A DNA stretch of 64,000 bases, taken from positions 32,001-96,000 of the IMG/VR virus record IMGVR_UViG_3300032313_000668; one strand, given 5' to 3'. Shown here piece by piece: positions 1-64,000 of the stretch. The stretch is from a virus. The notes beneath the pieces are model-generated. The model was not told the DNA's origin. It was given only the letters and a program-made list of their open reading frames with translations, and did no database searches. The stretch's first letter is position 1. The number at the start of each line of letters is the position of its first letter. The position numbers were made by a program, and so were the translations under genes.

Positions 1-127
1 TGGCATCTACCTCTTCTTTAGGCATGCTCGGACTGAGTTTAGTTTCGTATGACTCACCAGAAACGGATACGACCTTAGCTAAATACGGCCTTGTACCTTT
101 GGTGTATATAGCGCTGTAGTTAATCAT
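1..127 (-). CDS. hypothetical protein, 5' part only (runs off the window)
   Basis: ATG at 127 overlaps the tail fiber TGA (ATGA); open frame MINYSAIYTKGTRPYLAKV... to the window edge. Confidence 0.7.
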   Translation of the reverse strand, partial: MINYSAIYTKGTRPYLAKVVSVSGESYETKLSPSMPKEEVDA

Positions 128-1704
128 TTTGCTTCCTTTAGTCTCTGAATCTCTTCTTTAAGAGAGTCTATCTCATTTTGGTGTTTCTTGAGTAAATCTA
201 TGACGTAAACAGAGAGAAGGTCATAACGGAGCGAAGCAGGAAGTCCTTCGTTATCATACCAAATTACTTCTTCAATTCCAGCCTCTAAAACCTCTTCAGC
301 CATGAATCCAAGGACCCAGGGTCTATTGTAGGTTTCCCCGTATTGTTGGTCTCGATGTCCAGCTTTATATTTAAAAGTTTTTGCTTGAAGGTTAAGAAGC
401 TTTGTGCCATCTACTTCGTAGTCAGCAATGTCTTTTTTAAATCGTATAGAAGATGATGGAGGTTGGTTGTTTGCTGGGTGGGTATGGTTTCCATTTGCGA
501 GAGAACCATTTGTATTACTTATATTTAAATCAAGAAAAGCCGCTAAACTTCCACGTTGCGATTTAGAAATAGTACCAGCTATTACACCAACTGTACTGTT
601 GGCTAATATCGTACCACCGCTACTTGTGGCAACATGTCTTGGAGAAAGGCAGCCATCTATCATTTGGAGACTACCAACTGAATCTGTTGCCATTTTTGGC
701 TGAGTTACAGCTAGGTTTGCAATTTTTGCAGTGGTAACAGAGCCATTTGCTGGTGGGAAAGTAACGTCAGTCGCGATTTTAACCTGTGTAACCGCTCTAT
801 CAATAAGCTCGCCTGTTCCTACAGCCAAAGGGCCAATATTTAACTGACCGATGGTGTTATCAGCAATGTGGTTTTTAATTCCTTTAGAGCCAGATATTTG
901 ATTGGCAGCAATTTTGGCAGATGTAACTGAATCACCCACGATAGCGTTTGTGTCAACAGAGTTATTTCCTAGCTCTGATGAACCAATCGCGTCTAGACCA
1001 ATAGCAGTAGCATCCACGGAACCTGATGCGTAGTGCTCTGAGTCAATAGAGCGGTCTATGTATTCAGCTGAGTCTACGGAGTTATCTGCCATCTCGCCGT
1101 TTTCAACAGCGTTTAATCCGATTGCAGCTGCGTTAACAGAACCAGATGAGTAGTGTTCAGCATCAATTGAAAAGTCAATATACTCGGTCGAGTCAATAGA
1201 GTTGTCTGCCATTTCGCCATTTTGAATAGCATTTAGACCAACTGCATTATTGTCTACAGAACCGATTGAGTAATGCTCGGAGTCAATTGAATTATCTATG
1301 TACTCAGCTGAATCAACAGAGTTGTCTGTCATTTCACCGTTTCCTACAGCATTAACACCGATTGCGTTAATATCAACGGAACCCACTCCATAGTGTTCGG
1401 TATCAATTGAGCCGTCAATATAGTTTTCTGAATCAACAGCGTTCGCATCAAGTTCAGAATTTCCTACGGAGTCTGCAGCAAGCTTTGCTGCATTAACTGC
1501 GTTATCTTCAATTGTAGAATTTACGACAGCATTAAGAGCTAGCTGGTCAGTTGCTACGGCACGCGGTTGGATGTTCCCGCGAAGAACAGCCTGGTTTCCA
1601 ATCCTTGATGGCGAAGGTTTTCCTTCTAGGAACTTGAGCCTGCGCTGCACATCAGAGATGTTTCCAGTAATTGTTTTACGACTTGAGCGACGTCTGCTAG
1701 CCAT
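124..1704 (-). CDS. tail fiber/spike with tandem repeats and C-terminal intramolecular chaperone (peptidase S74-like)
   Basis: 10/40-aa periodic repeats (VDSAEYIDxSIDxEHY...); SSIRFKKDI autocleavage motif, GFMAEEV and terminal coiled coil; follows the minor tail genes. Confidence 0.85.
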   Translation of the reverse strand: MASRRRSSRKTITGNISDVQRRLKFLEGKPSPSRIGNQAVLRGNIQPRAVATDQLALNAVVNSTIEDNAVNAAKLAADSVGNSELDANAVDSENYIDGSIDTEHYGVGSVDINAIGVNAVGNGEMTDNSVDSAEYIDNSIDSEHYSIGSVDNNAVGLNAIQNGEMADNSIDSTEYIDFSIDAEHYSSGSVNAAAIGLNAVENGEMADNSVDSAEYIDRSIDSEHYASGSVDATAIGLDAIGSSELGNNSVDTNAIVGDSVTSAKIAANQISGSKGIKNHIADNTIGQLNIGPLAVGTGELIDRAVTQVKIATDVTFPPANGSVTTAKIANLAVTQPKMATDSVGSLQMIDGCLSPRHVATSSGGTILANSTVGVIAGTISKSQRGSLAAFLDLNISNTNGSLANGNHTHPANNQPPSSSIRFKKDIADYEVDGTKLLNLQAKTFKYKAGHRDQQYGETYNRPWVLGFMAEEVLEAGIEEVIWYDNEGLPASLRYDLLSVYVIDLLKKHQNEIDSLKEEIQRLKEAK

Positions 1705-3703
1705 TTCTTTGTGTCTTCCAATCTGTTATTAGTTCTAGTTCTACTGCTTCGGGGAATGTCGGACTGTCTGGAACACTCACCTTAATAGAGTTTATCTTTC
1801 GGTATAAACGGTCATCTAGTGGTTCTTGGTCGCTTGCAAGGCGTTGAAGCACAAACTCATCATCAGCAGAGAAAGTGCACCAATCCCCTGGGTAGTATGA
1901 CCCAACAATCGGAGCAAGCGAGCCATTTACAGCGATGCTATATGTCCCAACTGGTGGTCTGGATTCGTTGAGGTAGTCAAGTGCATAGTTATATAGAGAC
2001 TCTTCATCCTCCACTGAATCCATTTTCTCAACTTGGTCAAGAAGTGGCCAGCTACGACCGCTTTTGTTGTTAAGCATGTCTTTTGCAGATGCTCCTGCGT
2101 AAGGCTGACTTGCATCGTCTGTAAGGTCTTCAATATTTCCAACTACAAAAAATCTAGTAGAGGCATCTTCTGCAGTTTCATCAATAGCAAAGTTGATAAC
2201 ATTTCCAGGATAGATAAACATTAAATCTTCTGCGCCTAGTTCTTTTGGTGTAAGTTTTTCTCCAGTTTCAGAGTTATATCTAGTCTCCTGACCAAACCAC
2301 ATTGTGCGTGTAAATTGACCAGTATCGAAGTCATAGTCGCAGTCAATTCGATAATCAAATCCACCCTCGGTTGTGTTGGAATATTTCTCAAGAATTTCTC
2401 CAACAGTTAGCTGCTCAAAACCACGAATAACTTGAGTATCTTGATAAAACCCACTCAATATAGTTCCAAATGGTTCGCTGTAGTAGTCAATGTCAATGTC
2501 ACCGTTTGCAGTAAAGCTACCGTAATCTCCGTAAATAACTTTTGAACCTAAAGTAGCAACTCCACCTCTTGCTGATTCAGGTGGTACGTCTAAAATTCCT
2601 CCAGACTTAAAAGTAAAACTATTAGCAGTAGGAGTCCCAGTAATTGTAAAACGACCATTAAAAATTGTGTCAAGTCGACCAGATAGGTAGGAGTCAATAC
2701 CAGTCACAATTACAGTCTCCCCGACTGAAGCCTGGTGATTACTTTCCAAGGTTAATAGTGCAGTGAAATTTGTAAGCTGCTTTGTTGTGACGTTTAATGT
2801 TCTTAAACCAGGCAAAGAAGTTGTAGGAACATCTGGACCGTTTAGCTCAAAACGAATTGTTCTGTTGTCTGGAACCTCGGTGCATGTGTGTATACCGTCA
2901 AGGTTAGAGCCGACTTCAACAACTTGAATTTCTTGACCAGGAATGACATCGTGGTTTGTAGAAGTTTTAAGAGTTACTACTCCTCCAGAACGCTGCTTTG
3001 AGACAATTGAAACTTGAATTTCTTTAGCTGGCTTGATTACTTCATTAGGGAATCCTAGTCCACCTAAATCTGTAGACATTCTATAAATAAGGTCACGAGC
3101 AAAGTCATAGTTATCAACCAAGCTACGGAAAGCGCCACTGATAATTCCAGTGCCACTTCCATTTGCAGAAGTAGTAGCAAACTGGAAGGTTGTTGCACTT
3201 TGAACGTTAGTAATAGTGTGGATACCATCAACAAGAGGGCTAGTAAAAGTAATTTTTACTTTATCTCCAGCAGAGAACCCGTGAGGTGTTTCAGTTGTTA
3301 TGGTGGCTACTTGGCTGACAATTGAGAAACTAGGGATACCAATAAAATCTGAACCATATTGGATTGTTTGCCAGATATTGCGGTGATAGAAGTAGCTTGT
3401 AAATTCTGCTCCTTCTACTCCCATATTTCTAGAAGCAACATCATAAGAGCGTGACCACACCATTCCGCCCCAAACACAGACGTTGTTGCGAACAACATAC
3501 AAACCAGTGCGTCCTGGCATCGTGGACTCGTAAAGGTTTATTCCTTTGGTTGCTTCAATAAATGGGATGGTTCCGCTAAACCCACCAGCTCTTTTATTTG
3601 CACGCTCGAAGGAGACACCTTTAAAAGGTACTTCTGCAATGACCTGATTTGAGAGTAGGTCAGTAAGGAAGTATCGGTAACTAACTTCTGTTTGTAATGA
3701 CAT
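1697..3703 (-). CDS. minor tail protein (ReqiPepy6 Gp37-like) with three inserted beta-rich repeat modules
   Basis: YRYFLTDLLS...VWGGMVWSRSYD N-terminus; TTETPHGF..GD.V.I modules; second gene after the tape measure. Confidence 0.8.
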   Translation of the reverse strand: MSLQTEVSYRYFLTDLLSNQVIAEVPFKGVSFERANKRAGGFSGTIPFIEATKGINLYESTMPGRTGLYVVRNNVCVWGGMVWSRSYDVASRNMGVEGAEFTSYFYHRNIWQTIQYGSDFIGIPSFSIVSQVATITTETPHGFSAGDKVKITFTSPLVDGIHTITNVQSATTFQFATTSANGSGTGIISGAFRSLVDNYDFARDLIYRMSTDLGGLGFPNEVIKPAKEIQVSIVSKQRSGGVVTLKTSTNHDVIPGQEIQVVEVGSNLDGIHTCTEVPDNRTIRFELNGPDVPTTSLPGLRTLNVTTKQLTNFTALLTLESNHQASVGETVIVTGIDSYLSGRLDTIFNGRFTITGTPTANSFTFKSGGILDVPPESARGGVATLGSKVIYGDYGSFTANGDIDIDYYSEPFGTILSGFYQDTQVIRGFEQLTVGEILEKYSNTTEGGFDYRIDCDYDFDTGQFTRTMWFGQETRYNSETGEKLTPKELGAEDLMFIYPGNVINFAIDETAEDASTRFFVVGNIEDLTDDASQPYAGASAKDMLNNKSGRSWPLLDQVEKMDSVEDEESLYNYALDYLNESRPPVGTYSIAVNGSLAPIVGSYYPGDWCTFSADDEFVLQRLASDQEPLDDRLYRKINSIKVSVPDSPTFPEAVELELITDWKTQRNG

Positions 3704-3731
3704 CGTTCGTCCTGTCTATTGTCGTTAAGTG

Positions 3732-6053
3732 TTAGCCGAGCCAACCAGAGCGGTAATACACCCTTAAGGATGCCGTACTTTCTGGGTTCCCATTGTCGTA
3801 AAACTCAATCTGGTTTTCTCCAGGAGCAAGCTCAATAAAGTCTGCCAAGATATCAATTCTACCTCTTGCACCATTTACATCACCGTTAAAAGCTACTTCT
3901 TTATTCTTGGTGTCTATCTCAAGGATGTCTGCGCTCAATACAGCGGAAGCACCAGATATTCCAGGGAAGAACTGAATGTCGTTCTTCTGAATTGCTTTAC
4001 CAGCTGAGAAAGTCCTAGCAATAGTGTCAGAAACAGTCGCCACTCCGTTTACTCCCCGAAATGCAAGAGTTCCAGCAACTGTTGCTTGTCCCGCTGGGAT
4101 TACATCTTGAAGATTAATAGTCCCTGGGATTTCAGCAAAGGCACCAGTTACGTCAGCTGCAACAACATTACCTGCTGTTTTTTGATATGTAAAAGTATTG
4201 GCTGTTGGGATAGAAACAACGGTGTATGTTCCATTAAAAGTTGCATCGATTCCACTTATAACAACTTGCTCACCGAGGAGCATACCGTGAGAGTTTGTAG
4301 TAGTTATTGTTACTATGTTTCCAATAAGTCCTCTTGACTTAATTACACGCTTACGGGAACGAACTACTACGTTGTTAACGGTAGTTGCATTAATACTAGT
4401 CAGTCCAGTTTTTGTAAATGTAAAAGTAGTGCTGGATGGCAAAGTTGTAATTGCGTAGGTTCCATCTAGTGTGCTACTTCCCTCGATGGTGACGTCCTCA
4501 CCTACAAGGAAGTTGTGATTTTCAGAAGTAGTAATGGTTACAGTAGTACCAGATACAGCCGTTAGTGCGACAGATTTTTGAGTAGAGCGAACTCTTTTAT
4601 ATGAAAATGTATCTGAAGTAACTGCAGAAATTGTATATCCACCATTTAGAGAAATGTCTACTGCTGTTATGTTTACTGGTTCAGCCGCAATGAACCCGTG
4701 TACCTCAGAGGTTGTCAGGGTTACAACATCGTTTGTCATTATTTTGGAGATAATGCTGCGAGCATTAGTACGGGTGGCAGCATATGAAAATTGATTTGGA
4801 GAAGGTATGTCAGTAATAATTGCTGAAACTTCATTATAGTTTTCATCAATACCAGTTACGGTTACTGCTTCTCTTAAAATAAACTGGTGAGGGTCGGTTG
4901 TTGTGAGTGTTGCGATATTAGAAACAAGTACTGCACCAATAACATTTCTTGGTGGAATACGGGTTTTTGGAAAAGTAAAAGTAGTAGACGAAGGCGTAGA
5001 TGCTATTGAATAGTTGCCATCAAAAACAGCATCTACTCCAGCAACAGTAATTTGCTGACCACTAGTAAACCCATGCGGTGTAGTTGTTTCTATTGTAGCT
5101 ACACTGCTTTGTAAAGTCTTATGAGAGACATTTCTTACGGTTGCTGCATCAGCTTCAAATGTAAATGTGGTGTCAGTTGGTACTGAAATAATAAGCTGGT
5201 CACCGTCAAAAGGCTCACCCACACCAGAGATGTAAACAGAATCTCCTGCTTTGAAGTCGTGCTTTGCTGTAGTTGTTAGTGTTGCAATATCTTTAAGAAC
5301 TGTAACGTCATATTCAAGTTGCTTATTTACAATATTGCGAGAGATACTGCCTTTTAGACCTTGAACGATTCCAATAAGTTGATTAGTTGTTCTATTCCAA
5401 ATCTCTCCTGGAGCAGTAAGCTCTCCAGTTACTTCGAGGTAACACGGTACTTGATAGTTTCCAATATTAGTTACAGTGTCAATTCCGTCGTAGTTAAGGT
5501 CTGAATTCTTTGCTGGAATTTCTACATAGTTGTAACCATCTGGGTCAACATCGTTCCATGCGTACTTAATTGGGTCTGGAGCGCGAAGGGGGATTGAAAA
5601 CTCGGTGCGTCCACGAGCATTAACAGTGTTAATTTCTACATCGCCAGCAAGACGAACAAAAGAAGCGCGAATTGGGTTGTTACCAGTCTTTAGCCAAGCA
5701 CCTTTGTATACAAGATTTGTTGCAGCAACAAGTCGGTCACGGGCAGCTTCAACGAGTGCTGGGTCTGGTACAAGGAAGGTTCCAGTTAGATTTAAAGAGC
5801 GAGCAACATACTTTCCCTGAACATCATATGAGCCATCGCCCCAACCGCGCTCAATATCTGGTACTTCTGCAGATGGGTGTTGCCACCAACCTTCAATGTC
5901 GCTAATTACCCAAGTAACACCAAACTCATCAATAGTGTTAAAGATAAAGTCTCCAAGAATAATGTTTCCTTGAAGTTTTAGTTTTTCAATTTCATTTGGC
6001 TGTAAAGGTGTCAGCCCTCGATTGACATAATAGTTCTCTCTAGCTTGTGACAT
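3732..6053 (-). CDS. distal tail (Dit-like) protein with about six inserted repeat modules
   Basis: Directly after the tape measure; IEGWW, LRAPDPIKY, LAPGENQI and terminal YRSGWLG motifs. Confidence 0.85.
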   Translation of the reverse strand: MSQARENYYVNRGLTPLQPNEIEKLKLQGNIILGDFIFNTIDEFGVTWVISDIEGWWQHPSAEVPDIERGWGDGSYDVQGKYVARSLNLTGTFLVPDPALVEAARDRLVAATNLVYKGAWLKTGNNPIRASFVRLAGDVEINTVNARGRTEFSIPLRAPDPIKYAWNDVDPDGYNYVEIPAKNSDLNYDGIDTVTNIGNYQVPCYLEVTGELTAPGEIWNRTTNQLIGIVQGLKGSISRNIVNKQLEYDVTVLKDIATLTTTAKHDFKAGDSVYISGVGEPFDGDQLIISVPTDTTFTFEADAATVRNVSHKTLQSSVATIETTTPHGFTSGQQITVAGVDAVFDGNYSIASTPSSTTFTFPKTRIPPRNVIGAVLVSNIATLTTTDPHQFILREAVTVTGIDENYNEVSAIITDIPSPNQFSYAATRTNARSIISKIMTNDVVTLTTSEVHGFIAAEPVNITAVDISLNGGYTISAVTSDTFSYKRVRSTQKSVALTAVSGTTVTITTSENHNFLVGEDVTIEGSSTLDGTYAITTLPSSTTFTFTKTGLTSINATTVNNVVVRSRKRVIKSRGLIGNIVTITTTNSHGMLLGEQVVISGIDATFNGTYTVVSIPTANTFTYQKTAGNVVAADVTGAFAEIPGTINLQDVIPAGQATVAGTLAFRGVNGVATVSDTIARTFSAGKAIQKNDIQFFPGISGASAVLSADILEIDTKNKEVAFNGDVNGARGRIDILADFIELAPGENQIEFYDNGNPESTASLRVYYRSGWLG

Positions 6054-9000
6054 TATGCGGCACCTTTTCTCATTGTCTGGGCTAGCTTACGTGAAACAAG
6101 CTCAGCGAGTTGTCTTTCATCCATACCAGCAGATGGGTAAACGTTGATAGTTGTTCCACCGCGGGAACCGCCACTCATAAAATCAATCATTGCCTTGTCA
6201 CGCTTTGATAAGCCATCAGCATCAAGAGGCTCTACACGCTCTGCTTTACCAGCTTCACCAATAAGAGCCATCATTCCACCGTTTGTTGCTGGAACAACTC
6301 CACCTCGAGCAAGACGAGGGAATCCAAGTTCAATCTTAGGAATCTGAACACCTAGTACGTTAAAGCCACCAATTGTAAGTTTCTTGCTTGCTACGTTGTT
6401 ATTCCACCAAGCTTTTGCTGCAGCCCAGGCAGCTTGTAGACCGCTTCCTAGTGCATTCCAAAGTCCAGATAGTCCAGCAGCAAACTTAGCTGGAAGACTC
6501 TTTAAGAAGTTAGGAACAGTATTGGTGAAGAAGCCAGTTACATTGCCCCAAGCGGTCTTAGCTGCGTCAAAGAGGAAGGTCCAAATCTTTCCTGCAAATC
6601 CAAGAACCTTGCCAGGAAGTTCTTTATAGAAAGTCCAAACAGTTGTAAACCATGAAACAAGTAATCCCCACGCCTTAACAGCAGCGTCCTTGAGGAAGTC
6701 CCAGACTTTACCAGCAAATCCAAGAACCTTACCTGGTAGAGCTCGGTAGAAGTCCCAAGCAACGGTGAACCATGTAACAAGTTGATTCCATGCATTTACT
6801 GCAGCATCTTTTAGGAAGTTCCAAACTTTGCCCGCAAATTCCATTACCTTGCCAGGAAGAGCAACAAGCCAAGGGAACACAGTGTTAGTAAAGAATCCTG
6901 TTATTTCTGGCCAGAACTTAATAAGCAACATCGGAAGTGGGAACAGAATGAAAGCAATAATTTCTAGAGCTTTTTTGAAGAAGTCACCAATTCCAGGGAG
7001 GAAAGACTGAGTAAACCAAGTTGAAACATTCTTCCAAGCGTTTTTTAGGAAGGTTAATAATCCATTCCACATATCGCCAAATATTTTTCCTAGTTTAGGA
7101 ACTAGGTCTTTAAAGAAGGCAACAATCTTGTCCCAGTTTTCAATAATAAGTGGAAGTACTAAGAATATAATTCCGATAGGTCCGCCAATAAATGCTAGGG
7201 CCTTACCAGCAAGACGTAAGCCCTTACTAGCTACAGTAGCTGCAGCTCCAAGACCTCTCATTGCAATTGACTTAGTATTTGCAGCAACAGTGCTTGTAGC
7301 CATGGCTGTTCTTGCTCGAGTTGATGCAGGGGCTACAAGACCAATAGCTCGCGCTGCTTGGTCAGCAGATATTTGAACACCCTTCATGGCTGCTTGCTTT
7401 TGCTTATCAACAATCATCTGCTTCTGAAGCTCGGTGCGAGCTAATGCAGAACCAGAGCGAAGTTTTCCAAACGGGTCTTTAATAAAACCAAGGGTTTTTG
7501 TTATAGTTCCACCTATTTTGAGGAACGTTCCGATAATAGCTTGTCCTACAAATTTAACTGTTCGGAAGACAAGACCAAAACCCTTGCTAAGACCAATTAC
7601 AACACCGAGTACCCCAAGAATTTTTTGAACAATTGAGTTACCGAATATAGTGTTAGCAATATCTAGAGCACCGTTAAGGACTTTAAAGAAAGTCTCAATG
7701 GAGCCGCTGTCAGTTAGCTTTTCTGAGAGAAGAGCGAACTTTTCAATGAAAGTACCTAAACCAGAAGCGGCTCCATCTGGACCAGTAAGCTTCTCACCGA
7801 TACGACCAAAGGTGTCAACAGCGCGACTTAGGGAGTCGGTAAATTCACCAACACCTTCATTGTCACCAAGCTTAAGAAGCTCTGCAACTATGTTTCCGAT
7901 TAGGCTTAACACCTTTGTAAAGTTTTCTGTAGCGTTGTTGAAAAACTCTTTTAGGCTTCCGTCTTCTCTACCAGCAGATGTAAAGTCCCGAAAGCGCTCG
8001 GCGGCAGTCTTAAAGTAGTCGTTAAGAATATCAACTGCTCCACCCTCTTCGGTGATGACGGCAAAGATATCTTTAAGACCGTCCCAGAAAATACCGAGGT
8101 ACTCACCAATGTCAGCAGTAATCTCGCCTAGACGGTCAAACTTTTTAGTTAAAGCTCCCGATTGATTATTTAGCTTCTGTGTTTCTGCCCAAGCACCAGT
8201 TACTTTTACAAGCCACTCTCCAAATTTTGTAATAAGAGGGCCAGCTGCTTCTAAAATATTTAGGAATCCTGTATAAAGATTTCCTACTACCGTACCTAGG
8301 TTTCCAATAAGCTTGTCGTTGGTTTTCCAAACGCTTTCTAGACTCTTAAGATTGTCAGCATCAGTAATAACATTTGAAAGTTCAATAGCAACATCGCCAA
8401 GAGCCTTACCAGTTCCCTCAAGGAGTGGGTTAAGAACTGGGAATAGGTTGTCAACAAGATTCTGAATTGCAGTTTCAAGTCTTGGGAAAAGCTCTTTACC
8501 AGCAGAAGCTTTAAGTTTTTTAAACTCGTCTTGAATGCTTATTAAAAAGCGAACAAACTTTTGAGCTTCTGGTGAAAGTTTAGCCATTGCATCAGCAAAT
8601 GCGTCAGCAGCACCACCGCCACCCTTTGCATCTGCAAGGTCTTTCCTGGCTTCTTTTACAGCATCGTTTGCATCTGCAAGAGCTCTATTAATATCTCGGA
8701 ATGCTTTTCCACTGTCTATATCTGCTTTTGACTGATTAGCTTCTGCTACGGCTCGGGCAGCATCAATTTCAGCTCGTGAAGAATCAATTTTTGCATCAGC
8801 TTGAGCTTGCTGGGCATCTTTAACTTCTTGAGTTTGCATAATGTCTTGAGCACGCATCTTTGCAACTTCAACAGTCTTTTTCTTTTCTTCGTCTTTTAAA
8901 TCTTTGTTTCGGTCAATTGCTTTACGCAAGTTTAGGTCGGCCTCAGCAAATGCAAGCTCTGCTTCTTGACGTGCGCGAGAGTTAGGTGGGAGGTCTTGGA

Positions 9001-9826
9001 CGCGCTGTAGGGAATCACGAGCCTTCTCAAATTCAATACGGGCTTTCTTTTCAGAGATAGCCCCGCCTTCAGTCTCAAAGCGAAGTTGTTGTAGAGACTC
9101 AATAGCATCTTCGCGAGCCTTAGTTACATCTTTAATAACCTTTTCAGTGTTACGCTGAGCTGCTTCATAAGAACGCTCTGAACGCTTTGCTGAAATAATT
9201 GCATCCATAGCACTGCGCTGCGCGTCTGCATTAGCTTGTTTAATATCTTTAATCTGGTCTACACGGTCTTGCTCAACTCGGAAAAGAGCAAGCTGTGCTT
9301 TTTCAAGTCGTTTATTGGCTGCTTCTACAGCTTTTGCTTGAGCAGCAGAGCCTTGAGAAAGTTTTAATCCTGCTGAAAGTGCAGCTCCAACACCAGAAAG
9401 TGCAAGCTTCAAAGTTATAGCAGATTGAATTAGAGCAGTAAAAGCTCCACCCAATACAAGAATACCGCTAGTGGCTGCAGCGCCTGCTGCAGCACCAAGA
9501 GTTACAAGTCCTGCACCAAGTGCGCCAAGAACTCCAGCAAGAGCAGAGAATGCTGGTGCAGCAAAAAATCCTGCTTGAGTAAGACGACGAAGTTTTACAC
9601 GAGCTCTTTCTGCATCTTTTTCAAAGCTAGAGCCAAGAGCTCGACCTAAGGCTCCGCCTCGGCCACCTCCACCGCCGCTTGACATGGACTCATTTAAAGC
9701 ATTTGAGATATCTCTTCCAGCATCTCTACCAATATCATCTAAGCCAGTAAAAGCACGCTGAATTTCTGGGCGAACACGGTTAGTGAGAGCACGGACAACT
9801 ACGTATGCGTCTCCTACAACTGCCAT
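6053..9826 (-). CDS. tape measure protein
   Basis: Long Ala/Gly-rich helical protein with aromatic periodic repeats and C-terminal LARGGVV...IGEAG; follows the tail assembly chaperones. Confidence 0.93.
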   Translation of the reverse strand: MAVVGDAYVVVRALTNRVRPEIQRAFTGLDDIGRDAGRDISNALNESMSSGGGGGRGGALGRALGSSFEKDAERARVKLRRLTQAGFFAAPAFSALAGVLGALGAGLVTLGAAAGAAATSGILVLGGAFTALIQSAITLKLALSGVGAALSAGLKLSQGSAAQAKAVEAANKRLEKAQLALFRVEQDRVDQIKDIKQANADAQRSAMDAIISAKRSERSYEAAQRNTEKVIKDVTKAREDAIESLQQLRFETEGGAISEKKARIEFEKARDSLQRVQDLPPNSRARQEAELAFAEADLNLRKAIDRNKDLKDEEKKKTVEVAKMRAQDIMQTQEVKDAQQAQADAKIDSSRAEIDAARAVAEANQSKADIDSGKAFRDINRALADANDAVKEARKDLADAKGGGGAADAFADAMAKLSPEAQKFVRFLISIQDEFKKLKASAGKELFPRLETAIQNLVDNLFPVLNPLLEGTGKALGDVAIELSNVITDADNLKSLESVWKTNDKLIGNLGTVVGNLYTGFLNILEAAGPLITKFGEWLVKVTGAWAETQKLNNQSGALTKKFDRLGEITADIGEYLGIFWDGLKDIFAVITEEGGAVDILNDYFKTAAERFRDFTSAGREDGSLKEFFNNATENFTKVLSLIGNIVAELLKLGDNEGVGEFTDSLSRAVDTFGRIGEKLTGPDGAASGLGTFIEKFALLSEKLTDSGSIETFFKVLNGALDIANTIFGNSIVQKILGVLGVVIGLSKGFGLVFRTVKFVGQAIIGTFLKIGGTITKTLGFIKDPFGKLRSGSALARTELQKQMIVDKQKQAAMKGVQISADQAARAIGLVAPASTRARTAMATSTVAANTKSIAMRGLGAAATVASKGLRLAGKALAFIGGPIGIIFLVLPLIIENWDKIVAFFKDLVPKLGKIFGDMWNGLLTFLKNAWKNVSTWFTQSFLPGIGDFFKKALEIIAFILFPLPMLLIKFWPEITGFFTNTVFPWLVALPGKVMEFAGKVWNFLKDAAVNAWNQLVTWFTVAWDFYRALPGKVLGFAGKVWDFLKDAAVKAWGLLVSWFTTVWTFYKELPGKVLGFAGKIWTFLFDAAKTAWGNVTGFFTNTVPNFLKSLPAKFAAGLSGLWNALGSGLQAAWAAAKAWWNNNVASKKLTIGGFNVLGVQIPKIELGFPRLARGGVVPATNGGMMALIGEAGKAERVEPLDADGLSKRDKAMIDFMSGGSRGGTTINVYPSAGMDERQLAELVSRKLAQTMRKGAA

Positions 9827-9848
9827 GCTCTCACCTCCGTTTCGTTAA

Positions 9849-10298
9849 TTAATTAAGTGGTGCGTCTAGAACCTTGCCAAAAGGCAAAGGACTATCTACA
9901 TCCATATCTGTTGCTGGTACAAATGGTTTTACAGTTTTTGGTGTGTTATTGGTTGGGTCAAACGGAGTGATGTCATTGTCATCATAAAATCCATCCGTAG
10001 GAATCGATGTGCCATCTGCAGCAAACATATTAGAACTACTGCTTGATGACGAATTGATTGCATACTTGTAAGTGGTGCCATACAGAGTTCTATAGACCGA
10101 AGAACGCGTATCCGACCGAACTTGTTGCTGTTCTGCAGAGGCGACAGCAAGGTCATCTTCGAAGAAGTAATGAATTACATCAACCATTTCCGTTGCCTCC
10201 ATCTCTGCTAGTCGTAGCCCGCTCACAAGAGCCTTTCCGTTAACGTAAGGCCAGAGGTCTATTGCCCACTCGATGAGTGCTCTGGCCGCTGTGTAGGG
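9849..10298 (-). CDS. tail assembly chaperone, -1 frameshift extension (gpGT-like)
   Basis: The -1 frame is open from CCC TAC at about 10298 (PYTAARALIEWAIDLWPYVNGKAL...) into ORF 9849..10226. Confidence 0.75.
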   Translation of the reverse strand, partial: PYTAARALIEWAIDLWPYVNGKALVSGLRLAEMEATEMVDVIHYFFEDDLAVASAEQQQVRSDTRSSVYRTLYGTTYKYAINSSSSSSSNMFAADGTSIPTDGFYDDNDITPFDPTNNTPKTVKPFVPATDMDVDSPLPFGKVLDAPLN

Positions 10299-10606
10299 CG
10301 GCTTGAATACTCCTCAACCAGCCATGCGGTGATGTCGCCAAGGGCATCGACTGTAACAATCTTTTCTGGGTCAATTAGTAGTGCGTTGAAGCGCTCTGCA
10401 CTCTCTGGGAGAAGTGCTACGTTAAAGAATTCGGTGATGCTTTTTGCAGCACCAGCACCGTCATCAGAAGCGTTTGCAATGATGTCGAGTAGTGTCTTTC
10501 CCTGTAAATTAGGTCGGCACGAAAACTCTTCACCGTGGAGCTTAAATGAGAGTGGGGTCTTGGTAACGTCCCCGCCCGAACCAAAGTCCTTAAATCGGTT
10601 TGTCAT
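10259..10606 (-). CDS. tail assembly chaperone (gpG-like)
   Basis: Upstream of the tape measure; ends WLVEEYSSRPT, as in actinophage chaperones. Confidence 0.85.
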   Translation of the reverse strand: MTNRFKDFGSGGDVTKTPLSFKLHGEEFSCRPNLQGKTLLDIIANASDDGAGAAKSITEFFNVALLPESAERFNALLIDPEKIVTVDALGDITAWLVEEYSSRPTQRPEHSSSGQ

Positions 10607-10670
10607 CTGTTTTCCTTATCTTGTGTCTTTGATATCCAGCGGTTGCTGCATACCATTGTTCCTACTTATT

Positions 10671-11063
10671 TTACCCAATAATTCGACGCATGTTATCTGT
10701 CAAATAGCGGTTAGCAGGAGTTCCTGGGTGGCGCACCATGTGCGCGAACACAATTTGCCCTTTGCTTACAAAACGAAGCATTTGGGCAGTGTTTGGTTTA
10801 ATTAGGTGAGGCTTTGTACCTTCATGGTGGGCTCTGGCATACCTTAGAGGTGAGCCAATTCGTACATATTGACCACGAGGGTCAGCAAAATGACGCATGT
10901 GTATAGAAGAACGAAGTGCCCCAGTGCTGACACCAACTTGACGTTTTGCACCAGCTTCAATCAGTCGACCCCTGCGTGCCAGGTATCTACCTACCTCGCC
11001 GCTAGGACTATCCAAGAAGTTGTCCATGACAGGCTTACGAAAAACAAATTTAGATGCAACCAT
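10671..11063 (-). CDS. HK97 gp10-like neck/tail completion protein
   Basis: TGALRSSI, YARAHHEGT and HPGTPANRYL motifs. Confidence 0.75.
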   Translation of the reverse strand: MVASKFVFRKPVMDNFLDSPSGEVGRYLARRGRLIEAGAKRQVGVSTGALRSSIHMRHFADPRGQYVRIGSPLRYARAHHEGTKPHLIKPNTAQMLRFVSKGQIVFAHMVRHPGTPANRYLTDNMRRIIG

Positions 11064-11569
11064 TACGGAATTGCCATTGTGATAGTCATACTTGTGGTTG
11101 TAAATCCACCTTCAGGCTGGCTACCATCTACCGTGGCAATAACTCCAAGACCTGGGAATCCGTCATCACCCCAAGTATCAAGAAGGTTTACGCTTTCCAT
11201 CAAAACCCAAGCGTCTAGGGCTGCTACTCGGTTAGCTTCTTGGATGTCATCAGCATGAGGTGCTTGACCATTTTGCTGAGTAGTTGGAACTGCGCGAGAT
11301 ACTGAAATATTTAATGTAGCGCTACGTGGGTCATGACAGCGACGAGGTGTGGTCGCTTCATCTCCAGGAACACCAAGATACATTTGGATAAAAGAAACTA
11401 CAATTTGTTCGCACTCAACGGCTGGAGCACCAAAAGTGTAATAGCGACGACTAGGCAGTGGCATATTAAATGAGTCATATGCTGTAATAACTCGGTCTAA
11501 AACTCCCTGAAGCATATCTGCTAAGTTTTTTGCATCATCTGATACAGCTGAGGTGTTTACAATAGCCAT
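11063..11569 (-). CDS. putative tail terminator
   Basis: Position in the neck module; C-terminal PEGGF motif. Confidence 0.55.
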   Translation of the reverse strand: MAIVNTSAVSDDAKNLADMLQGVLDRVITAYDSFNMPLPSRRYYTFGAPAVECEQIVVSFIQMYLGVPGDEATTPRRCHDPRSATLNISVSRAVPTTQQNGQAPHADDIQEANRVAALDAWVLMESVNLLDTWGDDGFPGLGVIATVDGSQPEGGFTTTSMTITMAIP

Positions 11570-11584
11570 GTCATTAACCTCTTT

Positions 11585-12727
11585 TTAAGCAATCGCGATT
11601 GGGATTGAGCTTGGCTGCCCTAATTGATAGATAACATTTCCTGTTAGCAAATTGATGACCTCATCTACTGCAGGGTTTCCTAAACTAGGACGAGATGCGT
11701 ACAAATCTACTGTTCCTGGGTCACGAGGACCTAAGACAGACAAAATGTCTGCATACGAAGCGCTTAGTCTAATTGTACCCTCTACAGAGTCCAAAACAGC
11801 GGCACTTTCTAATGTTTTTGTTACCGTGTTATTAAAGTTTGACATTACTGCATACACATTCCAAGATTCATCATCTGTAAGGAAGTCTCCACCAAACTCA
11901 TTTAGGTAGTAGACCTGGGTTCCACCTGTAGAGGTGACATATAAATCAAATGCAGATAGCTCAAAGGCTGGTGAATGACCAATAATTCTACGAGCACGAG
12001 GTGTGTCTGGGGAGAACACCCGAGAACGTGCACGAGCTTTGTCTGGGTTGGCAGTTTTAAGAAAAAGGTCTACTGCATAGATACCAGTCTTTAGTTCATC
12101 TACGAACGACTGGTTATCTAAGACTGTATAAGTTACACCCTGTCGAGCAACGGTTGTTACACGCTGAGGTAGGGCGCAAGTGTCGTCATTTTCGTAAAGC
12201 TTTACAAGTTCTGTAGCCAAGATACGTGCTGCTGCTTTTCCAGCTGATGGTGGAGGAGAACCATATGTGTAAGTGACTTCTACGTTGGCTGCAGACCAAT
12301 TAGCATTTGGTGTACCAAAAATCGTAGAGTGGTCTGAAAGATAATAAGTGGATGGGTCAATAATTTCACCATCTTGATTGCGGAGAGCATGTACTTCAAC
12401 AACTTTACGACCACGCAGGCGTACACGGCTGTATGAAGAACTTCCATCTCCTTGGTAGTCTCGGTGGGAGTAACGACCAGAACCACCCTGAGGAACGTTT
12501 TCTACCTGTCCCTCTATAAGAATTGGGGTGTAGTTAAACCTAGAGCCACCAGCTCTTAGGAATGGGTCATAAGCGGATACATAACGCTCTGTAACAGTTG
12601 TAGTACCGCTGAACTTGCGTCCTGACAATGCCCAAAGCATGTAGGAAGCAGTTTTTACAGCTTCATATGCGTAATCGGAGTCAGCGTAAACACCAAGCTC
12701 TTCGACATCTGTCCAGAGATTGCTCAT
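11585..12727 (-). CDS. head-to-tail adaptor with C-terminal extension
   Basis: LWALSGRKF, VTYTYG.PPP and CALPQRVTTVARQGV motifs. Confidence 0.8.
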   Translation of the reverse strand: MSNLWTDVEELGVYADSDYAYEAVKTASYMLWALSGRKFSGTTTVTERYVSAYDPFLRAGGSRFNYTPILIEGQVENVPQGGSGRYSHRDYQGDGSSSYSRVRLRGRKVVEVHALRNQDGEIIDPSTYYLSDHSTIFGTPNANWSAANVEVTYTYGSPPPSAGKAAARILATELVKLYENDDTCALPQRVTTVARQGVTYTVLDNQSFVDELKTGIYAVDLFLKTANPDKARARSRVFSPDTPRARRIIGHSPAFELSAFDLYVTSTGGTQVYYLNEFGGDFLTDDESWNVYAVMSNFNNTVTKTLESAAVLDSVEGTIRLSASYADILSVLGPRDPGTVDLYASRPSLGNPAVDEVINLLTGNVIYQLGQPSSIPIAIA

Positions 12728-12752
12728 TCCGTCACCTTATCCTTTTAATAGT

Positions 12753-12803
12753 AAAGGCGGGCAGAAGCCGAGTAGATAAACCACCTACGGCAATCTGCCC
12801 GCC
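12753..12803 (-). terminator. hairpin terminator/attenuator after the major tail gene
   Basis: GGCGGGCAGA...TCTGCCCGCC inverted repeat with a short T-run on the minus strand. Confidence 0.6.
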
Positions 12804-12811
12804 CGAACTAA

Positions 12812-13858
12812 TTACGCTGTTGGGTCCTCAGTTGAAGCAATGATGAAGTCAATTGCATCGTCTGGGTTGTATGTGTCAGAACCTGGAACGTTGTATGTAT
12901 CTGTTGAACCTTGTGAGTCAAAGTCAGATACTGCAAGATATCCACGAGCACGGACTGCTGAACCTACTGGGCTAACTGCTGTAGATGCAACATCTGTTGC
13001 AACCTTTGCATAGCGGAAGCTTGTTGTAGTTGGAACTGCAGTGATTGTGTAGGTTCCATTGAAAGTGGAATCTACGCTGCTGATTGTTACAGACTGACCA
13101 ACTTCGAATCCGTGTGCTGAACCTGTTGTAAGGGTTGCAACGTTTGAAGTTAGAGCCTTGTTGTTGATAGTCTTTGTTGACTCGTCGAACCAGCGGTAGA
13201 AGCCCTTAAGACCCTGAGGTGCCCAGTCAGTGCGTGCATAAGCGTATGGACGCTCAGTCGCGATTGGGTACTCCCAACGGCCATCAAGACCTGAATCAAA
13301 TTCAATGTTTCCAAGGCCGTAACCTTCGAATGTGTTAGCAAGAAGACCATTCTCAATTACACGGTCACCTGACTGACGAAGCTTGACGTATGGGAATACC
13401 CAGTAGAAGTAAGGAAGTGTGCTTGCACGCTTTCCGTCCTTAACTGCGAAAGACCATACCTCAACAGCAACACCGTTGCCTGCTGGGTCATCGCCAACGG
13501 CAGGGGCAGCCCAACCAATTGACTTGTTCTCTGGTGATGCGTAAGAACCGAAGTTCTTGCGAAGTAGCAAACCACCTGACATAAGAGCTGTTAGCTCTGG
13601 GTCTGGGTCGCAAATTGCGATTTCCATAGTGATTCGCTTGAGGGTGTCAGGAGCTTTGTAAGATACACATACTGTACCGTCTGCTGACTTCTCAACGATT
13701 TCGTCACCCTCTTCATATTCAGGGGTGAATGATGTACGAAGGAATGCAGAGGTAGTGTAGCTATCTCCTGCACCCGTTAGTAGGTTGCCAGCGGCGTCAA
13801 GTCGAGTGACTCGGATTGCAACGCCTTGGACGCTGGCTGCGTAGTCCTGTGTAGCCAT
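12812..13858 (-). CDS. major tail (tube) protein with C-terminal inserted module
   Basis: RVTRLDAAG, EGDEIVEKSADG..C and YFYWVFP motifs; one TTGSAHGF..GQSV.I module. Confidence 0.88.
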   Translation of the reverse strand: MATQDYAASVQGVAIRVTRLDAAGNLLTGAGDSYTTSAFLRTSFTPEYEEGDEIVEKSADGTVCVSYKAPDTLKRITMEIAICDPDPELTALMSGGLLLRKNFGSYASPENKSIGWAAPAVGDDPAGNGVAVEVWSFAVKDGKRASTLPYFYWVFPYVKLRQSGDRVIENGLLANTFEGYGLGNIEFDSGLDGRWEYPIATERPYAYARTDWAPQGLKGFYRWFDESTKTINNKALTSNVATLTTGSAHGFEVGQSVTISSVDSTFNGTYTITAVPTTTSFRYAKVATDVASTAVSPVGSAVRARGYLAVSDFDSQGSTDTYNVPGSDTYNPDDAIDFIIASTEDPTA

Positions 13859-13888
13859 TCCTGATGCTCCTTTGTTGGTTTCTTAGGC

Positions 13889-14779
13889 TTAGTCGCTAGG
13901 TAGTGTCACTCGCATGGCGAAGTGCATGCTTGGGTCTGCGTAGGCTGCCGCTGGGCGGAATGCCTTGATACGCATGTTGTTAATTGTAACATCTGCACCT
14001 TGAGCCAAGTTTTCGTTTACAATCTCGACTTTGCCAAGATGCACCTGAACCGAACTAGTTGCATACATCCACTTGTTAGTTGCTGACGCTGTTGCGTTGG
14101 CATCTCCAATTGGACCGTTACCTGTATAACCAGAGCCAATAATGACGTCTGTACCTAAACGAGTCATAGCCCGTCCAGAATTCTCTGTTTCGCCCTTTTT
14201 GTAGATAAGACGTGAGCCAAGGATTGAAGCCATATCGCGGGTCATGTGAATAACACCGTTCTCACCTACAGGTGAGGAGGCAATTGCTTGCTCAAGAATC
14301 ATTAGGGCATTTTCTGGCTTTTTAGCGCCAGACACTGGGATTGTTGCTGCACCTGACTTGCGTAGGTACATATTTGTTGCAGCATCAGTTTCTTCCTGAG
14401 CTGCAGCGCCTTCCCAAAATTCAAACTCAAGTGCCTTTTGTGTAACGCAGTCAAGTGCTTTGGTAACTTGAGCAAAGCGGTCCTCGCCTGGAAGGCTAAA
14501 TGTTGAATCAAAAAGCTCAGCATCGATGAAAAATGGGACATAGTACTGATAGTTGTTATCAGCCTGATTGTCAGTTAGTTCTCCAGATGCGATTGTCTCG
14601 TCGTTTACTGTAAGTAGACGAACATATGAAGGCATGCTGTCAAACTCATAAGCAAATTTTCTAACCCAACGCTCATCGCGCTCACGCGCTGTGTGCATCA
14701 TTACGTTAGCAACGCTCAGAATTCCGCAAGGGGCTTGAACTAACTCACCAGCGGGGAAAACCCCATTAAATGTAGCCAT
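13889..14779 (-). CDS. second capsid protein (capsid pentamer-like)
   Basis: Follows the major capsid gene; LEFEFW.G, GVIHM and TRLGT.VIIGSGY motifs, like the pentamer proteins of cluster B-type actinophages. Confidence 0.7.
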   Translation of the reverse strand: MATFNGVFPAGELVQAPCGILSVANVMMHTARERDERWVRKFAYEFDSMPSYVRLLTVNDETIASGELTDNQADNNYQYYVPFFIDAELFDSTFSLPGEDRFAQVTKALDCVTQKALEFEFWEGAAAQEETDAATNMYLRKSGAATIPVSGAKKPENALMILEQAIASSPVGENGVIHMTRDMASILGSRLIYKKGETENSGRAMTRLGTDVIIGSGYTGNGPIGDANATASATNKWMYATSSVQVHLGKVEIVNENLAQGADVTINNMRIKAFRPAAAYADPSMHFAMRVTLPSD

Positions 14780-14842
14780 TTCTTTTATTACCTCTCTTAG
14801 AATCCTGAGCGTTGCCTATGTAACGTTAACTACTTAGTCGGC

Positions 14843-16972
14843 TTAGTACTCGACTGCTGCAGCTGTTGCGCCACCTGTTGTGTCACGGAGAGCTGCTGCT
14901 ACACCGTTCACTGAGATGGTTGATGTGATTGCAAGACCCTCGATACCGACCTTTGCGATACCTTCGAATGTCTCAACGAACATCTTGTAGTCGTTAGTTC
15001 CGACTAGAGATGAGTCGCGGATGATTCCAAGGTCCAAAGTACCACCGTCAAGGAACAAGAATGTTCCCTCAGCGAATAGGTACCAGGTGAAGCTGTCTGC
15101 GAACTCAAGAAGTGCAGATGCACCCTGAGCGCCGTAGACGTTCTGGTCGAGAGAGTAGCTCACTACAACGCCACGAGCTGACAGGTAACCGTCAATCTCA
15201 CTGTAAGCGTTAAGTGTTGAATCACCAGGCATTGCAAGAGCAAGGTCAGCAGCCATAGCGTCCTTAACCCATGAAGGGATAATAACGCGTAGTGGAGCAT
15301 CAGCCTCTAGACGGTGACGTGAACGGTAAGCAGCTGCAGCGCGTCCAACCTGTACGAGGAAGTCGCGACCAAAACCGATTAGTGAAGAAGTTGTAACAGC
15401 TGTTGAAGCTGATGCAATCTTAGCTAGAAGGTTCTGCTCTGCCTCACGAGCGTGCTGGATTAGACCAAGCTCGTTGTGGCGTGCGATTAGCTCTGGGTAA
15501 GCGCGTGTTGCTAGGTTACCGAACTGTAGCTGTAGAGTTACAGCGTCAGTTGCGACGGTGTTTTCTCCAGCAGCAGTCACTGTCAAGCTAGCCTTTGCAG
15601 CAGGGTTTGGAGTTGTAGCTGCATCATTAGCAGCTGTCCATACGCCTACAGCGTCAGCATAGTCTGAAAGCACTGGTGGGGTGATGAAGCGGATTCCGCC
15701 ACGGTCAGCCTGGAAACGAGGAAGAGCATCGCGCACTGGGCGTCCTGTTGTTCCGAATCCAAAGATGTCGTAACGTGCTTCGAATGGTGCAACGTGTCCA
15801 CCAGCAGCCACAATGGCTTCTGGGGATGTTACATTGTTAATCTTTGCCCAGTTGGACTCAGCATCTGTTGTCAGAGTGCGGTCTTCAGGGAAAGATGTGG
15901 TGATAGATGCAACGATGTGCTGCTCTCCATCTCCACCATTTACACGACGCAAAGCGTGGATACGCTTTTCCATTGCTGATGCAACAGATGTCATGTCTTC
16001 TAGAGCGGAACCTGCGCTGTAGCCAGGAATGTCAGCACCTGCCGTGATTGCCACGGGTGCGGCTGATACCTGAGTAACAGGGCGGCGGTCCGCTGGGACC
16101 TCTGGAGTGAGGTCTGCGTTTGCAGCGGCGGTCACTGGTGCCTCCATTGTTTCCTGAGCTTCAGTTGTTGAAAGCTCAATTGTTGTGGTTTCTTTGTTTG
16201 ATGCTTCTGCATCTTCTGCAACATCTGCTGCAGCGTCATCTTCAGCTACTGCTGAGTCATCTGCTGCTTCATCTGCTGCTGGTGCTTCTGCTTCTTCAGC
16301 AGGAGCTGCTTCTACTTCAACTTCGGCTGCTGGAGCCTCGTCTTCTGCAGATGCAATTACTGGTGCCTCGGCTACAGGAGCCTCAGCTGTCTCGGTTGTT
16401 TCAGTCGAGAGCTCGGCGGTCTCTACCGCTTCTGTTGATGCTTCGGACATAGTTTTCTTCTCTTCCTCTTCCTTGTCAGCTTCTTCCTTAGATTTCTCTT
16501 CGGCTGGAGCTTCCTCGGAAGAAACGGGAGCGTCTGCAGCGGGTGCTGCTTCAGCTACGGGGGTTTCCTCTACCATTGGGGTTTCTGCAGGAGCGTCTTC
16601 CTTCTTGTCCTCGACAGGCATTTCTGCTGTCTCAGCCATAGGCATCTTCTCTTCTTCTGCAGGCATTTCCTCTGGGGTTTCGGAAGAGTCTTCTGAACTA
16701 TCTTCCTTTGCTTCGTCATCTGCCCCATGTACACGAGTAGCAGCTTCAGCGGCACGCTGAGCGAGCTCCTGAATTGCGGTCTCGCGGGTCTTGAGCTCAG
16801 TACGAACTGAGTCAAGCATGTCGGCAAGCGACGTCATAGCATCAACTGTCTGCGGAGTAGGCTCTTCGCCCTCGACCGATTCGAATTCGCTGACGATTGA
16901 CTTCTGAAGCTCTGCGACTTGTGCGTCGTCGAGTTCAGAGAGTGAATCCATCATCTCTTTGATTCGGTCCAC
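14843..16972 (-). CDS. major capsid (hexamer) protein with acidic N-terminal scaffold-like region
   Basis: About 300 aa of E/A/P-rich N-terminus; AAGG, RGGIRF, YPEL and GTLDLGIIRDS.L..TNDY..F.ETFEG motifs; strong RBS. Confidence 0.92.
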   Translation of the reverse strand: MDRIKEMMDSLSELDDAQVAELQKSIVSEFESVEGEEPTPQTVDAMTSLADMLDSVRTELKTRETAIQELAQRAAEAATRVHGADDEAKEDSSEDSSETPEEMPAEEEKMPMAETAEMPVEDKKEDAPAETPMVEETPVAEAAPAADAPVSSEEAPAEEKSKEEADKEEEEKKTMSEASTEAVETAELSTETTETAEAPVAEAPVIASAEDEAPAAEVEVEAAPAEEAEAPAADEAADDSAVAEDDAAADVAEDAEASNKETTTIELSTTEAQETMEAPVTAAANADLTPEVPADRRPVTQVSAAPVAITAGADIPGYSAGSALEDMTSVASAMEKRIHALRRVNGGDGEQHIVASITTSFPEDRTLTTDAESNWAKINNVTSPEAIVAAGGHVAPFEARYDIFGFGTTGRPVRDALPRFQADRGGIRFITPPVLSDYADAVGVWTAANDAATTPNPAAKASLTVTAAGENTVATDAVTLQLQFGNLATRAYPELIARHNELGLIQHAREAEQNLLAKIASASTAVTTSSLIGFGRDFLVQVGRAAAAYRSRHRLEADAPLRVIIPSWVKDAMAADLALAMPGDSTLNAYSEIDGYLSARGVVVSYSLDQNVYGAQGASALLEFADSFTWYLFAEGTFLFLDGGTLDLGIIRDSSLVGTNDYKMFVETFEGIAKVGIEGLAITSTISVNGVAAALRDTTGGATAAAVEY

Positions 16973-17136
16973 TGTCCCTCCTTGGGCAGTTAAGTAGAAC
17001 GGAAACGTTCTATTCGCTGATTAGTCGAGGCCGAGGGACTCCGAGACGCACTGGGGCGTGGAGGCACTCTACCTGATTAAATAGTACATCCACCTGAAAA
17101 AGGTGATTGTACGATTTTCGTACTAATTCTGGTTCT

Positions 17137-20100
17137 TTAAGTTAGAAGCCTGAGCAGCTTAGACATCTGGGAAGAAATCTCGGACTGGTTGTAGTAATCA
17201 GCACCAGACATAAAACCCTTTAAATCTTTAGTGGCAATATCGGCATCTTCTGAGCCAATCTTGTCTTCAACTTTTTTAATCATATCTTTCATCAAATCCT
17301 GCAAAGCAGGTGGGATATCCGAGAATCTAATCTTTGTAGCAGTCTCTCCGAAAGCGAATGGTAAGTTAGCAATAACTTTTCCAAGTTCTGCGGAGCTAGT
17401 TCTGATGTTCTCTAAAGATTCAGGATTCAACGCTTTTGCGTCCAATCGGTCAATAATCCCAATCAAATCGGCTGCTGCGTCAGCTGAAGCCTTGTAGTCT
17501 CCAGCATTATCAAGGTTTTCAGCCTCTTCAACCTTTTCTACGACTCTTTGTAAGCCTGAAGTTCCTAAATCTTGCTTTAGTCGAGCAAGAACCTGACGGA
17601 ACTTTCCTGAAGTGTCTCGTGGCTGTGTTTCAGGTGTGTACTTAACCCGAGAATCATCTTTTTTTGGGGCGGCTTTTGCTTCCTGCTTTAGTGCTTCAAT
17701 TTCCTCAGGAGTTAGGTCCTCAATGATGTCATCCACGCCAGCAGCGGTCAAAACATCTTTTTCAAAAAGTGCTTCTGAATTTGTAGATTTTGTTGCAAAT
17801 TCAATGCGCTCTCTTAAATCAGCAGTCATGTCATCAATAGTGAATTCAGAGGAGGCAACCTTCCAGTTTTCTGGGATTAGGTCGCGACGGTCTAGGGCAC
17901 GAGCCTGCTTCATAATGTGCTTGCGAACAGCAGCTTTATGCCCTGGCTTTGCACGACCATATGCCTGAACTGCGTTACGCAAATCAGAAATATTTCGGAT
18001 TGGGTATGACCCGTCCTTTAGGGCCTTACCTTCTTGAGCAAGGCGCTCGCGGACTCGACGAGAAACTACTGCTAGTTCTTTATCGGTGTCATCATCCATT
18101 ATCTGATTCATGTAGTCAGAGTCAGCATCAATATCTTCTTTAGTTTTACGGACTTTAGCTGCAAGCTCTGCTTGACGCTTAGTCAAAATTTCTGTGTTGT
18201 AAGATGCAAACTTTGCACGAGCCTCTTCAGCAGCAGCAAGCATTGGAGCCTTCTGAGCCATTTCGAGGTTGTTAACTTTTGCGCTAAGTTCTGCAAGTGG
18301 GTCATGCTTTAGTTGAGCAAGTGTTGAAGCACCTGCAGCAACTAGAGCCATAACCTGACCAGAGGCAACGCGAGCACGAGCAATTGGGAAGCCAGGAACA
18401 TTTACCTGACAAACTGCAACGAGCTCAAGGGCACCCTTAATTGGACGCCAGTCACCTGATGGAGCAGACGCACGAGCTGCACGAATTTGCTCGGGGGTTG
18501 TGCCAGGTCGTAATGAACCTGAAACCCAAATTCCGTAGGCATCTTCTCCTGCATGTACATCTGCGAATGCTGAGGCAGTGTCGTCATAGTGACGAACTGC
18601 TTGCTCAGCAGAGGCTTCAAGACCAGCGTGTCCGCCAGCCAAAGTTAGTTGACCAACTGGCACATCCGTACCATTTTCGGTACGTAATACTCCAGTGTGG
18701 AAGTAAGCATATTTGCTACGAGAGCGTGGTGGGCGAGTACCAAAGGCCATACCAATGTGGTCTACATGCCAAGCAGCAATGTGACCGAATACGCGACCAT
18801 CATCACCAATAGTGAGAGGAGTTGCCTTAGTTAGTTTTGGGTTGTCGAACCATTCTGCTGGTGGCTCATTGGGAATTGCGCCAGCTACCATGCCACAAGC
18901 AACAAGTGCTGAAGCATCTAGCGGGTTCACCCCGTCCACATATACGCCATCTGGAACTAGCACATCTTCCTCCTGTATCTCAGCGCCATCATTAATAATT
19001 TGAATGAAGCACTCTTGGAACGCTGGTTTAGGCACGATAGTTACCGCCATGATACGGGCGTTCTTGATATTAATTCTACCTGACTCTATTTTCTTTGTAT
19101 CTTCAGAATCATCGCCAGTAGACTCTTCTACAACCTCTTCGTCAGCCTCGAACTTGTCCATATCAGCTGATACTCCACGGATAAACCCGTGACGAACTAA
19201 GCGCTCTGCTTCCATACCGAACTGGCCCTTGTCAAAGACTCCATAAGCATTTCCTATGCCGCCATCGACTCGTTCCATGTGGGTAATCTGTCCAACAACT
19301 ACAGAACCATCGTGTCCAGCCCCTGTTTTGATTTGCCATAGGAGCGGTAGAGGCAGGTCACGCATTGAAATAGCGCCTGCTTCAAAGATTCGACCATCGC
19401 CAGTCTCAGTTCCTTCGGGGATTACCAAAGGAATAGTGAACTTAGCACCGTGTTCTGTTGGGGTAACACCTTCGCGTCCCACCATGCGAGATTTAGCAGC
19501 TTCAGCGCGAGCTCGGAGAGTGAACTCCCCAATAACTTGCTCTTCTGGCTTTAAAGTTTCAACTGCAGCAGATGCTCGAAGACTCTTCTTCTTACGTCCT
19601 GGATTGTTCTTGTCTCCAGGCCAAATACCAGTCATCTCCTTGTGGCGTAGAGCGCAGTAACCCTTTGAGCGAGGTCCCAAATACTTAGCAAGCTGTTTGT
19701 GGCATCTAGTCCAGTCTCCTGGGCTTCCCCAGCGAATCTTTAAACCGCCCTTACCAACTGTCCAGTAACGACGAAGCTTCTCAGCGTTGCCACGGTTGCG
19801 GTCAGCACCACCTGCAGCTTGGATTGAGGCAATCAAAGCATTATTAGATAGTGCAGCTGCAGCTGGAATACGAACTGAAGCAGTTACTGTCTTGCTATCA
19901 ACTTGCTTAAGAACCTCGCACAAATCTGGAGTGCTTAATACAACAACAGGTGGTGGTGTTGGGCTGTTTAGGTCAGCCATAATGCGGTCGTTGCGTTCCC
20001 ACTTGTTATTGCGACGAACAAAAGTAGCTGGAGTACTGCTCTTAGTGCTTGCTGGTACAAGAGAAACAAGTTCCATAACTGCACTTGGGTCATCTTCAGC

Positions 20101-22020
20101 AACAATAGCCATGTAAATTGGAGGAATGTCAGAAGTTTCTGGCGTAAGAGCTACGTCTTCTCCTGCAGCAGTAAGTGCAGCAAAATATCTCTCGTCAAAA
20201 ATCTTCTCGTACTGCGGACGGTCTTTTTTAACTTGGTCTGCAGATTTCTTTTTGTCATACCCTGGCTTTTCTTTATACCAGCCACCAACACCTAGATATT
20301 CTGGAGAGTCTTTTGAATTTCCAAAGTTTTTGTCTAGCCAATCACGAAGATTTGGGTTGTTATACATGTTTGCTGCAACAGCTGGGTTCCAACCTGCAGT
20401 GCGGTTACCAATTGGGTCAAATGCACCTTGGTAGTACTCTCCCCATGCTGTATCTAGAGGAGGGGCTTTATCATAAACTCTTTCTGGTGCTGGCTGTGCA
20501 ACATACTCGGGAGTAAGACGCTGAGCGCCAACAAATGCGCCCCAGTCATTAATAAGAGTATTTACAGCAGGAGCTGTCAGTGCTGGAAGTCTTCCTGGAA
20601 GCTGAGCAAGAGGCTCGTCGATAGGAGTGCGAGGCTCGCCAAGAATGCCTGAGAAATCAAGATTGTTTTGTGGGAAGTTAGCGGTTGAGACTGGCTCGAA
20701 GGTACTGATTTCCTGAGTAGTGTTACCAGGAACTTCAACAGAGGTTCCATTGTCCATTTGTACAACAACATTGCCAGTAGTTGGGTTCTGAGAGGTAATT
20801 GTTCCCTGTCTAGCGTAGTCACCGCCAATAACAACTCGTGAGCCGTTAACAGCAAATCGTCCTAGCTTGTCACGAACTTGAGTGGCAGCATTTGCTGCAC
20901 GCTCATCTTCGGTATAAACACCAGGAGATGAGTCTTGAGTGCTTGGAAGAGTTACAGACTCTGAACCAGCGGGTGCTGCTTCAGCGAACTCTGTGGCAGA
21001 AGCCATAAGTCCGTCTTGGTCCCAGTAATCTTCGTCTTCAATTGAGTCCTCGCTAAGCTGGTCCATAAACTTGTAATCAAGTTCTGGCATTGCTTGCTCA
21101 AAAAGCTCTGTCTCATCGAAATTAAGTTTGTGTAGGAAAATACTTTCCATAGGGTTGTTATCAAGCATTGCTGCAATTTGAACAGCAGACTCTCGGTCAA
21201 CAGGAAGATGTATCTTCTTTACGGTGTCGTAAGCATCGTCCATTACCTTGTCGTAAGTGTGGAAGTCGTGCTCAACGTTGCCCATGTCTTCCCAGCAACC
21301 GTCATCCCAAAAACGGCATGTGCCATCTTCATCTACTTTGTAAAGACGGTCGATTCCTGAGCCATCAAGGCGAATGCGAATAAAGAAATCTGGCTCATAA
21401 TCTGCTGGAGTAAATGAAGCGTATCCTGTAGTTTCTGCCATGTTTTCATTAACATAGTAAACAGAAGCAGTCATCCCAGCTTTTTTATTTTCACGCTCTA
21501 CGATTGCTGAGGCCCAACGCTCTGCAGCATCTCCACCCCAAAGTGCCCATGCAATACGTCCGTTACTTGGATAGTTATCTTGTCCAGGCTTGTAGCCCTT
21601 ACCCTTTTTGTCAACTTGGTGACGAGGGAAATACTTTGCAATGTGGCGAACCTTGCGGATGCCAATCTGTCCACCCTTAGCAAGAGTGCGAGCAGAGTTT
21701 AAACCTACAGGTGTTCCACCACGGTTCTCTTCTTTGCGCCATGCAAGACCGCGCTTTGCCTCAGCAATAACAGCATCTGGGATTGTGTACATACGGTCAT
21801 TATCGGAAAAAACTTTAATGTCTAGGTCAGTTACAGCAGCGTTAGCCAATTCATAGATATGCTTCGCTGGCTCTTCGTCAAGAACATCCCACTCTGCAGA
21901 GGCAAGCAAAGCCTGCTTACTCTGTACATTAACAATAGTGTTTGTAGACTCGTCTACTACTACACCTAATTTGTTAGTTGAGAAAAGGACCTCTGAACCG
22001 AATCTGCCTAGATATTCCAT
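17137..22020 (-). CDS. capsid maturation protease fusion / head polyprotein
   Basis: Protease-like domain TGDGR...GHDG...RGVSAD...VPKPAF (about 19000-19440), second domain SGDWR...ELVA..VNVPGF, plus several accessory domains. Confidence 0.85.
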   Translation of the reverse strand: MEYLGRFGSEVLFSTNKLGVVVDESTNTIVNVQSKQALLASAEWDVLDEEPAKHIYELANAAVTDLDIKVFSDNDRMYTIPDAVIAEAKRGLAWRKEENRGGTPVGLNSARTLAKGGQIGIRKVRHIAKYFPRHQVDKKGKGYKPGQDNYPSNGRIAWALWGGDAAERWASAIVERENKKAGMTASVYYVNENMAETTGYASFTPADYEPDFFIRIRLDGSGIDRLYKVDEDGTCRFWDDGCWEDMGNVEHDFHTYDKVMDDAYDTVKKIHLPVDRESAVQIAAMLDNNPMESIFLHKLNFDETELFEQAMPELDYKFMDQLSEDSIEDEDYWDQDGLMASATEFAEAAPAGSESVTLPSTQDSSPGVYTEDERAANAATQVRDKLGRFAVNGSRVVIGGDYARQGTITSQNPTTGNVVVQMDNGTSVEVPGNTTQEISTFEPVSTANFPQNNLDFSGILGEPRTPIDEPLAQLPGRLPALTAPAVNTLINDWGAFVGAQRLTPEYVAQPAPERVYDKAPPLDTAWGEYYQGAFDPIGNRTAGWNPAVAANMYNNPNLRDWLDKNFGNSKDSPEYLGVGGWYKEKPGYDKKKSADQVKKDRPQYEKIFDERYFAALTAAGEDVALTPETSDIPPIYMAIVAEDDPSAVMELVSLVPASTKSSTPATFVRRNNKWERNDRIMADLNSPTPPPVVVLSTPDLCEVLKQVDSKTVTASVRIPAAAALSNNALIASIQAAGGADRNRGNAEKLRRYWTVGKGGLKIRWGSPGDWTRCHKQLAKYLGPRSKGYCALRHKEMTGIWPGDKNNPGRKKKSLRASAAVETLKPEEQVIGEFTLRARAEAAKSRMVGREGVTPTEHGAKFTIPLVIPEGTETGDGRIFEAGAISMRDLPLPLLWQIKTGAGHDGSVVVGQITHMERVDGGIGNAYGVFDKGQFGMEAERLVRHGFIRGVSADMDKFEADEEVVEESTGDDSEDTKKIESGRINIKNARIMAVTIVPKPAFQECFIQIINDGAEIQEEDVLVPDGVYVDGVNPLDASALVACGMVAGAIPNEPPAEWFDNPKLTKATPLTIGDDGRVFGHIAAWHVDHIGMAFGTRPPRSRSKYAYFHTGVLRTENGTDVPVGQLTLAGGHAGLEASAEQAVRHYDDTASAFADVHAGEDAYGIWVSGSLRPGTTPEQIRAARASAPSGDWRPIKGALELVAVCQVNVPGFPIARARVASGQVMALVAAGASTLAQLKHDPLAELSAKVNNLEMAQKAPMLAAAEEARAKFASYNTEILTKRQAELAAKVRKTKEDIDADSDYMNQIMDDDTDKELAVVSRRVRERLAQEGKALKDGSYPIRNISDLRNAVQAYGRAKPGHKAAVRKHIMKQARALDRRDLIPENWKVASSEFTIDDMTADLRERIEFATKSTNSEALFEKDVLTAAGVDDIIEDLTPEEIEALKQEAKAAPKKDDSRVKYTPETQPRDTSGKFRQVLARLKQDLGTSGLQRVVEKVEEAENLDNAGDYKASADAAADLIGIIDRLDAKALNPESLENIRTSSAELGKVIANLPFAFGETATKIRFSDIPPALQDLMKDMIKKVEDKIGSEDADIATKDLKGFMSGADYYNQSEISSQMSKLLRLLT

Positions 22021-22277
22021 TACTGGCTCATTTCCGTCTTGTACTCCTGGACAGCGGACTCATCTAGAGTTTCTCCGCTGGCTTGGGCTTTATCAAACAT
22101 CTCAATGAATGATGGTTCTATTGTAACGACTAGAAAGCCATCCCATTCTTCAATTTCACTCAAAGTAGGGGCAGACCAATCGCCATTACGACGAATTACA
22201 TCTCCAGTTTCCTCATCATTTTGGAAAAGTGCAGCAACCTTAGAGTTGTCATCAATTAGAACGTAAAGACCTTCCAT
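22020..22277 (-). CDS. small acidic protein (candidate immunity/partner)
   Basis: Translationally coupled; resembles internal segments of the protease polyprotein. Confidence 0.7.
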   Translation of the reverse strand: MEGLYVLIDDNSKVAALFQNDEETGDVIRRNGDWSAPTLSEIEEWDGFLVVTIEPSFIEMFDKAQASGETLDESAVQEYKTEMSQ

Positions 22278-22627
22278 TAGATGTAGTCCTCTCCATACTT
22301 GGCATCCATAGCATCTGCATATATCTGCTCGTCTGCAATAAGGTCATCAATTTCATCAGCAGTTTCACCTTCAATAGGGTGTAGTGCAATTCCGTTGATG
22401 TTATAGGCAGCAAGAAGAGCCCATCCTTCGGGGGTTGTTGGTATCTCTTCTTCGGGTCTACTTAAAGTCAGTCCTTGAATACGGTCTTGGTCAAAGGCGC
22501 TAAAAGCTTCCTTACGACCCTCCGCAACAATATATTGTGCTTGCTTTTCATTAGCAACAATAGAGAACATGTAGTCCATGTCTCGAATAACATCACCGCT
22601 ATAGAAGCGATATACCTGTGCAGTCAC
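22277..22627 (-). CDS. small acidic protein (candidate immunity/antitoxin)
   Basis: Starts 1 nt after the stop of the kinase-ending giant gene. Confidence 0.7.
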   Translation of the reverse strand: MTAQVYRFYSGDVIRDMDYMFSIVANEKQAQYIVAEGRKEAFSAFDQDRIQGLTLSRPEEEIPTTPEGWALLAAYNINGIALHPIEGETADEIDDLIADEQIYADAMDAKYGEDYI

Positions 22628-22628
22628 T

Positions 22629-25600
22629 TTAGTCCCTTCCTGTCATCTTGCGCCATTCATTAACATCAATAGCTTCAATTTCTTTTAGTCTCTGTATGAT
22701 ACGAGCCAACTGAGCAGGGCGCATTTGTCCTGGTTCTAATGACTCAAGATATTGAATCGCCTGTTGGATGCTCATATCTACAAGTTTCTTGTAAGCCTCA
22801 GCGCCTAGCTTCTTGGCCATTTGCTCAACAATAGCGCCACCATCACGTCCATAGCGACCAATTCTTAAAGCAAATTCCTTTGCATCATACATGTTTCGTG
22901 ACTTGTCATCGTTAAGAGCAGAAGCAAATCCGTGGTCGATAGGTATGATATGAGCATTTTCATGTCCGTTATCTCCTACACCAGCAGCGTCAATATTTCC
23001 AAACTGGAAATTAACGTGGTGGCGGTCAGTATTACTAATAACTGCATCCAAGATACCCATACGGATAGTGTCGATTAGGGTTGCTTTTTCAGCAGCACCT
23101 TCTGTGCGACCAATTTTGTTCTCGACATTAACAAATCCAGTAGCTGGTCCAGTTAGGCGAAGAGTGTCACCAGCAAATGTCTGAACTACAACACCTGGGT
23201 CAAGTTCGTGCACCTCGGAGAATACACGACCACCAATTCCAAGAGCAGCAGTAATACGAGCAACTTCTGCTTCGGCGCGAGCTGCCTGCGGAGTCTGCTC
23301 ACGTTTGAACATAAACTTCTGTCCAGTGGCTTTGTCAGTTACGAAGAAGTTCTCTCCGCTGTTAATACCAGTGCTTACCTGCTTGACTGTAAAACCAGTG
23401 TCCTGACCATCAATAACTAGGTCTCCATTTGGTCCAGCTTTTTTAGCTGCAGCAAAGAATTTTTTAGGCTCTATTGTCATTAAGCGAAGGCCAATTGCAC
23501 CTAAGTCATTACGCTGTGGCTGGTAGAAGTCACGTTCTTGATGAAGCGCTATTGCCAAATCAACTAGCTCTGAAGCAGTCTCCTTGTCTTTACCACTACT
23601 CTTTAGAAGCTCTGAAACTTTTTGTGCTACGGCTTGACGCTCGCGGAGGTCAAGTGCAGCCATTGGGTTAGCGTCACCATTGAAGAATTCCTGAATCTTA
23701 TCTTTGAATGGGCGTAGGAAAGGAGAATCTTCAAAGACTTTATCATCAGCGAATAACGCTTTTATTTTTTCTTTTGCTTGGAATTTATTCTCCCCCGCTG
23801 CAACGCGGTCTTCAGCAAGTGCAATTGGGTCAACTTCTTCTAAGTTAATTCCAGCAAATGGACGTATAGGACGCTCTAGTACACGACGTACCATGAAGTC
23901 TTGCATCTCTTGAAGCTTGTCTCCAAACTCCTTATACTTCTCATCATTGGCACCATTTAGACCACGAATTGCTTCGCTTAGGTTACTCATATCTGCTACT
24001 AGTGGGTCAGCAGCTGAACTTAAGTTATCGCGGAAGTTACGAAGATTATCTAGAGCACGAATTGGCTTGCGGTCAGCGTCTTCATCTTCATCTTTTGGAA
24101 GACGGTCGATAATTTGCTCAACTAATTTAAGGAAGTCATCCTTAGATTCCTTACCTTCTCCAGGCATAATGTCTTCTGGAAGCTCAGCGTTACGGCGAGC
24201 TAAGAACTTATCGCGGGCTTCACCTTTGAGTAGATTCTTTTTCTCAACTAGTTGGTCAAGAGCCTTCTGAGCAAACTCAGCAATCTGCTTTTCCTCATCG
24301 TTTCCGTATGCATTGACCTTCTCAATAATCTTCTGAAGAGGTGTGTCATCAAAATTCTTTAGAGCATTTTCGTCTCCATTAGCAAGACGTTCTGCAGCAT
24401 CGAGACCTTTTTGAGCATATTCGCCAGCGCGACGAACTTGACGGTCTGCATCAATTTCATTTGGCTGAGGAAGTTTCTCTTGAAGTGCCTTAAAGATATC
24501 TACAAGGTTGTCCTTGTCTAACTCAGCGGGAGTTCCAATAACTAGATTTTCATCAAATGGCTTAGCAAGACGTTTCTTGTAAGCAGCAAGACGCTGTTCA
24601 CGGAAGATAGCCTTGTTATCCTCGACTAGCTTGAGCATGTCCTCAAGCTTCTGAGCAATCTCATCTTGACGTGGGTCTTTACGACGACGCAATTGTTCAA
24701 TAGCACGTTTGATTTCATAATCACCGATAGTGTCTGGGTCGTTATTCTCTAGTTGAGCTCGGTAACTACGGATTCTATCCGCTGCACGATATAAATCATC
24801 GTCTGCATCGCGTTCTTCAGATGTCGGAAGAAGTGCAATAACTGCATCAAGTGCACCAGCAACCTTTTCGCGGTTTAGTTCTTCGGCATTTGCTGGGAAA
24901 GCATCATCTGCAAGTGGTTGATTCATACGTTGAATGAACTTAGCGTGACGAACTGCACGGTCAGCAAGAGCTTTTTCATTGATAACACCATTTAGTGCCT
25001 CAAGTTTATCTGCTAAAGCATTCTGAGCATCAGCATCAATTCCTGCTCTACGGATGTACTTGATTGCACTATCTAGATAGTCTGGGTCTAAACGGTCAAA
25101 GTCTGCTTCACCAAGACGTTCTAGTTTGTCAATAGCGTTACGAACATACTGACCACCTTGATATAAGTCTCGGTCAATGTCATAGTTTTGACGGTTTGGT
25201 AGACGGTTGTCGAACTCTTTCAAAACATCAATAACACCTTGACGATTTAGAGCATCAACATTCTCTGGGATAGCTACACCATCTATAGGATTCTTTAGAT
25301 TCTCGGCAATTGCATCTGCACGCTTCTTGCGAATCTCTGCTTTCTTAGCATCAATATTGTCACGAAGTTTCTCAAGCTCTGGAAGGATTTGAGCCTTTAG
25401 AGCAGGGTCAACAATTTTGCTTGCATAACGAATAGCATCGTTAATTTCATATGAACCAACTCGGTCAACTGGACCACGACCTAATTCCTCATTCAACTCA
25501 TCAATACGACGACGTGCCCAACGAGCATTGCGCTCTGCACGATTGTTGCGGAACTTGGGCATCTTTGCAGCAAGTTCACCTAGCTTGGCGCGAATTGCTT

Positions 25601-28600
25601 CGGGGTCTTCTAGGTCAACGAACGGGTCTCCTGCTGCCGCTGCAGGTGCTTCAGGAACTGGAGCAACCTCTGGAGCAACTTCTTCTACTGCAGGAGCTTC
25701 TGCTGCTGGAGCTTGAGGTGCTTCAACTGATGGAGCTTTTTCCTCTATTGCAGGTGCAGCTGGAACTGCTGGTGCTGCTGGAGCTTCTGCGTTATCCATG
25801 CGATAAACATTCGGAAGTTCAAAGCCCTTTGCAATTGGGTTGTACTCCCACTGACGACCATTTGGGTACTCAACTTTGATGCGAACTGCACGGTCTAGGT
25901 CTTCAATTGCTACAACGCGACCAATGTTCTTGTCACCCTTTGTAGGTAGGAAGTCACCAACCTTTACATCACCTGCAGCAAAAGCCTGAGGCTTCACATT
26001 TTCTTTGAACCAATCAATGTCGTGTACAAATGAAGGCTTAGCAACTGGCTGTCCTTCTACGGCTTCTGGCACAACGCCATCAGCTACATTCTTTACATCG
26101 CCAACAACTTCTTCAACTTCTGCATCAGCAGCATCTACTGCTTCATTACCCTTACGAGGCTTCTTACGACGCTCTGCAAGTGCGATGTCCATTTCTTCTT
26201 GGTTCATCCAGTTAATGCGTGGCTCTGCATCGAAACGCTGCTTAGCAACGGCACCATCAACGTGACGCTGGAAGCGTGAAGCAAACTTACGAACGTCTCC
26301 GTTTGGATACTTAACTAGAACATAGTCAACGTATACAACACCCTTACGTTGTAGTCCACCAATTTCTCCTTGGACTTTACCAATTACTTCACCCTCGCCA
26401 TACTTATCTGCCTTGGCTGGGTTTTCGTGAATAACCTTGTCACCAATTGCTAGTGGGTTACCGTTTGAGTCTGCGTAAAGACCTGCAAGCATGCGTAGGA
26501 ACACCTGACGACGATACTTCTCAGGGATTGGAGGCAGGTTGCGACGCCCACGACCATCTGAGCGAAGAAGCAAACCATCGCGCTGCTCTTTAATTTGCTC
26601 AGCAAGTGCATCAGCCATTGCATCAATGTTGTTGCGTCCGCCTTCAGAGGCTGCCTTGCGGTCAGGGAAGTTCTCAACAATCTGAGCAACTACTTCACCT
26701 TCGTCAACAACTTTTGCATCTGACTTGAAAACAATTTCTGCATCTACAAGCTGCGGAGTAATTTCGTTCTGACCTTCACCAACTGGTAGGTCCTCAACAA
26801 CTTCAACAACTGGAAGTTGGTCAACGTTTGCTGGTTCCACACCAACAGCAACTGACTTCTCTTTAGACTCTGGCTTACCTTCATTACGACGAGCAGCGTC
26901 TGCCTGCTCTACAGCAGCGCGACGTAGAAGTGCTTTACCTTCTGCCTCTGCACCAGCTTGTGATAAGTAGCGTCCCTCGAATACATAAATTTCATTTCCT
27001 TCATTGTCAAGGATTCGACCCTTAGCAATAAATTCATCTCCGTCTTGAGTAATCTCAAGTACAGCATTTCCAGCAGCAACAGTAACTGCTTGCTTGTTTA
27101 CATCTTCAGGTGTGCGCTCTACTTCTGGAAGTGGTTCGCCTGCAAGTTCTGCACGGTTCTTAGGACGACGAACTTCATCTAGGAATGCATTTTGATTCCA
27201 GAAAACAACTTTCTGTTCGCCTTCAGGATTTTGGACAACAATACGGCGCTTGAATTCCTCGACACCAAATTCTTCTCCACCACGGATGGATACAACTTGG
27301 AAGAATTCTTCTTTGTCTTTAATAGCTTTAACAAAGTCTCCAGGACGTAAGTCATTAGCCTTAATTTCACCACGGAACAGCTGGTCAACCTTCTCAAGGT
27401 CATTAGCAAACTCAGGTTCTGCAATGCGCATCTTGCCGTCGGGGAATGCAGAATCAATCTGCACATCAACAAGGTCAGCTTGTGGCTTTGGAGCCTGCTC
27501 TGGATTATCCATTGCACCAACATTGTCGATTGGGCCTTCTGGAAGTGCAGCAGGAATCTCTTTCTGAATCTCTGCAAGGTCTACTGGCTTACCAGCAAGT
27601 CCATCACGAAGAGCCTTCTTTGCAACATAATCTGCAGCGGCTTTATTAAACTCATCGATGCGTGGCTGTAGTGCTGCCATCTTTGCATCGTAGGCAGCCT
27701 TCTGTGCGTCTGCATCAAGAGCAGCTACACCGAAATCACCACTAGCAGCAAGGTCAATAAGTTTTGTAAATGCTTGAGCTGTCACTTCTGCATCATTTAG
27801 ACCATCATGCCAGTTTTCATTTTTAATTCCTAGGAATTCGGCAATTACACCAAGACCCTTTTTATCTGGAGCATCTGGCGCATCCTTAAAGATTTCTGCA
27901 GCCATTCCCATGGTGTCAGCCATGCCAGCAGGGTTCCACTCAAGGCCAAGTTCTGCAGCCTTACGTTTCATAATTTCGTCGTCAAACTTTGCGTTCTGTG
28001 CAATAGCAAGTGGGTTTGCGCCAGCCCATTCTAAGAACTGCGCAAGTCCTTCTGCTTGACTTGGCTTATCAGCAAAGAACTCATCAGTTAGCGGATTGCC
28101 ATCTGGGTCTTTTGCATTTTCCCCAGCGTATGTACCCTTAAGACTTCTGCCTGGGTTCATAAAGATATTGATACGGTCAACAATCTTGCCATCGCGCATC
28201 TTAACTGCAGCAATCTGCCAAGGTTCATTGCCGTCTTTTACATCTACGCCAGTTGTCTCAAAGTCAAAAACAATCAGGTCTTGACCTGCAAGCTTTTTCT
28301 TAAACTCTGCCCAATTACCTTGAGCTTCTTTAGCCCACTCAGCAAACTTGCCCATAAACGCTGGGTATGCAGGTTCGCGGGGTTTTGGTGGAAGTTTAAT
28401 GTTGTCTTCAAGTTTATTTTCACCAGTAACATCACCAAAAGAAACAATTGGAAGATTCTCTGGTGGAATCCAACGACCCTTTACTTCTGCAAGCTTTGCT
28501 TCATGCTCAGCGTTGAGAGCTGTATCTTCAATTGGGAACCAACCACCCTTAGGTCCTCGACCTGCTGGACGGTGTAGCGAACCTTCACCAAGTTGCGGTG

Positions 28601-31600
28601 CTTGGTCTTCAGGAATGCCACGATAAACTTCAATGCGTGTGTCAGGCTTCCACTGCTTCTCTTGTAGACCTTGACCTGGGTAATGACCAACAATAATAAT
28701 CTTGTCGCCTTCTCCAGCCTTGATATCAACAATGCGGAAGTGGTCCTTAGTGCTAATGTCGCCAATCTGAAGGTCTTTTGCTTTTACCTTAACAATGAAT
28801 GGGCCATTTGGTGGTCCACCAGCTGCGGCTGCAGGTAGTGCATCAGCCTGTGCAGCGTTATCAACAAATCCATCTTCTTCGCGCTTTGTTGGGTCAACAA
28901 AGTTTGCGCTAGCGGCTTGTACTGCAGCTTTATGTGCTGCTAGGTCTGCTGCATATTTTTCTTGTATGGCTGGGTCTTTTGCACCCCACTCGCCGTCAAT
29001 CTTCTTCATGTCCTTGCGACCACCAACGTAGTCTTCAAGTTTTGGTTTATTTAGTGGTTCAGCGTTGCCCTTTGCAGGAGCAGCAGCACCACGAATAACT
29101 TCAATCTTTCCTTCAGCAAACCAGTCACGGTCTTGTGTTTGGTGACCTGGGTAATAGCCCTTAACGTTAATACGATTACGGCCCTTATCCTTTTGACCAC
29201 CCTCACTCAAGTCTGCAGGGGCTGCAACTTCTTCAATAACAAAGAACTCGTTATCGCGAACTGCAATATCACCAGGCTGTAGATTTTTAGCAGCAACCAT
29301 TTCACGACGTGGCTCGCCCATTGCAAGGTCAGCCTCTTGTGAACCTAGTCGTTCGACTCCTTCGGCAGCTTCTGCTCTTCCTTCAGCTCCCTGAGGTGCA
29401 ATATCTGCTGGTAGTCCTGCCTTTGGTTCAGCGGCGTCGGGTCTTTGCGCGTTCTGCGGAGCTTGCTGCGGGGCTTCGGCTGGTTCTTCTTGGACATTTT
29501 CCCCTTCCAGTGCATCGACAATCTCTTGGTTAGACGGTTCGTTGTCGTTACCTTCGGCATAGATGTCTTTAAGCAAGGCGTTTGTATCTTCACCTTGAAG
29601 CTGTAGTGCATCACGGATTGCTTCACCTGGAACAGAGGCTTGGTATGCCTCGCCCTCTGGTGTTTCTTGGGCAAGAATGCCATGTCCTGGCATGTTGTTT
29701 GCTGGCTCTACGGCACGACGAAGTTCACCCTTAAGTTCTTCTTTGTCATATCCAAGAGCAATATCTACTGGGTTGTTTGAGAAACCTTCTGGAGCATCTG
29801 CTGGTACGTCAACGATGGCTTCATTAAATGGCTCGTTGTCTAAAGCAACATATCCCTCGGGGACATCCTGCTCTTGATTTTCTGGCAAATACTTTTTGTA
29901 GTCACCATTGTCAATAAAGTCGCGCTGCTCTTCAGGAGTCATGCCCTCGATTAGAGGTGGCAATTCTTTTGTAGGAACTTTAGCAACAGGTGCTTCTGCA
30001 ACGTCTGCTTCAGCAAGTGCATCAGCCATTTCTTTTTTCTCAAACTTGTATAGGTCATCAAGGAACTTGTCAACATCGACGCCTTGTTCCTTCAGTGCGT
30101 TGTAAAGAGCTTCCGCTGGAACGCGCTCATCGCCTTCTTGGAATGGAAGACGGCCAACACCTGTAGCAGGGTCTTCTGGAGTTCCTTCTACGGCATCCTT
30201 AAGAGATTCTTGCAACTCTTCTTGGTCAAACTTCTGTGCAAGTTCTGCAGGGTCATCTGTAAAGTCTGGAGACTCCTGACCATTGATTGGGCCCTCTGGC
30301 TTGTACTCATCGCGGTCTACTTCATAAGCACCCTTAGGAGCAAACCTTTCACGGATACGCTCCATGAGACCAGGCTCTTCGTCTGGTAAGAAAACCTGAC
30401 GCTCAGTATTGCGAAGCATCTCGCCAGAATCTCTATCAACGATAGAGCCATCTGGAAGAAGCGCCCAGTTCTTACGTGGGTCTAGCGGAACTAGTCCACC
30501 ATTCTTACGGAAGTCTTTTAGGCTCTTGCGGTACTCGCTTAGCTCTGCGCGAGATGCCTTCGGGTTACCAGGAATAAACTCTGTGCCCTCAGGGAATTCG
30601 CTAGCGCCGTCTTCTGGAAGTTCTGCAACTGGCTTGGCTGGTGGTTTATCTCCACCATCATCTCCGCCACCCATACGGTCTGGGCTTGGGTTTTCGTTTT
30701 TCTCAAAGCGTGGCTCATCTTGTCCAATAAAGTCTTGTACTTCTGCCCATGACTGAACAGCAGCAAATGGACGGTCATCTTCTTGTCCTCGACGATTTAC
30801 TAAAAATACTGGCTTGTTAGGGTCAAGCTCACCATTAGCGCCATCACCCTGTGCAACAACATTTTGGCCTTCACGCTCACGTTGCTGTGCCATTTCAAAC
30901 TGGTCTTTAGCAAACTGATTGTTTTCCATTTTGATGACGTCATATGCATCATCTGTGTACTTAACTCCGAGGTCAACGTTCTCGCCATAAAGGTCTTGGT
31001 CTTCTTTCTTTGGAGACCATGCATCATCGCGACGGAAACCTTCTGGTGCCTCAATCTCGATAAGGTCTGCTTCGTTAAGTACTGGGTCTTTTGCTGAAGC
31101 CTTTGCTGCACCCTTTGAGTAGCCATCCTTGGTCTGCTGACTTGGGATGATTGCTTTAATTGCTTCTACATTGCCTGCTGGAACACGGAATAGTCTTCCA
31201 TCTGGAGTTTCCATATCGAAAGTGTCGCCTTCGATTCCCTGAGAAACAGCGCGACCATTCAAATTCTGAATCATGCCATTAACACGACGGATAAGTGCAC
31301 GGAGACCGCCACCCATTTCAGCAAAGCGACCCTTACGGTCACGACGCTGACGCATTGCACGAGCACGACGAGCTGCAGAAGAGTTTCCATCTCCTAGAGC
31401 TGCAAGAAGTGCATACTGAGGAATTTGTCCTTCTGGGAAAGACTCGAGGCGAGCAACAGAGTATTCGTACTCTGCAGAAGCTGGGTGTGCAGTAAGTGCA
31501 GATGCAAGAAGTGTCTTGATTGCTGCGTCTTTAATAGTTGGGTCATCAGTCACCCAACGGGCACGGGACTGCATCAATGATGCGGTAGTCATATCATGTG

Positions 31601-31991
31601 CACGAGTTGAACGTGGGTGTGCAACTGGAAGAAGGTCTGTGTGTTCTGGCTTACCGTTTAGGACACGGTTTTGTTGAGCAAGAGTGACGTACTGAGAAAG
31701 TTCTGTAAGAGCGCGGTGCTTGCGAACAGAGAAAGGCTCTGCTTCATTCTTAGCAATCGAGCGGTCAACAATTGTCAATGCTGCACGAGCTGTAACTAAA
31801 CGAGTACCAGTAAATTCGGTGTTGGCTTCTTTAACAAGAGCGAGGGCAGCATCTTTAATCTTTTGTGTCTGCTCTTCAATAGTGCTGAGATTCTTTGCAC
31901 GCTTGATAGGTACGCAGTTAGGCACTTTTTTCCCGTTCTTCATTTTCATTCCGATTTGCTCGTATCCGTCCCAGCAAGGATTCTCAGCCAT
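22629..31991 (-). CDS. giant multidomain head-module protein: SH3/KOW-like repeats, DEDDh 3'-5' exonuclease, helical repeats, C-terminal HipA/PI3-4K-like kinase
   Basis: IVFDFETTG / AQNAKFD / HDGLNDA (Exo I-III); FMFK, AEAEV, NTDRHHVN and IDHG kinase motifs; lies between portal and protease. Confidence 0.85.
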   Translation of the reverse strand: MAENPCWDGYEQIGMKMKNGKKVPNCVPIKRAKNLSTIEEQTQKIKDAALALVKEANTEFTGTRLVTARAALTIVDRSIAKNEAEPFSVRKHRALTELSQYVTLAQQNRVLNGKPEHTDLLPVAHPRSTRAHDMTTASLMQSRARWVTDDPTIKDAAIKTLLASALTAHPASAEYEYSVARLESFPEGQIPQYALLAALGDGNSSAARRARAMRQRRDRKGRFAEMGGGLRALIRRVNGMIQNLNGRAVSQGIEGDTFDMETPDGRLFRVPAGNVEAIKAIIPSQQTKDGYSKGAAKASAKDPVLNEADLIEIEAPEGFRRDDAWSPKKEDQDLYGENVDLGVKYTDDAYDVIKMENNQFAKDQFEMAQQREREGQNVVAQGDGANGELDPNKPVFLVNRRGQEDDRPFAAVQSWAEVQDFIGQDEPRFEKNENPSPDRMGGGDDGGDKPPAKPVAELPEDGASEFPEGTEFIPGNPKASRAELSEYRKSLKDFRKNGGLVPLDPRKNWALLPDGSIVDRDSGEMLRNTERQVFLPDEEPGLMERIRERFAPKGAYEVDRDEYKPEGPINGQESPDFTDDPAELAQKFDQEELQESLKDAVEGTPEDPATGVGRLPFQEGDERVPAEALYNALKEQGVDVDKFLDDLYKFEKKEMADALAEADVAEAPVAKVPTKELPPLIEGMTPEEQRDFIDNGDYKKYLPENQEQDVPEGYVALDNEPFNEAIVDVPADAPEGFSNNPVDIALGYDKEELKGELRRAVEPANNMPGHGILAQETPEGEAYQASVPGEAIRDALQLQGEDTNALLKDIYAEGNDNEPSNQEIVDALEGENVQEEPAEAPQQAPQNAQRPDAAEPKAGLPADIAPQGAEGRAEAAEGVERLGSQEADLAMGEPRREMVAAKNLQPGDIAVRDNEFFVIEEVAAPADLSEGGQKDKGRNRINVKGYYPGHQTQDRDWFAEGKIEVIRGAAAPAKGNAEPLNKPKLEDYVGGRKDMKKIDGEWGAKDPAIQEKYAADLAAHKAAVQAASANFVDPTKREEDGFVDNAAQADALPAAAAGGPPNGPFIVKVKAKDLQIGDISTKDHFRIVDIKAGEGDKIIIVGHYPGQGLQEKQWKPDTRIEVYRGIPEDQAPQLGEGSLHRPAGRGPKGGWFPIEDTALNAEHEAKLAEVKGRWIPPENLPIVSFGDVTGENKLEDNIKLPPKPREPAYPAFMGKFAEWAKEAQGNWAEFKKKLAGQDLIVFDFETTGVDVKDGNEPWQIAAVKMRDGKIVDRINIFMNPGRSLKGTYAGENAKDPDGNPLTDEFFADKPSQAEGLAQFLEWAGANPLAIAQNAKFDDEIMKRKAAELGLEWNPAGMADTMGMAAEIFKDAPDAPDKKGLGVIAEFLGIKNENWHDGLNDAEVTAQAFTKLIDLAASGDFGVAALDADAQKAAYDAKMAALQPRIDEFNKAAADYVAKKALRDGLAGKPVDLAEIQKEIPAALPEGPIDNVGAMDNPEQAPKPQADLVDVQIDSAFPDGKMRIAEPEFANDLEKVDQLFRGEIKANDLRPGDFVKAIKDKEEFFQVVSIRGGEEFGVEEFKRRIVVQNPEGEQKVVFWNQNAFLDEVRRPKNRAELAGEPLPEVERTPEDVNKQAVTVAAGNAVLEITQDGDEFIAKGRILDNEGNEIYVFEGRYLSQAGAEAEGKALLRRAAVEQADAARRNEGKPESKEKSVAVGVEPANVDQLPVVEVVEDLPVGEGQNEITPQLVDAEIVFKSDAKVVDEGEVVAQIVENFPDRKAASEGGRNNIDAMADALAEQIKEQRDGLLLRSDGRGRRNLPPIPEKYRRQVFLRMLAGLYADSNGNPLAIGDKVIHENPAKADKYGEGEVIGKVQGEIGGLQRKGVVYVDYVLVKYPNGDVRKFASRFQRHVDGAVAKQRFDAEPRINWMNQEEMDIALAERRKKPRKGNEAVDAADAEVEEVVGDVKNVADGVVPEAVEGQPVAKPSFVHDIDWFKENVKPQAFAAGDVKVGDFLPTKGDKNIGRVVAIEDLDRAVRIKVEYPNGRQWEYNPIAKGFELPNVYRMDNAEAPAAPAVPAAPAIEEKAPSVEAPQAPAAEAPAVEEVAPEVAPVPEAPAAAAGDPFVDLEDPEAIRAKLGELAAKMPKFRNNRAERNARWARRRIDELNEELGRGPVDRVGSYEINDAIRYASKIVDPALKAQILPELEKLRDNIDAKKAEIRKKRADAIAENLKNPIDGVAIPENVDALNRQGVIDVLKEFDNRLPNRQNYDIDRDLYQGGQYVRNAIDKLERLGEADFDRLDPDYLDSAIKYIRRAGIDADAQNALADKLEALNGVINEKALADRAVRHAKFIQRMNQPLADDAFPANAEELNREKVAGALDAVIALLPTSEERDADDDLYRAADRIRSYRAQLENNDPDTIGDYEIKRAIEQLRRRKDPRQDEIAQKLEDMLKLVEDNKAIFREQRLAAYKKRLAKPFDENLVIGTPAELDKDNLVDIFKALQEKLPQPNEIDADRQVRRAGEYAQKGLDAAERLANGDENALKNFDDTPLQKIIEKVNAYGNDEEKQIAEFAQKALDQLVEKKNLLKGEARDKFLARRNAELPEDIMPGEGKESKDDFLKLVEQIIDRLPKDEDEDADRKPIRALDNLRNFRDNLSSAADPLVADMSNLSEAIRGLNGANDEKYKEFGDKLQEMQDFMVRRVLERPIRPFAGINLEEVDPIALAEDRVAAGENKFQAKEKIKALFADDKVFEDSPFLRPFKDKIQEFFNGDANPMAALDLRERQAVAQKVSELLKSSGKDKETASELVDLAIALHQERDFYQPQRNDLGAIGLRLMTIEPKKFFAAAKKAGPNGDLVIDGQDTGFTVKQVSTGINSGENFFVTDKATGQKFMFKREQTPQAARAEAEVARITAALGIGGRVFSEVHELDPGVVVQTFAGDTLRLTGPATGFVNVENKIGRTEGAAEKATLIDTIRMGILDAVISNTDRHHVNFQFGNIDAAGVGDNGHENAHIIPIDHGFASALNDDKSRNMYDAKEFALRIGRYGRDGGAIVEQMAKKLGAEAYKKLVDMSIQQAIQYLESLEPGQMRPAQLARIIQRLKEIEAIDVNEWRKMTGRD

Positions 31992-33328
31992 TACATATCT
32001 CCCTTAGGTAGCAAATCAGCATCGAGGCTGTCGTGTTTCATTGTTGCGAGCATTGATGCACGCTTAAATGGGTCTTCACCATTCTTAACTGCGCGAAGCC
32101 ATGAGGCACGGAATGCTGGCTCTGCTTCGTATCCCAAACCAGAGAACTCTGTAAGAGCAAGAATTGCCTGCTCTGGTGTTTCATAGTTAAGGTCTACAGT
32201 CAATTGAGTCTCTGCATATGCAGATGCAAGAAGAAGTTCTAGGTTGTCATCACGACGCTGTGGAACATCGTAACCAGATACTGAACCTTCTGGAAGAACA
32301 GCGAAACGGCACTTGCCATCTGCTTCAACTTCAAGAGAGATAATCTGACACTTGTTAGGGCCTTGGAAGAATACGCAGTTTGAACACTTAACGCCGATGT
32401 CTTTAACTTCGTTCTCATAAGCAGGTGTGTAACCAGCCCACACTCCGTCGCCATCTTGGTCAAATGGACCGTGCTTCTGAGTAATTGCAATAAGTGCATC
32501 TGCTAAATCTTGTTCTTCTGGAATCAAACCAGATGCTGTGACTGCCTGACCCTTAGAACTAACTTTTGTAGAACGTGGGTGTGAAACTGGTAGAAGGTCG
32601 TTGTCTGCTTTGTAGGAAGCGTTAAGTGGCTTACCTGCGCTAAGTAAACGAAGGAATGCATCAACACGAGTCATTGCCCAACGACTACGAGTTGTTCCTT
32701 GGTGTTGTGAAACTGAGAATGAAGATGCGCCACGACGGTAAACAGCTTTAACCATTGCAACAGATGCTTTACGGTCAGATGCTGCGTACTTGTTGTAGTC
32801 CTCAACTTTTTTCTTTAATGCTTTTTCTGCACGAACACCAAATCCAACTGTGTAAGCAACGGCTTTAGGCTCTGCTGGTTCGGACACAGCGGCAGGTGTT
32901 GGTTCTTCTGTCTTCTCTTCTGTTACTGGACCACCAGCAACCCAAGCGCGGCAGGTGCGTGCTGATGCACACTTAAAATCAAATGCTTCGCAGTAGCCAA
33001 GTTCGCCTGCTGCATCAATTGCATCAAACTCATCTGCGTTATCGGTTAGACCAGTCTCAATGCATGAAAGCATCTCTGGTGTCTGAATGAATACAGCGCA
33101 ATTTCCGCAAGTCTGCTTCTTCGCAGTCTCTACATCAACGCCCCACTCGCCTCCAAGTGCAGTCCAATACTCTTCGTTTGGCTCTGCTGGATTAAGTGGA
33201 CCGTACATTGCTGTATCGATTGCGTTCTTGCGGTTCTTAAGATTAAGTGCGATATCTTGTGTCGCAGGTGGGCAACCTTCTGCTGCTGCAGTTACAGGAG
33301 TTATTGGGATTAACTTCTTTTCAGACAT
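31991..33328 (-). CDS. head-associated protein with two Cys4 domains
   Basis: CGNC..F...GYC...C and CSNC.FF...C...GKC; VYRRG...WAMTRVDAFL domain; directly after the portal. Confidence 0.75.
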   Translation of the reverse strand: MSEKKLIPITPVTAAAEGCPPATQDIALNLKNRKNAIDTAMYGPLNPAEPNEEYWTALGGEWGVDVETAKKQTCGNCAVFIQTPEMLSCIETGLTDNADEFDAIDAAGELGYCEAFDFKCASARTCRAWVAGGPVTEEKTEEPTPAAVSEPAEPKAVAYTVGFGVRAEKALKKKVEDYNKYAASDRKASVAMVKAVYRRGASSFSVSQHQGTTRSRWAMTRVDAFLRLLSAGKPLNASYKADNDLLPVSHPRSTKVSSKGQAVTASGLIPEEQDLADALIAITQKHGPFDQDGDGVWAGYTPAYENEVKDIGVKCSNCVFFQGPNKCQIISLEVEADGKCRFAVLPEGSVSGYDVPQRRDDNLELLLASAYAETQLTVDLNYETPEQAILALTEFSGLGYEAEPAFRASWLRAVKNGEDPFKRASMLATMKHDSLDADLLPKGDM

Positions 33329-35091
33329 TACTGCGCTGCCTCTGGTGTCTCAGGTGTTACACCTTCTGCTTCAGGTGTTGCACCTTCTTCTGGTGCAGGA
33401 GTTTCTCCAGCAAGAACATCTGCAACGTTGGCTGGTAGAGGTGCAACTGATGCAGCCTGTTGAGCAGCCTTAACTGCGTTCATCATGTCTGGAGCAACAG
33501 CAGCAAGCATTGCTTCTGTTAGCTCAGGTGTCATTGCACCCTTTTCAGTCATCATGCGAAGTGCAAGTTCATTTGGAGTTGGTGCATCTTGGTCTGAGAA
33601 TCCGTGAGCACGACGCCATGTGTCAGAAGAAACTGCCATACGGTCATAACCTGCATCTGCATCTGCAGCGCGGTCGTTACGTGTGGAAACTGCTGATGGG
33701 TCATACCAAACTGTGATTCGGTTTGCTTCAGACTCTGTGTAACCATTTGCCATGAGGTATGGACGTAAGTAAACAACTGTGAGTGAGTCACAGATAAGAA
33801 GCATCATTGGCTCGATGTGTGCCTTGTAAAGTGCTTCGTCAATCTGTAGAGCGTTTGAGTACTTAACGTTTGCTAGACCTGTTACAACATCCTTTGGAAC
33901 ATCTAGTCCCTGCAAGATGCGCTCTAGTACACGGTCTGAACGCTCAGCAAGTGCTGGGTCGAATGAACGCTCGAACTTGAACTGCTTAATCTTGTCACCA
34001 AGTTCTGCAGGACCACGAATGATAAGCGGAACAACTGCTGATGCGGACTCTTCGTCACGAATCGGAGTTGTCATCGCATCGATTAGTTGTTCTTCGAATT
34101 CATCTTCTGCTTCTTCAGCAGTAAAGCCTGCGCCGACGCCATCCTCAGAATCGTATGGGTAGTCTGGGTCCGCTTGCGCCGCAACCGAGAGACCATCTGG
34201 AAGATAAAGAGCACCAGCATTGAGGCGAGAGCGAGCCGTCGCACGGAATGTCCTGTTCAGTAGTAGGAGTTCAGCACATAGGTCTAGTAGACCGCGTAGT
34301 GATGAGTCAGCTTCGTCAGAGAATCGTGGGTGTGAACGCCAGATGCGTCCTACGAAAGCTTTGTTGCCAAGACGAGAAACACCGAATGCTTGTCCTTGTC
34401 CTTGAGTTTGCTCACGGCGACCGATGACATTAAGTCCACCCTTTGCGTCAGTGATAACTTCATCAACGGAACGGACGTCCCAAGATTCAGGAGTTCCTGT
34501 TCCAACCTTTGCTGGCATCTGTACTAAGTAGCACTCACCTGCAACAGAAAGATTTAGAGCTGCATCTTTTAGAAGACCTGCTTGTCCACCGTATGCAGAG
34601 TTAAGGCGCTCAAGTGCACGCTCTGCAGCAGATGCAAGTTGTTGGTCAACAACACGAGACTCGTTTACTGAAACTGGAGCCTGTGATGCATCGTCAACAG
34701 CAGCGGCGAAAATTCGGATTCGTGAAACTACAGATGCAACAAGATTGAATGCATACTTGATTTCACCGATTGCGTCGTAGTATTCCCAAGCTTCTTGTTG
34801 CCATGCGCTAGAAGATGCGTGACGACGAGTTTTAAACTGCTCAAATTCTCCTTTGTCGTTAACTTTTACCTGCGCAGCGGCAGCAGTCATTGAACGGGGA
34901 GCGTTATATGAAAGTGGTTTAGGAGTGTTTGCTCCTGAAGTAAAGATTGATGAAAGACCAGTTGGCTTAGGTGCCTGTTGGTTGATGACTACTTGAGTCG
35001 AACGATTCGTGGAGCGCTTTTTACGAGGTTTGCTTGTTGCAGCAGGAGCCACTGGCTCTACTACTGGCTCTTCTTTTTTGAATACGCTCAT
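33328..35091 (-). CDS. portal protein
   Basis: WQQEAWEYYDAIGE, GECYL, RIWRSHP..S.EADS, SAVVP and GLDVP motifs; heads the head module. Confidence 0.9.
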   Translation of the reverse strand: MSVFKKEEPVVEPVAPAATSKPRKKRSTNRSTQVVINQQAPKPTGLSSIFTSGANTPKPLSYNAPRSMTAAAAQVKVNDKGEFEQFKTRRHASSSAWQQEAWEYYDAIGEIKYAFNLVASVVSRIRIFAAAVDDASQAPVSVNESRVVDQQLASAAERALERLNSAYGGQAGLLKDAALNLSVAGECYLVQMPAKVGTGTPESWDVRSVDEVITDAKGGLNVIGRREQTQGQGQAFGVSRLGNKAFVGRIWRSHPRFSDEADSSLRGLLDLCAELLLLNRTFRATARSRLNAGALYLPDGLSVAAQADPDYPYDSEDGVGAGFTAEEAEDEFEEQLIDAMTTPIRDEESASAVVPLIIRGPAELGDKIKQFKFERSFDPALAERSDRVLERILQGLDVPKDVVTGLANVKYSNALQIDEALYKAHIEPMMLLICDSLTVVYLRPYLMANGYTESEANRITVWYDPSAVSTRNDRAADADAGYDRMAVSSDTWRRAHGFSDQDAPTPNELALRMMTEKGAMTPELTEAMLAAVAPDMMNAVKAAQQAASVAPLPANVADVLAGETPAPEEGATPEAEGVTPETPEAAQ

Positions 35092-35130
35092 TGGCGATTC
35101 TCCTCGTCATGTTTGTTACGGAGCATGAAG

Positions 35131-35418
35131 TTATTTATCCTCATACGCAGTTAACAGCCCTGCTACTGCGGATAAGGCGAATACCGAAGCCACAGCAATA
35201 GTTACTGTAGTAATGATAGCAAAGCCTAGAAGGATTGATGCTACCCAAATGGACAAACACCACTCACAGGTTAACAGGTATCCGAGTTTTTTAGACTCGG
35301 GTGGGAACTTGCTCCACCACCAGTTGCGGAACCCTTCGGTAATAACGTCCCGCGTTAATAGTCTGGTAATTCTGTAAGTTGCTAGGGCAAGAATAATAAA
35401 GCTAAACCAATCAAGCAT
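35131..35418 (-). CDS. DUF1360-like membrane protein
   Basis: LATYRITRL...D.I and LLTCEWCLSIW. Confidence 0.8.
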   Translation of the reverse strand: MLDWFSFIILALATYRITRLLTRDVITEGFRNWWWSKFPPESKKLGYLLTCEWCLSIWVASILLGFAIITTVTIAVASVFALSAVAGLLTAYEDK

Positions 35419-35782
35419 TTGGGTCCTCGCTCGAGGTCACGATGGCAGAACCCCGAGGATTCCAGCCACGTAGTCGAGAACCACAGCCGCAGTTGTCGTC
35501 TCGGAGGATGGCAATGATTTTTCCTGAATCAGTCAAGATATGGGTAGTTTTGCCTTCGTTAGACATTTCTTTTACTTGCTCTCTAAAAATGACCTTTGGG
35601 CCTTCTGGGGAGTCTTGAGCAATAAGAAGGATGTTCTCAATTACTACGGCACGAGTTCTATCAACTCGACGCGTCCCCTGAGGGGCATCGCCAGTAGTTT
35701 TAAGCTGGGTATAGTCATCTAAGGACCCAGGCTCAGCTAGTCGAACGACGGCGGGGAAAATATCTACATGCTTGCGCATCAT
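35411..35782 (-). CDS. hypothetical protein
   Basis: Coupled ORF with CGCGSRLRGWNP motif. Confidence 0.7.
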   Translation of the reverse strand: MMRKHVDIFPAVVRLAEPGSLDDYTQLKTTGDAPQGTRRVDRTRAVVIENILLIAQDSPEGPKVIFREQVKEMSNEGKTTHILTDSGKIIAILRDDNCGCGSRLRGWNPRGSAIVTSSEDPNA

Positions 35783-36111
35783 TCAACATACTCCGATGGA
35801 ACATAAAAGTTATCCCAGCCCCAAGCGAGCTTGGCAACTTCTAGCGGAACAACTAATGGATGGGTGCGCTTAGTATTCTGAATCATTTCGTAAACCTCGT
35901 CACGAGTATGTACAAATGTCGCATTTCGCCATGAACGGTTAGTTGTAAGGCTCTTAATAGGGAAAGCCATTGGATAACGGCTGTTTTCGGAGGTCATTGT
36001 CTCAAGTGCTCGTGATTGTCTTGAACTCTTGGATTTCGGGTTCATCCACACAACAATGGCTAATTCATTCTCTGCGTAGGTGCCTGTAAGTGTCTTGTAT
36101 TGACGGCTCAC
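35779..36111 (-). CDS. hypothetical protein
   Basis: Coupled ORF in the operon. Confidence 0.65.
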   Translation of the reverse strand: MSRQYKTLTGTYAENELAIVVWMNPKSKSSRQSRALETMTSENSRYPMAFPIKSLTTNRSWRNATFVHTRDEVYEMIQNTKRTHPLVVPLEVAKLAWGWDNFYVPSEYVE

Positions 36112-36608
36112 TACTTACTCAACCTTCTAGCCATGGCTCGGTAAGAAACTCCTGCTGCTTCAGCAATAGAGGCGGTTGGAACGCCCATAGAACGCAGTGT
36201 GCGTGCTACAGCGGTCAATTCATCGTTAGCCTGCGCCAAGGGGCTATCAGGGGCTGTCTTAGCCCTATAACGCTTTGCTAGGTCTGAAAGCTGCTTAAGG
36301 CGTGGTCTCATGTCTGTGGGGACTCCAGGGCTGATTGAGCGTAGGCGCGGAGCAGACTTGGTAGGAACTGAAGTTGTTAAGGATTTAGGTGGAGGGGCAG
36401 GGATTGCTCTCTGCTGCTCAATAGTCGCGGCTCGCTTTACCCAGAAGTGGATAGTTGTCTTAGGGCGTTGTGGATTAAGGGAATTACCAAGAACTTGAAG
36501 AGACCAGCCAGCTTCCCAGAGGGAGCGGAGGCGGGACTCAGCTTCTGGACGTGGCAATGCCGCGATGAAAGTAACTTCATCCTGGGGCAATTGATTCTTT
36601 AGGTCCAT
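36111..36608 (-). CDS. double helix-turn-helix DNA-binding protein
   Basis: GWSLQVLG...KTTIHFWV and GVPTASIAEAAGVSYRAMARRL; apparently leaderless. Confidence 0.7.
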   Translation of the reverse strand: MDLKNQLPQDEVTFIAALPRPEAESRLRSLWEAGWSLQVLGNSLNPQRPKTTIHFWVKRAATIEQQRAIPAPPPKSLTTSVPTKSAPRLRSISPGVPTDMRPRLKQLSDLAKRYRAKTAPDSPLAQANDELTAVARTLRSMGVPTASIAEAAGVSYRAMARRLSK

Positions 36609-36614
36609 TCACTT

Positions 36615-36643
36615 ATCGTACAGTATTTTGAGGTTGGTGTACG
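36615..36643 (-). promoter_or_regulatory. putative late-operon promoter
   Basis: CGTACA-17 nt-TACGAT, with the -10 just upstream of the ATG. Confidence 0.45.
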
Positions 36644-37110
36644 GGAAAACTACGAGGGGCATAGTCATTGTACGAAGCGGACGCTTCTCTGAACCTTTAC
36701 GTTAAAATGCTTTTGACCTGTGAGACGGAAGTGCTATATTTTGGGACTTCTTCAAATCGTTTCCAAGTTCTTTTTCTGGATTTTTGTAGTCGATTGGATT
36801 TTTGCTTTTTGCTTGCTTTCTGGGCTTTGTGATGCGCTTTTAGTTTTATTTCTGGCTCTGAGACTACATTTCAATAGGCATAGGCACTAATAGTTCTTTT
36901 GTTGTGTATCTAGTCAATGCTTTTAGTGCCTAGTGAGTCTTTATTATGTGTTTGTAGTCTTAGATGAGCAACTAGTTCATGATGTTGATGTTGTTGTGAT
37001 GTCTACCAAGATGACTAGTGTGTCTGACTTGACAACTATCAAATAAGTCTTTGCACTCTCACACCTAGAGTGCTAATGCCAACTAGAAACGACACACCTA
37101 GTAGATAGAC

Positions 37111-37138
37111 TTGACAAAGTGCAGGGAAGTATTATGAT
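37111..37138 (+). promoter_or_regulatory. SigA-type early promoter with TGCAGGGAAG spacer motif
   Basis: TTGACA-16-TATGAT; GACAC 15 nt upstream of the -35. Confidence 0.8.
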
Positions 37139-37181
37139 TGTATTAGTAGGACAAGCCTACGAAACGACGAAGGGAATCAAG

Positions 37182-37415
37182 GTGCCTAAGCACACACACC
37201 TAGTAGTTGCCTACAACCACGAAACCAAGACCTTTTGGTTCGATGGTGATGGGTCAAGGGAATGGATACGCAGAGCCATGGAGATAGAAACTAATACATG
37301 GTCAGACGAAGACGAAGCCTATGTGTCAATAGACAAGGCTTTAGAAGATGAAGCAGTCGAAGCACTCGACCGCATGGGTATAGCAGTAGAACAAAACAAC
37401 TGGCAGGAAAGGTAA
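37182..37415 (+). CDS. hypothetical early protein
   Basis: GTG after the AAACGACGAAGGGA leader. Confidence 0.7.
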   Translation: MPKHTHLVVAYNHETKTFWFDGDGSREWIRRAMEIETNTWSDEDEAYVSIDKALEDEAVEALDRMGIAVEQNNWQER

Positions 37416-37420
37416 TCCGC

Positions 37421-37795
37421 ATGAAACTCGCAATTAGAATCACAACCGCAGGCACTATCGAAGAGTTAGACCTATCAGGGGACAACAGCCTAGACACACT
37501 ACAGACAGCCGTAGGTGGGTGGGTGCAGGCTATTGACCTAGATGAGTCCCTCACTATGTGGCTAAACGAAGAGGGAAAGCTTGTGGGACTACCGCACAAC
37601 CCGTATGCACAGTTCGCATGGGATAAAAGGTTCGGGGCTCACACAGATTACACAGTCGGAGATGTAGTCTTCACAGGTGGAACAGACGACGAGGGCTATA
37701 CCCTAGGGCTTGACCAAGACACCGCAGACCAAATCCGCATGATGGTTCAGCAAGTGGCACAGATAATCGAGCCAAGAATCGAAGTAGTCTTCTAA
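37421..37795 (+). CDS. DUF3846-like protein
   Basis: LQTAVGGWVQ, NEEGKL.GLP.N and GDVVFTG. Confidence 0.8.
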   Translation: MKLAIRITTAGTIEELDLSGDNSLDTLQTAVGGWVQAIDLDESLTMWLNEEGKLVGLPHNPYAQFAWDKRFGAHTDYTVGDVVFTGGTDDEGYTLGLDQDTADQIRMMVQQVAQIIEPRIEVVF

Positions 37796-37807
37796 TAACT
37801 CACGGGA

Positions 37808-37834
37808 AGAGCCCTCCGCAAGGGGGGCTTTTTT
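37808..37834 (+). terminator. rho-independent terminator
   Basis: AGCCCTCC-GCAA-GGGGGGCT-TTTTT. Confidence 0.85.
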
Positions 37835-37872
37835 CGTTATCAAACCGTTATACGACACGCAGGTAAATCAGT

Positions 37873-37901
37873 TTGACAAAGTGCAGGAAGGTTAGTATCT
37901 T
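37873..37901 (+). promoter_or_regulatory. SigA-type early promoter with TGCAGGAAG motif
   Basis: TTGACA-17-TATCTT; GACAC 14 nt upstream; GTTATC direct repeat. Confidence 0.75.
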
Positions 37902-37948
37902 TATTACATAGGCACAAAGCCTAGACAGAAACGACGAAGGGGAAACAG

Positions 37949-38173
37949 ATGTATAAGAATTACGGCATCAAGGTAACCGCACTAGGCACTACTTACTATT
38001 TCGTAGTAGACACTCTAGACAAGGTTCGTGAGTTGTATGAAGGTTCACACAGCATCACACTATTCGAGGTGACTGAAGAAACTCTCACAACAGGTGAGCC
38101 AACAGTCTTCCGCATCATGTCAGACCGTGAAGTTGCAGATGCTATCTTCACAACCGAGGGTGCAACCCTCTAA
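37949..38173 (+). CDS. hypothetical early protein
   Basis: AACGACGAAGGGG leader then ATG. Confidence 0.7.
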   Translation: MYKNYGIKVTALGTTYYFVVDTLDKVRELYEGSHSITLFEVTEETLTTGEPTVFRIMSDREVADAIFTTEGATL

Positions 38174-38196
38174 ACCGTAACGAAGGAAGAACACCC

Positions 38197-38322
38197 ATGG
38201 ACACTACGGTAGAAACAGAATGTGCTTGCAGGTCATGTTGCAAGACAGAGTTATACAGCAGGCTCTATTGCCAAGATTGCTACGACATGGCTTGTAGCAA
38301 GACAGACGAAGACCAGCACTAA
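38197..38322 (+). CDS. small Cys-rich protein (41 aa, not in the ORF track)
   Basis: GAAGGA RBS; MDTTVETECACRSCCKTELYSRLYCQDCYDMACSKTDEDQH. Confidence 0.6.
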   Translation: MDTTVETECACRSCCKTELYSRLYCQDCYDMACSKTDEDQH

Positions 38323-38333
38323 GACTCAAGAAG

Positions 38334-38362
38334 GAGCCTCCCGCAAGGGGGGCTTTTTCTTT
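38334..38362 (+). terminator. rho-independent terminator
   Basis: AGCCTCCC-GCAA-GGGGGGCT-TTTT; near copy of the one at 37808. Confidence 0.85.
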
Positions 38363-38397
38363 TGCGACACGCCGAGAAAAATAAATGCAGAATAGAC

Positions 38398-38426
38398 TTG
38401 ACAAAGTGCAGGAAGGTTGCAATACT
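38398..38426 (+). promoter_or_regulatory. SigA-type early promoter with TGCAGGAAG motif
   Basis: TTGACA-17-AATACT; CGACACGCCG upstream. Confidence 0.75.
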
Positions 38427-38461
38427 TAGACCACAAGCAAGAAACGACGAAGGGAATCAAG

Positions 38462-38653
38462 ATGATTGACTTAGTTCAAGACCTAATGGGAGTAAGACTA
38501 AACAAGCGTGGGCGCATAGTTATCGGCACACTAATGTTCGTAGCGTTCCTAATGTTGTGGGCGTTCCTAGACAACGCAACAACTCCAGAGATGTGCAAGG
38601 TTCCAACAGAGCAGATGAGTCAGTTCTGCCTAGACCTTCTCTACCCTAACTAA
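38462..38653 (+). CDS. small membrane protein
   Basis: One TM segment; conserved leader. Confidence 0.7.
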   Translation: MIDLVQDLMGVRLNKRGRIVIGTLMFVAFLMLWAFLDNATTPEMCKVPTEQMSQFCLDLLYPN

Positions 38654-38673
38654 GAGAAACGAAAGGACACACC

Positions 38674-38934
38674 GTGAGCAACTATCCAGCAGGCGTGACA
38701 GGCAACGAGTATCAGATTGCAGGTGCAGACGCTGAATACACAGAGGAGCGCACCGTCCGTTGCGATAACGAAGAGTGCAGTCAGTTCGAGATTGAGATTG
38801 ACGCTGAGGTGGACATACAGTCTTACCGCTACGAAGAGTGGTGGTCATGGACATGTCCAGAGTGCAAGACAAGCGCAGACTACGAAGGTGCAGTTCGTGA
38901 GTTCGAGCAAGAGTATGAGCCAGATTTAGACTAA
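38674..38934 (+). CDS. acidic zinc-ribbon protein
   Basis: NYPAGV, C...C and WTCPEC. Confidence 0.7.
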   Translation: MSNYPAGVTGNEYQIAGADAEYTEERTVRCDNEECSQFEIEIDAEVDIQSYRYEEWWSWTCPECKTSADYEGAVREFEQEYEPDLD

Positions 38935-38947
38935 CCGCAGAAACGGA

Positions 38948-38984
38948 GAAACCCCCAAGGTAAAAAATACCAAGGGGGTTCCTC
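38948..38984. terminator. terminator between convergent early units
   Basis: AACCCCC...GGGGGTT hairpin. Confidence 0.6.
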
Positions 38985-38994
38985 ATTTGCAGGT

Positions 38995-39273
38995 CTAGTT
39001 CCCTGAAGACGCAGCCTTCCGAGCTGAGTTCTTCTTATCTACGGCATTGAATACCTCGTTTATTTCCTCAGTAGTCAGTTTGCCATCTTGTAGATACGCA
39101 CGACTTAGCCCCTCAACCACAGTCGCAACTCCTCCGATACCTGCCATCAAAACAGCCTGCCAGAGTTCGACGCCAGCGATTGCGCCAGCACCTACAACCG
39201 ACAGACCAGATGCTGCAAATACTGCCAAGACTCTATTGAGAATCTGAACAGTCTTTCCTTTGTTTATTGCCAT
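38995..39273 (-). CDS. holin-like membrane protein
   Basis: Two TM segments; DGKLT.EEINE.F tail. Confidence 0.6.
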   Translation of the reverse strand: MAINKGKTVQILNRVLAVFAASGLSVVGAGAIAGVELWQAVLMAGIGGVATVVEGLSRAYLQDGKLTTEEINEVFNAVDKKNSARKAASSGN

Positions 39274-39375
39274 AAGTGCCGTCCTTCCATGGTCGCACCT
39301 AAGCGTTGTGCAAGGACGCAACAACGCCCAGCACCTCTAATGGTAAGAGAGATACTGGGCGTTGATTGGTAAAAA

Positions 39376-39855
39376 CTAAGCGATGACTTCTACCGCAGTG
39401 CCTTTGAATAGGGCGACAATGACTGATTGGTCGGTGCAGTTATCTGCTTTGACTTTTGAGTCCTTGTGAAACTCGCAGAGGGCTTCAAGTGTTGAATCAC
39501 CAAAGGTTCCCCGCTTGTCTTCACCCGCAACAGAGAAACCAAGTTCAATAAGTCGAGACTGAACAGACGCAACTGAACGAGAGTTCTTTGCACGAGACCC
39601 ATGCTTCAGAGCTGAGAGCTGAACGAACACACCAGCACCTGCCAATTTTTTACCTTCAGATGCAACAGCAGGAGCTGACGCGGCAGCTTCTTTCTTCGCA
39701 ACAACTTCAGGTTCCTTGACTGGTTCTGGCTTTGCTTCTACAACTACCGCAGGGATAGTCTTTGGTTCTACGGCGAGCGCGACTGGCTCAGCCTTTACTT
39801 CTGGTCTGATGTCTTCCACGAATCCTACTTTCCTTCTGGGTATTGGTCGAGCCAC
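39376..39855 (-). CDS. peptidoglycan-binding domain protein
   Basis: LKHGS...VASVQSRL.ELGF...GTFG..T.EAL..F. Confidence 0.65.
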   Translation of the reverse strand: MARPIPRRKVGFVEDIRPEVKAEPVALAVEPKTIPAVVVEAKPEPVKEPEVVAKKEAAASAPAVASEGKKLAGAGVFVQLSALKHGSRAKNSRSVASVQSRLIELGFSVAGEDKRGTFGDSTLEALCEFHKDSKVKADNCTDQSVIVALFKGTAVEVIA

Positions 39856-40445
39856 TTGTAGTAAGAGCCAACCGTTCCACCATTGTAAGCGTTAGGGCCT
39901 ATACCCCATGCTCCAAAATCCTTACCACCATTTGACATGTGATAAGCAATCTCCGCATTGAGAACGGGGTTCCAGAGGTCAGAGTTCTGCTCCAAATCAA
40001 ACTTCTCACGGCGGTCTTCTCCAAGCCCACCAATCATGTTGATTTGGAATAGCCCGTATGAGTTGTCGCCTGTGTTTGAGTTGCCATTATGGGACTTAGG
40101 GCGTCCTGTGGACTCCTTCATCGCAATAGCCCAAGCAGACCTGAGAGCACTGCCCTCAAACCCAACGAGGCTCAGCAGTTCCTTCAGCTCAAGAGGGGTA
40201 AGTTGTTCTCTCTGATTTGCATACTTCTCGAGGGTTCGTGATGGCTTTTGCTGTCTAGCGAGTAAGTTCTCCATCTTTTTTACCTCAGCGATGGGGGAGA
40301 TACTGACCGCAGCAACTTGGTTCTTTGCTTCGAGTAGTTCTTCTGATGCTTGTGCATGTGCAACAGCAACAGTTGTAGTGCTAGCGAGCAGGAACACAGC
40401 AACCATAAGGATTACTGCATCTGTTTTTACTGTAAATGATTTCAT
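39825..40445 (-). CDS. exported lytic transglycosylase / lysozyme-like protein
   Basis: Signal/TM N-terminus; IAMKES.G and SYGLFQIN motifs. Confidence 0.85.
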   Translation of the reverse strand: MKSFTVKTDAVILMVAVFLLASTTTVAVAHAQASEELLEAKNQVAAVSISPIAEVKKMENLLARQQKPSRTLEKYANQREQLTPLELKELLSLVGFEGSALRSAWAIAMKESTGRPKSHNGNSNTGDNSYGLFQINMIGGLGEDRREKFDLEQNSDLWNPVLNAEIAYHMSNGGKDFGAWGIGPNAYNGGTVGSYYKWLDQYPEGK

Positions 40446-40569
40446 CTCGGTGCTCCTTCTTTAGGGGATAGGGCAGATTGCAGAATTACGCAACCATTGG
40501 GGCTACCGAAAGCCCACATGTCAATTTGTCTAATGCGTCGCTCATGTATAAACCTTACCAGAGGGTCAA

Positions 40570-40614
40570 AGAGACCCCCAGACCTGCTAAGCGTAGGTCT
40601 AAGGGTTCTTTTTT
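40570..40614. terminator. terminator hairpin
   Basis: ACCC..AGACCT...AGGTCT..GGGT with flanking A/T runs. Confidence 0.6.
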
Positions 40615-40619
40615 GTGAC

Positions 40620-41228
40620 TTATTTCACAAACCCAAATGCCCTTCGGCAGTCAGGTCCAAGCATGAGTTCCCGCGAGCGCGGGTCTGTCAGGTCTGCACC
40701 ACACTTGCCACAGCACTTGTAATGTTCAGCAAACATGCGTGCGTATTTGTAAGGGTCTTTCTGGACTATCCGCACAAACGCGAGGGCATCCTCAACGTCA
40801 GGTCGTACACGAGTGAACGCTCCAACTGAACCAAACAACTTGTTCATTTGCAGACGCTTCATGTATTCTTTCACCTCAAGAAATACTAGGTCGCCATGCA
40901 CAGGCTTCTTCATAAAGTCAAGCATCAACTCCGAAACAGGGATTGCATACTTGCTTTTAGGGATTGTCTGAAGTGCCTCATTTAGTTCCGCAAATAGACG
41001 CTGACGAGCTTCCTGCTCAGGGGTTAGCCCAGCAGGAGACTTTTTTACCTCGACAGCATTAGGGAACCCCAGGAACATCGAGATGTATCCTGATGCCTGC
41101 TTCTTGCTCAGAGATGCCCTCTGCTCAAGAAACACATTGAGAATAACCGCAGGGATTTCTCTTTGAACCATAAGGTCGTCAAGAAACTTCACCTGCTTCT
41201 CAGATGCAACTTCTAATACTTGTGTCAT
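40620..41228 (-). CDS. DUF6011-like zinc-finger protein
   Basis: ASEKQ N-terminus; CGKCGADLTDP.S...GPDC. Confidence 0.7.
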   Translation of the reverse strand: MTQVLEVASEKQVKFLDDLMVQREIPAVILNVFLEQRASLSKKQASGYISMFLGFPNAVEVKKSPAGLTPEQEARQRLFAELNEALQTIPKSKYAIPVSELMLDFMKKPVHGDLVFLEVKEYMKRLQMNKLFGSVGAFTRVRPDVEDALAFVRIVQKDPYKYARMFAEHYKCCGKCGADLTDPRSRELMLGPDCRRAFGFVK

Positions 41229-41257
41229 TTTCGTCCTTCCGTAATGATGTAATACAT

Positions 41258-41286
41258 AACCTACCTGACTTTTGCAGGAAAGTCAA
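41258..41286 (-). promoter_or_regulatory. early promoter with inverted spacer motif
   Basis: TTGACT-17-TAGGTT with TTCCTGCA in the spacer. Confidence 0.6.
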
Positions 41287-41289
41287 ATA

Positions 41290-41439
41290 CTACTTTTCTC
41301 TTGATGCAAGTAGAGCAGATGCCACCGACATAAAGCCAAGTGCAACCACTAACTCGCTCTCACCTAAGACCGCATAGATGACTGAGCCCACACTAGCGAG
41401 CGCAGAGATAACCGCAGTCCATACGATTCCTTTAGACAT
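41290..41439 (-). CDS. small two-TM membrane protein
   Basis: Hydrophobic ORF coupled to the HTH gene. Confidence 0.55.
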   Translation of the reverse strand: MSKGIVWTAVISALASVGSVIYAVLGESELVVALGFMSVASALLASREK

Positions 41440-41635
41440 TTTCAACAGTCCTTTGCTTGTCTGGACGAGTCCTGCCAACCAGTCTTGCACTTGGGTCACG
41501 AAGTGTTACTCCTTTCATGTTGATTGCCTTCCTTGCTGTTCTATACGCCACACCAAGTTCAGATGCAACCGTTTCGATTGCCATGCCCTTGCTGTAGAGC
41601 TCCGCAGCTTGTTCGGCTATTCGAGTGCTCTTCAT
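41432..41635 (-). CDS. helix-turn-helix DNA-binding protein
   Basis: LYSKGMAIETVASELGVAYRTARK. Confidence 0.75.
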   Translation of the reverse strand: MKSTRIAEQAAELYSKGMAIETVASELGVAYRTARKAINMKGVTLRDPSARLVGRTRPDKQRTVENV

Positions 41636-41655
41636 TTTTTACCTTTCGTCATTGT

Positions 41656-41850
41656 TTACTTCCCAAAGATGTCTGGGAAACATTTATCCATTGTGTCAAA
41701 GCAATAGCCCTGACCCTCAACCCACCAAATACGAGTTGAAACATAATACAAACCCATAAACGCAATAACCGCAAGCACAACCGCGAGCGCGAACGCCCAG
41801 CGACGGCGCAAGATGTATTTCCTGTCCATAAGCATTATGTAGTTTTTCAT
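41656..41850 (-). CDS. small membrane protein
   Basis: YILRRR followed by TM segment and YC...C. Confidence 0.65.
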   Translation of the reverse strand: MKNYIMLMDRKYILRRRWAFALAVVLAVIAFMGLYYVSTRIWWVEGQGYCFDTMDKCFPDIFGK

Positions 41851-41888
41851 TTGTTTGTTTCCTTTCGTCATTTGTGTCTCTTGGGTCA

Positions 41889-41917
41889 ATTGTTTCAACC
41901 TTCCTGACATTTGTCAA
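41889..41917 (-). promoter_or_regulatory. early promoter with TCAGGAAG motif
   Basis: TTGACA-17-AACAAT; CGACACGCCG with GACAC 17 nt upstream. Confidence 0.7.
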
Positions 41918-41921
41918 GGAA

Positions 41922-42557
41922 TTAGTTCTTCGGCGTGTCGCTTCCGTATGAGTCGCCTTGCCAAACCTTCGGGTCTTGTTCAAGTAAGAACTTCTCAAAG
42001 GACTTGTTGCATAGTGCCCACTCGCTTCGCTTCTCACGAATAAGGTCAATGGCTTCACGAGCACCCATGCCCTCACGAATAAGAACCAATGCTGTGATGA
42101 GCCCTGAACGATTCCAACCAGCCTGACAACGAATAAGAACTCGCTTGCCACGCTTCCAATCGGCATGAGCCAATCGCACAATGTCAAACAACTCTGCGGT
42201 ATTCATCTTGTTGATGTCTGAGTCCCAAACTCCATAACGGAATTCTTTTACAAACCAATCAACAGGATTAGCGTCCGCATACATTGTGATAACGGTGTCA
42301 AAGTTCTTTGGTGTAATCATTGGAACTTTTAGCTGTCTATCAACATCAAGGTCATCTGTTCCACCTTGCCAAAGTCCATTGAGCACCTCTGACCACAATG
42401 GGTCGTAGTAGCGTCGTCCAGCCTGACCGTAGTCTGGTCTCTCCAGATTTACTAAGTCTGCTTCGTCTTCGGCATTGAGGTTCTCCCATAGAACTTGCGC
42501 TGACGCAACCTCTAGGTCTTCCCACTCTTTGTCTGTCATTTCTTTCACCTTCTTCAT
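41922..42557 (-). CDS. dual-specificity / tyrosine protein phosphatase
   Basis: VLIRCQAGWNRS (CX5R) and AIDLIREKR. Confidence 0.88.
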   Translation of the reverse strand: MKKVKEMTDKEWEDLEVASAQVLWENLNAEDEADLVNLERPDYGQAGRRYYDPLWSEVLNGLWQGGTDDLDVDRQLKVPMITPKNFDTVITMYADANPVDWFVKEFRYGVWDSDINKMNTAELFDIVRLAHADWKRGKRVLIRCQAGWNRSGLITALVLIREGMGAREAIDLIREKRSEWALCNKSFEKFLLEQDPKVWQGDSYGSDTPKN

Positions 42558-42584
42558 TTCTTTCCTTTCGTCGTTGATGTATTT

Positions 42585-42614
42585 ATTATTTCATACCTCC
42601 CTGCATTTTGTCAA
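42585..42614 (-). promoter_or_regulatory. early promoter
   Basis: TTGACA-18-AATAAT with TGCAGGGAG. Confidence 0.7.
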
Positions 42615-42812
42615 GTGCAGGTGCTTGTAGTAGCCATGCTTCTTATAGAACAAAGCACGAGCCTTCTGCGCTTTACGGCGAGCAAAGAACTTACTAACCG
42701 CACGGAACAGGAAGATGAAGTCGTCAATGCTTACTTCTGTCTTCTTTCCCCTGCCCGCCTTGCTAAGACGCTTTGCTGTTCCTACTAATGCGCTATCTGG
42801 AAATCCATACAT
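42591..42812 (-). CDS. basic hypothetical protein
   Basis: Conserved leader AACGACGAAAGGA. Confidence 0.6.
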   Translation of the reverse strand: MYGFPDSALVGTAKRLSKAGRGKKTEVSIDDFIFLFRAVSKFFARRKAQKARALFYKKHGYYKHLHLTKCREV

Positions 42813-42837
42813 TGTGTGTCCTTTCGTCGTTATAGCA

Positions 42838-42867
42838 ATAATAACAGAAAGTGCAGGAAGATGTCAA
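42838..42867 (-). promoter_or_regulatory. early promoter with inverted spacer motif
   Basis: TTGACA-18-TATTAT with CTTCCTGCA; GACAC 25 nt upstream. Confidence 0.75.
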
Positions 42868-42924
42868 GTCCATTTAGGAAAGTTATTTGGAAGTGTCGGG
42901 GGGTAGCCCCCAGACATGAACGAA

Positions 42925-43488
42925 CTACCCAGACTGGGAGATTACATAGATTGGTTCGCCAGAGGAGGGGTCTAGTCGAGTCGCAACTCCAACCGCACTC
43001 TTCACGGCGCTGCGTGCTGCGCTGATGGTGCGTTTTTTACCTTCAAGGGAGGTGTGCATTGAACCAAGAGCATAACCAGCTCCAGAACCCATTGAGTAAA
43101 TGCCTGACTCGTCTGATGCCCAGTCGTAACCACCACCAATTTCATAGATGCGTCCGTGTATAACTACCAGCACGGAGGAGTCTTGTTCGCCCTTTTCCCC
43201 GTATTGAGCATCATCAAAACATTGTTTCAGAGCAGGAACGAACTTAGAAGAGATGAACTTGTCTAACTTGACGCCATACTCTGTTGCTGTTGGGACAGGA
43301 GGCTTGAAGGTATGTGCAAGTAGATTGACCGCACGCATGTCTCCCGCAGCGCCAAAGATGTATGCGCCATTTTTTACCACCTTGCCAGCATCTTTCGGCA
43401 GCACAAAGATGCGATTGTCTTCGGTAACTCGGCTGTCGTAGCCAATCACCGCCCAACCTTCGCCCTGGATAGCTGCAATCGTGGTCAA
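42925..43488 (-). CDS. proteasome beta / HslV-like Ntn hydrolase
   Basis: TTG start giving N-terminal TT; DSR, K and GSG motifs. Confidence 0.85.
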   Translation of the reverse strand: MTTIAAIQGEGWAVIGYDSRVTEDNRIFVLPKDAGKVVKNGAYIFGAAGDMRAVNLLAHTFKPPVPTATEYGVKLDKFISSKFVPALKQCFDDAQYGEKGEQDSSVLVVIHGRIYEIGGGYDWASDESGIYSMGSGAGYALGSMHTSLEGKKRTISAARSAVKSAVGVATRLDPSSGEPIYVISQSG

Positions 43489-43546
43489 GTTATTCTCTTC
43501 TCCCTGGAGCTGCTGCAACGCAGCTTGCGTATTTTTTACCTGAGCT

Positions 43547-43798
43547 TTAGTCTTCCCACAATAACTCACGCAGCGAATCTTCATGCTTATCGGCATGGTG
43601 ATGTGCGTTGTTTTTTGCAGAGATGTCTTCCTCGTCAATGAGCCTGTCAAGAGAAAGAACCGCAACGCAGCCTTCCTCCTCGAACATCACAACAAGTTTG
43701 GTTTCCCCATCATTTGGGTCGTCAATGATTGCTGCTATGAACGGCGTGGCAGAGCCATTTTGGTGGAAGGACTTATCTACGATACTTGGTCTCAACAT
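43547..43798 (-). CDS. hypothetical protein
   Basis: HQNG...PF motif; RBS GAGG. Confidence 0.6.
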   Translation of the reverse strand: MLRPSIVDKSFHQNGSATPFIAAIIDDPNDGETKLVVMFEEEGCVAVLSLDRLIDEEDISAKNNAHHHADKHEDSLRELLWED

Positions 43799-43834
43799 AG
43801 GTCTACTTTACCTCTCCTGCTAGGAGATGATTGT

Positions 43835-43866
43835 AAAAGAAAAGCCCCTCCGAAGAGGGGCGTTTC
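43835..43866. terminator. rho-independent terminator
   Basis: GCCCCTC-CGAA-GAGGGGC with A/T tails. Confidence 0.85.
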
Positions 43867-44030
43867 TATAATAGATTTCTACAAAACACCTATCCCCCGC
43901 AGGGAGTCAAGGGATAGATGCGGTGGGAGGTAGAACCCACCTCATCACGAGAGTGCGAGACTAACTCAAGCAACTGCCGTGGAACTCTAGGATAAATGAT
44001 TTTTTACCTAGTGATTCCACCGCGAGCGCG

Positions 44031-44270
44031 TTAGTCTTCCTCTTCCTCATCGTCAATGCCTATACCAATCTCATGTGATACCGCACCAACGTCCCAGCCG
44101 TAGTATTCCTTTAGCCAAACATTTGCAAGTCTTGATGCGAAGTCGTGGTCATCTTCGCCTTCCTCCCGCAACTGCTCGTCAAGAACAACTGTGGTCATCA
44201 GGGTGAAATAGTCACCAACAAAAATAACTTCCTTCGTCAGCTCTATGTGGTCAATCTCAGGCAGCGACAT
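44031..44270 (-). CDS. acidic hypothetical protein
   Basis: RBS and operon context. Confidence 0.65.
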   Translation of the reverse strand: MSLPEIDHIELTKEVIFVGDYFTLMTTVVLDEQLREEGEDDHDFASRLANVWLKEYYGWDVGAVSHEIGIGIDDEEEED

Positions 44271-44496
44271 TTTTTACCTCATCTACTATTTCGACTAATA
44301 GTTCGGCAGCATCGCTTTGCCAACCAAACTCTCCATCTTCATACTTCACAACAACATCAGCCCACTCTTCATCTGTGATGGGAGGAACATCGTTGCCTCG
44401 GTATCCATCAACACAATCCTTGTCCCAGTAAGCCACAATGAGTTCCGCGTCATCTGGATAACTTTCTAATTGCTTCTTCAGGTCTTTGACTAACAT
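44257..44496 (-). CDS. hypothetical protein
   Basis: M.VKDL...LESYP.D N-terminus. Confidence 0.7.
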   Translation of the reverse strand: MLVKDLKKQLESYPDDAELIVAYWDKDCVDGYRGNDVPPITDEEWADVVVKYEDGEFGWQSDAAELLVEIVDEVKNVAA

Positions 44497-44498
44497 TT

Positions 44499-44639
44499 TT
44501 ACCTAGCCTCCTCTGGGCAATCTGCGTATGGGTTTTCATTTCCTTCATTGTCTTCGCATGTGCAGAAACCAAACTTCTCTACCTGTGTCTTGTGGGTCAA
44601 GTCCGCAAGGTCGCTCCAATACATAACTTCTTTGCTCAT
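44499..44639 (-). CDS. small Cys-containing protein (not in track)
   Basis: MSKEVMYWSDLADLTH...FGFCTCED...PYADC; coupled to neighbours. Confidence 0.6.
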   Translation of the reverse strand: MSKEVMYWSDLADLTHKTQVEKFGFCTCEDNEGNENPYADCPEEAR

Positions 44640-44773
44640 TACTCCTCCACCTCACAATCATGTCCAGCGTGCCACTCGCTTGCTTGCTCTTCATCGAACA
44701 TGTCGAACTTGCGTCCGCACTCGATACAGATTTGATTTGACTGCTCTAGAACAATCCGCATGATGTCTTGCAT
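44639..44773 (-). CDS. small zinc-finger protein (not in track)
   Basis: CIECGRKFDM...EW..GHDCE. Confidence 0.65.
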   Translation of the reverse strand: MQDIMRIVLEQSNQICIECGRKFDMFDEEQASEWHAGHDCEVEE

Positions 44774-44775
44774 TT

Positions 44776-45027
44776 TTACTTCTCCTGCTCTGCTAGATAC
44801 TGTGCAATTTCTTCTTGGGTTGTGCCCTGTGCTTTTTGCAAGTTAGCCCATAGATTTCCAGCGGTGGCATACATGTCCATAAGTGAGAACAATTTTTCCA
44901 TGCTGTAATCTTTGTGGTTGCGGTGCTTCTCAATGTATTCGGTAAGCATTTGCATAACCGCACTTACTCCCTGTGTGGCAAGGTGTAATTCAACCCTGTC
45001 TAATTCAACTACTATCTTTTCGTCCAT
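44776..45027 (-). CDS. hypothetical protein
   Basis: Conserved leader and promoter. Confidence 0.65.
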   Translation of the reverse strand: MDEKIVVELDRVELHLATQGVSAVMQMLTEYIEKHRNHKDYSMEKLFSLMDMYATAGNLWANLQKAQGTTQEEIAQYLAEQEK

Positions 45028-45064
45028 TTTCTTCTCCCTGTCGTCGTTTTTACTTCTTGCTACT

Positions 45065-45092
45065 ATTCTACGACTTACCTGCATTTTGTCAA
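45065..45092 (-). promoter_or_regulatory. early promoter
   Basis: TTGACA-16-TAGAAT with TGCAGGTAAG; GACAC 17 nt upstream. Confidence 0.75.
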
Positions 45093-45121
45093 GCTTTTGT
45101 TTTATCGGCGTGTCGTAAAGA

Positions 45122-45158
45122 GAAACCCCCCGACTCTGGGGGAGAGTCGAGGGGCTTC
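45122..45158 (-). terminator. rho-independent terminator
   Basis: CCCC.CGACTCT...AGAGTCG.GGGG. Confidence 0.7.
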
Positions 45159-45177
45159 GGTGTGAAATAAGGGGGGC

Positions 45178-45522
45178 TTACTTCACAACCAGAACCACAT
45201 AATCTGTGGCGGTCTGAGTGGCTTCATAAGCCTCGGGGAAAGCAAGTGCTAACTTCTTTGAGTCCACGCCTGTGCGTGAACGCTTCTGGGCTTCGATACG
45301 GATTTTTCCGTCTACGATTCCAACTTCGGCGTCTCCAAGAACTTCCTTGATTTGTGCTTCAAGTTCTTTCTTGGTCTTTTCCAATTCGGTAATCATTGTG
45401 CGTGTTGCCACGAACTGGTCAATTACTGCTTGGGTGTCTGCGTTGAGTTCTACTGATGTGTTCTCAACCTTTGCGATGTTTACTACTTTTACTACTTCTA
45501 CTGCTACTGATGCCTTAGACAT
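45178..45522 (-). CDS. coiled-coil protein resembling the C-terminal part of YqaJ-family proteins
   Basis: ELEAQIKE.LGDAE.G...DSKKL...PEAY. Confidence 0.6.
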   Translation of the reverse strand: MSKASVAVEVVKVVNIAKVENTSVELNADTQAVIDQFVATRTMITELEKTKKELEAQIKEVLGDAEVGIVDGKIRIEAQKRSRTGVDSKKLALAFPEAYEATQTATDYVVLVVK

Positions 45523-45601
45523 AACTAAGACTCCTTTTCATTTTGTCATTATCCCGAACCCAATGTTGGGGACTTTTTGCTAGGTTTCCCTAACAAGAAC
45601 T

Positions 45602-45631
45602 ACATTACACGACCTCTCTGACATTTGTCAA
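45602..45631 (-). promoter_or_regulatory. early promoter
   Basis: TTGACA-18-TAATGT; GACAC 3 nt upstream; GTTATC direct repeat. Confidence 0.7.
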
Positions 45632-45850
45632 GCCGTGTCGCAACTTTTTTGATAACAGTTTGATAACGGAAATTTTCCCATTTTCGGTAAGTAAGTTGGA
45701 AATTTTCCAGCCCCCAACTTGCCAATAACTTTTACGCTACCCGAAGGGGTTGGTGGTCTGAGTCTTTTGTGCACATAGGGTTTTCGGTGGAATCCACCCA
45801 ACGACCGAAGTCGAGGTGGATTTCCCAACCGCATGATTGACATGTTGTCA

Positions 45851-46075
45851 TTAGTGAGTCCCGAACATCTCTGTCCAACACTTGGGGTGAGTTCCTGAAA
45901 GAATTTGCTCACGGAGAGCTTTATCCATCTCAGGAAAGCACTCTTGAATTGGTGCTTTGAGTTGTCTAGCAAGGAAACCAGCCGTAGGAACTTCTACTTC
46001 GCCAATGTCTCCGCACCATGAACATTTTGGTGTTGCCATCATTACAGTTTTATCGTTTAGTGAAATGCCTATCAT
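45851..46075 (-). CDS. zinc-binding hypothetical protein
   Basis: CSWCG, IQ.CFP, RE.ILSG.H..CW. Confidence 0.7.
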   Translation of the reverse strand: MIGISLNDKTVMMATPKCSWCGDIGEVEVPTAGFLARQLKAPIQECFPEMDKALREQILSGTHPKCWTEMFGTH

Positions 46076-46209
46076 TTTTCTCCCCTTATACATTTGTCGC
46101 AAGATGCGCCGTGGTTGTAGTCTCTTTCTGCAATCTGAAATGTCTCACCGCACAACCAGCAACCAATGTAAATCATTACTTGCTTGCGTGCCTTTGTCTT
46201 TGTAGCCAT
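46072..46209 (-). CDS. small zinc-ribbon protein (not in track)
   Basis: CWLCGE...CDKC; conserved leader. Confidence 0.6.
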   Translation of the reverse strand: MATKTKARKQVMIYIGCWLCGETFQIAERDYNHGASCDKCIRGEK

Positions 46210-46244
46210 TTCCTGTCCTTTCGTCGTTTTGCCTTACAAAAGAA

Positions 46245-46272
46245 ATAATACTCTTTTATGCAGAGAAGTCAA
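46245..46272 (-). promoter_or_regulatory. early promoter with inverted spacer motif
   Basis: TTGACT-16-TATTAT with TCTCTGCA. Confidence 0.6.
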
Positions 46273-46720
46273 GCGAAGACACGCCGAAGTTTTCAATTTC
46301 TTTTGCGTTCGCTATCTCCTCGTCAAGCCAAGCCATCGCAGATTGAAGAGCCTCGTTGATGTCGTGGGTCACGCAATCTAGGTGCTCACCCTGAACATAC
46401 AAATCGAACCACGGGTTGTTGATGTGTTGGAGTTCTTCCGCCTCGATGGCATCTGTGAATTTTTTATCTGTGTCGTAGCCCGCAGCAAGTAAGTCACCCC
46501 CATCGTAGATGCTGATGTCTTGCTCCCCCTTGCGATACCGCATGTCGCCATCAAGATAGATGTCCACCAAGAAGCCTTCTTTTTTTACCTCACATACGAG
46601 CGAGGTGCTGCACTTGTAGAACTCTGAAGCTGTCTGGTCGCCAGGCAGCGGGAAGCCGAAGCTCCAGGAAACATCAAAGCCTTCGGTATCAACCAGGAAC
46701 ACTATTGGTCGTATCGTCAT
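46256..46720 (-). CDS. hypothetical protein
   Basis: GDMR...NNPWFD motif; conserved leader. Confidence 0.7.
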   Translation of the reverse strand: MTIRPIVFLVDTEGFDVSWSFGFPLPGDQTASEFYKCSTSLVCEVKKEGFLVDIYLDGDMRYRKGEQDISIYDGGDLLAAGYDTDKKFTDAIEAEELQHINNPWFDLYVQGEHLDCVTHDINEALQSAMAWLDEEIANAKEIENFGVSSLDFSA

Positions 46721-46865
46721 TTTTTACCTCCGTCGTTTTGAGAAACGAAGAGCCCCGCCGTTTTCTGTGAGGGACGACGAGACTCTCCGTTTTTACCACA
46801 ACTCTCTCCGCAGGTTTGGACACACGCTGGAAGGACGCATACCCGCTTTGAGAGGTCTATTGAGT

Positions 46866-48677
46866 TTAGGCGTTGAGCCTACCCACATTTGTAAGTTCCC
46901 CAGCAGCACGCCTACCGATTTCGGAAGCAGCGCCTGTTGGGTCTAGCACTCCTGACATGACCGCCACCTTGCCGTGTCGTGTCAGTCTCTCAGCATAATG
47001 CCCTCCGTCAAACGGAAGCCATAAAATGGCTACGCCTGACTCGTTGCATCTAGCAATCCACTTCCTTGCAAACTCTCGTTCTTCGGTAGTGTATTGACCA
47101 TCTGAGACGACAACCAGCAGTCTAGCACCGCTTCCGTTCAGAAGATTGAGGCTTCCGTCAAGTGCTCGAAAAGCCTTGTCGAACTTCTCCGTGCCATCAG
47201 GTGCATTATAGACATTTACATCTTCTAGGTGTTGCCCTGACTTTAGGGTCGGAAACACATCTGAGCCGTAATAAACCATCGCACACTTGCCTTGCACACG
47301 GCGAACCGCCTCCGACATAACCCACGCTGTGGTTGCCATTGGTTGCATCGCAGAACCCATCGAACCTGAGATGTCCACCATCACGCCAACTGTAAGTGTT
47401 GGGTCTTCGGTGTGCTTGCGAACTGTGCGACGAAACGGCGCAACCTGTTGCATCACGCCACGCTCTTTGAGTGCTCGACCTTGAACCATCTGTCGAGTGC
47501 GTAGACGCCCTGGAGGTGTGATGCTTGCAATCTCTACCGCATCACGCTCACGATACTTTGCCTTTTCTAGCATCTGTGCAATCTGAACAGCAGCAATTCT
47601 CTCTTGTGGAGTTGGCTTGCGAGTCTCAACTAGGCGAGAGCCAGTCTTTGATGTGCCGACACCTGTGGATTTGTCAAACACCTCTTTTGCAGTATCTCTG
47701 TTCTTCTGTTGCTCTTTCGACTCTGCTTGCTTATCTTTTACTTCTTGTTCCCACTCTTCGGCTTGCTCTTGGTCTGCGAGCGCATCTGCGTTGCCAATCG
47801 AAATAACCGCACCTGCTTCTTCTAGTGCGTCCATCAGCATCTTTGCAAACTCTTTAGACATACCACTTGAGCCTTCGCCATCTTCGCCTGACTCAGGTTT
47901 GCCATCTTCTCCCTGACCATCGCCTTTTTCTTCGGCAACTTCACGAATAATCTTTGCCCACTCTTTAGCAAGTGGATAAAGAGGTTCGGCATTGGCATGC
48001 ATTGTGTGTGCTTGGAATTTGTGTGCAATCGCACGCAACTTCGCAATAACTTCGGGAGTCATGTAGCCATCTACTAACTCGACTAAATCTTTTACTTCAT
48101 CGGCATCGAGGATACCCGCATCTATACGAGCATGAACTGTTGCCACCAAAAAAGCAGCACTCTGAGTATTTGATGAGGTCTCGAACTTTTCTTTGGCATC
48201 TGAGATAACGATGTCCATCGCACATGCACGCAGGAAGTTGAGAGACTCAGGCATCGCCAAAAGCCCCTGAGCTTCAATACGACTTTCCTCTAATAGGACA
48301 AGTGCTTGGTGCTCATCTTTTTCTAAATCTTTGTATGCTTTTTCTAAATCCCAATTAGAGAACTTTGCGTGAAACGCCTCATGCATAATTGCACCAGTTG
48401 CTTTTGCAAACTCGAACTGTGTTGCTCTTTCAGTAAGGTCTCCAACTTGCTCAGGGGAAACCATCTTGCCAAAAGCAATCGCTGTATCTACTTCAATCTC
48501 TGCGAGCGCAGGGTTGTAGCACGCTGGTGCTCCATGTCCTGCATCTGTTCCAACATAACCAACTAGGTCATGGCGCTCACTCCATTTGTTAGCAAGTTCG
48601 CCAATCGCACGACCTACGGCAAGCCACTCAGGTGGAGTGTTGCTTGCTCTGTTCTCGCTGTGCTTTAGATGTGCCAT
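46866..48677 (-). CDS. vWA domain protein (CobT/NorD-like) with N-terminal HEXXH
   Basis: HEAFH, LEESRIE and MIDAS DISGSM...T...VVSDG. Confidence 0.9.
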   Translation of the reverse strand: MAHLKHSENRASNTPPEWLAVGRAIGELANKWSERHDLVGYVGTDAGHGAPACYNPALAEIEVDTAIAFGKMVSPEQVGDLTERATQFEFAKATGAIMHEAFHAKFSNWDLEKAYKDLEKDEHQALVLLEESRIEAQGLLAMPESLNFLRACAMDIVISDAKEKFETSSNTQSAAFLVATVHARIDAGILDADEVKDLVELVDGYMTPEVIAKLRAIAHKFQAHTMHANAEPLYPLAKEWAKIIREVAEEKGDGQGEDGKPESGEDGEGSSGMSKEFAKMLMDALEEAGAVISIGNADALADQEQAEEWEQEVKDKQAESKEQQKNRDTAKEVFDKSTGVGTSKTGSRLVETRKPTPQERIAAVQIAQMLEKAKYRERDAVEIASITPPGRLRTRQMVQGRALKERGVMQQVAPFRRTVRKHTEDPTLTVGVMVDISGSMGSAMQPMATTAWVMSEAVRRVQGKCAMVYYGSDVFPTLKSGQHLEDVNVYNAPDGTEKFDKAFRALDGSLNLLNGSGARLLVVVSDGQYTTEEREFARKWIARCNESGVAILWLPFDGGHYAERLTRHGKVAVMSGVLDPTGAASEIGRRAAGELTNVGRLNA

Positions 48678-48723
48678 TTTGTATCCTTCCGTTTTATGTC
48701 TCGGTGTCCAATCGAGTAATGCA

Positions 48724-48753
48724 ATTCTATAATGAAAAGTTGTTGGGTGTCAA
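48724..48753 (-). promoter_or_regulatory. promoter
   Basis: TTGACA-18-TAGAAT. Confidence 0.65.
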
Positions 48754-48820
48754 GTTAGGGTGGGAGAGGAGCGACACCCATGAAGCCCCTCCCCCTCAGC
48801 GAAATCTAAAACGAGGAGGA

Positions 48821-49855
48821 TTAGATTTTCGCTGGCTTGCACTCGGTGGCATACACACGAGTCAAGACATCAGCCACAATGGCTCTGTCCAACTCAGGTG
48901 AAGCAGCGAGCAGATTAGAAATCGCAAACTCAGTTCCGAAAGTTTCTGCGATGTCACGGAACGCAAGTAGTTCACGCATCTGTGGCGACCATGAAACTTC
49001 ACGAGCCAGTTGCTTCTTTGCCAAGTTTTGAGCAGCAGTCACCAATGGTGTTGGCACGCCCATCTTGCGAGACAAGTTCCAGTCGGTAGTCATTTCAACC
49101 TGCAAGGTGAAACGAGATAGCAACGCCTCAGAGAGACGAACTCCTGGAGCATTTGGGTTAGTTGCAGCAACTACAAAGAACTCGGGGTGAGCCTTGATAG
49201 TTCCTCGCTCAGGGTTTGCTGTGATTGTAAGTTCACGGCGTCCGTCCATCAGTCCGTAGACGATTGAAAGAACCTTAGGGTCAATCAAACCAATCTCGTC
49301 AATGAAGTAAACGCCACCAGTTTCGGCTGCTTTTACCAAGTCGCCATCAACCCACTCGAAGCCACCCGCAGGTGTCTGAACATAGCCACCAATCATGTCG
49401 GCAACTTCTGTATCGCCAGTTCCCATCAAGGTGTAAACATCTGAGTAAGCAGCTTCGACGAGTGCAGTTTTACCGCACCCTGGAGCGCCATAGAGAAGTG
49501 CGAACATCGCAGAACCTCCAGAGCCAGCAAACACTTTCGATGTTGCCTCACGAGCCTTGCGTAGTGTTAGAACATCTGAGTGTCCACCCCACTTGCGACC
49601 AAAATACTGTGAACCATTTGGACGAGTGTAAGCCTCTTCGCCTTCCATGCCATCAACCGCAACTGCTTGGTCAATCGCCTTCTTGCGAGGTGCACGCTCT
49701 GCACCTGATGCACGAGCAACATAGCGACCTGTTGGGTTCACTTTTGCGCTCAGTTGAACAGATGCTTCTTCGTTTCCGAACTGAGAAACAGTATCTATTA
49801 CTGCGTCCCAAAATCCTGCGCCAATGTCGGCGTAGCGTTCTTTTAGAGTTTCCAT
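48821..49855 (-). CDS. MoxR-type AAA+ ATPase (CbbQ/NorQ/CobS-like)
   Basis: GAPGCGKT, YFIDEI, ATNP, ALLSRF and RELL. Confidence 0.92.
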   Translation of the reverse strand: METLKERYADIGAGFWDAVIDTVSQFGNEEASVQLSAKVNPTGRYVARASGAERAPRKKAIDQAVAVDGMEGEEAYTRPNGSQYFGRKWGGHSDVLTLRKAREATSKVFAGSGGSAMFALLYGAPGCGKTALVEAAYSDVYTLMGTGDTEVADMIGGYVQTPAGGFEWVDGDLVKAAETGGVYFIDEIGLIDPKVLSIVYGLMDGRRELTITANPERGTIKAHPEFFVVAATNPNAPGVRLSEALLSRFTLQVEMTTDWNLSRKMGVPTPLVTAAQNLAKKQLAREVSWSPQMRELLAFRDIAETFGTEFAISNLLAASPELDRAIVADVLTRVYATECKPAKI

Positions 49856-49873
49856 TTTTACTTCTCCTCGTTC

Positions 49874-50326
49874 TTATGCAATCTCGGCTGGGAAGCCAAG
49901 AGCGTCTCTTGTTTGGTTGATGCGATACATCAACTTGTTGGGTGTCTTAGATAGTTTGACATCATCAAGGTCTTTCTTAGATGTCTCAATGAATAGAGTG
50001 TCCTTAGTCAATGTCCAGCCACCATTTTTGATGCCATCGAACAACTGAACTGCGAAACTCATACGAGTCTCTGTGAACTTCTCTTTTGCATCATTTGCGA
50101 GCGCCTCACCATTTAGGTCTGAGACTGCACGCCATGACAAGCCAGAACTGCGCCATTGTTTCTTTGGAGTCAATGGAGTAGTGACCCTGCGATAAAGTGA
50201 TGCAGGAACTTCTTTTCCATCATTGGCGTAGCCATCAGGAGTGATGAGTATTTGCATCATCGCCCCAGGTTTGCGGAACTCCGCATAAAGTGCAATTCCT
50301 TGCACATCTTTCGTTGCATCTAGCAT
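49874..50326 (-). CDS. hypothetical protein
   Basis: RBS GAAAGGA; first gene of the MoxR unit. Confidence 0.7.
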   Translation of the reverse strand: MLDATKDVQGIALYAEFRKPGAMMQILITPDGYANDGKEVPASLYRRVTTPLTPKKQWRSSGLSWRAVSDLNGEALANDAKEKFTETRMSFAVQLFDGIKNGGWTLTKDTLFIETSKKDLDDVKLSKTPNKLMYRINQTRDALGFPAEIA

Positions 50327-50380
50327 CTTGTTTCCTTTCGGGTTATGGGTGTCTGCTAGGACTTATTTAGTTATGTTCTT

Positions 50381-50410
50381 ATCATAGAGAGGAGTGCAGG
50401 AAGATGTCAA
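50381..50410 (-). promoter_or_regulatory. early promoter with inverted spacer motif
   Basis: TTGACA-18-TATGAT with CTTCCTGCA. Confidence 0.75.
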
Positions 50411-50442
50411 GTCCAAACACCCCTCTCTTGATAACAATTTGA

Positions 50443-50898
50443 TTACGAGGTGAAGACCTTTGCTAAATCAGGATACTTAGCAAGGAACTCTTCGTTCTTT
50501 TGCTTGTCCAATTCCATTGTTGAATTAGGAACTAGAACTTCGTAATTCGAGATGTAATCATCGAAGCTAATTTCTGCAAGCACATTGTCTGAGTTGTCGT
50601 TTTCACAAACCAAAACCATTTGCTTTTCAAAATCTGCAATCAAGATGTAGTTGTAATCTGCACCATGTGAAGTGCCACCTACATAAAGACCAAAACCAGT
50701 TTCGCTAGTCCATTGGTCTCCAACTAACTGCGAAACCATAATGCGTGTTGCATAAGAGTCATCTGACCAGCGTGGTCGTGCTGCCCCTAATGCCTCAGCA
50801 AACCAGCGATTTTGTTCTTCGCCAGACCAATGCTGATACAAAAAGATTGTTGGTGTTGCAGACTTTGCTCTAAAACCTGCTACTGCTCTATCTCCCAT
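50443..50898 (-). CDS. conserved phage hypothetical protein
   Basis: MGDRA...LYQHW.G...RW.D.SYATRI. Confidence 0.75.
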   Translation of the reverse strand: MGDRAVAGFRAKSATPTIFLYQHWSGEEQNRWFAEALGAARPRWSDDSYATRIMVSQLVGDQWTSETGFGLYVGGTSHGADYNYILIADFEKQMVLVCENDNSDNVLAEISFDDYISNYEVLVPNSTMELDKQKNEEFLAKYPDLAKVFTS

Positions 50899-50944
50899 GA
50901 TGTGTCCTTATCGTCGTTATCCCTGCCTGTGTGGCATTGAGATA

Positions 50945-50974
50945 AGTATTGCATCATCTCCCTGCACTTGTCAA
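50945..50974 (-). promoter_or_regulatory. early promoter
   Basis: TTGACA-18-AATACT with TGCAGGGAG; GACAC 26 nt upstream. Confidence 0.7.
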
Positions 50975-51091
50975 GTCCATTTGAAAAAATCTTTTTCGGC
51001 GTGTCGCGGAAATGTTAGTGAGCCAGTTTTATCACGACATGGCTCAGGTCGGTGTTCAGGAGGAAACGACGAAGAAACCTCCCGAAGTTTT

Positions 51092-51361
51092 TTACTTCTC
51101 GAACTCTGTCAGGTTTACGCCAAGACTGTCAAGTCGAGCACGTAGTGCTTCTTCCGAAGCTCCAGGTTCGTAAGACTCTGTGAGAACTCTTGCTACTTCA
51201 GGTCGAGCCCAGTCTGATGCACCTTCAATGATTGCCCAGTCAGTTTCGTCCCAATGGGTGGTCTCCATAATGGTTAGACCAGATGCGTTGCCGTAGCTGC
51301 CGTCTTCAGCAAAGTAATGCAAAGAGCGAACAGCTTCTTCTGTGTTTTTTACCTCGGTCAT
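51092..51361 (-). CDS. hypothetical protein
   Basis: YFAEDGSYG.A motif. Confidence 0.7.
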   Translation of the reverse strand: MTEVKNTEEAVRSLHYFAEDGSYGNASGLTIMETTHWDETDWAIIEGASDWARPEVARVLTESYEPGASEEALRARLDSLGVNLTEFEK

Positions 51362-51452
51362 TTGAATCTCCTTCCGTGTCTAGTGTATCTGTTTTTTACC
51401 TGCGCTCGCCATAAGAAAGGGGGCTCTCGCCCCCTCCCTCACGCCGTAAGTT

Positions 51453-52157
51453 TTACTCTTGCCCGACAAGCATCTCAGAGATTTCTTCTATCTCCGATAC
51501 TGCTTTCTCGGTTGCCTTCTTGTTATTAGGGCAATCGTCATACCAATCTTCTTCATCCCAGCCCTGAGCACAAGCACATCCGTCCTCGTTGTCTCGGCTT
51601 ACATAGTCTGCGTGGCTTTGTGGAATGTCCCACTCGTCGCTTACCGATAACTCGCCGTCCGTGCCCTCGAACTCCACGCCCCAGCCTTGTTCCTCTTCGC
51701 AGTGGAACTTGAAGGTAAGGGTCGGGAACTGTTCAACCATTGCTCGGTATGCTCCCTCCGCAGGAGACCAAGCCGTGCTGAAACTGTATTGAAGTTCAGT
51801 AGGACTGTCCGTGCCGAGGTCGGGGTCGGAAGCATCCCACTTCGTGCCCCAGTTGCGAATGTTCCAGTCATACCAGCCGTCGGACTTGAACTGCATAGAG
51901 AGAGCCATCTTCTCTTCCATAGATAGTTCGTCGTATCCCTCGGGTTTGTAATCGCTCGCCCCAAAATACAGTTGCTTGTTTTCTGGCTCTATGAAGTTCC
52001 AGAACTGTATGACGCCTTCGTGTGTTCCTTCTACTTGTTGATTTGTTTTGTAATCTTCGTAGTAGGTGGTGTAAGGCTTTGATGCAAGTTCCTTGAACTC
52101 CGCAATCGCTTTTTCATCACCAGTTATGGTGAGGTTGTTATAGACCCAATTTGGCAT
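51453..52157 (-). CDS. DUF1281/YubB-like ferredoxin-fold protein
   Basis: MPNW..N, WYDWN..NWGTKWD and FSTAWSP. Confidence 0.85.
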   Translation of the reverse strand: MPNWVYNNLTITGDEKAIAEFKELASKPYTTYYEDYKTNQQVEGTHEGVIQFWNFIEPENKQLYFGASDYKPEGYDELSMEEKMALSMQFKSDGWYDWNIRNWGTKWDASDPDLGTDSPTELQYSFSTAWSPAEGAYRAMVEQFPTLTFKFHCEEEQGWGVEFEGTDGELSVSDEWDIPQSHADYVSRDNEDGCACAQGWDEEDWYDDCPNNKKATEKAVSEIEEISEMLVGQE

Positions 52158-52210
52158 TTTATTTCCTTTCGTCGTTTTGGTTAGTAAGGGAGGAAGCCCC
52201 TACGAGTTCT

Positions 52211-52239
52211 ATCATAAAGGCTTCCTCATCTGTTGTCAA
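52211..52239 (-). promoter_or_regulatory. early promoter inside a GAGGAAGCC inverted repeat
   Basis: TTGACA-17-TATGAT. Confidence 0.75.
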
Positions 52240-52242
52240 GTA

Positions 52243-52398
52243 TTACGCCTCGAAGTCCCAGCGAGCGCCGACTTCATAATCCTTGAAGTCATCCGCAATC
52301 CAGTCGTCAAGTTGTTTGATGGCATCCATACCATCCTCCGCCTCGACCTCAACTTCATAATTTTTAGTGAGTGTTGCTCTTACAGTTATCTTCGTCAT
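52243..52398 (-). CDS. small hypothetical protein (not in track)
   Basis: MTKITVRATLTKNYEVEVEAED...; RBS AAGGAG. Confidence 0.65.
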   Translation of the reverse strand: MTKITVRATLTKNYEVEVEAEDGMDAIKQLDDWIADDFKDYEVGARWDFEA

Positions 52399-52400
52399 TT

Positions 52401-52601
52401 TTACTCCTTTGCCAATGCAACTGTGTTTAGTAATTCAAGTGCTGGAAGATACTCTGTTTCGTAATCTTCTTCACGCCACTCTTGTTTTTCTTCGTCATAG
52501 AGTGAGCCTTCGTGAAACTTTGCTGTGAAGGTGTCGTCGTCAATGTGGACTGACTTGTTGTCAATGTCCACTGCAATCACAAAATGAACTGTGCGTGCCA
52601 T
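52401..52601 (-). CDS. hypothetical protein
   Basis: Conserved leader; resembles ORF 37182 (HFVIAVD / HLVVAYN). Confidence 0.65.
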   Translation of the reverse strand: MARTVHFVIAVDIDNKSVHIDDDTFTAKFHEGSLYDEEKQEWREEDYETEYLPALELLNTVALAKE

Positions 52602-52636
52602 CTTGTTTCCTTTCGTCGTTTGTTGATGGTGAACTT

Positions 52637-52665
52637 ATTATTACACCTTCCTGCACACTTGTCAA
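52637..52665 (-). promoter_or_regulatory. early promoter
   Basis: TTGACA-17-AATAAT with TGCAGGAAGG; GACAC 26 nt upstream. Confidence 0.75.
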
Positions 52666-52776
52666 GTTTTGTTGGGAAAAAGTTTTTCGGCGTGTCGTTC
52701 AGTTGACGAGGGCCCTGGAATTAAAGAAGGAAAGTTATTGTGAAGTTAGTGCAGGAAACTTGCTGACATCAACGAA

Positions 52777-52950
52777 CTACTCCTCTGGAGTTTGTTCCTC
52801 AATCGCTGTGCGATTTTTTACCTCACGAGTTCGCATCCGCTTTGTGCGTCGGTCTTCAAATACCTGGGACTTCTGATTCTGAACATAGTTTCCAGGCACG
52901 CCTTTAGTTATCCGCTTGATGCGCTCGCGTTCCCGCTTCTTCTCGTCCAT
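52777..52950 (-). CDS. small basic protein (not in track)
   Basis: MDEKKRERERIKR...FEDRRTKRMRTR; apparently leaderless. Confidence 0.55.
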   Translation of the reverse strand: MDEKKRERERIKRITKGVPGNYVQNQKSQVFEDRRTKRMRTREVKNRTAIEEQTPEE

Positions 52951-53036
52951 CTTTAAATTTTACCCCGTCAAAGAAAAACGACCCGCCAAGTCCCGTCGCT
53001 GCGGGTGCTTATTGGCGAGCCGTTAAATTTTTTTAC

Positions 53037-53162
53037 TTACTCTGAATCCCTGGCCGTATCAGCTTTCTCGAGCATTGCATCCGTGAACTCTTCTGCGGTT
53101 GGTTCCCAGTCTTCGGGCTTATCGCGAGCCGTGCTCTCAAGCCACTCTACGTATCCGCGCAT
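53037..53162 (-). CDS. small acidic protein (not in track)
   Basis: TAATG coupling; RBS GGAGG. Confidence 0.5.
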   Translation of the reverse strand: MRGYVEWLESTARDKPEDWEPTAEEFTDAMLEKADTARDSE

Positions 53163-53359
53163 TACGCCACCTCCTCTAGAAACTCTACCTTTACCGCATC
53201 TCCCAGTTCGTTCATTTTTACCAAGCCGTAGATGTCTTCTATAAAAGTCTCACGGGCATAGTCCGCAAACTCTTTGTCCGTCATGGTTGTATCCATGCCG
53301 TCTTCTAGAAACGCTTTGTCGAATTCAAAAGTGATGTGCGCTTTTACATACCTGCCCAT
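53162..53359 (-). CDS. hypothetical protein
   Basis: TAATG coupling. Confidence 0.65.
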   Translation of the reverse strand: MGRYVKAHITFEFDKAFLEDGMDTTMTDKEFADYARETFIEDIYGLVKMNELGDAVKVEFLEEVA

Positions 53360-53538
53360 TACTTCACCAACTCAAGCCGTTGACCCAACCCGAGTCCTAG
53401 CTTGCCCGTGCCGTTAAGTTCAAAACAACTTTGGCACATGTAGGCCCAAGGGCCCATTACAGTGGCGGCATCATAGCGAGCCGTTTCACCGCAATTGAAA
53501 TCGCACTGTGGCATTACTGCTACGCGAGCCGTTTCCAT
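53359..53538 (-). CDS. small zinc-finger protein (not in track)
   Basis: CDF.C...YDA.T..GPWA.MC..CF...GLG.GQ. Confidence 0.75.
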   Translation of the reverse strand: METARVAVMPQCDFNCGETARYDAATVMGPWAYMCQSCFELNGTGKLGLGLGQRLELVK

Positions 53539-53984
53539 TATGCGCTCACCTCTTCTGGTGTCATTGGGTTCTCAGCGGTCAGGCCCGTTGCGTTGCGGTA
53601 GAGGCGTGCACCGTCAGACCACTCTGACCAGTATCCGTCCGAGCCGATATCCACTGCATCACCGTAAACATCTTTGAGGTGGATAAGGCAAGCCGTAACT
53701 ACTGGGTCATACGATTTGCGTGCCGTCTTGCAGAAATTGAATCCGCTAGCGTCCACGGCCCAATAAAAGGTTTCGTGAGAATCCGCGCCGTATCCATTGA
53801 ATGAAACTAATGAATCGGAAATCTCCCACCCACCTAGCTTCTCGCCCATGCCGTCAGCGATTTGAATGTTGTCGTGTTGTGTTGCGTATTCAATAATCGT
53901 GCGAGCGCCGCGAGCAAACATTTCGAATCGCAGTGCATCATCGCGAGTAGTGCCTACCTTTGAGAAATAGTGTGTGTATCCCAC
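53538..53984 (-). CDS. conserved phage hypothetical protein
   Basis: MGYTHY...HETF...FCKTARK.YD..V. Confidence 0.8.
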   Translation of the reverse strand: MGYTHYFSKVGTTRDDALRFEMFARGARTIIEYATQHDNIQIADGMGEKLGGWEISDSLVSFNGYGADSHETFYWAVDASGFNFCKTARKSYDPVVTACLIHLKDVYGDAVDIGSDGYWSEWSDGARLYRNATGLTAENPMTPEEVSA

Positions 53985-54052
53985 TTGGGTGTCTCCTTCA
54001 TCGTTTTTGTTATTAGGGGGTTCCCTAATATTTTCTATTATAGAGTGTTGAC

Positions 54053-54286
54053 TTAATACTTGTCAAGTGCTTTCTGCATTTTTATCAAAGATTTATCAAA
54101 ATCTCTTTGAACATTTCTATACTTCCTTTGATACTTCCTGCCCTCAATTGAAGGTGGGATGTAGGTGCTTCTTCTTATCTGTCGTCTATAGCTTGGCTTA
54201 AAGTGGATTACTGCCCAAACAAATAAAGTCAGACCACTACCAATTAACATTCCAGCAATTAATAGAATGAGTTCTCTTGTTTCCAT
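54053..54286 (-). CDS. small membrane protein
   Basis: N-terminal TM segment and basic tail. Confidence 0.6.
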   Translation of the reverse strand: METRELILLIAGMLIGSGLTLFVWAVIHFKPSYRRQIRRSTYIPPSIEGRKYQRKYRNVQRDFDKSLIKMQKALDKY

Positions 54287-54289
54287 TTT

Positions 54290-54538
54290 TTATCCTTTTG
54301 TCATTTCTGCTGTTTCTATAAACCCAGCGCCGTTTAGTTCAGGGTCGCGGGCAGGTATTAAGACGTGACCATTATCAAAAATTAAAACAATCGCGCCTTC
54401 TGAATCGTATTCGTCCCAGCCGAAAGCTTCAAGTTCTGATTCTGTCATAGGGCGTACCGAAACTAACTTCGCTCCAATAGCGCCTTTGCACTGGTCCGCA
54501 TAGAACTGTTTCACTTCGTCTTTTGTTTTTATGTTCAT
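54290..54538 (-). CDS. hypothetical protein
   Basis: VRPMT..E...GW...RDPE.NG.G; own TTGACA/TATAAT promoter. Confidence 0.7.
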   Translation of the reverse strand: MNIKTKDEVKQFYADQCKGAIGAKLVSVRPMTESELEAFGWDEYDSEGAIVLIFDNGHVLIPARDPELNGAGFIETAEMTKG

Positions 54539-54580
54539 CTTTCCTCCTAAATCTATTATAGAACAACAGATTTACATTTG

Positions 54581-54895
54581 TCAACTATTTGATAAAACTT
54601 CTTTTGTGATGAGAATAAAGGCAACCACTGACATTATTAAACCAACAACCCAATAAAAACTATCTTGAGCAATGAAGATTCCCAGGGATGTAAATGTGCT
54701 GGTTATGCCTAGGGCCCAACCCCACTCAACACCAAGACGCTTCCATAGGAGAAGCCACATCGATAGTGGCCATATAAGAATCTGCAGCATTGCCCAAACG
54801 GGCAGCAAGCCGCTAGGCGTGAAGTCGTCATCGTATCCGTTGTTAGCGTCAGCTCGAGCCGCGGCTACGTTCCAAAGTATAAATAGTTCAATCAT
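54581..54895 (-). CDS. multi-TM membrane protein
   Basis: Three hydrophobic segments; leaderless promoter at 54902-54930. Confidence 0.65.
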   Translation of the reverse strand: MIELFILWNVAAARADANNGYDDDFTPSGLLPVWAMLQILIWPLSMWLLLWKRLGVEWGWALGITSTFTSLGIFIAQDSFYWVVGLIMSVVAFILITKEVLSNS

Positions 54896-54914
54896 ATGTT
54901 TATCATAGAGCGAA

Positions 54915-55560
54915 CGGGTACCGTTGTCAACCTGGTTAAATTTAAGTTACCAGCTGATAGCTCGCCGTTTTAAAAAGTTATTTGTTTCTCGGGCGGGCCG
55001 CGGGTTAGTTTCTCGGCCGCTCGGTTGAGAAACCTAATCCTACCCACCGTGTCAAGTCCTGTCAAGCAGCAAACCGTTTCATAGGTTGTTCAACTTGGGC
55101 GAGCCGCTGTGGGCTACATCCAAACAACTCACCGTCAACCAGGCAGCTGTACCTTCAGAGCTCGCCGTTAAAGTTATTCGGTTCTGCTTACCTGGCCGCC
55201 AACTTCAGAACCCATTCTGAACTCTCACCGTTAATACTTGGCGCAGCTATACCAGGCCGCTTTAAATTTTTTACCTCCCTGATTTTTTACCGTCAGCAGC
55301 TGAGCTGCGGCCGCCAGGTCAACATCGCAATAACTCTCCGTTATACGCGGGCCGCCTGGTTTTTCCGCCCGTCCGTTCCAGATGGTGAGCTCGCCGCCAG
55401 GTAAAAGTTATTGGGATGTTTGGTAACCAAGGTACCCCGAGCTCGCCGTCCCATACAAACTTAGTTCTAAGGTTGTACGGCAAGTTCTATGATGGGAACC
55501 TTAAGCTCCAGTCCGCTGCCGTTAAAGTTATTTGAATGTTCCGTCAGCAATGTCGGTGGT
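54915..55560. repeat. non-coding block of dispersed short repeats
   Basis: AGCTCGCCG x4, AAGTTATT x4, GGCCGC, CCWGG and CAGCTG repeated; CCG roughly every 30 nt. Confidence 0.7.
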
Positions 55561-55578
55561 TACCGTTATGCTGGATGT

Positions 55579-55749
55579 ATGAATATCTATGCTCATCCCG
55601 TTGGGGCAGACCCGTTCCACCTACACGAAGTCCTTATTGCGCTCGCCGCTTTTGGAACAACGGGTATCGCTTTCCTGTGGTGGGGATTCAAAGACCAGCT
55701 CAAGCGGGCCGCTGCCTGGTTTAGGAAGTTGTTTCGTTCTCGCCGTTAG
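55579..55749 (+). CDS. small membrane protein
   Basis: MNIYAHPVG...TM...basic tail; TATGCT just upstream. Confidence 0.5.
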   Translation: MNIYAHPVGADPFHLHEVLIALAAFGTTGIAFLWWGFKDQLKRAAAWFRKLFRSRR

Positions 55750-55855
55750 CTGCAGCTGCGATGTCAATGTCCGTTGAGCATTTAGGGCATCGGTCATGCA
55801 GGCCGAGTTCATAAACCTCGCCGCACCAGAAACAATCCTTTAATACTTTTCCCAT
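55721..55855 (-). CDS. small zinc-ribbon protein (not in track)
   Basis: CFWCGE...CPKC. Confidence 0.5.
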   Translation of the reverse strand: MGKVLKDCFWCGEVYELGLHDRCPKCSTDIDIAAAANGENETTS

Positions 55856-55976
55856 TAACTTGGTAACTCATCCATTCTGTCTACCCAGTCCGTTGGGTCT
55901 TCCTCTTGGTCACACTTGCCGTTTGATTTTGGCACTTGACAAACCGTTAATTACTAGTTAGCATTGGAAATGCTTA

Positions 55977-56162
55977 CTAGTTATTAACTTGCTCCGTTGC
56001 CTCTAGTTGAAACCTCTTCAGGCCGTTAAGGAGATTAGCCGCCTCATTTGCCCTCGCCGTTACGCGGATGTGTTCATCGCGAGTTCGGCACTCAATAATG
56101 TCTGATTGAAGGCGGGCCGCAAGCTGCGCCGCCTCTTCGATAAGTTGTTCTACCGTCATCAC
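55977..56162 (-). CDS. helical-hairpin hypothetical protein
   Basis: Coupled to the upstream gene. Confidence 0.6.
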   Translation of the reverse strand: MMTVEQLIEEAAQLAARLQSDIIECRTRDEHIRVTARANEAANLLNGLKRFQLEATEQVNN

Positions 56163-57157
56163 AGCTCGTCGAGCTCCTCTGCTGTTATGGTCTCTGACTC
56201 GACGGTTGTCTCATCCGTATTTTTTACCTCGGCGCTCGCCGTGGTTTCCTGAGGTAAAATTTCTATATCTTCGACTTCAGCATCGATAACATCAGCATCA
56301 TTAACATCTACCGTTCCTCCCAGGAGGATGGCGGTATTGGCGGCTCCTTGCCGTAGGCGGTTGAGGCGGTCAAGCACAATCTCTGCTGGGGAGCGACCGT
56401 CAGTCACCTGGACGTCCACCCCAATATCCACGCCGCCTCGCACGCCTGCGCGGTCAAGGATTTCGGCTGCGGCTTTAAGGCGCACGGGTTCGGAGACAGC
56501 CGTCTCCATAAGTTCTTCCATCACATCTACCGCATAAGGTGCGGATTGCATTAGCTTCTTGCGAGCACGTTCGACATCCTCGCCAGGCTTCCGTTGACTG
56601 CGGAGGTGGACGCGACACAAGCCGTCATCTTTCAGACGCCCGCTAGACCAGAGCATGCAGCGCAAGCCGTCGCCCTTAATGATTCGACAGCGGTGGGGCA
56701 GAGCGGCAGGCGCTCGCTTTGCTGATTTCGGGCCGCCGTCTGCCTGTTCCTTCTGCCAAGTCTTAGTAGCACCGACAACCCAGGGAGGTGTAATACGACA
56801 CGCCGATTCATCAACTATCAGGTCCAGGCCCGTTAAGTAGTCGGAGTTATTGTCAAGTGGGTTTGAGAGCAGCGGCTTCTTTTCCGCCAGGGAAAGGACA
56901 CGCCGTTCTTTCATTTGTTCTTGAGAGCGGGCAGCAATAAGCCCCGTTGGTTGACCCGTCTGTGAATAGACAGGGTCCCAGTTCATTAACGCGCCGCGAA
57001 GTATTTGACGGTTCTCGTAGGTGTCCTCGACAACGCCGCGTTCCATCTCAACCATGCCGATTGCCGTCAGGTCAGGACGGAAATCTAAGGGAGTATCAAC
57101 TGCGGGTTCAAGGTCTTCCTCTTCCTTCGGTTCCTCGAAGGGAAGTAGGTCAGACAT
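56159..57157 (-). CDS. probable terminase small subunit
   Basis: C...G.RC...G.C..H Zn knuckle, VRLKAAAEILDRAG helix and acidic VIDAEV tail. Confidence 0.65.
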   Translation of the reverse strand: MSDLLPFEEPKEEEDLEPAVDTPLDFRPDLTAIGMVEMERGVVEDTYENRQILRGALMNWDPVYSQTGQPTGLIAARSQEQMKERRVLSLAEKKPLLSNPLDNNSDYLTGLDLIVDESACRITPPWVVGATKTWQKEQADGGPKSAKRAPAALPHRCRIIKGDGLRCMLWSSGRLKDDGLCRVHLRSQRKPGEDVERARKKLMQSAPYAVDVMEELMETAVSEPVRLKAAAEILDRAGVRGGVDIGVDVQVTDGRSPAEIVLDRLNRLRQGAANTAILLGGTVDVNDADVIDAEVEDIEILPQETTASAEVKNTDETTVESETITAEELDEL

Positions 57158-57167
57158 TTTTTACTTC

Positions 57168-57362
57168 TTAAGCTTCACGTGCAGATGCGAGGTGGTCGTT
57201 CAATTCTTGCCGCTTTGTTTGGAGGACAGCGCTGATAGCTTCCTTCTCAACCTTTGTGCGGTATTCCTGGTTTGAGAGCATATCAACGTAGCTCTGAATC
57301 TCAGCGCGAAGTTCTAGTTCGCGGTCTGCGTGGGCTCTTGCCTCTTCGATGCTTAGTGCCAT
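57168..57362 (-). CDS. helical hypothetical protein
   Basis: RBS AGGAG. Confidence 0.6.
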   Translation of the reverse strand: MALSIEEARAHADRELELRAEIQSYVDMLSNQEYRTKVEKEAISAVLQTKRQELNDHLASAREA

Positions 57363-57433
57363 CTTTTTCTCCTATGTCGGTGAGGTAAAAAATATGGAGA
57401 GCGGGGCCCGCGAAGGCCCCACTTCCCAATAAC

Positions 57434-57739
57434 TTATTTCTTTGTTGTGGTCTTCTTGGCAGCTGGCTTCTTCGCGCTCGCGGCAGCTGTGGATAACTTC
57501 TTGCCAACCTCAGCGGCAGCTACCTCTGCGACACGCCCGAAAGCAGGGTCTTTAGAGTTGAGCCAACGAAGGGCGGTTGGGATTAGGGAGGCCCATAGGG
57601 CGTTGGCTACAAGGAGCCACTCGGCACCTGTGAAGTCAAGGGGTGAAGCTGTTGCTGACATCTCCATAACAATGAAGATGGCTCCGACTACCTGACCAAG
57701 CAGGTTGCGGAGGTAGGACTCAATTGCGAGTTTGTTCAT
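57434..57739 (-). CDS. holin-like membrane protein
   Basis: Two TM segments; LRWLN.KDPAFG; K/A-rich tail. Confidence 0.7.
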   Translation of the reverse strand: MNKLAIESYLRNLLGQVVGAIFIVMEMSATASPLDFTGAEWLLVANALWASLIPTALRWLNSKDPAFGRVAEVAAAEVGKKLSTAAASAKKPAAKKTTTKK

Positions 57740-57944
57740 TTGGTTTTCGTCCTTCTTTCGAGGGCTAGATAATTTTTACCTAGTACCACTAGAGTAAGGC
57801 ATCTTCGGACGAATTTTTTGGAAAAGTTGCGTGATATTTACCCCCTTTTATAAACAACCAATTTTGAAATGGTCAATTTCCCTGTGGAAATAAGGGGTTT
57901 TGGATTTCGGACGGGACATCAAATTGATGAACAAAAAAGTGTTT

Positions 57945-58166
57945 CTAGACTTCCGCTTTTCGCCATTCAAAGTAGCTTTTGATATAGACAAAGGCATAAG
58001 CGATTGCCATCACAATAAATCCATATTGCTGGGTGACGAGGGCATAAACGACCCAGATGACTTCATTAGCTAGTAAGACCAGCCATCCCCAAACGGTTTT
58101 CTTTCCGACAAAGTACATTCCAGATACGCCAAGGATAGCCAACAGCCAAGACCAATATTCAGTCAT
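57945..58166 (-). CDS. PnuC-like small membrane protein
   Basis: WSW.L...G...K..WGW...W..YA..T.QYGF. Confidence 0.65.
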   Translation of the reverse strand: MTEYWSWLLAILGVSGMYFVGKKTVWGWLVLLANEVIWVVYALVTQQYGFIVMAIAYAFVYIKSYFEWRKAEV

Positions 58167-58232
58167 GTTGACTCCTTTTTCAAATTGTGGGTAGTTCCCA
58201 AGGCTATCAGGAATCGTTATCAGATGTGATAA

Positions 58233-58487
58233 CTATTTGTCGTTGGCATCCATCTTAAACCAGTTGTGGTCCATCGCAGGATGGTCGACTTTGATGGTGT
58301 CTTCAAAGACATACTCAGTCAAGATGTCATGGACTCCCCAAAAGGTAGGGCTAGTTCCTTCACAGAATGTTTCACCCTTGACTACCAGTTCACCCTCCCA
58401 ATGTGAGAACTCACCGTCATAGTGAACCTGTCTGATATTGAACGATACATCTCCATCAAAATGAAGTTTAGGTAAGTTGTTGTCCAT
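58233..58487 (-). CDS. hypothetical protein
   Basis: Operon context. Confidence 0.55.
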   Translation of the reverse strand: MDNNLPKLHFDGDVSFNIRQVHYDGEFSHWEGELVVKGETFCEGTSPTFWGVHDILTEYVFEDTIKVDHPAMDHNWFKMDANDK

Positions 58488-58857
58488 TATTTTTCTCTAG
58501 CCTTTTTATATTGCAGTCTTCACAGAGGGTGACAATCCAGTAGGTGTCATTACGAATCTCTCCGTATTTCCCACAGCTTTCGCAAGTTGAAGCTGAGCAA
58601 CTTTCTGCCCATTGTTCGATTGCTTCCATGATGTCGTACTCGATAGTTTCGTACTTTTTAGTTGTTGCGAAGTAGTAGCGCAAGGTACCGAACTTTTCCT
58701 TGATTTGGTGGATTTCATAGTCAGGGTCAATAAAGGCAAACATCTCGTCAGCCTTCAGAATTATGTCTTTCCACCCATCAGGTGCGATACATCCATACCA
58801 GCCAGAAGTCTTTACTCGCTTGGCATTAAGTTCTTGTTGCCAGCTTTGCTCTTCCAT
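58468..58857 (-). CDS. conserved phage zinc-finger protein
   Basis: GW...QIKEKFGTLRYY...CESCG...LCEDC. Confidence 0.8.
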   Translation of the reverse strand: MEEQSWQQELNAKRVKTSGWYGCIAPDGWKDIILKADEMFAFIDPDYEIHQIKEKFGTLRYYFATTKKYETIEYDIMEAIEQWAESCSASTCESCGKYGEIRNDTYWIVTLCEDCNIKRLEKNNGQQLT

Positions 58858-59036
58858 CTCAGTCCTTCTTGTTTTCCCATTTGGTCAGGTGATAGCCACC
58901 ATGGACTTCACATTTGTACCAAGTCAGCTTGACACCCTGTTCTTGCTGGGTCGTCAAAATAACTGAAAGTAGAGTCCCATGGTTTTTATAAATCATCTTG
59001 TTCCCATGAGAGTTGCATCGATTGACTAACTCTCCC

Positions 59037-59360
59037 TTAAGGTTGTATGGCACTTCCCTGCTCCTGTTCGTCAGGTGTATCTGGCTTCTCCAAGATAGGA
59101 AGTTGTGAGTAGGCAGTCTTCTCTTGAACGACATCTACTGCTCGACGAAGACCTAGTGAGTATAGAGAGTTGTCTCCCGAGTCCATAACTAGTTCCCACT
59201 CTTTTATCATATCTTCTAAGGTATTCACTTTGGATACAATCCAGGAGTCAACAGAAGTCTCAATAACTTCGTGAACTTTTATCAGAGCTTCTGGTGTCAT
59301 CTCACCTCGTTGGGCAAGTTGTCTTAGTTGTTCGACGATGCTGTTTGTTAGCTGACTCAT
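59037..59360 (-). CDS. hypothetical protein
   Basis: TAATG coupling. Confidence 0.65.
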   Translation of the reverse strand: MSQLTNSIVEQLRQLAQRGEMTPEALIKVHEVIETSVDSWIVSKVNTLEDMIKEWELVMDSGDNSLYSLGLRRAVDVVQEKTAYSQLPILEKPDTPDEQEQGSAIQP

Positions 59361-59824
59361 TAGACTTCCTCCATACAGGTGTCACATAAAAGAGCATCTA
59401 GTCCAGTTGCTTCATACGCAACAGTCTTTGAGGCACCGTTGATTGGTACAGGCATAATCCGTCCCTCAGTTGTATTACAACGGTCACACTTAATCTGGTC
59501 CAACCATCTGGCTTCTTTGCCAACTTGAGCCAATGCGCTAATCCCACGGACTAGGGCATGTTCAACTCCAGGTCCAGATGTCTTACGTAAGAACAACCTA
59601 GTGTCCTCAACTTCAATTACTGGTCTGATGTTCTTGCATGGGCAGTACATACGAGATGGCTGGCAAGTGATAATCCCAGCAGGAGTTGTGTGTTTATTAA
59701 TAGCATGACCGCAGAGACAAACCCTTGGGTCACGGGGTTTACGGTCTTTTAGTTTTTCATCTGCTTCATGTGCTTCTTCAGTAGTAATACCTAAAGCTGC
59801 TAAAGCTTCTTTGGCACTCGTCAT
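59360..59824 (-). CDS. Cys-rich zinc-binding protein
   Basis: CLCGH...H...C...CPC and CDRC...CDTC. Confidence 0.7.
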   Translation of the reverse strand: MTSAKEALAALGITTEEAHEADEKLKDRKPRDPRVCLCGHAINKHTTPAGIITCQPSRMYCPCKNIRPVIEVEDTRLFLRKTSGPGVEHALVRGISALAQVGKEARWLDQIKCDRCNTTEGRIMPVPINGASKTVAYEATGLDALLCDTCMEEV

Positions 59825-60069
59825 TTTCTTCCCTCATCTTCCTCAAAGCGTTTTACCAAATCTCCGAACTTAATCTCAGTTGAGATTTTGTCCTCCATCT
59901 GGTTTAAGAATTCATCCACAAACTTTCGCTTGCGTTGTATATCAATCCATCTCAGAAGCGATACCGCTCCTAGTACAGACATGAAGTTCAGAACTGCTAA
60001 CAGTCCAAACTGAATCCAAGTCATTTGTAACTCCGTCTCTTTGTCTTTGAAGTTTCCTTCATAGAGCAT
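59821..60069 (-). CDS. small membrane protein (start may be 60024)
   Basis: One TM segment. Confidence 0.6.
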   Translation of the reverse strand: MLYEGNFKDKETELQMTWIQFGLLAVLNFMSVLGAVSLLRWIDIQRKRKFVDEFLNQMEDKISTEIKFGDLVKRFEEDEGRK

Positions 60070-60714
60070 CCTAGACCCGTTGTGTCAAACTTGTCAACTA
60101 AAAAATCAAACACTTAAACACCTACTTCCTAAAGGGCTGGTTCCCCTGCTTTACTATACACTATACACTATAACACTAGATTTTAAATATCTTAATTCTC
60201 AACCTTTCTTTCAGTACGTGTAAGGAAAAAAATTCCTGAGTGACTGGAAATTAAGTTAAGACTTAACATATTAAAGCATAGTTGTATAGTTGCACTAACT
60301 CCTTTTTTTCTTGAAAGACATTCAAAAAAGTATAGTATCTCAACCTTCCTGCAAAATCATCCAAAAAAGATACTAACAATTTTTTCCTACCTTTTATCCT
60401 ACAGCTTCTCTCTTTTTTGCAGGAAGGTCTCGTCCGATGACGGAACTAGAGTCGACCTATTTTAAAGTCTCAACCATACTCAACCTAACTCAAGGAAAGG
60501 GAGATACTAACTAAAAGTGCAGGAAGATAAATTCAAAACTTAAGTACAGGAGTCCAGAAGTTATTCGGAAGTCATTTATTTTTTTAGTTTTTCAGTTTTT
60601 AGTTTTTTAGTTTTTCAGTCTAGAAAGACCAATCCCCAAAAGTAAACCGAAGGGTGATAGCTCCAACGCACAGCCCAAACCACAGAAACCAGACCCACTT
60701 AGGAAAACTAACCA
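60070..60714. other. AT-rich non-coding region, candidate origin or genome-end element
   Basis: No ORF; CTATACA and TTTTT(C)AG tandem repeats; three TGCAGGAAG sites. Confidence 0.45.
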
Positions 60715-61374
60715 TTAGACCGTTAGTACCATTTCCTTCATATGCTCAACCCTCACCAAAGGATGTAGCCAAATAGAAAACCCTGCTTCTTTAGCCCCAA
60801 CGCACCAAGAGTAGTCCTCACCTAGGTCCACCTTGAAAGGAGCAGTCTCAATCGATATCTGCCTTACCCGAAACCAAGGGCGTTCTATCTTTTCAAAAAC
60901 CCCAGCCTTTACAGCTAAGAAGCCAAAACCAACCCCATCTACCTCAAAGGGCTCACCCTCTACAATGAAGTTTCGGCTATTAAGGGAGACAGGGTTTCCA
61001 GCCTCATTTAGCTTCATAGCCCCAAATCTGCCAGTTCTATCTACGGCAACCATTCCAGACACAATGTCTAAATCTGTATCAAGGAGAGTCTGCAAGGCTT
61101 CCACAGTCCAACTAACGTCAGAGTCAATCCAGACAATTCGGTCATAAGTAAACTTTCCTGCACCAAAGGCAACCGCTTCCCAATCTGCCCCATAGGAGTC
61201 CGTCGCAGTATTTTCCCTAGCACTCGGGACAAAAGAAGAGAACTGGTTGACAAAGTGGTACGAGACCCCAAGAGAGTTTAGATAAGTTGTACTTATCAAA
61301 AGGGACTTGACATACTCCTTATGCATGGAGTGTCCAGGGGTAGCAATCACTACGTTGTAATGAGGAACAGTCAT
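60715..61374 (-). CDS. glycosyltransferase (GT-A-like)
   Basis: IATP, WIDSD, GFGF, GEDYSWC and V.H.K. Confidence 0.82.
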   Translation of the reverse strand: MTVPHYNVVIATPGHSMHKEYVKSLLISTTYLNSLGVSYHFVNQFSSFVPSARENTATDSYGADWEAVAFGAGKFTYDRIVWIDSDVSWTVEALQTLLDTDLDIVSGMVAVDRTGRFGAMKLNEAGNPVSLNSRNFIVEGEPFEVDGVGFGFLAVKAGVFEKIERPWFRVRQISIETAPFKVDLGEDYSWCVGAKEAGFSIWLHPLVRVEHMKEMVLTV

Positions 61375-61420
61375 AACCTCACTCTACTGCAAAAACACCC
61401 AAATCTGCTATGGTGTCGAA

Positions 61421-62020
61421 ATGACATGGAACCCTGATTATTTAATCGAGTCAGCAATGCGTGCAGGTGTCAACTTTGAAGTTGAGTCGGATTGGCTCAA
61501 GGTTGACCCATACGGCAAAAAGTTTCAACCCGTAGGTGTTGTTTGGCACCACACAGGTTGTCCCACTTTTGCCAGAGGCAATATGCCTTCTCTTAACTAT
61601 TGCAAGAACCCTGGCATCTATGCAGGTCAAGCAAGAGCATGTCACCTTGTCGTAGGACGTAATGGAAAGATTCAAATCATTGCAGGCAGGGGTGCATACC
61701 ACGCAGGAACTGGTGGACCTATGACTGTAAACAAGAAGAGAATTCCAGAAGACTTAGGAAACTACTATTTAATCGGAATAGAGTTTGAAGCGCACTCATC
61801 TACCAAGATTAATAAGCGCAACATCTCAACACCTAAGACTGGCTTAAACCCCGCACAAATTACCGCCGCCTCCAAGTGGAGCGCAGAACTTTTTGACATG
61901 CTCGGTTGGCCTACTGAATCTGCTATCCGTCATTCAGACTGGGCACCAGGAAGAAAGACTGATGTGGGTATTTCTCTAGAAGTTATTCGTAGTCGTATTG
62001 ACAGCTTCAGAAAGTCATAG
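61421..62020 (+). CDS. N-acetylmuramoyl-L-alanine amidase (Amidase_2)
   Basis: VWHHT, AYHAG, IGIE and H..WAPGRK.D. Confidence 0.88.
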   Translation: MTWNPDYLIESAMRAGVNFEVESDWLKVDPYGKKFQPVGVVWHHTGCPTFARGNMPSLNYCKNPGIYAGQARACHLVVGRNGKIQIIAGRGAYHAGTGGPMTVNKKRIPEDLGNYYLIGIEFEAHSSTKINKRNISTPKTGLNPAQITAASKWSAELFDMLGWPTESAIRHSDWAPGRKTDVGISLEVIRSRIDSFRKS

Positions 62021-62080
62021 TTATCTAAAAGTTATACTCATTGCGCTCCGTAGTCCTTGCTTTTCTATAAGCTAGAGGCT

Positions 62081-62530
62081 ATGGAGCGTAATGTTTTAGT
62101 AGGAGGCTTAGCCCTCTTAACCCATGAAGCAGGGACATGCTTAGGGGAGTTCTGCACCATCCACAACCCTTCAGACCATCACATGGTTAAGTGGAAACAA
62201 GACTGGCTTGAGCAAGAAAAATACATGGTGCGTATATGCGCACATTCTCAGGCTCACCCAGACCCAGACGAGATTAGCGTCAATATCCCAGAGAATCACG
62301 GATGTGATGGTTGCTGTGACACAGCGTCTCAATTTGCGGACGATTTCAAAGAACTAACCAAACAATACGAAAAGCCAGATTACCTAACCCCCACCTCCAT
62401 TGGACCGTTCTATTCAGGTAGTTCCATCGAGGTTCCTGCTGAACCAGATGATTATTTCTTCGATGATATTCTTACTAAACTAGATGACCTTTCAATTAGA
62501 AAAACTGTTGTAAATGACATAAGGAGCTGA
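62081..62530 (+). CDS. Cys/His-rich hypothetical protein
   Basis: CTIHNPSDHHM...HPDPD...HGCDGCC. Confidence 0.7.
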   Translation: MERNVLVGGLALLTHEAGTCLGEFCTIHNPSDHHMVKWKQDWLEQEKYMVRICAHSQAHPDPDEISVNIPENHGCDGCCDTASQFADDFKELTKQYEKPDYLTPTSIGPFYSGSSIEVPAEPDDYFFDDILTKLDDLSIRKTVVNDIRS

Positions 62531-62531
62531 C

Positions 62532-63089
62532 ATGAGCGCAATAGACAGAATCAAAGAAACCATCACTGAAGCGTTGATGAACTCCCGCGGCTTTGATGAA
62601 CTTAGTAAAGAGCAAACCCCACTTGAGTGGAATCCAGAAGTAGAAGATTCTCAATACTCTCTATTAAAAGAAGACGTCGACTTCGTAGTTGATGAGTTTT
62701 TAGAAGAGATTCAAAAAGTAGATGAAGATGAAGATGAAGACGAAGATGAACATACACACGACCACGGACATGGACATGACCACACACATGAACATGAAAA
62801 CATCTTTGACGAGTATGGCCACATTAAACGTACTCAAACCAACACAACTTCGGCAGTAGTATTTATTTTTATGGATGCAGGTACAGGGAAACCACGTTAC
62901 GTCTCAGATGTAAAAGAGTGGCTTGCAAGAGTTGAACGTCTTGGTATTCCAGATAATACAGAGATTGAAGGAACTCTCCATTTATCTGTTGACATAAATG
63001 AACCCTACATAGAAAGAATTGAGTGTGGAGGGTGCGGAACAAAAGACGTTCTTCTCACCGTTCACTCCTGTGAGGAAACACCTTGTTAG
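62532..63089 (+). CDS. acidic/His-rich protein with C-terminal Zn motif
   Basis: DE-repeat followed by HTHDHGHGHDHTHEH; CGGC...HSC. Confidence 0.7.
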   Translation: MSAIDRIKETITEALMNSRGFDELSKEQTPLEWNPEVEDSQYSLLKEDVDFVVDEFLEEIQKVDEDEDEDEDEHTHDHGHGHDHTHEHENIFDEYGHIKRTQTNTTSAVVFIFMDAGTGKPRYVSDVKEWLARVERLGIPDNTEIEGTLHLSVDINEPYIERIECGGCGTKDVLLTVHSCEETPC

Positions 63090-63454
63090 GTCCGCTCTTC
63101 GGTTCCATCATGATGAGGGAGGCGTATCGCAATGGTGACCGCTTCCACATCTACCTATCAGGTCCCATGACGGGATTACCTGACTACAACCGTCCTGCAT
63201 TCGACAAAGTAGCAAAAGAACTTCGTGCTCAAGGTAAGTCTGTATTCAACCCAGCAGACATCGGACCAAAAGAGAACATCATGCCTAGAGCGTGGTACAT
63301 GCGTAAGGATTTAGAAGGATTGATGAAATCTGACTCTGTTTATGTCCTTCCAGGTTGGGATACGTCAGAGGGAGCGAAGCTAGAAGTTGCTATTGCTAAA
63401 GAGCTTGAGCTTCCAATAATATTCACCACCACCCTCAAGAAAAAGGATGTATAA
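63083..63454 (+). CDS. DUF4406 / nucleoside deoxyribosyltransferase-like protein
   Basis: IYLSGPMTG..N...F, NPA and LPGW..S.GA.LE. Confidence 0.85.
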   Translation: MLGPLFGSIMMREAYRNGDRFHIYLSGPMTGLPDYNRPAFDKVAKELRAQGKSVFNPADIGPKENIMPRAWYMRKDLEGLMKSDSVYVLPGWDTSEGAKLEVAIAKELELPIIFTTTLKKKDV

Positions 63455-63456
63455 CC

Positions 63457-63690
63457 ATGAGCGAATCGTCAGGACCAACTTGGAGCAGTTTGGAAACAAT
63501 TCGTAGTGAAGCGGAGTACAACACTCGTCTTAAACTTGCAGACAACATTCAAGTAGTAGTTGACCGTTCCATTGAGCGTGGACTCAATAATCACTTCATC
63601 TCTGGTTTAGAGTTAGCCAAAGGGATTGTGCTTGGTCTCACAGACACCCCTGCTGAAAGTCCAAGATTGGACACCGCTACTCTTTTCTAG
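63457..63690 (+). CDS. hypothetical protein
   Basis: Operon context. Confidence 0.6.
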   Translation: MSESSGPTWSSLETIRSEAEYNTRLKLADNIQVVVDRSIERGLNNHFISGLELAKGIVLGLTDTPAESPRLDTATLF

Positions 63691-63768
63691 AAGAATAGAC
63701 AAAGACGTAAACTAGTTCTCCCTAAGGGAACCAAATTCTTTACACAACAACAACTGTTTGGAGCAGAC

Positions 63769-64000
63769 GTGGCTATTGCATTCTCATTTCGTCTTTCAGA
63801 AGACTTCGTTTCAGGTTTCAAAAGCAAGACAGCACCATTCGGTTATCGAGATGCAGGTGGCAACTCTGTAGGAGAAATTACTTTTCTTCGTACCTATTCT
63901 CGTAAGAAAGAGGATGGAACTAAAGAAACTTGGGCAGAAGTTTGCGAGCGCGTAACTAACGGTACGTACTCCCTTCAGAAGGACTATGCGAAGCAACAGC
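63769..64000 (+). CDS. nrdJ: class II (B12-dependent) ribonucleotide reductase, 5' part
   Basis: GTG start not in the track; PFGY.DAGGNSVGEITFLRTYSR.KEDGTKETW.EVCERV.NG. Confidence 0.85.
   Translation, partial: MAIAFSFRLSEDFVSGFKSKTAPFGYRDAGGNSVGEITFLRTYSRKKEDGTKETWAEVCERVTNGTYSLQKDYAKQQ

Follow-up and report, generated by a model that had tools for sequence, protein, structure and literature searches.

Polyvalent proteins are giant multidomain chains with several enzymatic domains, encoded among late or portal-linked phage genes, and it was proposed that the capsid takes them up and delivers them along with the DNA (Iyer, Burroughs, Anand, de Souza, Aravind 2017, PMC5512222). The kinases treated in that article belong to a Ser/Thr/Tyr-type clade without a C-terminal subdomain and come mainly from (pro)phages of Verrucomicrobia/Chlamydia and Bacteroidetes. 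"RNase T" occurs once in its text, and "HipA", "PI3K", and "immunity protein" each have zero occurrences in its main text (the supplementary domain tables may list the kinase or the exonuclease considered below). According to its authors, polyvalent proteins do without the polymorphic-toxin plan of a conserved front followed by a variable C-terminus. The MuF polymorphic toxins of temperate phages are head-module proteins in which the front is conserved and the C-terminal effector varies, and a small cognate gene lies next to the toxin gene (Jamet et al. 2017, PMC5576092). In HipBST, the kinase HipT has a HipA fold but lacks an N-terminal subdomain of its own, and it is inhibited by the small protein HipS, which reaches into its active site (Baerentsen et al. 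2023, PMC10627512). An atypical HipA-like kinase is also encoded between the portal and major capsid genes of the "Gratiaviridae", tailed gut phages of Bacteroidetes, where it adjoins an ATPase and a glycosyltransferase and was argued to act late in the producing cell as a superinfection barrier, not on entry (Benler et al. 2021, PMC8008677). T4 Alt, P1 DarB/DdrB, and the N4 virion RNA polymerase are virion-delivered enzymes (summarised in PMC5512222); these proteins and the T7 gp0.7 kinase, which is expressed after entry and not packaged, modify host proteins or protect DNA on entry or at once.

Here, we describe a giant head-module protein that is predicted to combine an exonuclease with a C-terminal kinase, and two small genes that follow it. 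As far as the main text of Iyer et al. (PMC5512222) goes, the polyvalent proteins are its closest published frame, and not only the MuF polymorphic toxins. The virion-delivered enzymes and T7 gp0.7 would be functional analogues, none of which was recovered as a sequence relative of the giant in Pfam, PHROG, or tblastn searches.

Organization of the head-gene locus

Record IMGVR_UViG_3300032313_000668 represents a 118-kb virus, of which positions 32,001 to 96,000, a stretch of 64,000 nucleotides, were analysed (the window). The source is an uncultured lake phage of actinobacteria, the host being assigned on the basis of two WhiB genes in the genome and of head genes common to Microbacterium, Arthrobacter, and Gordonia phages. 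Megablast revealed no close DNA relatives among deposited phages, and tblastn with aa 121-3120 of the giant returned 18 records, of which only phage DSL-LC01 was matched beyond the exonuclease (9% of the query); a cultured phage carrying the kinase was found by neither search. A single minus-strand block encodes the portal, giant, protease fusion, major capsid, adaptor, major tail, and tape measure proteins, and its head operon contains, in order, the following genes.

33328..35091, minus strand: portal gene, 587 aa, which opens the coupled head block (phrog_776, E 1.4e-108)
31991..33328, minus strand: 445-aa head-module protein with an N-terminal Cys-rich domain, a DUF5824-like middle, and CxxC motifs
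22629..31991, minus strand: giant head-module protein P0001, 3120 aa, ATG start (ORF list and translation)
22277..22627, minus strand: ORF A, 116 aa, GTG start, acidic, kinase-linked (ORF list)
22020..22277, minus strand: ORF B, 85 aa, ATG start, acidic, not kinase-specific (ORF list)
17137..22020, minus strand: 1627-aa fusion protein with a head-maturation protease region (phrog_859, E 3.9e-96; phrog_18402, E 1.8e-56)
14843..16972, minus strand: major capsid protein gene, 709 aa, which closes the head block (phrog_777 major head protein, E 1.5e-85)

The original prediction placed a 3120-aa ORF between the portal and protease genes. This ORF is real and lies inside the head operon, in a slot between portal and protease that is fixed across the whole giant family; however, the 445-aa gene separates it from the portal gene, and the neighbouring protease, although present, is only one region (aa ~843-1305) of the 1627-aa fusion. 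Full-length homologues of the fusion occur in Microbacterium phages at ~40% identity, the copy in phage Cece being annotated as a capsid maturation protease, and RDxxG[RK]F tags are located at aa 383 and 1468. The portal shares 72% identity with the annotated portal of DSL-LC01 and 57% with that of Microbacterium phage Cece. In the 445-aa protein, the Cys-rich domain (aa ~3-142) is followed by the DUF5824-like middle, which ends in DLLPVSHPRST, and by more CxxC motifs; no Pfam family was matched above the cut-off (DUF5824, E 0.0029; HIPIP, E 0.014), and the DLLP..HPRS tag is found again in the giant.

The giant and ORF A are joined by TAA, one base, and GTG, with GGAAGGG just upstream of the ORF A start, and TAATG overlaps form the ORF A/ORF B junction and the junction of ORF B with the next gene. 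The net charges of ORF A and ORF B are -16 and -15, respectively. Between 16800 and 36700, neither promoter-like sites (14 versus 21.3 expected) nor terminator-like sites (26 versus 20.4 expected) stood above shuffles.

Domains of the giant protein

The following parts of the giant were delimited.

30672..31904, minus strand: conserved N-terminal module, aa ~30-440, with DLLPVAHPRST at aa 119 and RDRKGRF at aa 217 (family-wide match)
27768..28274, minus strand: DEDDh (RNase T/DnaQ-like) 3'-5' exonuclease domain, aa 1240-1408 (Pfam RNase_T)
22632..25991, minus strand: exchangeable C-terminal part, aa ~2000-3120, helical region and predicted kinase (identity drops and breakpoints)
22632..23489, minus strand: atypical protein-kinase-like domain, aa ~2835-3120 (Lys 2896, Glu 2907, D2989-R-H-H-V-N2994, D3019-H-G)

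Judged by its sequence, the giant belongs to a known class, the phage polyvalent proteins (Iyer et al. 2017). Like them, it is a giant multidomain chain in which at least two effector-type domains, the DEDDh exonuclease and the predicted kinase, share one polypeptide, and its gene stands in the portal-linked, late virion context of the head-tail block. Its 95 relatives (1.7-5.4 thousand aa) have the N-terminal part in common, and the cargo behind it changes between helicase, ArdC, NUDIX, ADP-ribosyltransferase, DUF3626, and kinase. Hub domains of the class are found among them: PF18818 and PF08401, which we take to be MPTase-PolyVal and ArdC-N, occur together in 18 of the 95, many carry UvrD-type families (presumably helicases), and three carry PF03496 (presumably an ADP-ribosyltransferase). 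PF00929 is present in 82, precomputed PF00454 matches in five, NUDIX in three, and DUF3626 in two, and the source annotation "antirestriction protein ArdC" also appears.

The N-terminal module, a candidate capsid-loading or anchoring part, is matched by 65-91 of the 95 relatives per 100-aa bin (aa 1-400), at their own N-terminus, and can be aligned across relatives (alignment A6); furthermore, aa 190-319 resemble the N-terminal end of Cece gp68 (E 9e-7). Searches of Pfam (including seven aligned N-termini), PDB profiles, and the ESM Atlas gave no Pfam or PDB family, no usable Atlas match, and no recognised capsid-targeting domain. WD40 rows from the PDB profile search were rejected because they were sums of 7-12 repeats with single-stretch E-values >100. 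SH3-like repeats suggested in the giant by eye were not borne out by self-BLASTP, which detected no internal repeats at E <= 1e-3.

Pfam searches confirmed the absence of a MuF domain noted in the original prediction: with the threshold relaxed to E <= 1, none was detected in the giant, in the 445-aa protein, or in aa 1-800 of the protease fusion, nor was one found in the seven aligned N-termini. The giant is five to ten times larger than MuF toxins. It shares with them a head-module position, a conserved front, and, as its sequence relatives suggest, a variable C-terminal effector paired with a small neighbouring gene that is cognate to it, a plan that the authors of PMC5512222 did not ascribe to polyvalent proteins. 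On the other hand, the N-terminal MuF (SPP1 gp7/Mu gp30) domain of the MuF toxins was not detected, a second enzyme is present, and the immunity role of ORF A is a predicted one (compare PMC5576092).

The exonuclease domain covers positions 1-164 of 164 of Pfam RNase_T (PF00929; E 6.1e-17, 63.1 bits, cut-off 24), matches PHROG 192 (E 2.2e-28) and PADLOC DEDDh (E 7.7e-21), and keeps the catalytic motifs D1243-x-E1245, KFDDE, and H1395-x4-D1400. The profile match above cut-off and the DEDD+H residues assign it to the RNase T/DnaQ-like DEDDh exonucleases, in agreement with the intact exonuclease proposed earlier.

The tail of the giant is predicted to form an atypical kinase that is intact and belongs, by its fold, to the PI3/4K-HipA-CotH-Fam20 group. 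Modelled by AlphaFold2, the last 430 aa (pLDDT 92.9, pTM 0.92) adopt a bilobal protein-kinase-like fold with an intact catalytic core, all top fold matches of the model are kinases (CotH/PI4K-II/HipA/Fam20-like), and 31 aligned relatives show no variation at K2896, E2907, N2987, D2989, R2990, N2994, D3019, and G3021. The HipA/PI3-4K-type tail of the original prediction, read from the K, E, DRHxxN, and DHG motifs, is thereby upheld. In sequence models, the window's own kinase stays below threshold for PF00454 (E 0.013, 15.9 bits versus a cut-off of 27.1), Fam20C (E 0.014), and HipA_C (E 0.21), and the kinase profile reached only sub-threshold Fam20 rows among PDB sequences (E 0.096-0.17). PF00454 (PI3_PI4_kinase) appears to be the nearest sequence family, being detected in 22 of the 31 relatives at E <= 0.01 (best 2.4e-6), although the window copy falls short of the curated cut-off. 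Judged by the hallmarks of the HipA family, a PF07804 (HipA_C) match together with a HipA N-terminal subdomain and a HipB/HipS-type partner, the window copy was not assigned to that family; like HipT, it is without an N-terminal subdomain of its own. In contrast to the kinases in the main text of PMC5512222, a full PI3/4K-HipA-CotH-Fam20-type domain is predicted here, in an actinophage.

Kinase relatives in IMG/VR were obtained by an alignment-based scan; a single-sequence scan gave five pattern matches, none of them confirmed. The kinase profile had 116 matches at E <= 0.001 among 1.84 billion representative proteins, and in 37 of 37 matches with E <= 1e-30 the match ended <=15 residues from the C-terminus. 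In bacterial and archaeal species genomes, two weak matches were detected in proteobacterial MAGs (E 2e-6 and 1e-5), and no prophage copy was found at the sensitivity of that scan.

The exchangeable cassette and the two small ORFs

The original prediction regarded both small ORFs as immunity or chaperone proteins of the kinase and asked whether the C-terminal domain and the downstream genes swap together across related phages. Identities in 11 loci, breakpoints, and a protease tree indicate that the kinase and the first downstream gene, ORF A, were exchanged together. Compared with its nearest relative (L026), the giant shows 70-88% identity over aa 700-2000 and 42-49% in the kinase; P0013/15/16/17 show 80-85% up to aa ~1970 and 35-44% beyond, and L022/L030/L034 have sharp breakpoints ~700 aa before the giant's C-terminus. 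The left edge of the exchangeable part varies by lineage and the right-hand breakpoint falls between ORF A and ORF B, and the recombination breakpoints appear to bracket the last ~700 aa and ORF A as one cassette. Pairwise kinase and ORF A identities in the 11 loci correlate with a Pearson coefficient of 0.93, and the partial correlation given the protease is 0.87 (permutation p 0.0005). Between L022 and L030, the identities are 91 for the protease, 90 for ORF B, 50 for the kinase, and 36 for ORF A; between L030 and L034, the corresponding values are 70, 52, 89, and 89. ORF A divergence thus appears to follow the kinase and not the backbone. The protease tree groups the window and L026 as a sister to the non-kinase loci L003/L004 (SH-aLRT 98), within a clade of 19 rows of which 17 are without the kinase. 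Independent swaps are few, with at least two changes on the protease tree plus the exchanges in the pairwise and breakpoint data, and many loci are near-copies.

The distribution of ORF A also points to a cognate partner of the kinase cassette. Its profile matches all 17 kinase loci that hold the downstream DNA, as well as the window, and none of the 19 non-kinase loci that hold the slot (E <= 10); a reverse scan with ORF A returned eight contigs, all already known as kinase carriers. Comparison of ORF A with the small-ORF family of non-kinase loci by hhalign gave a probability of 0.2%. The giants fall into three C-terminal types, and the type of small ORF downstream differs accordingly: A3 follows the kinase, A4 follows type X, and DUF3626 has an A-type gene of its own. 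No Pfam or PDB family was found for the type X C-terminal domain of non-kinase giants.

AlphaFold2 modelled ORF A with a pLDDT of 90.6, and structure searches returned neither a known fold nor a solved look-alike. Co-folding of the kinase with ORF A, a check put forward in the original prediction, gave ipSAE values of 0.72, 0.68, and 0.74 in three runs, versus 0.00 for the best of three controls. Of 80 solved complexes, 58 attained this mark, as did 2 of 110 mismatched pairs; both counts are only rough because our own alignments were fed to the co-folding. The runs had at least 94% of contacts in common, with a partner pLDDT of at least 86. The lack of any solved structure resembling ORF A makes it improbable that the result reproduces a known complex. 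The predicted interface comprises residues 2872-2878 (glycine-rich loop), D2989, H2991-N2994, D3019, G3021, and 3027-3033 of the kinase and residues 67-84 of ORF A, including the invariant N76, so that ORF A is predicted to sit over the catalytic cleft as an active-site plug and may inhibit the kinase. HipS-HipT offers a likeness, as a small separate partner of a HipA-fold kinase (PMC10627512).

ORF B does not share these links. It is small, acidic, and translationally coupled to the giant, as is ORF A, which would suit the reading of both as kinase-specific immunity or chaperone proteins, and its profile matches all 15 kinase loci that reach the slot; however, it also matches 14 of the 19 non-kinase loci at the same position, its identity correlates with that of the protease (Pearson r 0.96) but not with that of the kinase (partial r -0.16), and the right-hand cassette breakpoint separates it from ORF A. 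We consider that reading highly improbable. Because ORF B tracks the protease backbone and occurs beside non-kinase giants, it is unlikely to be a kinase immunity protein and rather appears to be a general small head-module protein of the backbone; the immunity or chaperone role originally given to both ORFs may hold for ORF A, which is linked to the kinase and predicted to bind over its cleft, and is not supported for ORF B. No family was assigned to ORF B in Pfam and PADLOC searches, and we dismissed matches to DUF7861 (E 0.2) and Cas2e (E 0.0078) as noise.

Proposed mechanism and alternatives

A possible mechanism, which we regard as on balance probable, is that the giant is a polyvalent protein of three parts, namely a conserved N-terminal module, a DEDDh exonuclease middle, and an exchangeable cassette ending in the kinase, that is packaged and injected and whose kinase is controlled by ORF A. 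The ORF A product, itself part of the cassette, would lie across the glycine-rich loop, the catalytic loop, and the DHG motif and hold the kinase off during late infection, when the giant and the head proteins are synthesised. The giant could then be loaded into the procapsid via its front end and enter the next host together with the DNA, where the kinase, free of ORF A, and the exonuclease may act ahead of phage gene expression. Capsid loading is suggested by gene position and by analogy with the polyvalent-protein proposal, itself a prediction; injection, kinase activity, and nucleic-acid trimming would follow from the same reading. A bolder form, which is possible but which we hold with some doubt, would make the locus a phage counterpart of polymorphic toxins: the C-terminal effector of a head-loaded giant and its own plug would be exchanged as a cassette, the plug would silence the enzyme in the producing cell and stay behind at packaging, the enzyme would be armed on injection, and the N-terminal module would be a new multi-cargo capsid-delivery scaffold.

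Alternatively, the giant may not be packaged and may serve as a late enzyme of the producing cell, in a superinfection block or in host remodelling, with ORF A tuning its activity. Late expression follows from the position in the head operon, the front of the giant revealed no known capsid-targeting domain, and Benler et al. (2021, PMC8008677) proposed such a role for "Gratiaviridae" HipA-family kinases in the portal-capsid slot. In contrast to these, the kinase here is a swappable cassette on a giant protein and has a cognate partner; were the kinase meant to act in the producing cell, there would be little reason to make a dedicated inhibitor at the same time and place. The whole family, moreover, holds the fixed portal-protease slot with a conserved front and varying cargo, and 18 of the 95 relatives carry the pair of ArdC-N and metallopeptidase typical of DNA-co-transferred proteins (PMC5512222); we consider a non-packaged enzyme unlikely. 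The lipid-kinase reading, in which the C-terminal domain phosphorylates a lipid or small molecule and not a protein, draws on PI3_PI4_kinase as the only Pfam family that the kinase relatives reach, as given above, and on the actinobacterial host. Phosphatidylinositol, one candidate substrate, is present in the membranes of many actinobacteria. This reading is judged quite unlikely.

ORF A could also be a substrate, an activator, or a loading adaptor or chaperone that joins the kinase cassette to the assembly machinery; in the adaptor case, ORF B would supply the conserved half. A-type and B-type proteins are fused in one ORF in the non-kinase lineages L010/L011 (206 aa) and L003/L004 (180 aa), an arrangement as compatible with an assembly adaptor as with an inhibitor. 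Further fusions join the Cys-rich domain of the 445-aa protein to homologues of ORF A (L022/27/28/30/34) or of ORF B (DSL-LC01). In addition, every C-terminal type comes with a distinct A-type gene, and contact with the catalytic cleft would also suit a substrate. However, the predicted interface spans the glycine-rich loop, the catalytic Asp/Asn, and the metal-binding Asp at once and would therefore block both ATP and substrate, the residue closest to the catalytic Asp is the invariant Asn (N76) and not Ser/Thr/Tyr, and HipS-HipT is a precedent for a small partner that inhibits by active-site entry (PMC10627512). A role other than inhibition is, in our view, fairly unlikely.

If the reading of a packaged giant with an ORF A inhibitor holds, actinobacterial tailed phages would deliver a ready-made kinase and exonuclease with their DNA, and the kinase would be controlled by a dedicated, co-swapped inhibitor, bringing the effector-immunity logic of bacterial polymorphic toxins into a virion-assembly operon. 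The kinase clade is rare, as the 116 matches indicate, and its substrate could be protein or lipid. The kinase tail and its 116-aa partner would form a defined, testable pair for the silencing of toxic cargo during assembly, and the family-wide N-terminal module, if it acts as a general signal for capsid loading, could be used to pack foreign proteins into phage heads.

Head gene block and enzyme domains of the giant protein

In the 118,251-bp virus record (estimated to be ~90% complete), of which the window comprises bases 32001-96000, the minus-strand head genes form an unbroken chain from the portal to the tape measure, with one-base gaps or TAATG overlaps at the junctions. Promoter-like and terminator-like sites in this block showed no excess over shuffled controls.

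Head genes of the window
33328-35091, minus strand, portal gene (phrog_776, E 1.4e-108)
31991-33328, minus strand, gene for a 445-aa protein, between portal and giant
22629-31991, minus strand, giant (3120-aa ORF)
22277-22627, minus strand, ORF A (116 aa)
22020-22277, minus strand, ORF B (85 aa)
17137-22020, minus strand, 1627-aa protease fusion with a head-maturation protease region
14843-16972, minus strand, major capsid protein gene (phrog_777, E 1.5e-85)
after the major capsid gene, minus strand, adaptor, major tail and tape-measure genes

Two WhiB-family genes, both above the Pfam cut-off, lie outside the window in the same virus genome (G000:C1:21151-21351 and 22139-22348). Microbacterium phages and the lake phage DSL-LC01 are the only ones with full-length homologues of the 1627-aa protein (~40% identity); Arthrobacter and Gordonia phages have partial homologues. 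Because of the WhiB genes and these actinophage homologues, the host is very probably an actinobacterium. Two tags, conserved across the N-termini of the aligned relatives, recur among the head proteins: DLLPV[AS]HPRST in the giant (aa 119-129) and the 445-aa protein (aa 244-254, with a further tag entry at aa 438-441), and RDxxG[RK]F once in the giant (aa 217-223) and twice in the protease fusion (aa 383-389 and 1468-1474). They may serve in capsid targeting or as sites of protease cleavage.

Both enzyme domains of the original prediction stood up to analysis. The DEDDh exonuclease (giant aa 1240-1408) scores 63.1 bits with Pfam RNase_T, whose cut-off is 24, with the whole profile covered and the catalytic DxE and Hx4D motifs in place, and judged by its sequence it is beyond doubt a member of this family. 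For the C-terminal HipA/PI3-4K-type kinase, the window sequence alone gave only matches below the cut-off (PF00454, E 0.013; Fam20C, 0.014; HipA_C, 0.21), and relatives were therefore gathered, 31 sequences aligned (alignment A2) and the last 430 aa folded. The predicted fold is confident (pLDDT 92.9, pTM 0.92); none of the 31 sequences departs from Lys 2896, Glu 2907, Asn 2987, Asp 2989, Arg 2990, Asn 2994, Asp 3019 or Gly 3021, and 22 of them reach PF00454 at E <= 0.01. By this model, the domain belongs to the PI3/4K-HipA-CotH-Fam20 fold group as an intact atypical kinase; it is assigned to no single family, and its predicted fold is compatible with either a protein or a lipid substrate and cannot tell them apart.

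A kinase profile found 116 proteins among 1.84 billion representative proteins, 61 of which have 1500 aa or more. In all 37 proteins with E <= 1e-30, no more than 15 residues separate the end of the match from the C-terminus. No cultured phage carrying the giant's kinase was found. The kinase region (window 22632-23921) also gave weak matches to the PADLOC candidate defence family PDC-M03A (best E 4.7e-5), so that related kinases may have a role on the host's side too. The helical segment placed ahead of the kinase in A2 has a second match further up the giant, at aa about 2004-2087 (window 25731-25982; E 1.7e-6), which suggests that the helical region between exonuclease and kinase consists of diverged repeats.

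Relatives of the giant and its front module

A length-matched search found 95 relatives of the giant (1716-5460 aa), and in every one of them its front end recurs, invariably at the N-terminus. The segments aa 551-830 and 890-1630 are mostly shared, and the last ~1500 aa are variable. The exonuclease family is present in 82 of the 95, UvrD-type helicase families in many, and other cargo comprises NUDIX (3), PF03496 (3), DUF3626 (2) and PF00454 (5). Eighteen carry both PF18818 and PF08401, taken as the polyvalent-protein metallopeptidase and ArdC-N, respectively, and 'antirestriction protein ArdC' is a name given by the sources. From its domain content, the giant can be placed in the polyvalent-protein class, which was already known: Iyer et al. 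(2017; PMC5512222) named these proteins and predicted them to be packed in the capsid and delivered together with the DNA.

No Pfam, PDB-sequence or Atlas match was obtained for the front module, which spans aa about 30-440 and contains DLLPVAHPRST and RDRKGRF; it is a candidate for the undescribed delivery scaffold of the original prediction. Among cultured phages, the closest with this head module are Microbacterium phages such as Cece, whose gp68 (1654 aa) has the front-module segment aa 190-319 in common with the giant. Ahead of this module, a short Cys-bearing motif (aa 4-31; window 31899-31982), present only in the window and L004 among seven aligned N-termini, matches five PHROG families without assigned function at varied profile positions.

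Joint exchange of kinase and ORF A between related loci

Related IMG/VR loci were fetched by the protease fusion (18 loci, L003-L020) and by the kinase (18 loci, L021-L038). None of the 18 giants of L003-L020 carries the kinase. A quick IQ-TREE tree was built from 35 rows covering aa 1-600 of the protease fusion, with SH-aLRT as the support measure. It makes the non-kinase loci L003/L004 the sister group of the window and L026 (support 98) and nests these in a 19-row clade (support 99), 17 rows of which lack the kinase, with the other kinase loci outside. From this placement, the backbone of the window is closer to phages whose giants end differently. The giants of L003/L004 have DUF3626 at this end, and those of 13 IMG/VR loci and of DSL-LC01 a domain here called 'type X'.

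Type X, which most often takes the place of the kinase, is a well-conserved domain of ~450 aa (75 invariant columns in seven sequences) with no Pfam or PDB-sequence match, and is accompanied by its own downstream small-ORF family (alignment A4).

Type X domains
L005:8044-9393, L007:7772-9121, L009:8056-9405, L010:8024-9373
L013:4057-5406, L015:8052-9401, L016:8056-9405

The window and its nearest relative L026 are 70-88% identical over giant aa 700-2000 and 42-49% in the kinase, with 44% for ORF A, 64% for ORF B and 83% for the protease fusion. With the close relatives P0010-P0019, identity of the giant drops at aa about 1970-2090. L022 and L030 are 75-96% identical until ~700 aa before the end of the giant and 27-53% thereafter (protease 91, B 90, kinase 50, A 36%); L030 and L034 show the opposite pattern, with 22-57% before that point and 77-93% after it (protease 70, B 52, kinase 89, A 89%). 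Over 11 loci, ORF A identity tracks that of the kinase (Pearson 0.93, or 0.87 as a partial correlation given the protease; p 0.0005 from 2000 permutations), whereas ORF B identity tracks that of the protease (Pearson 0.96; pairwise partial with the kinase -0.16).

An ORF A profile (alignment A3, 10 sequences) matches the window and all 17 kinase loci holding downstream DNA, and none of the 19 further loci holding the slot gives a match at E <= 10. A reverse IMG/VR scan with ORF A gave eight loci, all on already-known kinase contigs, and when hhalign compared ORF A with the small-ORF family from loci lacking the kinase, the probability was 0.2%. The ORF B profile, built from kinase loci, matches all 15 kinase loci reaching that far and, in the corresponding slot, 14 of 19 loci without the kinase (E 2e-7 to 4e-3). 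L003, L004, L007, L013 and Cece gave no match to it, and BLASTP does connect the L004, L007 and L013 proteins with the ORF B family. The expectation that the downstream small genes swap with the C-terminal domain was thus upheld for ORF A and failed for ORF B. Since A tracks the kinase and B the protease, the exchanged unit is the C-terminal part of the giant plus ORF A, its right edge falling between A and B. Many of these loci are near-copies, and independent exchanges are few.

Predicted active-site contact and proposed role of the small proteins

ORF A has a confident predicted fold (pLDDT 90.6) with no solved structural look-alike. It was co-folded (A3) with the 430-aa kinase (A2) in three runs with three controls, yielding ipSAE values of 0.72, 0.68 and 0.74 against 0.00 for the best control. 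Of 80 solved complexes 58 attained that mark, as did 2 of 110 mismatched pairs; these counts are approximate for the custom alignments used. At least 94% of the contacts agree among runs, with partner pLDDT never below 86. On the kinase, the predicted interface takes in residues 2872-2878 (the glycine-rich loop), Asp 2989, His 2991-Asn 2994, Asp 3019, Gly 3021 and 3027-3033; on ORF A it takes in residues 67-84, and the invariant Asn 76 lies beside the catalytic Asp and Asn. These models support binding of ORF A to the kinase active site, and in co-folding the pairing of kinase and small ORF in the original prediction was supported for ORF A. The predicted contact fits an inhibitor blocking both ATP and substrate; a substrate role fits less well because the residue at the catalytic center is the invariant Asn.

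A live rival is that the small proteins A and B are assembly adaptors instead of inhibitors. A-type proteins are fused to B-type proteins in two pairs of loci, ORF A is fused in five kinase loci to the Cys-rich domain of the 445-aa protein, and ORF B is fused to the same domain in DSL-LC01 (L001 coordinates). Such domain fusions fit an adaptor as well as an inhibitor, and the adaptor role is therefore kept beside the inhibitor reading to which the predicted contact points.

Fused small proteins and the Cys-rich domain
L010:9376-9996 and L011:1038-1658, fused A+B ORFs (206 aa)
L003:4755-5297 and L004:8629-9171, fused A+B ORFs (180 aa)
window 32903-33328, minus strand, Cys-rich domain, N-terminus (aa 1-142) of the 445-aa protein
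L022:6976-7752, L027:6927-7733, L028:6967-7728, L030:6961-7722, L034:6976-7740, Cys-rich domain at the C-terminus of ORF A homologues (57-79% identity)
L001:24946-25680, Cys-rich domain fused to an ORF B homologue, DSL-LC01 (56% identity)

In the closely related L005, the A-type and B-type proteins are two ORFs with a 44-base overlap; together with the A+B fusions, this suggests that they function jointly. The Cys-rich domain (~130 aa) is mobile within the head module and is annotated as 'high potential iron-sulfur protein' in DSL-LC01.

A HipA-family kinase between gut-phage portal and capsid genes was interpreted as a late-acting barrier (PMC8008677), and MuF polymorphic toxins supply an effector-plus-immunity logic inside phage head modules (PMC5576092). 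In the literature searched, no description was found of the giant's kinase type on a polyvalent protein, of a kinase exchanged as a cassette with its cognate partner, or of the partner's predicted active-site contact.

The feature of the original prediction is real and its observation confirmed, and its interpretation as a packaged effector is supported in part. Computation establishes two intact enzyme domains, the family membership, the exchange of kinase and ORF A as a cassette, and a predicted active-site contact. In the proposed mechanism, with ORF A as inhibitor, the giant would be produced late, together with the head proteins, and ORF A would hold the kinase silent. The giant could then enter the procapsid by way of its front module, and in the next host its two enzymes, kinase and exonuclease, would work ahead of phage transcription.

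Follow-up and report, generated by a model that had tools for sequence, protein, structure and literature searches.

A short word, (G)AGGTAAAAAA in the sense orientation, recurs about once per kilobase across a block of small accessory genes in an uncultured lake phage. Nearly all copies are on the coding strand, and close relatives of the phage show the same pattern. Selection clearly maintains the word as a control signal. RRTAAAAA, here mostly in the form gAGGTAAAAAAt, may act as a lineage-specific cis signal that is read in mRNA by a sequence-specific factor, probably phage-encoded. We favor this reading tentatively, as possible rather than probable.

The window analyzed here is a 64-kb stretch of a 118,251-bp record. 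It contains 24 exact copies of the word (Table 1), of which 21 appear as TTTTTACC on the plus strand and three on the minus strand, all within 38959-57780. The word reads GGTAAAAA in sense because the block genes sit on the minus strand. An earlier note on this DNA had listed the same 21 copies at positions that are right to within 1-2 nt, and the roughly three opposite copies it mentioned are exactly those at 38959, 39368 and 57384. Dinucleotide-preserving shuffles of the window (n = 100) yield a mean of 2.44 copies and 7 at most, and 24 is reached in 0 of 100. The whole record has 25 copies, with the sole copy outside the block at genome position 108243, and outside the block the word occurs at or below its Markov expectation. 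No copy lies in 1-38958, so the 36-kb structural region is empty, as had been noticed before, and late or structural genes show no equal enrichment (0 copies versus about 1.4 expected). The word is therefore sense-oriented and restricted to one gene block, which carries sigma-70-like promoters together with accessory and lysis-type genes.

Table 1. Exact copies of the word, reversed copies and AGTAAAAA variants in the window; strand is that of the sense word.
Feature	Position	Strand	Context
motif block	39647-57780	-	19-kb run of small accessory genes; all 21 sense copies, ~14 sigma-70-like promoters interleaved
copy	57773-57780	-	5'UTR, 41 nt upstream of ATG 57739 (own RBS); kept in L010, L011, L012
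copy	56221-56228	-	3' end of 332-aa ORF (EVKN), 66 nt upstream of start 56162; kept in G002 only
copy	55284-55291	-	non-coding block 54915-55560; first of pair, 16 nt apart
copy	55268-55275	-	non-coding block 54915-55560; second of pair
copy	53215-53222	-	60 nt upstream of ATG 53162 (RBS GGAGGT)
copy	52815-52822	-	within 57-aa ORF (EVKN), gene status uncertain; L010 has AAGTAAAAAA at site
copy	51393-51400	-	~10 nt past terminator-like hairpin, 39 nt upstream of ATG 51361; kept in L009, L010, L011
copy	51346-51353	-	codons 3-6 of 89-aa ORF (TEVKN)
copy	46790-46797	-	directly 5' of strong hairpin after 603-aa gene
copy	46721-46728	-	into ATG 46720 (154-aa ORF); kept in L009-L013, variant in L014
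copy	46582-46589	-	within 154-aa ORF (EVKK); kept in G002, G001; lost in G003, G004, G005
copy	44496-44503	-	into ATG 44496; TAA of copy is stop of upstream frame
copy	44271-44278	-	into ATG 44270; overlapping upstream ORF reads copy as EVKN
copy	44001-44008	-	intergenic, 23 nt past stop at 44031; kept in L009-L012
copy	43533-43540	-	52 nt upstream of probable true start (TTG 43488, MTTIA...) of HslV-like gene
copy	43371-43378	-	within HslV-like gene (VVKN); G005 has same peptide without word; G003 has VVRN
copy	43034-43041	-	within HslV-like gene (GKK); kept in five lineages, flanking synonymous sites change
copy	41636-41643	-	into ATG 41635 (67-aa HTH protein); kept in L009-L013
copy	41042-41049	-	within DUF6011/phrog_636 gene (EVKK); kept in G002 only
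copy	40277-40284	-	within SLT lysozyme-like ORF (EVKK); in-frame ATG 10 nt downstream; specific to present genome
copy	39647-39654	-	within PG-binding ORF (GKK); kept in G002, G001
reversed copy	38959-38966	+	apical part of strong hairpin past last plus-strand gene, so sense for that transcript; kept in L009, L010
reversed copy	39368-39375	+	between two minus-strand ORFs
reversed copy	57384-57391	+	between stop 57434 and start 57362; conserved in L010, L011, L012, flanks lineage-specific
variant AGTAAAAA	57158-57165	-	into ATG 57157 (332-aa ORF); TAA is stop of upstream ORF
variant AGTAAAAA	53030-53037	-	at stop of ORF 53037-53162
variant AGTAAAAA	52398-52405	-	into ATG 52398; TAA is stop of upstream ORF
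variant AGTAAAAA	51089-51096	-	end of 89-aa ORF
variant AGTAAAAA	49855-49862	-	into ATG 49855 (AAA_5 ATPase)
variant AGTAAAAA	45047-45054	-	11 nt past -10 hexamer of promoter-like site 45092; predicted 5' leader, ahead of RBS
variant AGTAAAAA	44773-44780	-	TAA is stop of ORF 44776-45084; runs into ATG
variant AGTAAAAA	40424-40431	-	within 5' end of SLT ORF

The tolerated changes are limited to purine-for-purine exchanges at positions 1-2, and the resulting forms are sense-only as well (AGTAAAAA 8:0, GATAAAAA 3:0). The word is a linear motif: no conserved flank and no adjacent structure were found around it. It is predicted to be mostly unpaired (0.67), but on this measure it is not separated from other A-rich 8-mers (0.64, p = 0.18). 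A search for a frameshift frame at the word found none.

Relatives keep the word in lineage-specific variants. Five of them (64-90% identity in a marker protein) retain it in sense orientation in the corresponding block, which always lies just upstream of the structural genes, and their whole records have sense to antisense ratios of 19:2, 20:3, 35:7, 28:3 and 21:5. A sixth relative has a 17-nt variant. The word is missing from more distant relatives, including the complete genome G006 and DSL-LC01. The forms gAGGTAAAAAAt, GGGTAAAAAt, A[A/G]GTAAAAAAt and tTAGCAAAAAGTAAAAA each belong to particular lineages, a pattern of sequence drift that suggests a co-evolving reader. Among the proteins restricted to the motif-bearing relatives, no informative family was found.

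Inside genes, selection acts on the nucleotides of the word. Shuffling synonymous codons in 36 ORFs (n = 1000) produces a mean of 1.32 copies and a maximum of 5, and shuffling codon order a mean of 0.39, compared to the 12 observed. Ten of these 12 are framed xxG GTA AAA AAx (EVKN/EVKK and similar) and two GGT AAA AAx (GKK), which bears out the earlier observation of different reading frames. All nine X-V-K-[K/N] peptides, one of which (at 43540) is probably upstream of the true start, are written xxG GTA AAA AAx, even though GTA accounts for 25% of the codons for Val and AAA for 40% of those for Lys. Four lineages encode the HslV-like peptide KVVKNG with the word and G005 encodes it without, and ORF-internal copies in general turn over between lineages. 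Together with the sense bias and the relatives, the surviving excess supports what the note had proposed, a directional signal rather than a protein constraint.

One such directional signal, also proposed there, would be a Chi/KOPS-like translocation cue, in which co-oriented host Chi sites clustered near a packaging end tame the host helicase-nuclease. Placement inside genes through synonymous choice would suit this function, and the copy numbers resemble those of phages LLS (23 Chi sites, 20 in active orientation, half of them in 22% of the genome) and MD8 (32:0) (PMC12315714). It is nevertheless very improbable. None of 401 sampled Actinomycetia genomes has the word in abundance, although the host may lie outside this sample: the maximum is 49+42 copies in 2.4 Mb, genomes of 1.3-1.5 Mb hold 10-29 copies per strand, and a reversed control word is equally or more frequent. 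It also changes between close relatives, to a 17-mer in one, and, for a cue of this kind, should not be twice as dense between genes as inside them or fused to an ATG in a third of cases.

Translation start regions and intergenic stretches are enriched in the word, yet it is present inside genes too. About one third of the copies run into an ATG, and another third are intergenic or lie 39-77 nt ahead of a start; the remaining third are inside genes. Although ORFs cover 77% of the block, 10 of the 21 copies are not wholly within one (p = 0.013). Four exact copies (41643, 44278, 44503 and 46728) abut an ATG, in line with the copies previously noticed next to start codons. Across seven loci, 68 of 195 GTAAAAA sites run into an ATG and 60 open an ORF of at least 30 aa (31-35% fused, at fixed spacing). 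Of 241 other runs of five or more A's in these loci, 41 run into an ATG (17%) and 30 open such an ORF, so A-runs in these phages often precede an ATG in any case, which accounts for part of the association.

That property, the fixed spacing of the ATG-fused copies and the GAGGT of the word, which matches the anti-Shine-Dalgarno complement (16S 3' end), could all point to a translation-initiation cassette with no dedicated reader. GAGGT plus an A-rich spacer would then be a favored ribosome-binding region spread by recombination between gene cassettes, and these phages do have a second stereotyped leader, ACGACGAAAGGA. Copies away from starts would serve as ribosome-loading or mRNA-stabilizing sites of the Bacillus STAB-SD type. 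We consider this decidedly unlikely. The word is not a general best RBS because structural and replication genes do not use it, two thirds of its copies have no start codon, and internal copies are maintained at synonymous sites. Moreover, complementarity to the anti-Shine-Dalgarno sequence decays across lineages (A[A/G]GT in L013, AAAAAGT in L014), but GTAAAAA is invariant.

The 17-nt variant of L014 lacks any Shine-Dalgarno complement, and 4 of its 21 copies still run into an ATG. This is compatible with a phage-class promoter or initiator, used by a host RNA polymerase redirected by a phage factor or by a phage polymerase, in a way comparable to the 8-bp T4 late promoter TATAAATA. If transcription starts in or just after the A-run, then ATG-fused copies would give leaderless or very short-leader mRNAs and the copies 39-77 nt upstream would give leadered ones; six of the latter precede start codons with their own RBS. 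At 51400 and 46728 the word comes after a terminator-like hairpin, and the stretch up to the next gene has no sigma-70-like promoter. Genes with the motif and genes with a sigma-70-like promoter alternate in modules (11 runs versus 17.8 expected, p = 0.011). In the present phage, gene 51361 has the word at the place where its DSL-LC01 orthologue carries an extended -10 promoter. Lineage-specific variants and the limit to one block would also fit a temporal promoter class.

Even so, a promoter class seems unlikely. Whatever the distance from the word, neither a -35 nor a -10 nor any other partner element is conserved. No sigma domain or T7-like polymerase was found, though the search with PF00940 is uninformative because its control gave no match anywhere. 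Several copies (43041, 43378, 41049 and 46589) are in conserved ORFs, 330-600 nt ahead of the next gene and in some cases separated from it by a sigma-70-like promoter, and the turnover of internal copies also speaks against promoters. Among five motif-type genes with orthologues in motif-free relatives, one has a promoter there, and the other four show either a hairpin or a leader with a plain RBS. Finally, the copies at 45054, 57780 and L013 12439 are within predicted 5' leaders just downstream of sigma-70-like promoters, where a second promoter would be redundant. The word's placement fits an mRNA element.

All features that favor RNA (sense bias, block limit and leader positions) are also compatible with a DNA site read along transcription. 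The earlier note had suggested L5-type stoperators. In such a scheme, a phage protein on the double-stranded word would block or modulate RNA polymerase moving through the block in one direction, for silencing in lysogeny or late infection. This suggestion holds up in part: the word is asymmetric, points along transcription and overlaps both the starts and the stops of genes. Stoperator sequences drift with their repressors between lineages, and the word drifts likewise. Directly behind one copy, the block encodes a conserved 67-aa HTH protein, but this protein is also present in the motif-free relatives G006 (52%) and DSL-LC01 (46%). With a serine-recombinase N-terminal domain at the contig end, the phage may be temperate; a search for a tyrosine integrase found none. 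The conserved core, at only 8-11 nt, has no half-site or dyad and is confined to one 19-kb block instead of occurring wherever transcription needs silencing. No repressor or operator-at-promoter arrangement was found, with no copy overlapping the -35/-10 hexamers of sigma-70-like promoters, and a roadblock would not need the fixed A-run/ATG fusion of a third of the copies. Stoperator-like sites are consequently unlikely.

Reversed copies make up about 10-15% of the total, and they have conserved positions and carry lineage-specific flanks. Those at the left border (38959 and 39368) are sense for transcription converging from the plus-strand island, which would suit a stoperator. Under the RNA reading the reversed copies need antisense or convergent transcripts. 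This is plausible for 38959, which is in the apical part of a strong hairpin (-25.2 kcal/mol, z = -4.5); the earlier note had likewise seen copies in hairpin loops.

Of the functions that note had suggested, an RNA-binding or cleavage tag in our reading best fits the distribution, with sense-only copies in 5'UTRs, at starts and in coding sequence of one gene class. As an mRNA signal, the word would mark one class of accessory-gene transcripts and would most likely be read as unstructured single-stranded RNA. A reader that binds or cuts these sites could set the translation and/or mRNA lifetime of the gene class, with ATG-fused copies (about one third) permitting direct control of initiation and those in 5'UTRs and coding sequence providing additional binding or cleavage sites.

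Phage T4 offers two parallels (PMC1702504, PMC3014915). The RegB/S1 site GG*AGRAYARAA occurs in start regions, between genes and in some coding sequence of early, not late, mRNAs, and RegA operators, rich in A+U, combine a 5' poly(A) tract with the AUG. The word is alike in architecture to the 11-nt RegB/S1 site, in which an A-rich stretch comes after a Shine-Dalgarno-like purine core, and its ATG-fused copies resemble the poly(A) tract adjoining AUG of a RegA operator. To our knowledge, RegA-type operators are present at start regions only, whereas two thirds of the copies described here are elsewhere. The phage genome has no homologue of RegB (PF10715) or RegA (PF01818). The word would work like the T4 RegA and RegB sites while being a member of neither system.

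The octamer GGTAAAAA, which reads TTTTTACC on the plus strand, occurs 24 times in the window by exact match, and every copy lies between 38959 and 57780. Shuffles of the window that preserve dinucleotides contain 2.44 copies on average and 7 at most. The source record is a linear 118,251-bp IMG/VR virus without end repeats that is estimated to be 90% complete. It contains 25 copies, of which 24 are inside one 19-kb block and one is outside, and no other octamer is as frequent in the genome. Because the genes between 38.6 and 61.4 kb are on the minus strand, 21 of the copies are sense GGTAAAAA. The structural genes at 1-36.6 kb are on this same strand. Neither the word nor its heptamer core exceeds third-order Markov expectation beyond the block, and in the 47.8-kb structural block the word is absent (1.4 expected) and GTAAAAA appears three times (6.3 expected). 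An earlier note on this DNA had described an oriented motif with about 21 copies against about three reversed ones and an empty structural region. Our counts confirm it on both points, with 21 copies that read TTTTTACC on the plus strand, 3 reversed, and 0 in the structural block. Alignment of the copies gives the consensus gAGGTAAAAAAt with no conservation beyond it, and reveals no ESAS-like inverted repeat beside the word. The only tolerated single changes exchange one purine for another at the first two positions, with sense to antisense ratios of 8:0 for AGTAAAAA and 3:0 for GATAAAAA.

The word is demonstrably imposed at the nucleotide level and kept by selection against codon usage. Our own ORF map, in which several small ORFs are uncertain, defines 36 ORFs on the minus strand of the block; together they cover 15,096 nt and contain 12 copies. 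Synonymous codon shuffles within these ORFs give a mean of 1.32 copies (sd 1.03, maximum 5 in 1000), and codon-order shuffles give 0.39, so the enrichment survives the codon-shuffle control that the earlier note had named. All nine X-V-K-[K/N] peptides are spelled xxG GTA AAA AAx, although GTA accounts for 25% of the codons for Val and AAA for 40% of those for Lys; one of these peptides, QVKN at 43540, is probably upstream of the true start of the HslV-like gene. Two of the four G-K-[K/N] peptides are spelled GGT AAA AAx. A protein motif or paralogy is ruled out: the copies are in unrelated proteins, and the same peptide exists without the word in another lineage. That the motif spans reading frames and is no protein constraint, as the same note had argued, is upheld by this word-specific codon choice and by a frame split of 10 to 2 among the 12 in-ORF copies. 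The ten are in frame for slippage at A_AAA_AAN. Programmed frameshifting at this site is rejected, and the frame bias is not evidence for it, because the alternative frames are not open past the copies; the sole open one runs 81 codons at 43378. The third frame of the word holds TAA, and this codon terminates the upstream ORF at 44503 and at the variant copies 57165, 52405 and 44780.

The sense copies fall into four placement classes (see the table), which use a corrected start for the HslV-like gene. Its ORF is over-extended as called; a family match and an N-terminal Thr-Thr (M-T-T-I-A) point to a TTG with GGGAGAAGAG just before it. Ten of the 21 sense copies are not wholly within an ORF and 11 are, in a block that is 77% ORF (p = 0.013). 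The earlier note had also placed copies next to start codons and in hairpin loops. The first claim is borne out by the four exact copies that run into ATG, and the second by a reversed word in the apical part of the strong hairpin at the convergent border. The variant AGTAAAAA is also fused to ATG in 4 of 8 cases. Across seven loci, 68 of 195 GTAAAAA sites abut ATG, and 60 begin an ORF that is 30 aa or longer, compared with 41 and 30 of 241 other A-runs of at least five. The counts are descriptive only, because L011 nearly duplicates L012 and orthologous sites are non-independent.

Positions of the word and neighbouring features in window coordinates unless marked as genome; sense copies are given by their right end
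Feature	Position	Strand	Remarks
Copies running into ATG (n = 4)	41643, 44278, 44503, 46728	-	
Copies 39-77 nt upstream of a start with its own RBS (n = 6)	57780, 56228, 53222, 51400, 46797, 43540	-	
Copies in non-coding DNA (n = 3)	55291, 55275, 44008	-	
Copies inside ORFs (n = 8 of 21 sense copies)		-	
Sigma-70-like promoters (about 14, near-consensus)	41889-55065	-	CTTGACA-N17-TAnAAT
Further sigma-70-like promoters	37029, 37111, 38398	+	
Strong hairpin	38935-38995		-25.2 kcal/mol, z -4.5; between converging plus-strand island and minus-strand block; likely a bidirectional terminator
HslV-like ORF as called	42925-43665		
Corrected HslV-like start	43488		TTG
71-aa ORF	43608-43823	+	In gap ahead of HslV-like gene
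Bidirectional terminator-like hairpin	43844-43861		Beside the end of the 71-aa ORF
Non-coding block	54915-55560		About 650 bp
A-rich tandem CTGAAAAACTAAAAAACTAAAAACTGAAAAACTAAAAAAATAAATG	60580-60615	-	Within 650-bp non-coding gap 60070-60715; adjoins divergent switch to plus-strand genes
Resolvase/serine-recombinase N-terminal domain (L052)	genome 118047-118247		E 3e-11; cut by contig end

Strong hairpins occur before the copy at 51400 and between those at 46797 and 46728, but an adjacent hairpin or antisense terminator is rejected as a general partner: a few copies abut hairpins, yet mean flank folding is no better than that of controls in six loci. Accessibility as a hallmark is likewise rejected, with predicted values of 0.67 for the word and 0.64 for other A-rich words (p = 0.18). 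The largest copy-free gap, which covers the VWA/AAA genes and measures 4.6 kb, does not reach significance (p = 0.08).

Among named records, the closest is 'Actinomycetia phage DSL-LC01', assembled from a lake metagenome, which is 48% identical across a 603-aa VWA-like protein; in the accessible text of the DSL-LC01 paper, this phage is tied to Godonkavirus and an actinomycete host is predicted. Beyond it are more distant Microbacterium and Gordonia phages. The stretch is present as contigs in 20 lake-water DNA runs, with no RNA runs among the listed holders. Megablast against phages matches nothing in the block, and its sole hit is 145 bp of capsid sequence. With the 603-aa protein as query, 12 IMG/VR loci are recovered. 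The five closest (64-90% identity) contain 13-32 sense and 1-5 antisense copies of GGTAAAAA in 16-22 kb, and the other seven contain 0-2 copies. The form of the word changes with lineage: it is gAGGTAAAAAAt in the window and in relatives L009 and L010, GGGTAAAAAt in L011 and L012, A[A/G]GTAAAAAAt in L013, and the 17-mer tTAGCAAAAAGTAAAAA in L014. Whole records have sense to antisense counts of 21:4, 19:2, 20:3, 35:7, 28:3 and 21:5, and in them the word is limited to the block that lies immediately upstream of the structural genes in the same orientation. Five other relative loci (L015-L018 and L020) and DSL-LC01 repeat the extended -10 promoter words CCTGATATAAT and TCTAAAGATGTTATAAT instead. 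The word is not enriched in the relative G006 (130.6 kb, 100% complete), with 6 copies on one strand and 4 on the other, and Gordonia phage GodonK has no such word in the equivalent region. Two further observations concern these relatives. The octamers AATAACTT and AACAACTT are among the most frequent in L011-L014. In the motif-free DSL-LC01 (L021) and G006/L018/L020, C/A-rich, G-poor leaders such as CCCACACCCAAACGACGAAAGGA and CAACCACAACAACCAACCACAACC precede the RBS.

Many copies are identity islands within flanks of 66-85% identity. Those at gene starts are stable, with 41643 and 46728 retained across L009-L013. Conservation at synonymous sites, which the earlier note had offered as a check, is seen at 43041, and turnover at the other internal copies is mixed. 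The copy at 43041 encodes part of E-G-K-K-R in the HslV-like protein and is GGT AAA AAA in five lineages, while the neighbouring codons vary synonymously (GAA/GAG, CGC/AGA). The copy at 43378 is retained in four lineages, and the identical peptide KVVKNG in the relative record G005 is encoded by AAA GTA GTT AAG AAT GGA. Copies 41049, 46589, 39654, 56228 and 40284 are present in just one to three lineages. These patterns bear on whether the word could be a stereotyped ribosome-binding cassette that has no dedicated reader. We consider this quite improbable, since internal copies are maintained at synonymous sites and complementarity to the anti-SD is lost in L013 and L014. Judged by sequence comparison, the three reversed copies are not noise, because reversed copies in relatives bear the lineage-specific flanks and those at 57384 and 38959 are positionally conserved.

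The block also contains numerous sigma-70-like promoters, whose spacer is partly conserved as AA[A/G]TGCAGG[A/G]AGGT and which are often followed by a stereotyped leader, ACGACGAAAGGA, before ATG. Word copies and these promoters alternate as modules (11 runs compared with 17.8 expected, permutation p = 0.011). A few copies are within leaders directly 3' of such promoters (45054, a variant, 57780, and 12439 of L013). At orthologous positions, the motif-free relatives have the extended -10 words. A reading of the word as a promoter or initiator element would explain the copies that follow terminators and those upstream of genes, as well as the alternating modules and the absence of an SD from the 17-mer of L014. 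This reading is nevertheless unlikely: no polymerase or sigma candidate appeared in family searches that would miss divergent factors, the deep internal copies are left unexplained, and the motif-free relatives have a promoter at just 1 of 5 orthologous positions. Two specific forms of it are rejected. A sigma-70 promoter does not fit, with no -35 or -10 conserved beside the word and the sigma-70-like promoters of the block being separate sites, and neither does a MotA-box-like element, whose downstream -10 is not conserved.

The data establish a linear word that is selected, sense-oriented, specific to one gene class and specific to lineage. We tentatively favour a site at the mRNA level that a putative factor would read in the transcript. 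Several features point this way. The word is present wherever the transcript runs, including leaders, start regions and coding sequence, and its density peaks around the ribosome-binding region and in RNA that is intergenic or close to the 5' end, the places where RNA sites are most effective. Copies lie in leaders directly downstream of promoters, the word has neither a partner element nor symmetry, and a well-studied functional analogue exists in T4 (RegB/S1 and RegA). A more general proposal is possible but doubtful. It holds that many families of large phages may share a control layer in which a lineage-specific sense 'address word' marks one accessory or early block at a codon or amino-acid cost, and a small, fast-evolving phage factor would read it in the transcript or the non-template strand to time translation, processing or decay of the entire gene class. 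Under this proposal, the word would here have merged with the ribosome-binding region, and one factor could switch a third of the genes in the block directly.

Searches of the genome for such a factor were negative within their scope. RegB (PF10715) and RegA (PF01818) have no match at E <= 10. Sigma70_r2 and r4 also have none, in a search that would miss divergent factors, and PF00940 (RNA polymerase) has none in a search whose control also matched nowhere. Pfam and PHROG comparisons of 10+10+4+10+10+10 proteins were informative only for HTH, HslV-like, phosphatase, AAA_5/VWA, SLT and PG-binding proteins. Comparison of gene content identifies five ORFs specific to the motif-bearing relatives, at 39376-39855, 44031-44270, 44776-45084, 46256-46720 and 51453-52157. 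None of the five belongs to a recognisable nucleic-acid-binding or nuclease family, and two have other Pfam matches (DUF1281_C and PG_binding_1). An Atlas search gave nothing for the 154-aa protein and just DUF1281_C clusters for the 234-aa protein. No description of the word was found in the article texts searched, and the octamer matches listed are unrelated and mostly primers.

Recognisable products of the block are an HslV-like peptidase, a dual-specificity phosphatase, an SLT lysozyme-like protein, a PG-binding protein, a 67-aa HTH protein, and an AAA_5 ATPase together with its VWA-like partner; many further ORFs are ORFans. A 73-aa basic protein (42591-42812) and a 59-aa protein with four Cys residues (53359-53538) are also encoded. 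In the non-coding block at 54915-55560, the word is present twice, alongside two sigma-70-like promoters and four AATAACTTT.A..GGCGAGCT-like iterons, and this region might serve as an origin or some other regulatory hub. The 71-aa plus-strand ORF has tblastn matches of 48-79% in six relatives; these could mean a genuine gene on the antisense strand or conservation of the other strand. The truncated resolvase domain at the end of the record bears on whether the phage is temperate, and no tyrosine integrase was found in the genome.

Very little is known about how big phages regulate their large 'dark' accessory blocks, least of all in uncultured lake actinophages. Sense-strand regulatory repeats are already known in phages, and the word here is not start-bound in the manner of SAS. 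It offers a clean case in that it is selected against codon usage, is confined to one gene class, changes with lineage and alternates with sigma-70-type cassettes. If its reader were identified, temporal or post-transcriptional control in these phages would become more tractable, and the start-associated sequences of mycobacteriophages would be easier to explain. In practical terms, the word predicts which genes share a regulatory class and helps to correct start-codon calls, as for the HslV-like gene.

Among known systems, the terminally clustered, co-oriented Chi sites of phages LLS, MD8 and P1 (20:3 in LLS) provide a striking numerical precedent, at least for LLS and MD8, in the available portion of their description (PMC12315714). 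Like them, the word is the most frequent octamer, is co-oriented (21:3), is concentrated in one region and also occurs in genes. Chi, however, is the host's own abundant word. In none of 401 sampled Actinomycetia genomes, a sample that may omit the host, is GGTAAAAA abundant, and its reversed control is equally or more frequent there. The word also differs between close relatives and is tied to gene starts, and a Chi-like cue is therefore very improbable.

The stoperators of Cluster A phages, which are bound by the immunity repressor (gp71 in L5), are 13 bp long and spread over both arms of these temperate genomes. They resemble the word as multi-copy, asymmetric sites that are oriented with transcription, often lie at gene boundaries and drift with lineage. 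A stoperator-like DNA roadblock would account for the orientation and for the reversed copies that are conserved where transcription converges at the border. The core here has 8-11 nt and is restricted to one block, which does not fit, and no repressor was found; we regard such a roadblock as unlikely. Stoperators are contrasted with SAS in the accessible part of PMC3203893.

The T4 systems are similar in architecture. RegB/S1 sites (GG*AGRAYARAA, 11 nt) belong to early mRNAs and are absent from late ones, where they lie at translation starts, between genes and within some coding sequence of the early class, and RegA operators have a 5' poly(A) tract adjoining AUG, as described in the accessible parts of PMC1702504 and PMC3014915. 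The word would share with these an unstructured, purine-rich, SD-like 5' part, an A-rich 3' part, the same classes of site and restriction to one mRNA class, where 'early' is our assumption for the block. The constraint is distributed differently: UAAAAA is invariant here and the 5' purines vary, whereas RegB sites, as far as these sources go, keep GGA and have a degenerate A-rich part. Because the genome encodes no RegB or RegA homologue, the word does not belong to these T4 systems, and its putative host is an actinobacterium rather than E. coli.

The start-associated sequences (SAS) of Cluster K are 13-mers, GGGATAGGAGCCC with up to 2 mismatches, of which virtually every copy lies 3-7 bp upstream of a start codon and 6 of 125 are within ORFs; their function and reader are still unknown according to the available text of Pope et al. 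2011 (PMC3203893) and a 188-genome survey (PMC12699233). On that partial record, both are short, asymmetric actinobacteriophage words with 11-19 or more copies, near-uniform orientation (21:3 here) and confinement to the non-structural region, with none in structural genes here. Both also have a Shine-Dalgarno-like core, frequently supply the stop codon of the upstream gene and prefer ATG as partner. The sequences differ (GGGATAGGAGCCC against gAGGTAAAAAAt), as do host group and phage family, and the word lacks an ESAS-like inverted repeat. Only 60-68 of 195 copies here touch a start, and about half of those in the window are in ORFs. As far as the accessible SAS literature extends, SAS are the closest described actinophage feature, and unlike this word they are start-bound in nearly all copies.

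Follow-up and report, generated by a model that had tools for sequence, protein, structure and literature searches.

A conserved non-coding repeat block and a strand-specific RCGG domain near the predicted genome end of a large actinophage

What role could a repeat-rich stretch that encodes no credible protein have in a phage genome when it lies close to a gene whose product resembles a small terminase subunit? The locus described here raises this question. The window, which is the whole 64,000-nucleotide stretch that was analysed, corresponds to bases 32001-96000 of a 118,251-bp virus record that is linear and approximately 90% complete by CheckV. The phage sequence has a GC content of 45.5%, and PHROG matches to portal, major head, tape measure and tail proteins identify the phage as a large siphovirus. 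Its major capsid protein shares 75% identity with the counterpart in DSL-LC01, a metagenome-assembled phage of Actinomycetia, and 46-57% with the counterparts in large Microbacterium, Arthrobacter and Gordonia phages. The DSL-LC01 genome is listed in the literature as a metagenome assembly, and physical ends are not derivable from it. The public sequencing runs that contain the stretch are lake-water metagenomes. Since the minus strand carries the genes from about 60 kb of the window down to 0.1 kb, including all of the genes that flank the block, the locus is described in the minus orientation (Table 1). The polymerase and helicase genes are located about 55-65 kb from the block. Neither tblastn searches with the DSL-LC01 and Big4 proteins nor a search of the whole record with three Pfam families detected a gene for the large terminase in this approximately 90% complete record.

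Table 1. Positions of features at the locus, numbered along the window and arranged in the direction of the minus-strand genes
Feature	Position	Strand	Remarks
Element at gene junction	60554		After a run of phased A-tracts
Interval before the RCGG domain	57158-60000		CCGY on plus strand: 9, 3.2 per kb
Element	57421		Antisense to genes; strong PWM hit
Predicted left end: GC-rich palindromic hairpin (57403-57420), then GCTCTCC	57396-57420	-	
64-aa ORF	57168-57362	-	Directly upstream of the terminase-like gene
Small-terminase-like protein, 332 aa	56159-57157	-	Homologue is gene 1 in cultured relatives
RCGG domain	51291-57064	sense = -	CCGY on plus strand, counted over 51291-57157: 116, 19.8 per kb
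61-aa ORF	55977-56162	-	DSL-LC01 homologue, 58% over 38 residues
Zinc-ribbon ORF, 44 aa, CxxC...CxxC	55721-55855	-	Between the block and the 61-aa ORF
ORF-free repeat block	54896-55720	-	Contains 54915-55560; CCGY on plus strand: 29, 35.2 per kb
Element copy 1, then RCGGC box	55521-55539	-	PWM 23.7 bits
Element copy 2	55401-55419	-	PWM 27.4 bits; best match in the genome
Inverted element copy (weaker)	55322-55340	+	PWM 14.0 bits
Element copy 3	55167-55185	-	PWM 23.6 bits
P(A), promoter-like: TTGACA, 17 nt, TAGGAT	55037-55065	-	Kept in L002 and L003
Hairpin/palindrome (inverted repeat)	55008-55033	-	Just downstream of P(A)
Element copy 4	54971-54989	-	PWM 19.0 bits; between P(A) and P(B)
P(B), promoter-like: TTGACA, 17 nt, TATGAT	54902-54930	-	Few bases before the ATG at 54895
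ORF	54581-54895	-	Downstream of the block; ATG at 54895
Element at gene junction	52728		About 60 nt before a promoter
Interval after the RCGG domain	1-50900		CCGY on plus strand: 233, 4.6 per kb
Element	45717		Antisense to genes; strong PWM hit
Element at gene junction	42876		Hairpin, element, then promoter 8 nt on

A reading made earlier from the letters of the window (the sequence-only reading) had placed a stretch without a credible ORF at 54915-55560. ORFs within that interval encode just 31-54 amino acids, none of them is kept in relatives, and the homologous stretch there has indels that are not multiples of three. The absence of a credible ORF thus stands, while the interval has to be corrected to that of the block in Table 1. 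The same reading was right that the block is not a CRISPR array, as it holds no tandem array and its repeated core of 16-19 nt recurs at spacings of 120-234 nt. The sole tandem array reported between 50000 and 58000 is at 56277-56308, outside the block, and a tRNA search identified no tRNA within the block.

The positions that had been given for short motifs are all right, and the counts of these motifs are far above chance. The sequence AGCTCGCCG occurs at 54959, 55159, 55388 and 55440, which are four of its five matches on both strands of the window; shuffled sequences gave an expectation of 0.35 matches, and none of 100 shuffles reached five. The 8-mer AAGTTATT is found in the block at 54975, 55171, 55405 and 55525, and since it has 20 matches on both strands of the window where 2.7 are expected, it is over-represented window-wide and not in the block alone. 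The two occurrences of TTTTTTACC in the block (55267 and 55283, of 17 in the window) represent, when read on the opposite strand, the ribosome-binding-site context (GGTAAAAA and then a start codon) that usually precedes minus-strand genes. A ribosome-binding-site-like GGAGGTAAAAAAT at 55262-55275 is an orphan without a start codon. When matches within 54896-55976 were counted against all plus-strand matches in the window, GGCCGC (7 of 10) and CTCGCCG (7 of 13) were the only sites with a real concentration there. GGTACC gave 2 of 4, and CAGCTG (4 of 28), GAGCTC (3 of 15) and CCWGG (8 of 94) are not truly concentrated.

The recurring core of the block is an asymmetric element of 16-19 nt, A-S-W-W-S-C-N-AATAACTTT, often followed by TAC, as defined from 22 copies in eight phages. 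Conservation of the element extends beyond the 8-mer that served as the search seed, with A at position -7 in 21 of the 22 copies and T at position +8 in 20 of them, and every one of the 22 copies in the blocks of these phages points the same way as the genes. An RCGGC box, AACGGCGAGCT in the window and AGCGGCC in the relatives, comes 1-12 nt after most copies. The spacers between copies are unrelated across phages and are not conserved beyond the closest relative. In the window the four co-oriented copies are irregularly spaced (120, 234 and 196 nt), and the inverted copy forms with copy 2 a 15-nt inverted repeat, 93% complementary, across 70 nt. A scan of the 118-kb genome with the position weight matrix gave 21 hits of at least 11 bits, compared with 1-6 hits in five shuffles; these include hits at gene junctions and antisense to genes (Table 1), and some strong hits fall inside ORFs. 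The 45 nt upstream of element copies fold slightly better than control windows do (-9.9 versus -7.8 kcal/mol, p 0.002), and the distance from hairpin to element is not fixed. Scanning of the collection for the bipartite element returned 49 stretches, of which only L015, which is the same contig as L002, has two matches; the other 48, with one match each, are taken as chance.

Several identities for the element were considered and set aside. The tail of an intrinsic terminator was rejected given that the hairpin spacing varies and the conserved AATAAC core is unsuited to such a terminator. An ECF-type promoter or a boxA-like site was a view formed by eye and, with the spacings to the hairpin and the RCGGC box being variable, was not adopted. 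A promoter for a single-subunit RNA polymerase, likewise a view formed by eye, was rejected, and no gene for a phage RNA polymerase was found.

The block was compared across 17 loci, which comprised the window, two IMG/VR relatives and those 14 of 32 metagenome relatives that had enough flanking sequence. In eight of these loci (the window, L002, L003, L060, L062, L064, L069 and L073) the place is taken by 0.3-1.2 kb of non-coding DNA in which AATAACTT occurs 1-5 times. Six others (L070, L079, L080, L084, L085 and L089) have an endolysin-sized ORF of 231-276 aa and no element copy, and the remaining L071, L076 and L077 display neither architecture cleanly. An annotated endolysin gene is also found at the place of the block in DSL-LC01, Big4, Cece, Pumpernickel and A3Wally, with the order terminase-like gene, small ORF(s) and endolysin gene shared by DSL-LC01 and Big4. 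The region is hypervariable between relatives, and L002 is without two modules of about 200 nt that are present in the window. The block is nevertheless real and conserved within one subclade of eight phages, whose neighbouring terminase-like proteins are just 59-81% identical. A decayed endolysin gene was rejected as its origin, since tblastn with the DSL-LC01 endolysin gave no match in the window at E <= 1.

It is conceivable, though very improbable, that the block lacks a function of its own and is debris from deleted gene cassettes, such as old promoters, ribosome-binding sites and terminators. The orphan GGAGGTAAAAAAT is what one would expect of such debris, as are the gain and loss of modules between close relatives in a hypervariable region. 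Debris would not readily account for a gap that has kept the same element in eight phages despite the divergence of the neighbouring protein, nor for conservation of the element when the spacers are not conserved, and by tblastn the window contains no trace of the DSL-LC01 endolysin.

The ORF at 56159-57157 had been taken as a probable terS about 600 bp from the block, and its distance is as described, with the near edge of the minus-strand ORF 599 bp past 55560. Its likeness to small terminases is weak but consistent. The ORF product has no Pfam match at E <= 10, while a profile built from three homologues matches the solved small terminase 7joq_I at E 0.0032, and a profile of 17 homologues matches PDB entries 7joq_I at E 1.4e-4 and 6w7t_I at 0.023, in both cases over residues ~199-271. 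Weak matches to phrog_2538, a PHROG small-terminase family, were obtained from 14 of the 17 members (best E 3e-4), and the annotation of phage Cece names its homologue as terminase small subunit. The structural model of the protein is of low confidence (mean pLDDT 56.9); with this model Foldseek returned no match at E <= 0.001 and VIA-align returned generic helical hairpins alone (Z <= 5.4). An RRM-like assignment for the N-terminal domain was discarded, as the corresponding rows (E 1-4, probability <= 0.44) are not usable. The N-terminal alpha/beta domain and the Cys3-His motif of the protein are not like those of classical small terminases.

The position of this gene in cultured relatives bears on where the genome ends. 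Homologues were found by tblastn in 10 phage records, namely DSL-LC01 and nine records that represent eight cultured Microbacterium/Arthrobacter phages. In all eight of the cultured phages the homologue is present at two places per record, and in the nine cultured-phage records a match starts 79-228 nt from base 1. In each of the five cultured relatives examined the homologue is gene 1, starting at nt 19-63 from the physical left end. In Big4 the sequence of bases 1-16,000 recurs exactly from base 174,695, and the direct terminal repeat is 17,669 bp. The phage described here thus probably also has a genome with direct terminal repeats, and because the homologue is gene 1 in the cultured relatives, the left end should lie just upstream of the terminase-like operon. 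A 64-aa ORF occupies the position directly upstream of the terminase-like gene, and its frame, as judged by eye, is kept in six loci (the window, L002, L060, L062, L064 and L069). Placing the end at about 57402 is suggested by a weak likeness of 6-7 nt to the first bases of Big4 and A3Wally. The block would then be about 1.7-2.5 kb inside the predicted end and not at the end. Assembled Logan contigs from four runs showed no molecule ends. Contig depth at 41-57.3 kb versus 58-62 kb was 17/8, 13/7 and 10.5/4.6 in three runs; these depths are per-contig means, and the step of about 2:1 near 57.3-57.9 kb, which hints at a long collapsed repeat ending there, could also reflect a strain mixture.

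With the end so placed, the proposal that the block marks a site of packaging initiation or a terminal boundary holds only in part. The neighbouring gene is terminase-like and the setting is that of a terminal repeat, but the block is replaced in relatives and would lie well inside the genome. Known terminase-binding arrays, such as the R sites of lambda cosB and pacL/pacR of SPP1, are within about 200 bp of the cut and are indispensable. They resemble the block in having repeated sites in mixed orientation beside the small-terminase gene. A pac or cos site would be expected to lie no more than a few hundred bp from the cut and to be conserved together with the small terminase. The block, in contrast, would begin about 1.7 kb inside the predicted end at about 57402, and six of the 17 loci have a homologous terminase-like gene but neither block nor element, so the array is dispensable in relatives. 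A packaging or cut site at the block is unlikely because of this distance and because an endolysin gene occupies the place in relatives.

Alternatively, the block could be a pac-like recognition array for the small-terminase-like protein, perhaps looping to a copy beside the cut. Such a role, which we regard as improbable, would suit a block that adjoins a gene with small-terminase signals and that has direct repeats plus one inverted copy, and it is also consistent with the 20.4-bit element hit at 57421 on the plus strand that abuts the hairpin at the predicted end. That hit overlaps a stop codon and a lysine-rich C-terminal tail, however, and is kept in the closest relative only. The position of the block, downstream of the gene and about 1.7-2.5 kb from the predicted end, argues against such an array, as do the occurrence of the element at distant intergenic sites and the existence of relatives whose terminase-like proteins are 53-62% identical to that of the window and which have neither block nor element.

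The sequence-only reading had also raised an iteron origin, and here the evidence is mostly adverse. Repeated sites of 16-19 nt, short AT-rich patches and nearby promoters are features that iteron-type replication origins would share with the block. With spacings of 120-234 nt the copies do not keep helical phase, the surroundings hold no initiator or replication gene (the polymerase and helicase genes are distant), the cumulative GC skew does not turn at the block, and the block is missing in relatives. The idea was therefore dropped, and an origin at this place is extremely improbable.

Control of early gene expression is the most likely function of the block, to judge from the layout of genes and predicted promoters on its two sides. 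A consensus scan of 50000-61500 identified no minus-strand promoter-like site between 58183 and P(A) at 55065. The scan was a plain consensus match that gave 19 sites versus 13.3 in shuffles, and weaker promoters could escape it. P(A) and P(B) would accordingly be the first two sigma-70-type promoter-like sites inward of the predicted end. The position of P(B) suggests a leaderless or near-leaderless start for the ORF at 54581-54895, and every gene beyond the block has a near-perfect predicted promoter of its own (54584 and 54066). The hairpin just downstream of P(A) is present in the window, L002 and L003, and in this set of three sequences the stem of L003 differs yet still pairs. L002 has P(A), hairpin, copy 4 and P(B) in the same order as the window, and L003 has the first three in that order; alignment places copy 4 at the same position in both. 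On the other side of the block, the 44-aa zinc-ribbon ORF is present in all three aligned phages and matches Pfam DZR at E 8.5e-4, which is below the family cut-off.

Since no sigma-70-type promoter was found on the end side, the terminase-like, 61-aa and zinc-ribbon genes would be reachable by such promoters only through read-through across joined ends. The small-terminase gene of lambda is reached by transcription only across joined ends, and the window phage resembles lambda in that its terminase-gene side has no sigma-70-type promoter of its own in the consensus scan. From the juxtaposition of these left-end genes, for which the scan gave no promoter, and a run of small promoter-bearing genes, the block may tentatively be read as a boundary for transcription control, itself non-coding, within the terminal region of a large actinophage genome. 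At the downstream end of the block, P(A) and P(B) would be the first promoters met by host RNA polymerase on the entering DNA. The four co-oriented copies of the element and the inverted one could be sites for one putative sequence-specific factor or, alternatively, termination or insulation signals; in either case they might keep the two transcription units apart and modulate P(A) and P(B). The layout of the block, the upkeep of its parts, the spread of the element over other intergenic sites and the place relative to gene 1 are observed; we infer the direction of entry, the timing of expression, the binder of the element and the position of the genome end that this scheme employs. The irregular spacing of the copies, the antisense and in-ORF hits of the element and the window-wide excess of the 8-mer are observations that sit against a boundary.

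Two known arrangements resemble such a boundary in part. In T7, strong host-type promoters are the first inward of the end that enters the cell, and they are preceded by arrays of short repeats. The promoters predicted here follow short-repeat arrays in the same way. The distance from the end is a few hundred bp in T7 and would be about 2.3 kb here, three genes lie between end and promoters in the phage described here, and the phage family and host phylum differ. The stoperators of cluster A mycobacteriophages are dispersed asymmetric intergenic sites that are mostly co-oriented with transcription, and like the element they are 13-19-nt actinophage sites. They differ in that the two have no sequence likeness, that no repressor or lysogeny module was seen here, and that four copies of the element are clustered in one non-coding block.

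The structured RNA that had also been proposed for the block has some points in common with the arrangement at P(A), where the promoter-like site is followed within about 60 nt by the conserved hairpin and a U-run. The block could be transcribed into one non-coding RNA or several, such as a short product of P(A) or a sponge RNA rich in motifs, and its high density of RCGG is in keeping with this. The folding z-scores of the two strands (-2.3 and -3.4) are modestly better than those of shuffles, but the two strands fold alike, as expected of inverted repeats in DNA. Rfam 15 gave no match at the gathering score in the whole window and none at E <= 1 in 54700-56200. Conservation between the copies reaches no further than the closest relative, and the hairpin is supported by just three sequences. 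An RNA product as the main function of the block is, on this evidence, distinctly improbable.

The block has a second property that extends well beyond its borders. It is the densest part of a domain of about 6 kb that begins at the terminase-like gene and in which the word RCGG, which reads CCGY on the plus strand, shows an approximately fourfold enrichment limited to the sense strand; the opposite orientation of the word is not enriched (6.3 versus 5.1 per kb). Compared with other minus-strand genes, ACGG is 5.3-fold and GCGG 3.2-fold more frequent on the sense strand, and other CG contexts are about unchanged. The whole genome has no such enrichment elsewhere, and within the domain two cassettes (52158-52960 and 54000-54895) are sparse in the word. 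Periodicity analysis gave no peak at 10.5 nt or 3 nt and just a broad excess at 27-37 nt. A search for reverse-strand genes inside the domains found only spurious antisense ORFs.

In the ORFs of the domain, RCGG arises from a synonymous choice that depends on the next codon. Threonine before a codon starting with G is encoded by ACG in 22 of 38 cases in the domain and in 14 of 325 elsewhere (p 4.5e-16), and before other codons the proportions (3 of 45 and 22 of 582) do not differ significantly. Asn, Asp, Tyr and His codons that precede Gly end in C in 19 of 21 cases in the domain versus 78 of 208 elsewhere (p 2.3e-6), and the values before other codons are 57% and 58% (not significant). The same preferences were found when 12 uncultured relatives were pooled on the basis of crude ORF calls: ACG was used for Thr before G in 144 of 292 versus 81 of 428 cases (p 1e-17), and C-ending codons before Gly in 137 of 159 versus 101 of 217 (p 7e-16), with one control not significant (p 0.37) and the other at 62% versus 59% (p 0.04). 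This dependence on codon context in the window and the relatives indicates that the RCGG word is under nucleotide-level selection in the aquatic lineage. The word is kept on one strand by selection, as a signal at the level of DNA or RNA.

Among the 17 loci, 11 have a step in ACGG of at least threefold precisely where the terminase-like gene begins. The step is weaker or shifted in L069, L073, L076 and L085 and invisible in L070 and L071, which have a GC content of 57-58%. In the endolysin-type relatives the domain spans the terminase-like and endolysin genes. The repeat genes of Big4 (60% GC) have no codon choice that favours ACGG, and the excess of GCGG is only about 1.9-fold. Big4, the single cultured relative tested, therefore rules out the domain as a general property of terminal repeats.

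Untranslated repeat regions are known from the left terminal repeat of T5, which has three of them, of 629 bp, 188 bp and 1.2 kb; one was proposed as an injection stop signal, and their function is debated (bioRxiv 10.1101/866236). Of the systems described so far, these regions come closest to the block. Like the block, they are non-coding, have dense direct and inverted repeats, are conserved while the flanking ORFs vary, and have small early-type genes around them, towards the end of a large siphovirus genome whose direct terminal repeats are long (predicted in the present case). The T5 regions and the block have no sequence likeness, the repeat of the window phage is predicted by homology, and the T5 regions are described as near-universal in T5-like phages, whereas the block is absent from many relatives.

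By analogy with the T5 regions, the block and the RCGG domain together could form a cis-acting terminal DNA signal for entry, end protection or joining. Besides the T5 regions themselves, a non-coding, repeat-rich (G-run) stretch of 686 nt at the inner boundary of the Big4 repeat favours such a signal, as does the peak in word density that the block forms within a strand-specific domain beginning at gene 1. It is weighed down by the absence of the block from many relatives and, more weakly, by the contig depth, which as per-contig means is equal at 54-57 kb and 41-52 kb, has no step at the block and suggests no boundary inside it. A terminal signal of this type is on the whole unlikely.

It is also possible, if on balance doubtful, that a genome-end domain of a new kind, with the block as its unconstrained core, is read on DNA or RNA by a machine travelling in one direction. 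RCGG, often as RCGGC, would in that case be kept at 20-35 per kb over the first 3-6 kb from gene 1. One candidate reader is a host helicase-nuclease that enters at the end, for which the word would be a Chi-like attenuator for Actinobacteria. Other candidates are the machinery of DNA entry or end-joining and a phage protein that binds RNA or single-stranded DNA, for example the terminase-like protein. Chi-type sequences are short polar words whose orientation matters to a machine travelling from a DNA end, and RCGG is comparable to them in being short and strand-specific. RCGG differs from Chi in its density of 20-35 per kb and in its confinement to about 6 kb. A literature search found no actinobacterial Chi sequence and no comparable strand-specific word kept by codon context in the terminal region of a phage. 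We know of no Chi for Actinobacteria and, to our knowledge, phages of the abundant freshwater Actinobacteria have no known Chi-like sequence, entry signal or packaging signal.

The long terminal repeats of large virulent phages, including T5, SPO1 and the actinophages discussed here, carry genes for takeover of the host, and the function of the untranslated repeat regions in such repeats has been debated for decades. The block offers an instance that can be dissected by comparison, as it has predicted promoters, a 16-19-nt element and natural knock-outs in which an endolysin gene is present instead. The RCGG domain matters more than the block and is most worth following. The upkeep of RCGG through codon context over several kb is direct evidence of selection on an unnamed nucleotide signal, and if the word controls a host nuclease or the entry of DNA, it would provide a handle on early infection in uncultured hosts.

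One class of sigma-70-like promoters has a spacer that contains a 12-13-nt word, AAGTGCAGGAAG(G), placed between the hexamers and facing either way. The word has 11 matches at ≤2 mismatches as against 1-3 in shuffles, and nine of the 11 lie within promoter-like sites. It has the look of an operator of a single regulator. The word is not present in P(A) and P(B), the promoter-like sites of the ORF-free, repeat-rich block.

Coordinates of the spacer word and of the expected terminase locus
Feature	Window position	Strand	Basis
AAGTGCAGGAAG(G) spacer word	37117, 37879, 38404	+	word match, ≤2 mismatches
AAGTGCAGGAAG(G) spacer word	42596, 50957, 52646	-	word match, ≤2 mismatches
AAGTGCAGGAAG(G) spacer word, inverted	42849, 50392, 60515		word match, ≤2 mismatches
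Syntenic place for large-terminase gene	~35.4-40.6 kb		

Phased A-tracts with CTAAAAA-like repeat units occur at window ~60573-60620 (minus orientation), immediately preceding the copy of the conserved element at 60554. Both are located inside a divergent intergenic region at the point where the gene strand switches, and the A-tracts could be bent DNA of a promoter or origin. Within the domain enriched for the word RCGG, two cassettes (52158-52960 and 54000-54895) are without this enrichment (~6 per kb) and possess their own near-consensus promoters; they look like later insertions.

Contig depth across window 41-57.3 kb is about twice that of 58-62 kb in three lake-water runs. A long collapsed terminal repeat may end at this step (57.3-57.9 kb); a mixture of strains is the alternative reading. 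In Big4, a cultured relative, the 17.7-kb terminal repeat has its inner boundary in a 686-nt non-coding stretch (L092:1026-1711, which is Big4 record 17026-17711) that contains five G-runs spaced 12-18 nt apart as well as several further direct and inverted repeats. A separate feature of the window is a 377-nt stretch at 58472-58850, which is absent and replaced by one other letter in contigs from three runs (X2, X6 and X9). The source run retains it, and the shorter form is a natural deletion variant among genes upstream of the inferred genome end.

No large-terminase gene was found in the whole record by tblastn with the proteins of Big4 and the metagenome-assembled phage DSL-LC01 or with three Pfam families. 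Homologues of Big4 gp65 and gp70, the neighbours of that gene in Big4, are found in the record. The gene may belong to the ~10% of the genome that the record lacks, or it may have diverged beyond detection. The small-terminase-like protein (56159-57157, -) has an N-terminal alpha/beta domain in the predicted model (residues 30-95, pLDDT 85-90) and an invariant set of Cys157, Cys167, Cys181 and His184 (residues 155-185), neither of which corresponds to the helix-turn-helix of classical small terminases. The portal and head-protein gene cluster includes a 3120-aa protein (22629-31991, -; 3289 aa in DSL-LC01) whose sole recognised domain is an RNase T/DnaQ-like exonuclease (residues ~1240-1408), and this protein may be packaged or ejected.

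Two four-letter words are missing from the whole record (118,251 bp), where a Markov model predicts 310 occurrences of GATC and 127 of CCGG and none of either is observed. Both words are likewise at zero in the relatives' loci L002, L069 and L073, while other relatives do not show this absence. The total absence of GATC and CCGG points to strong restriction avoidance.
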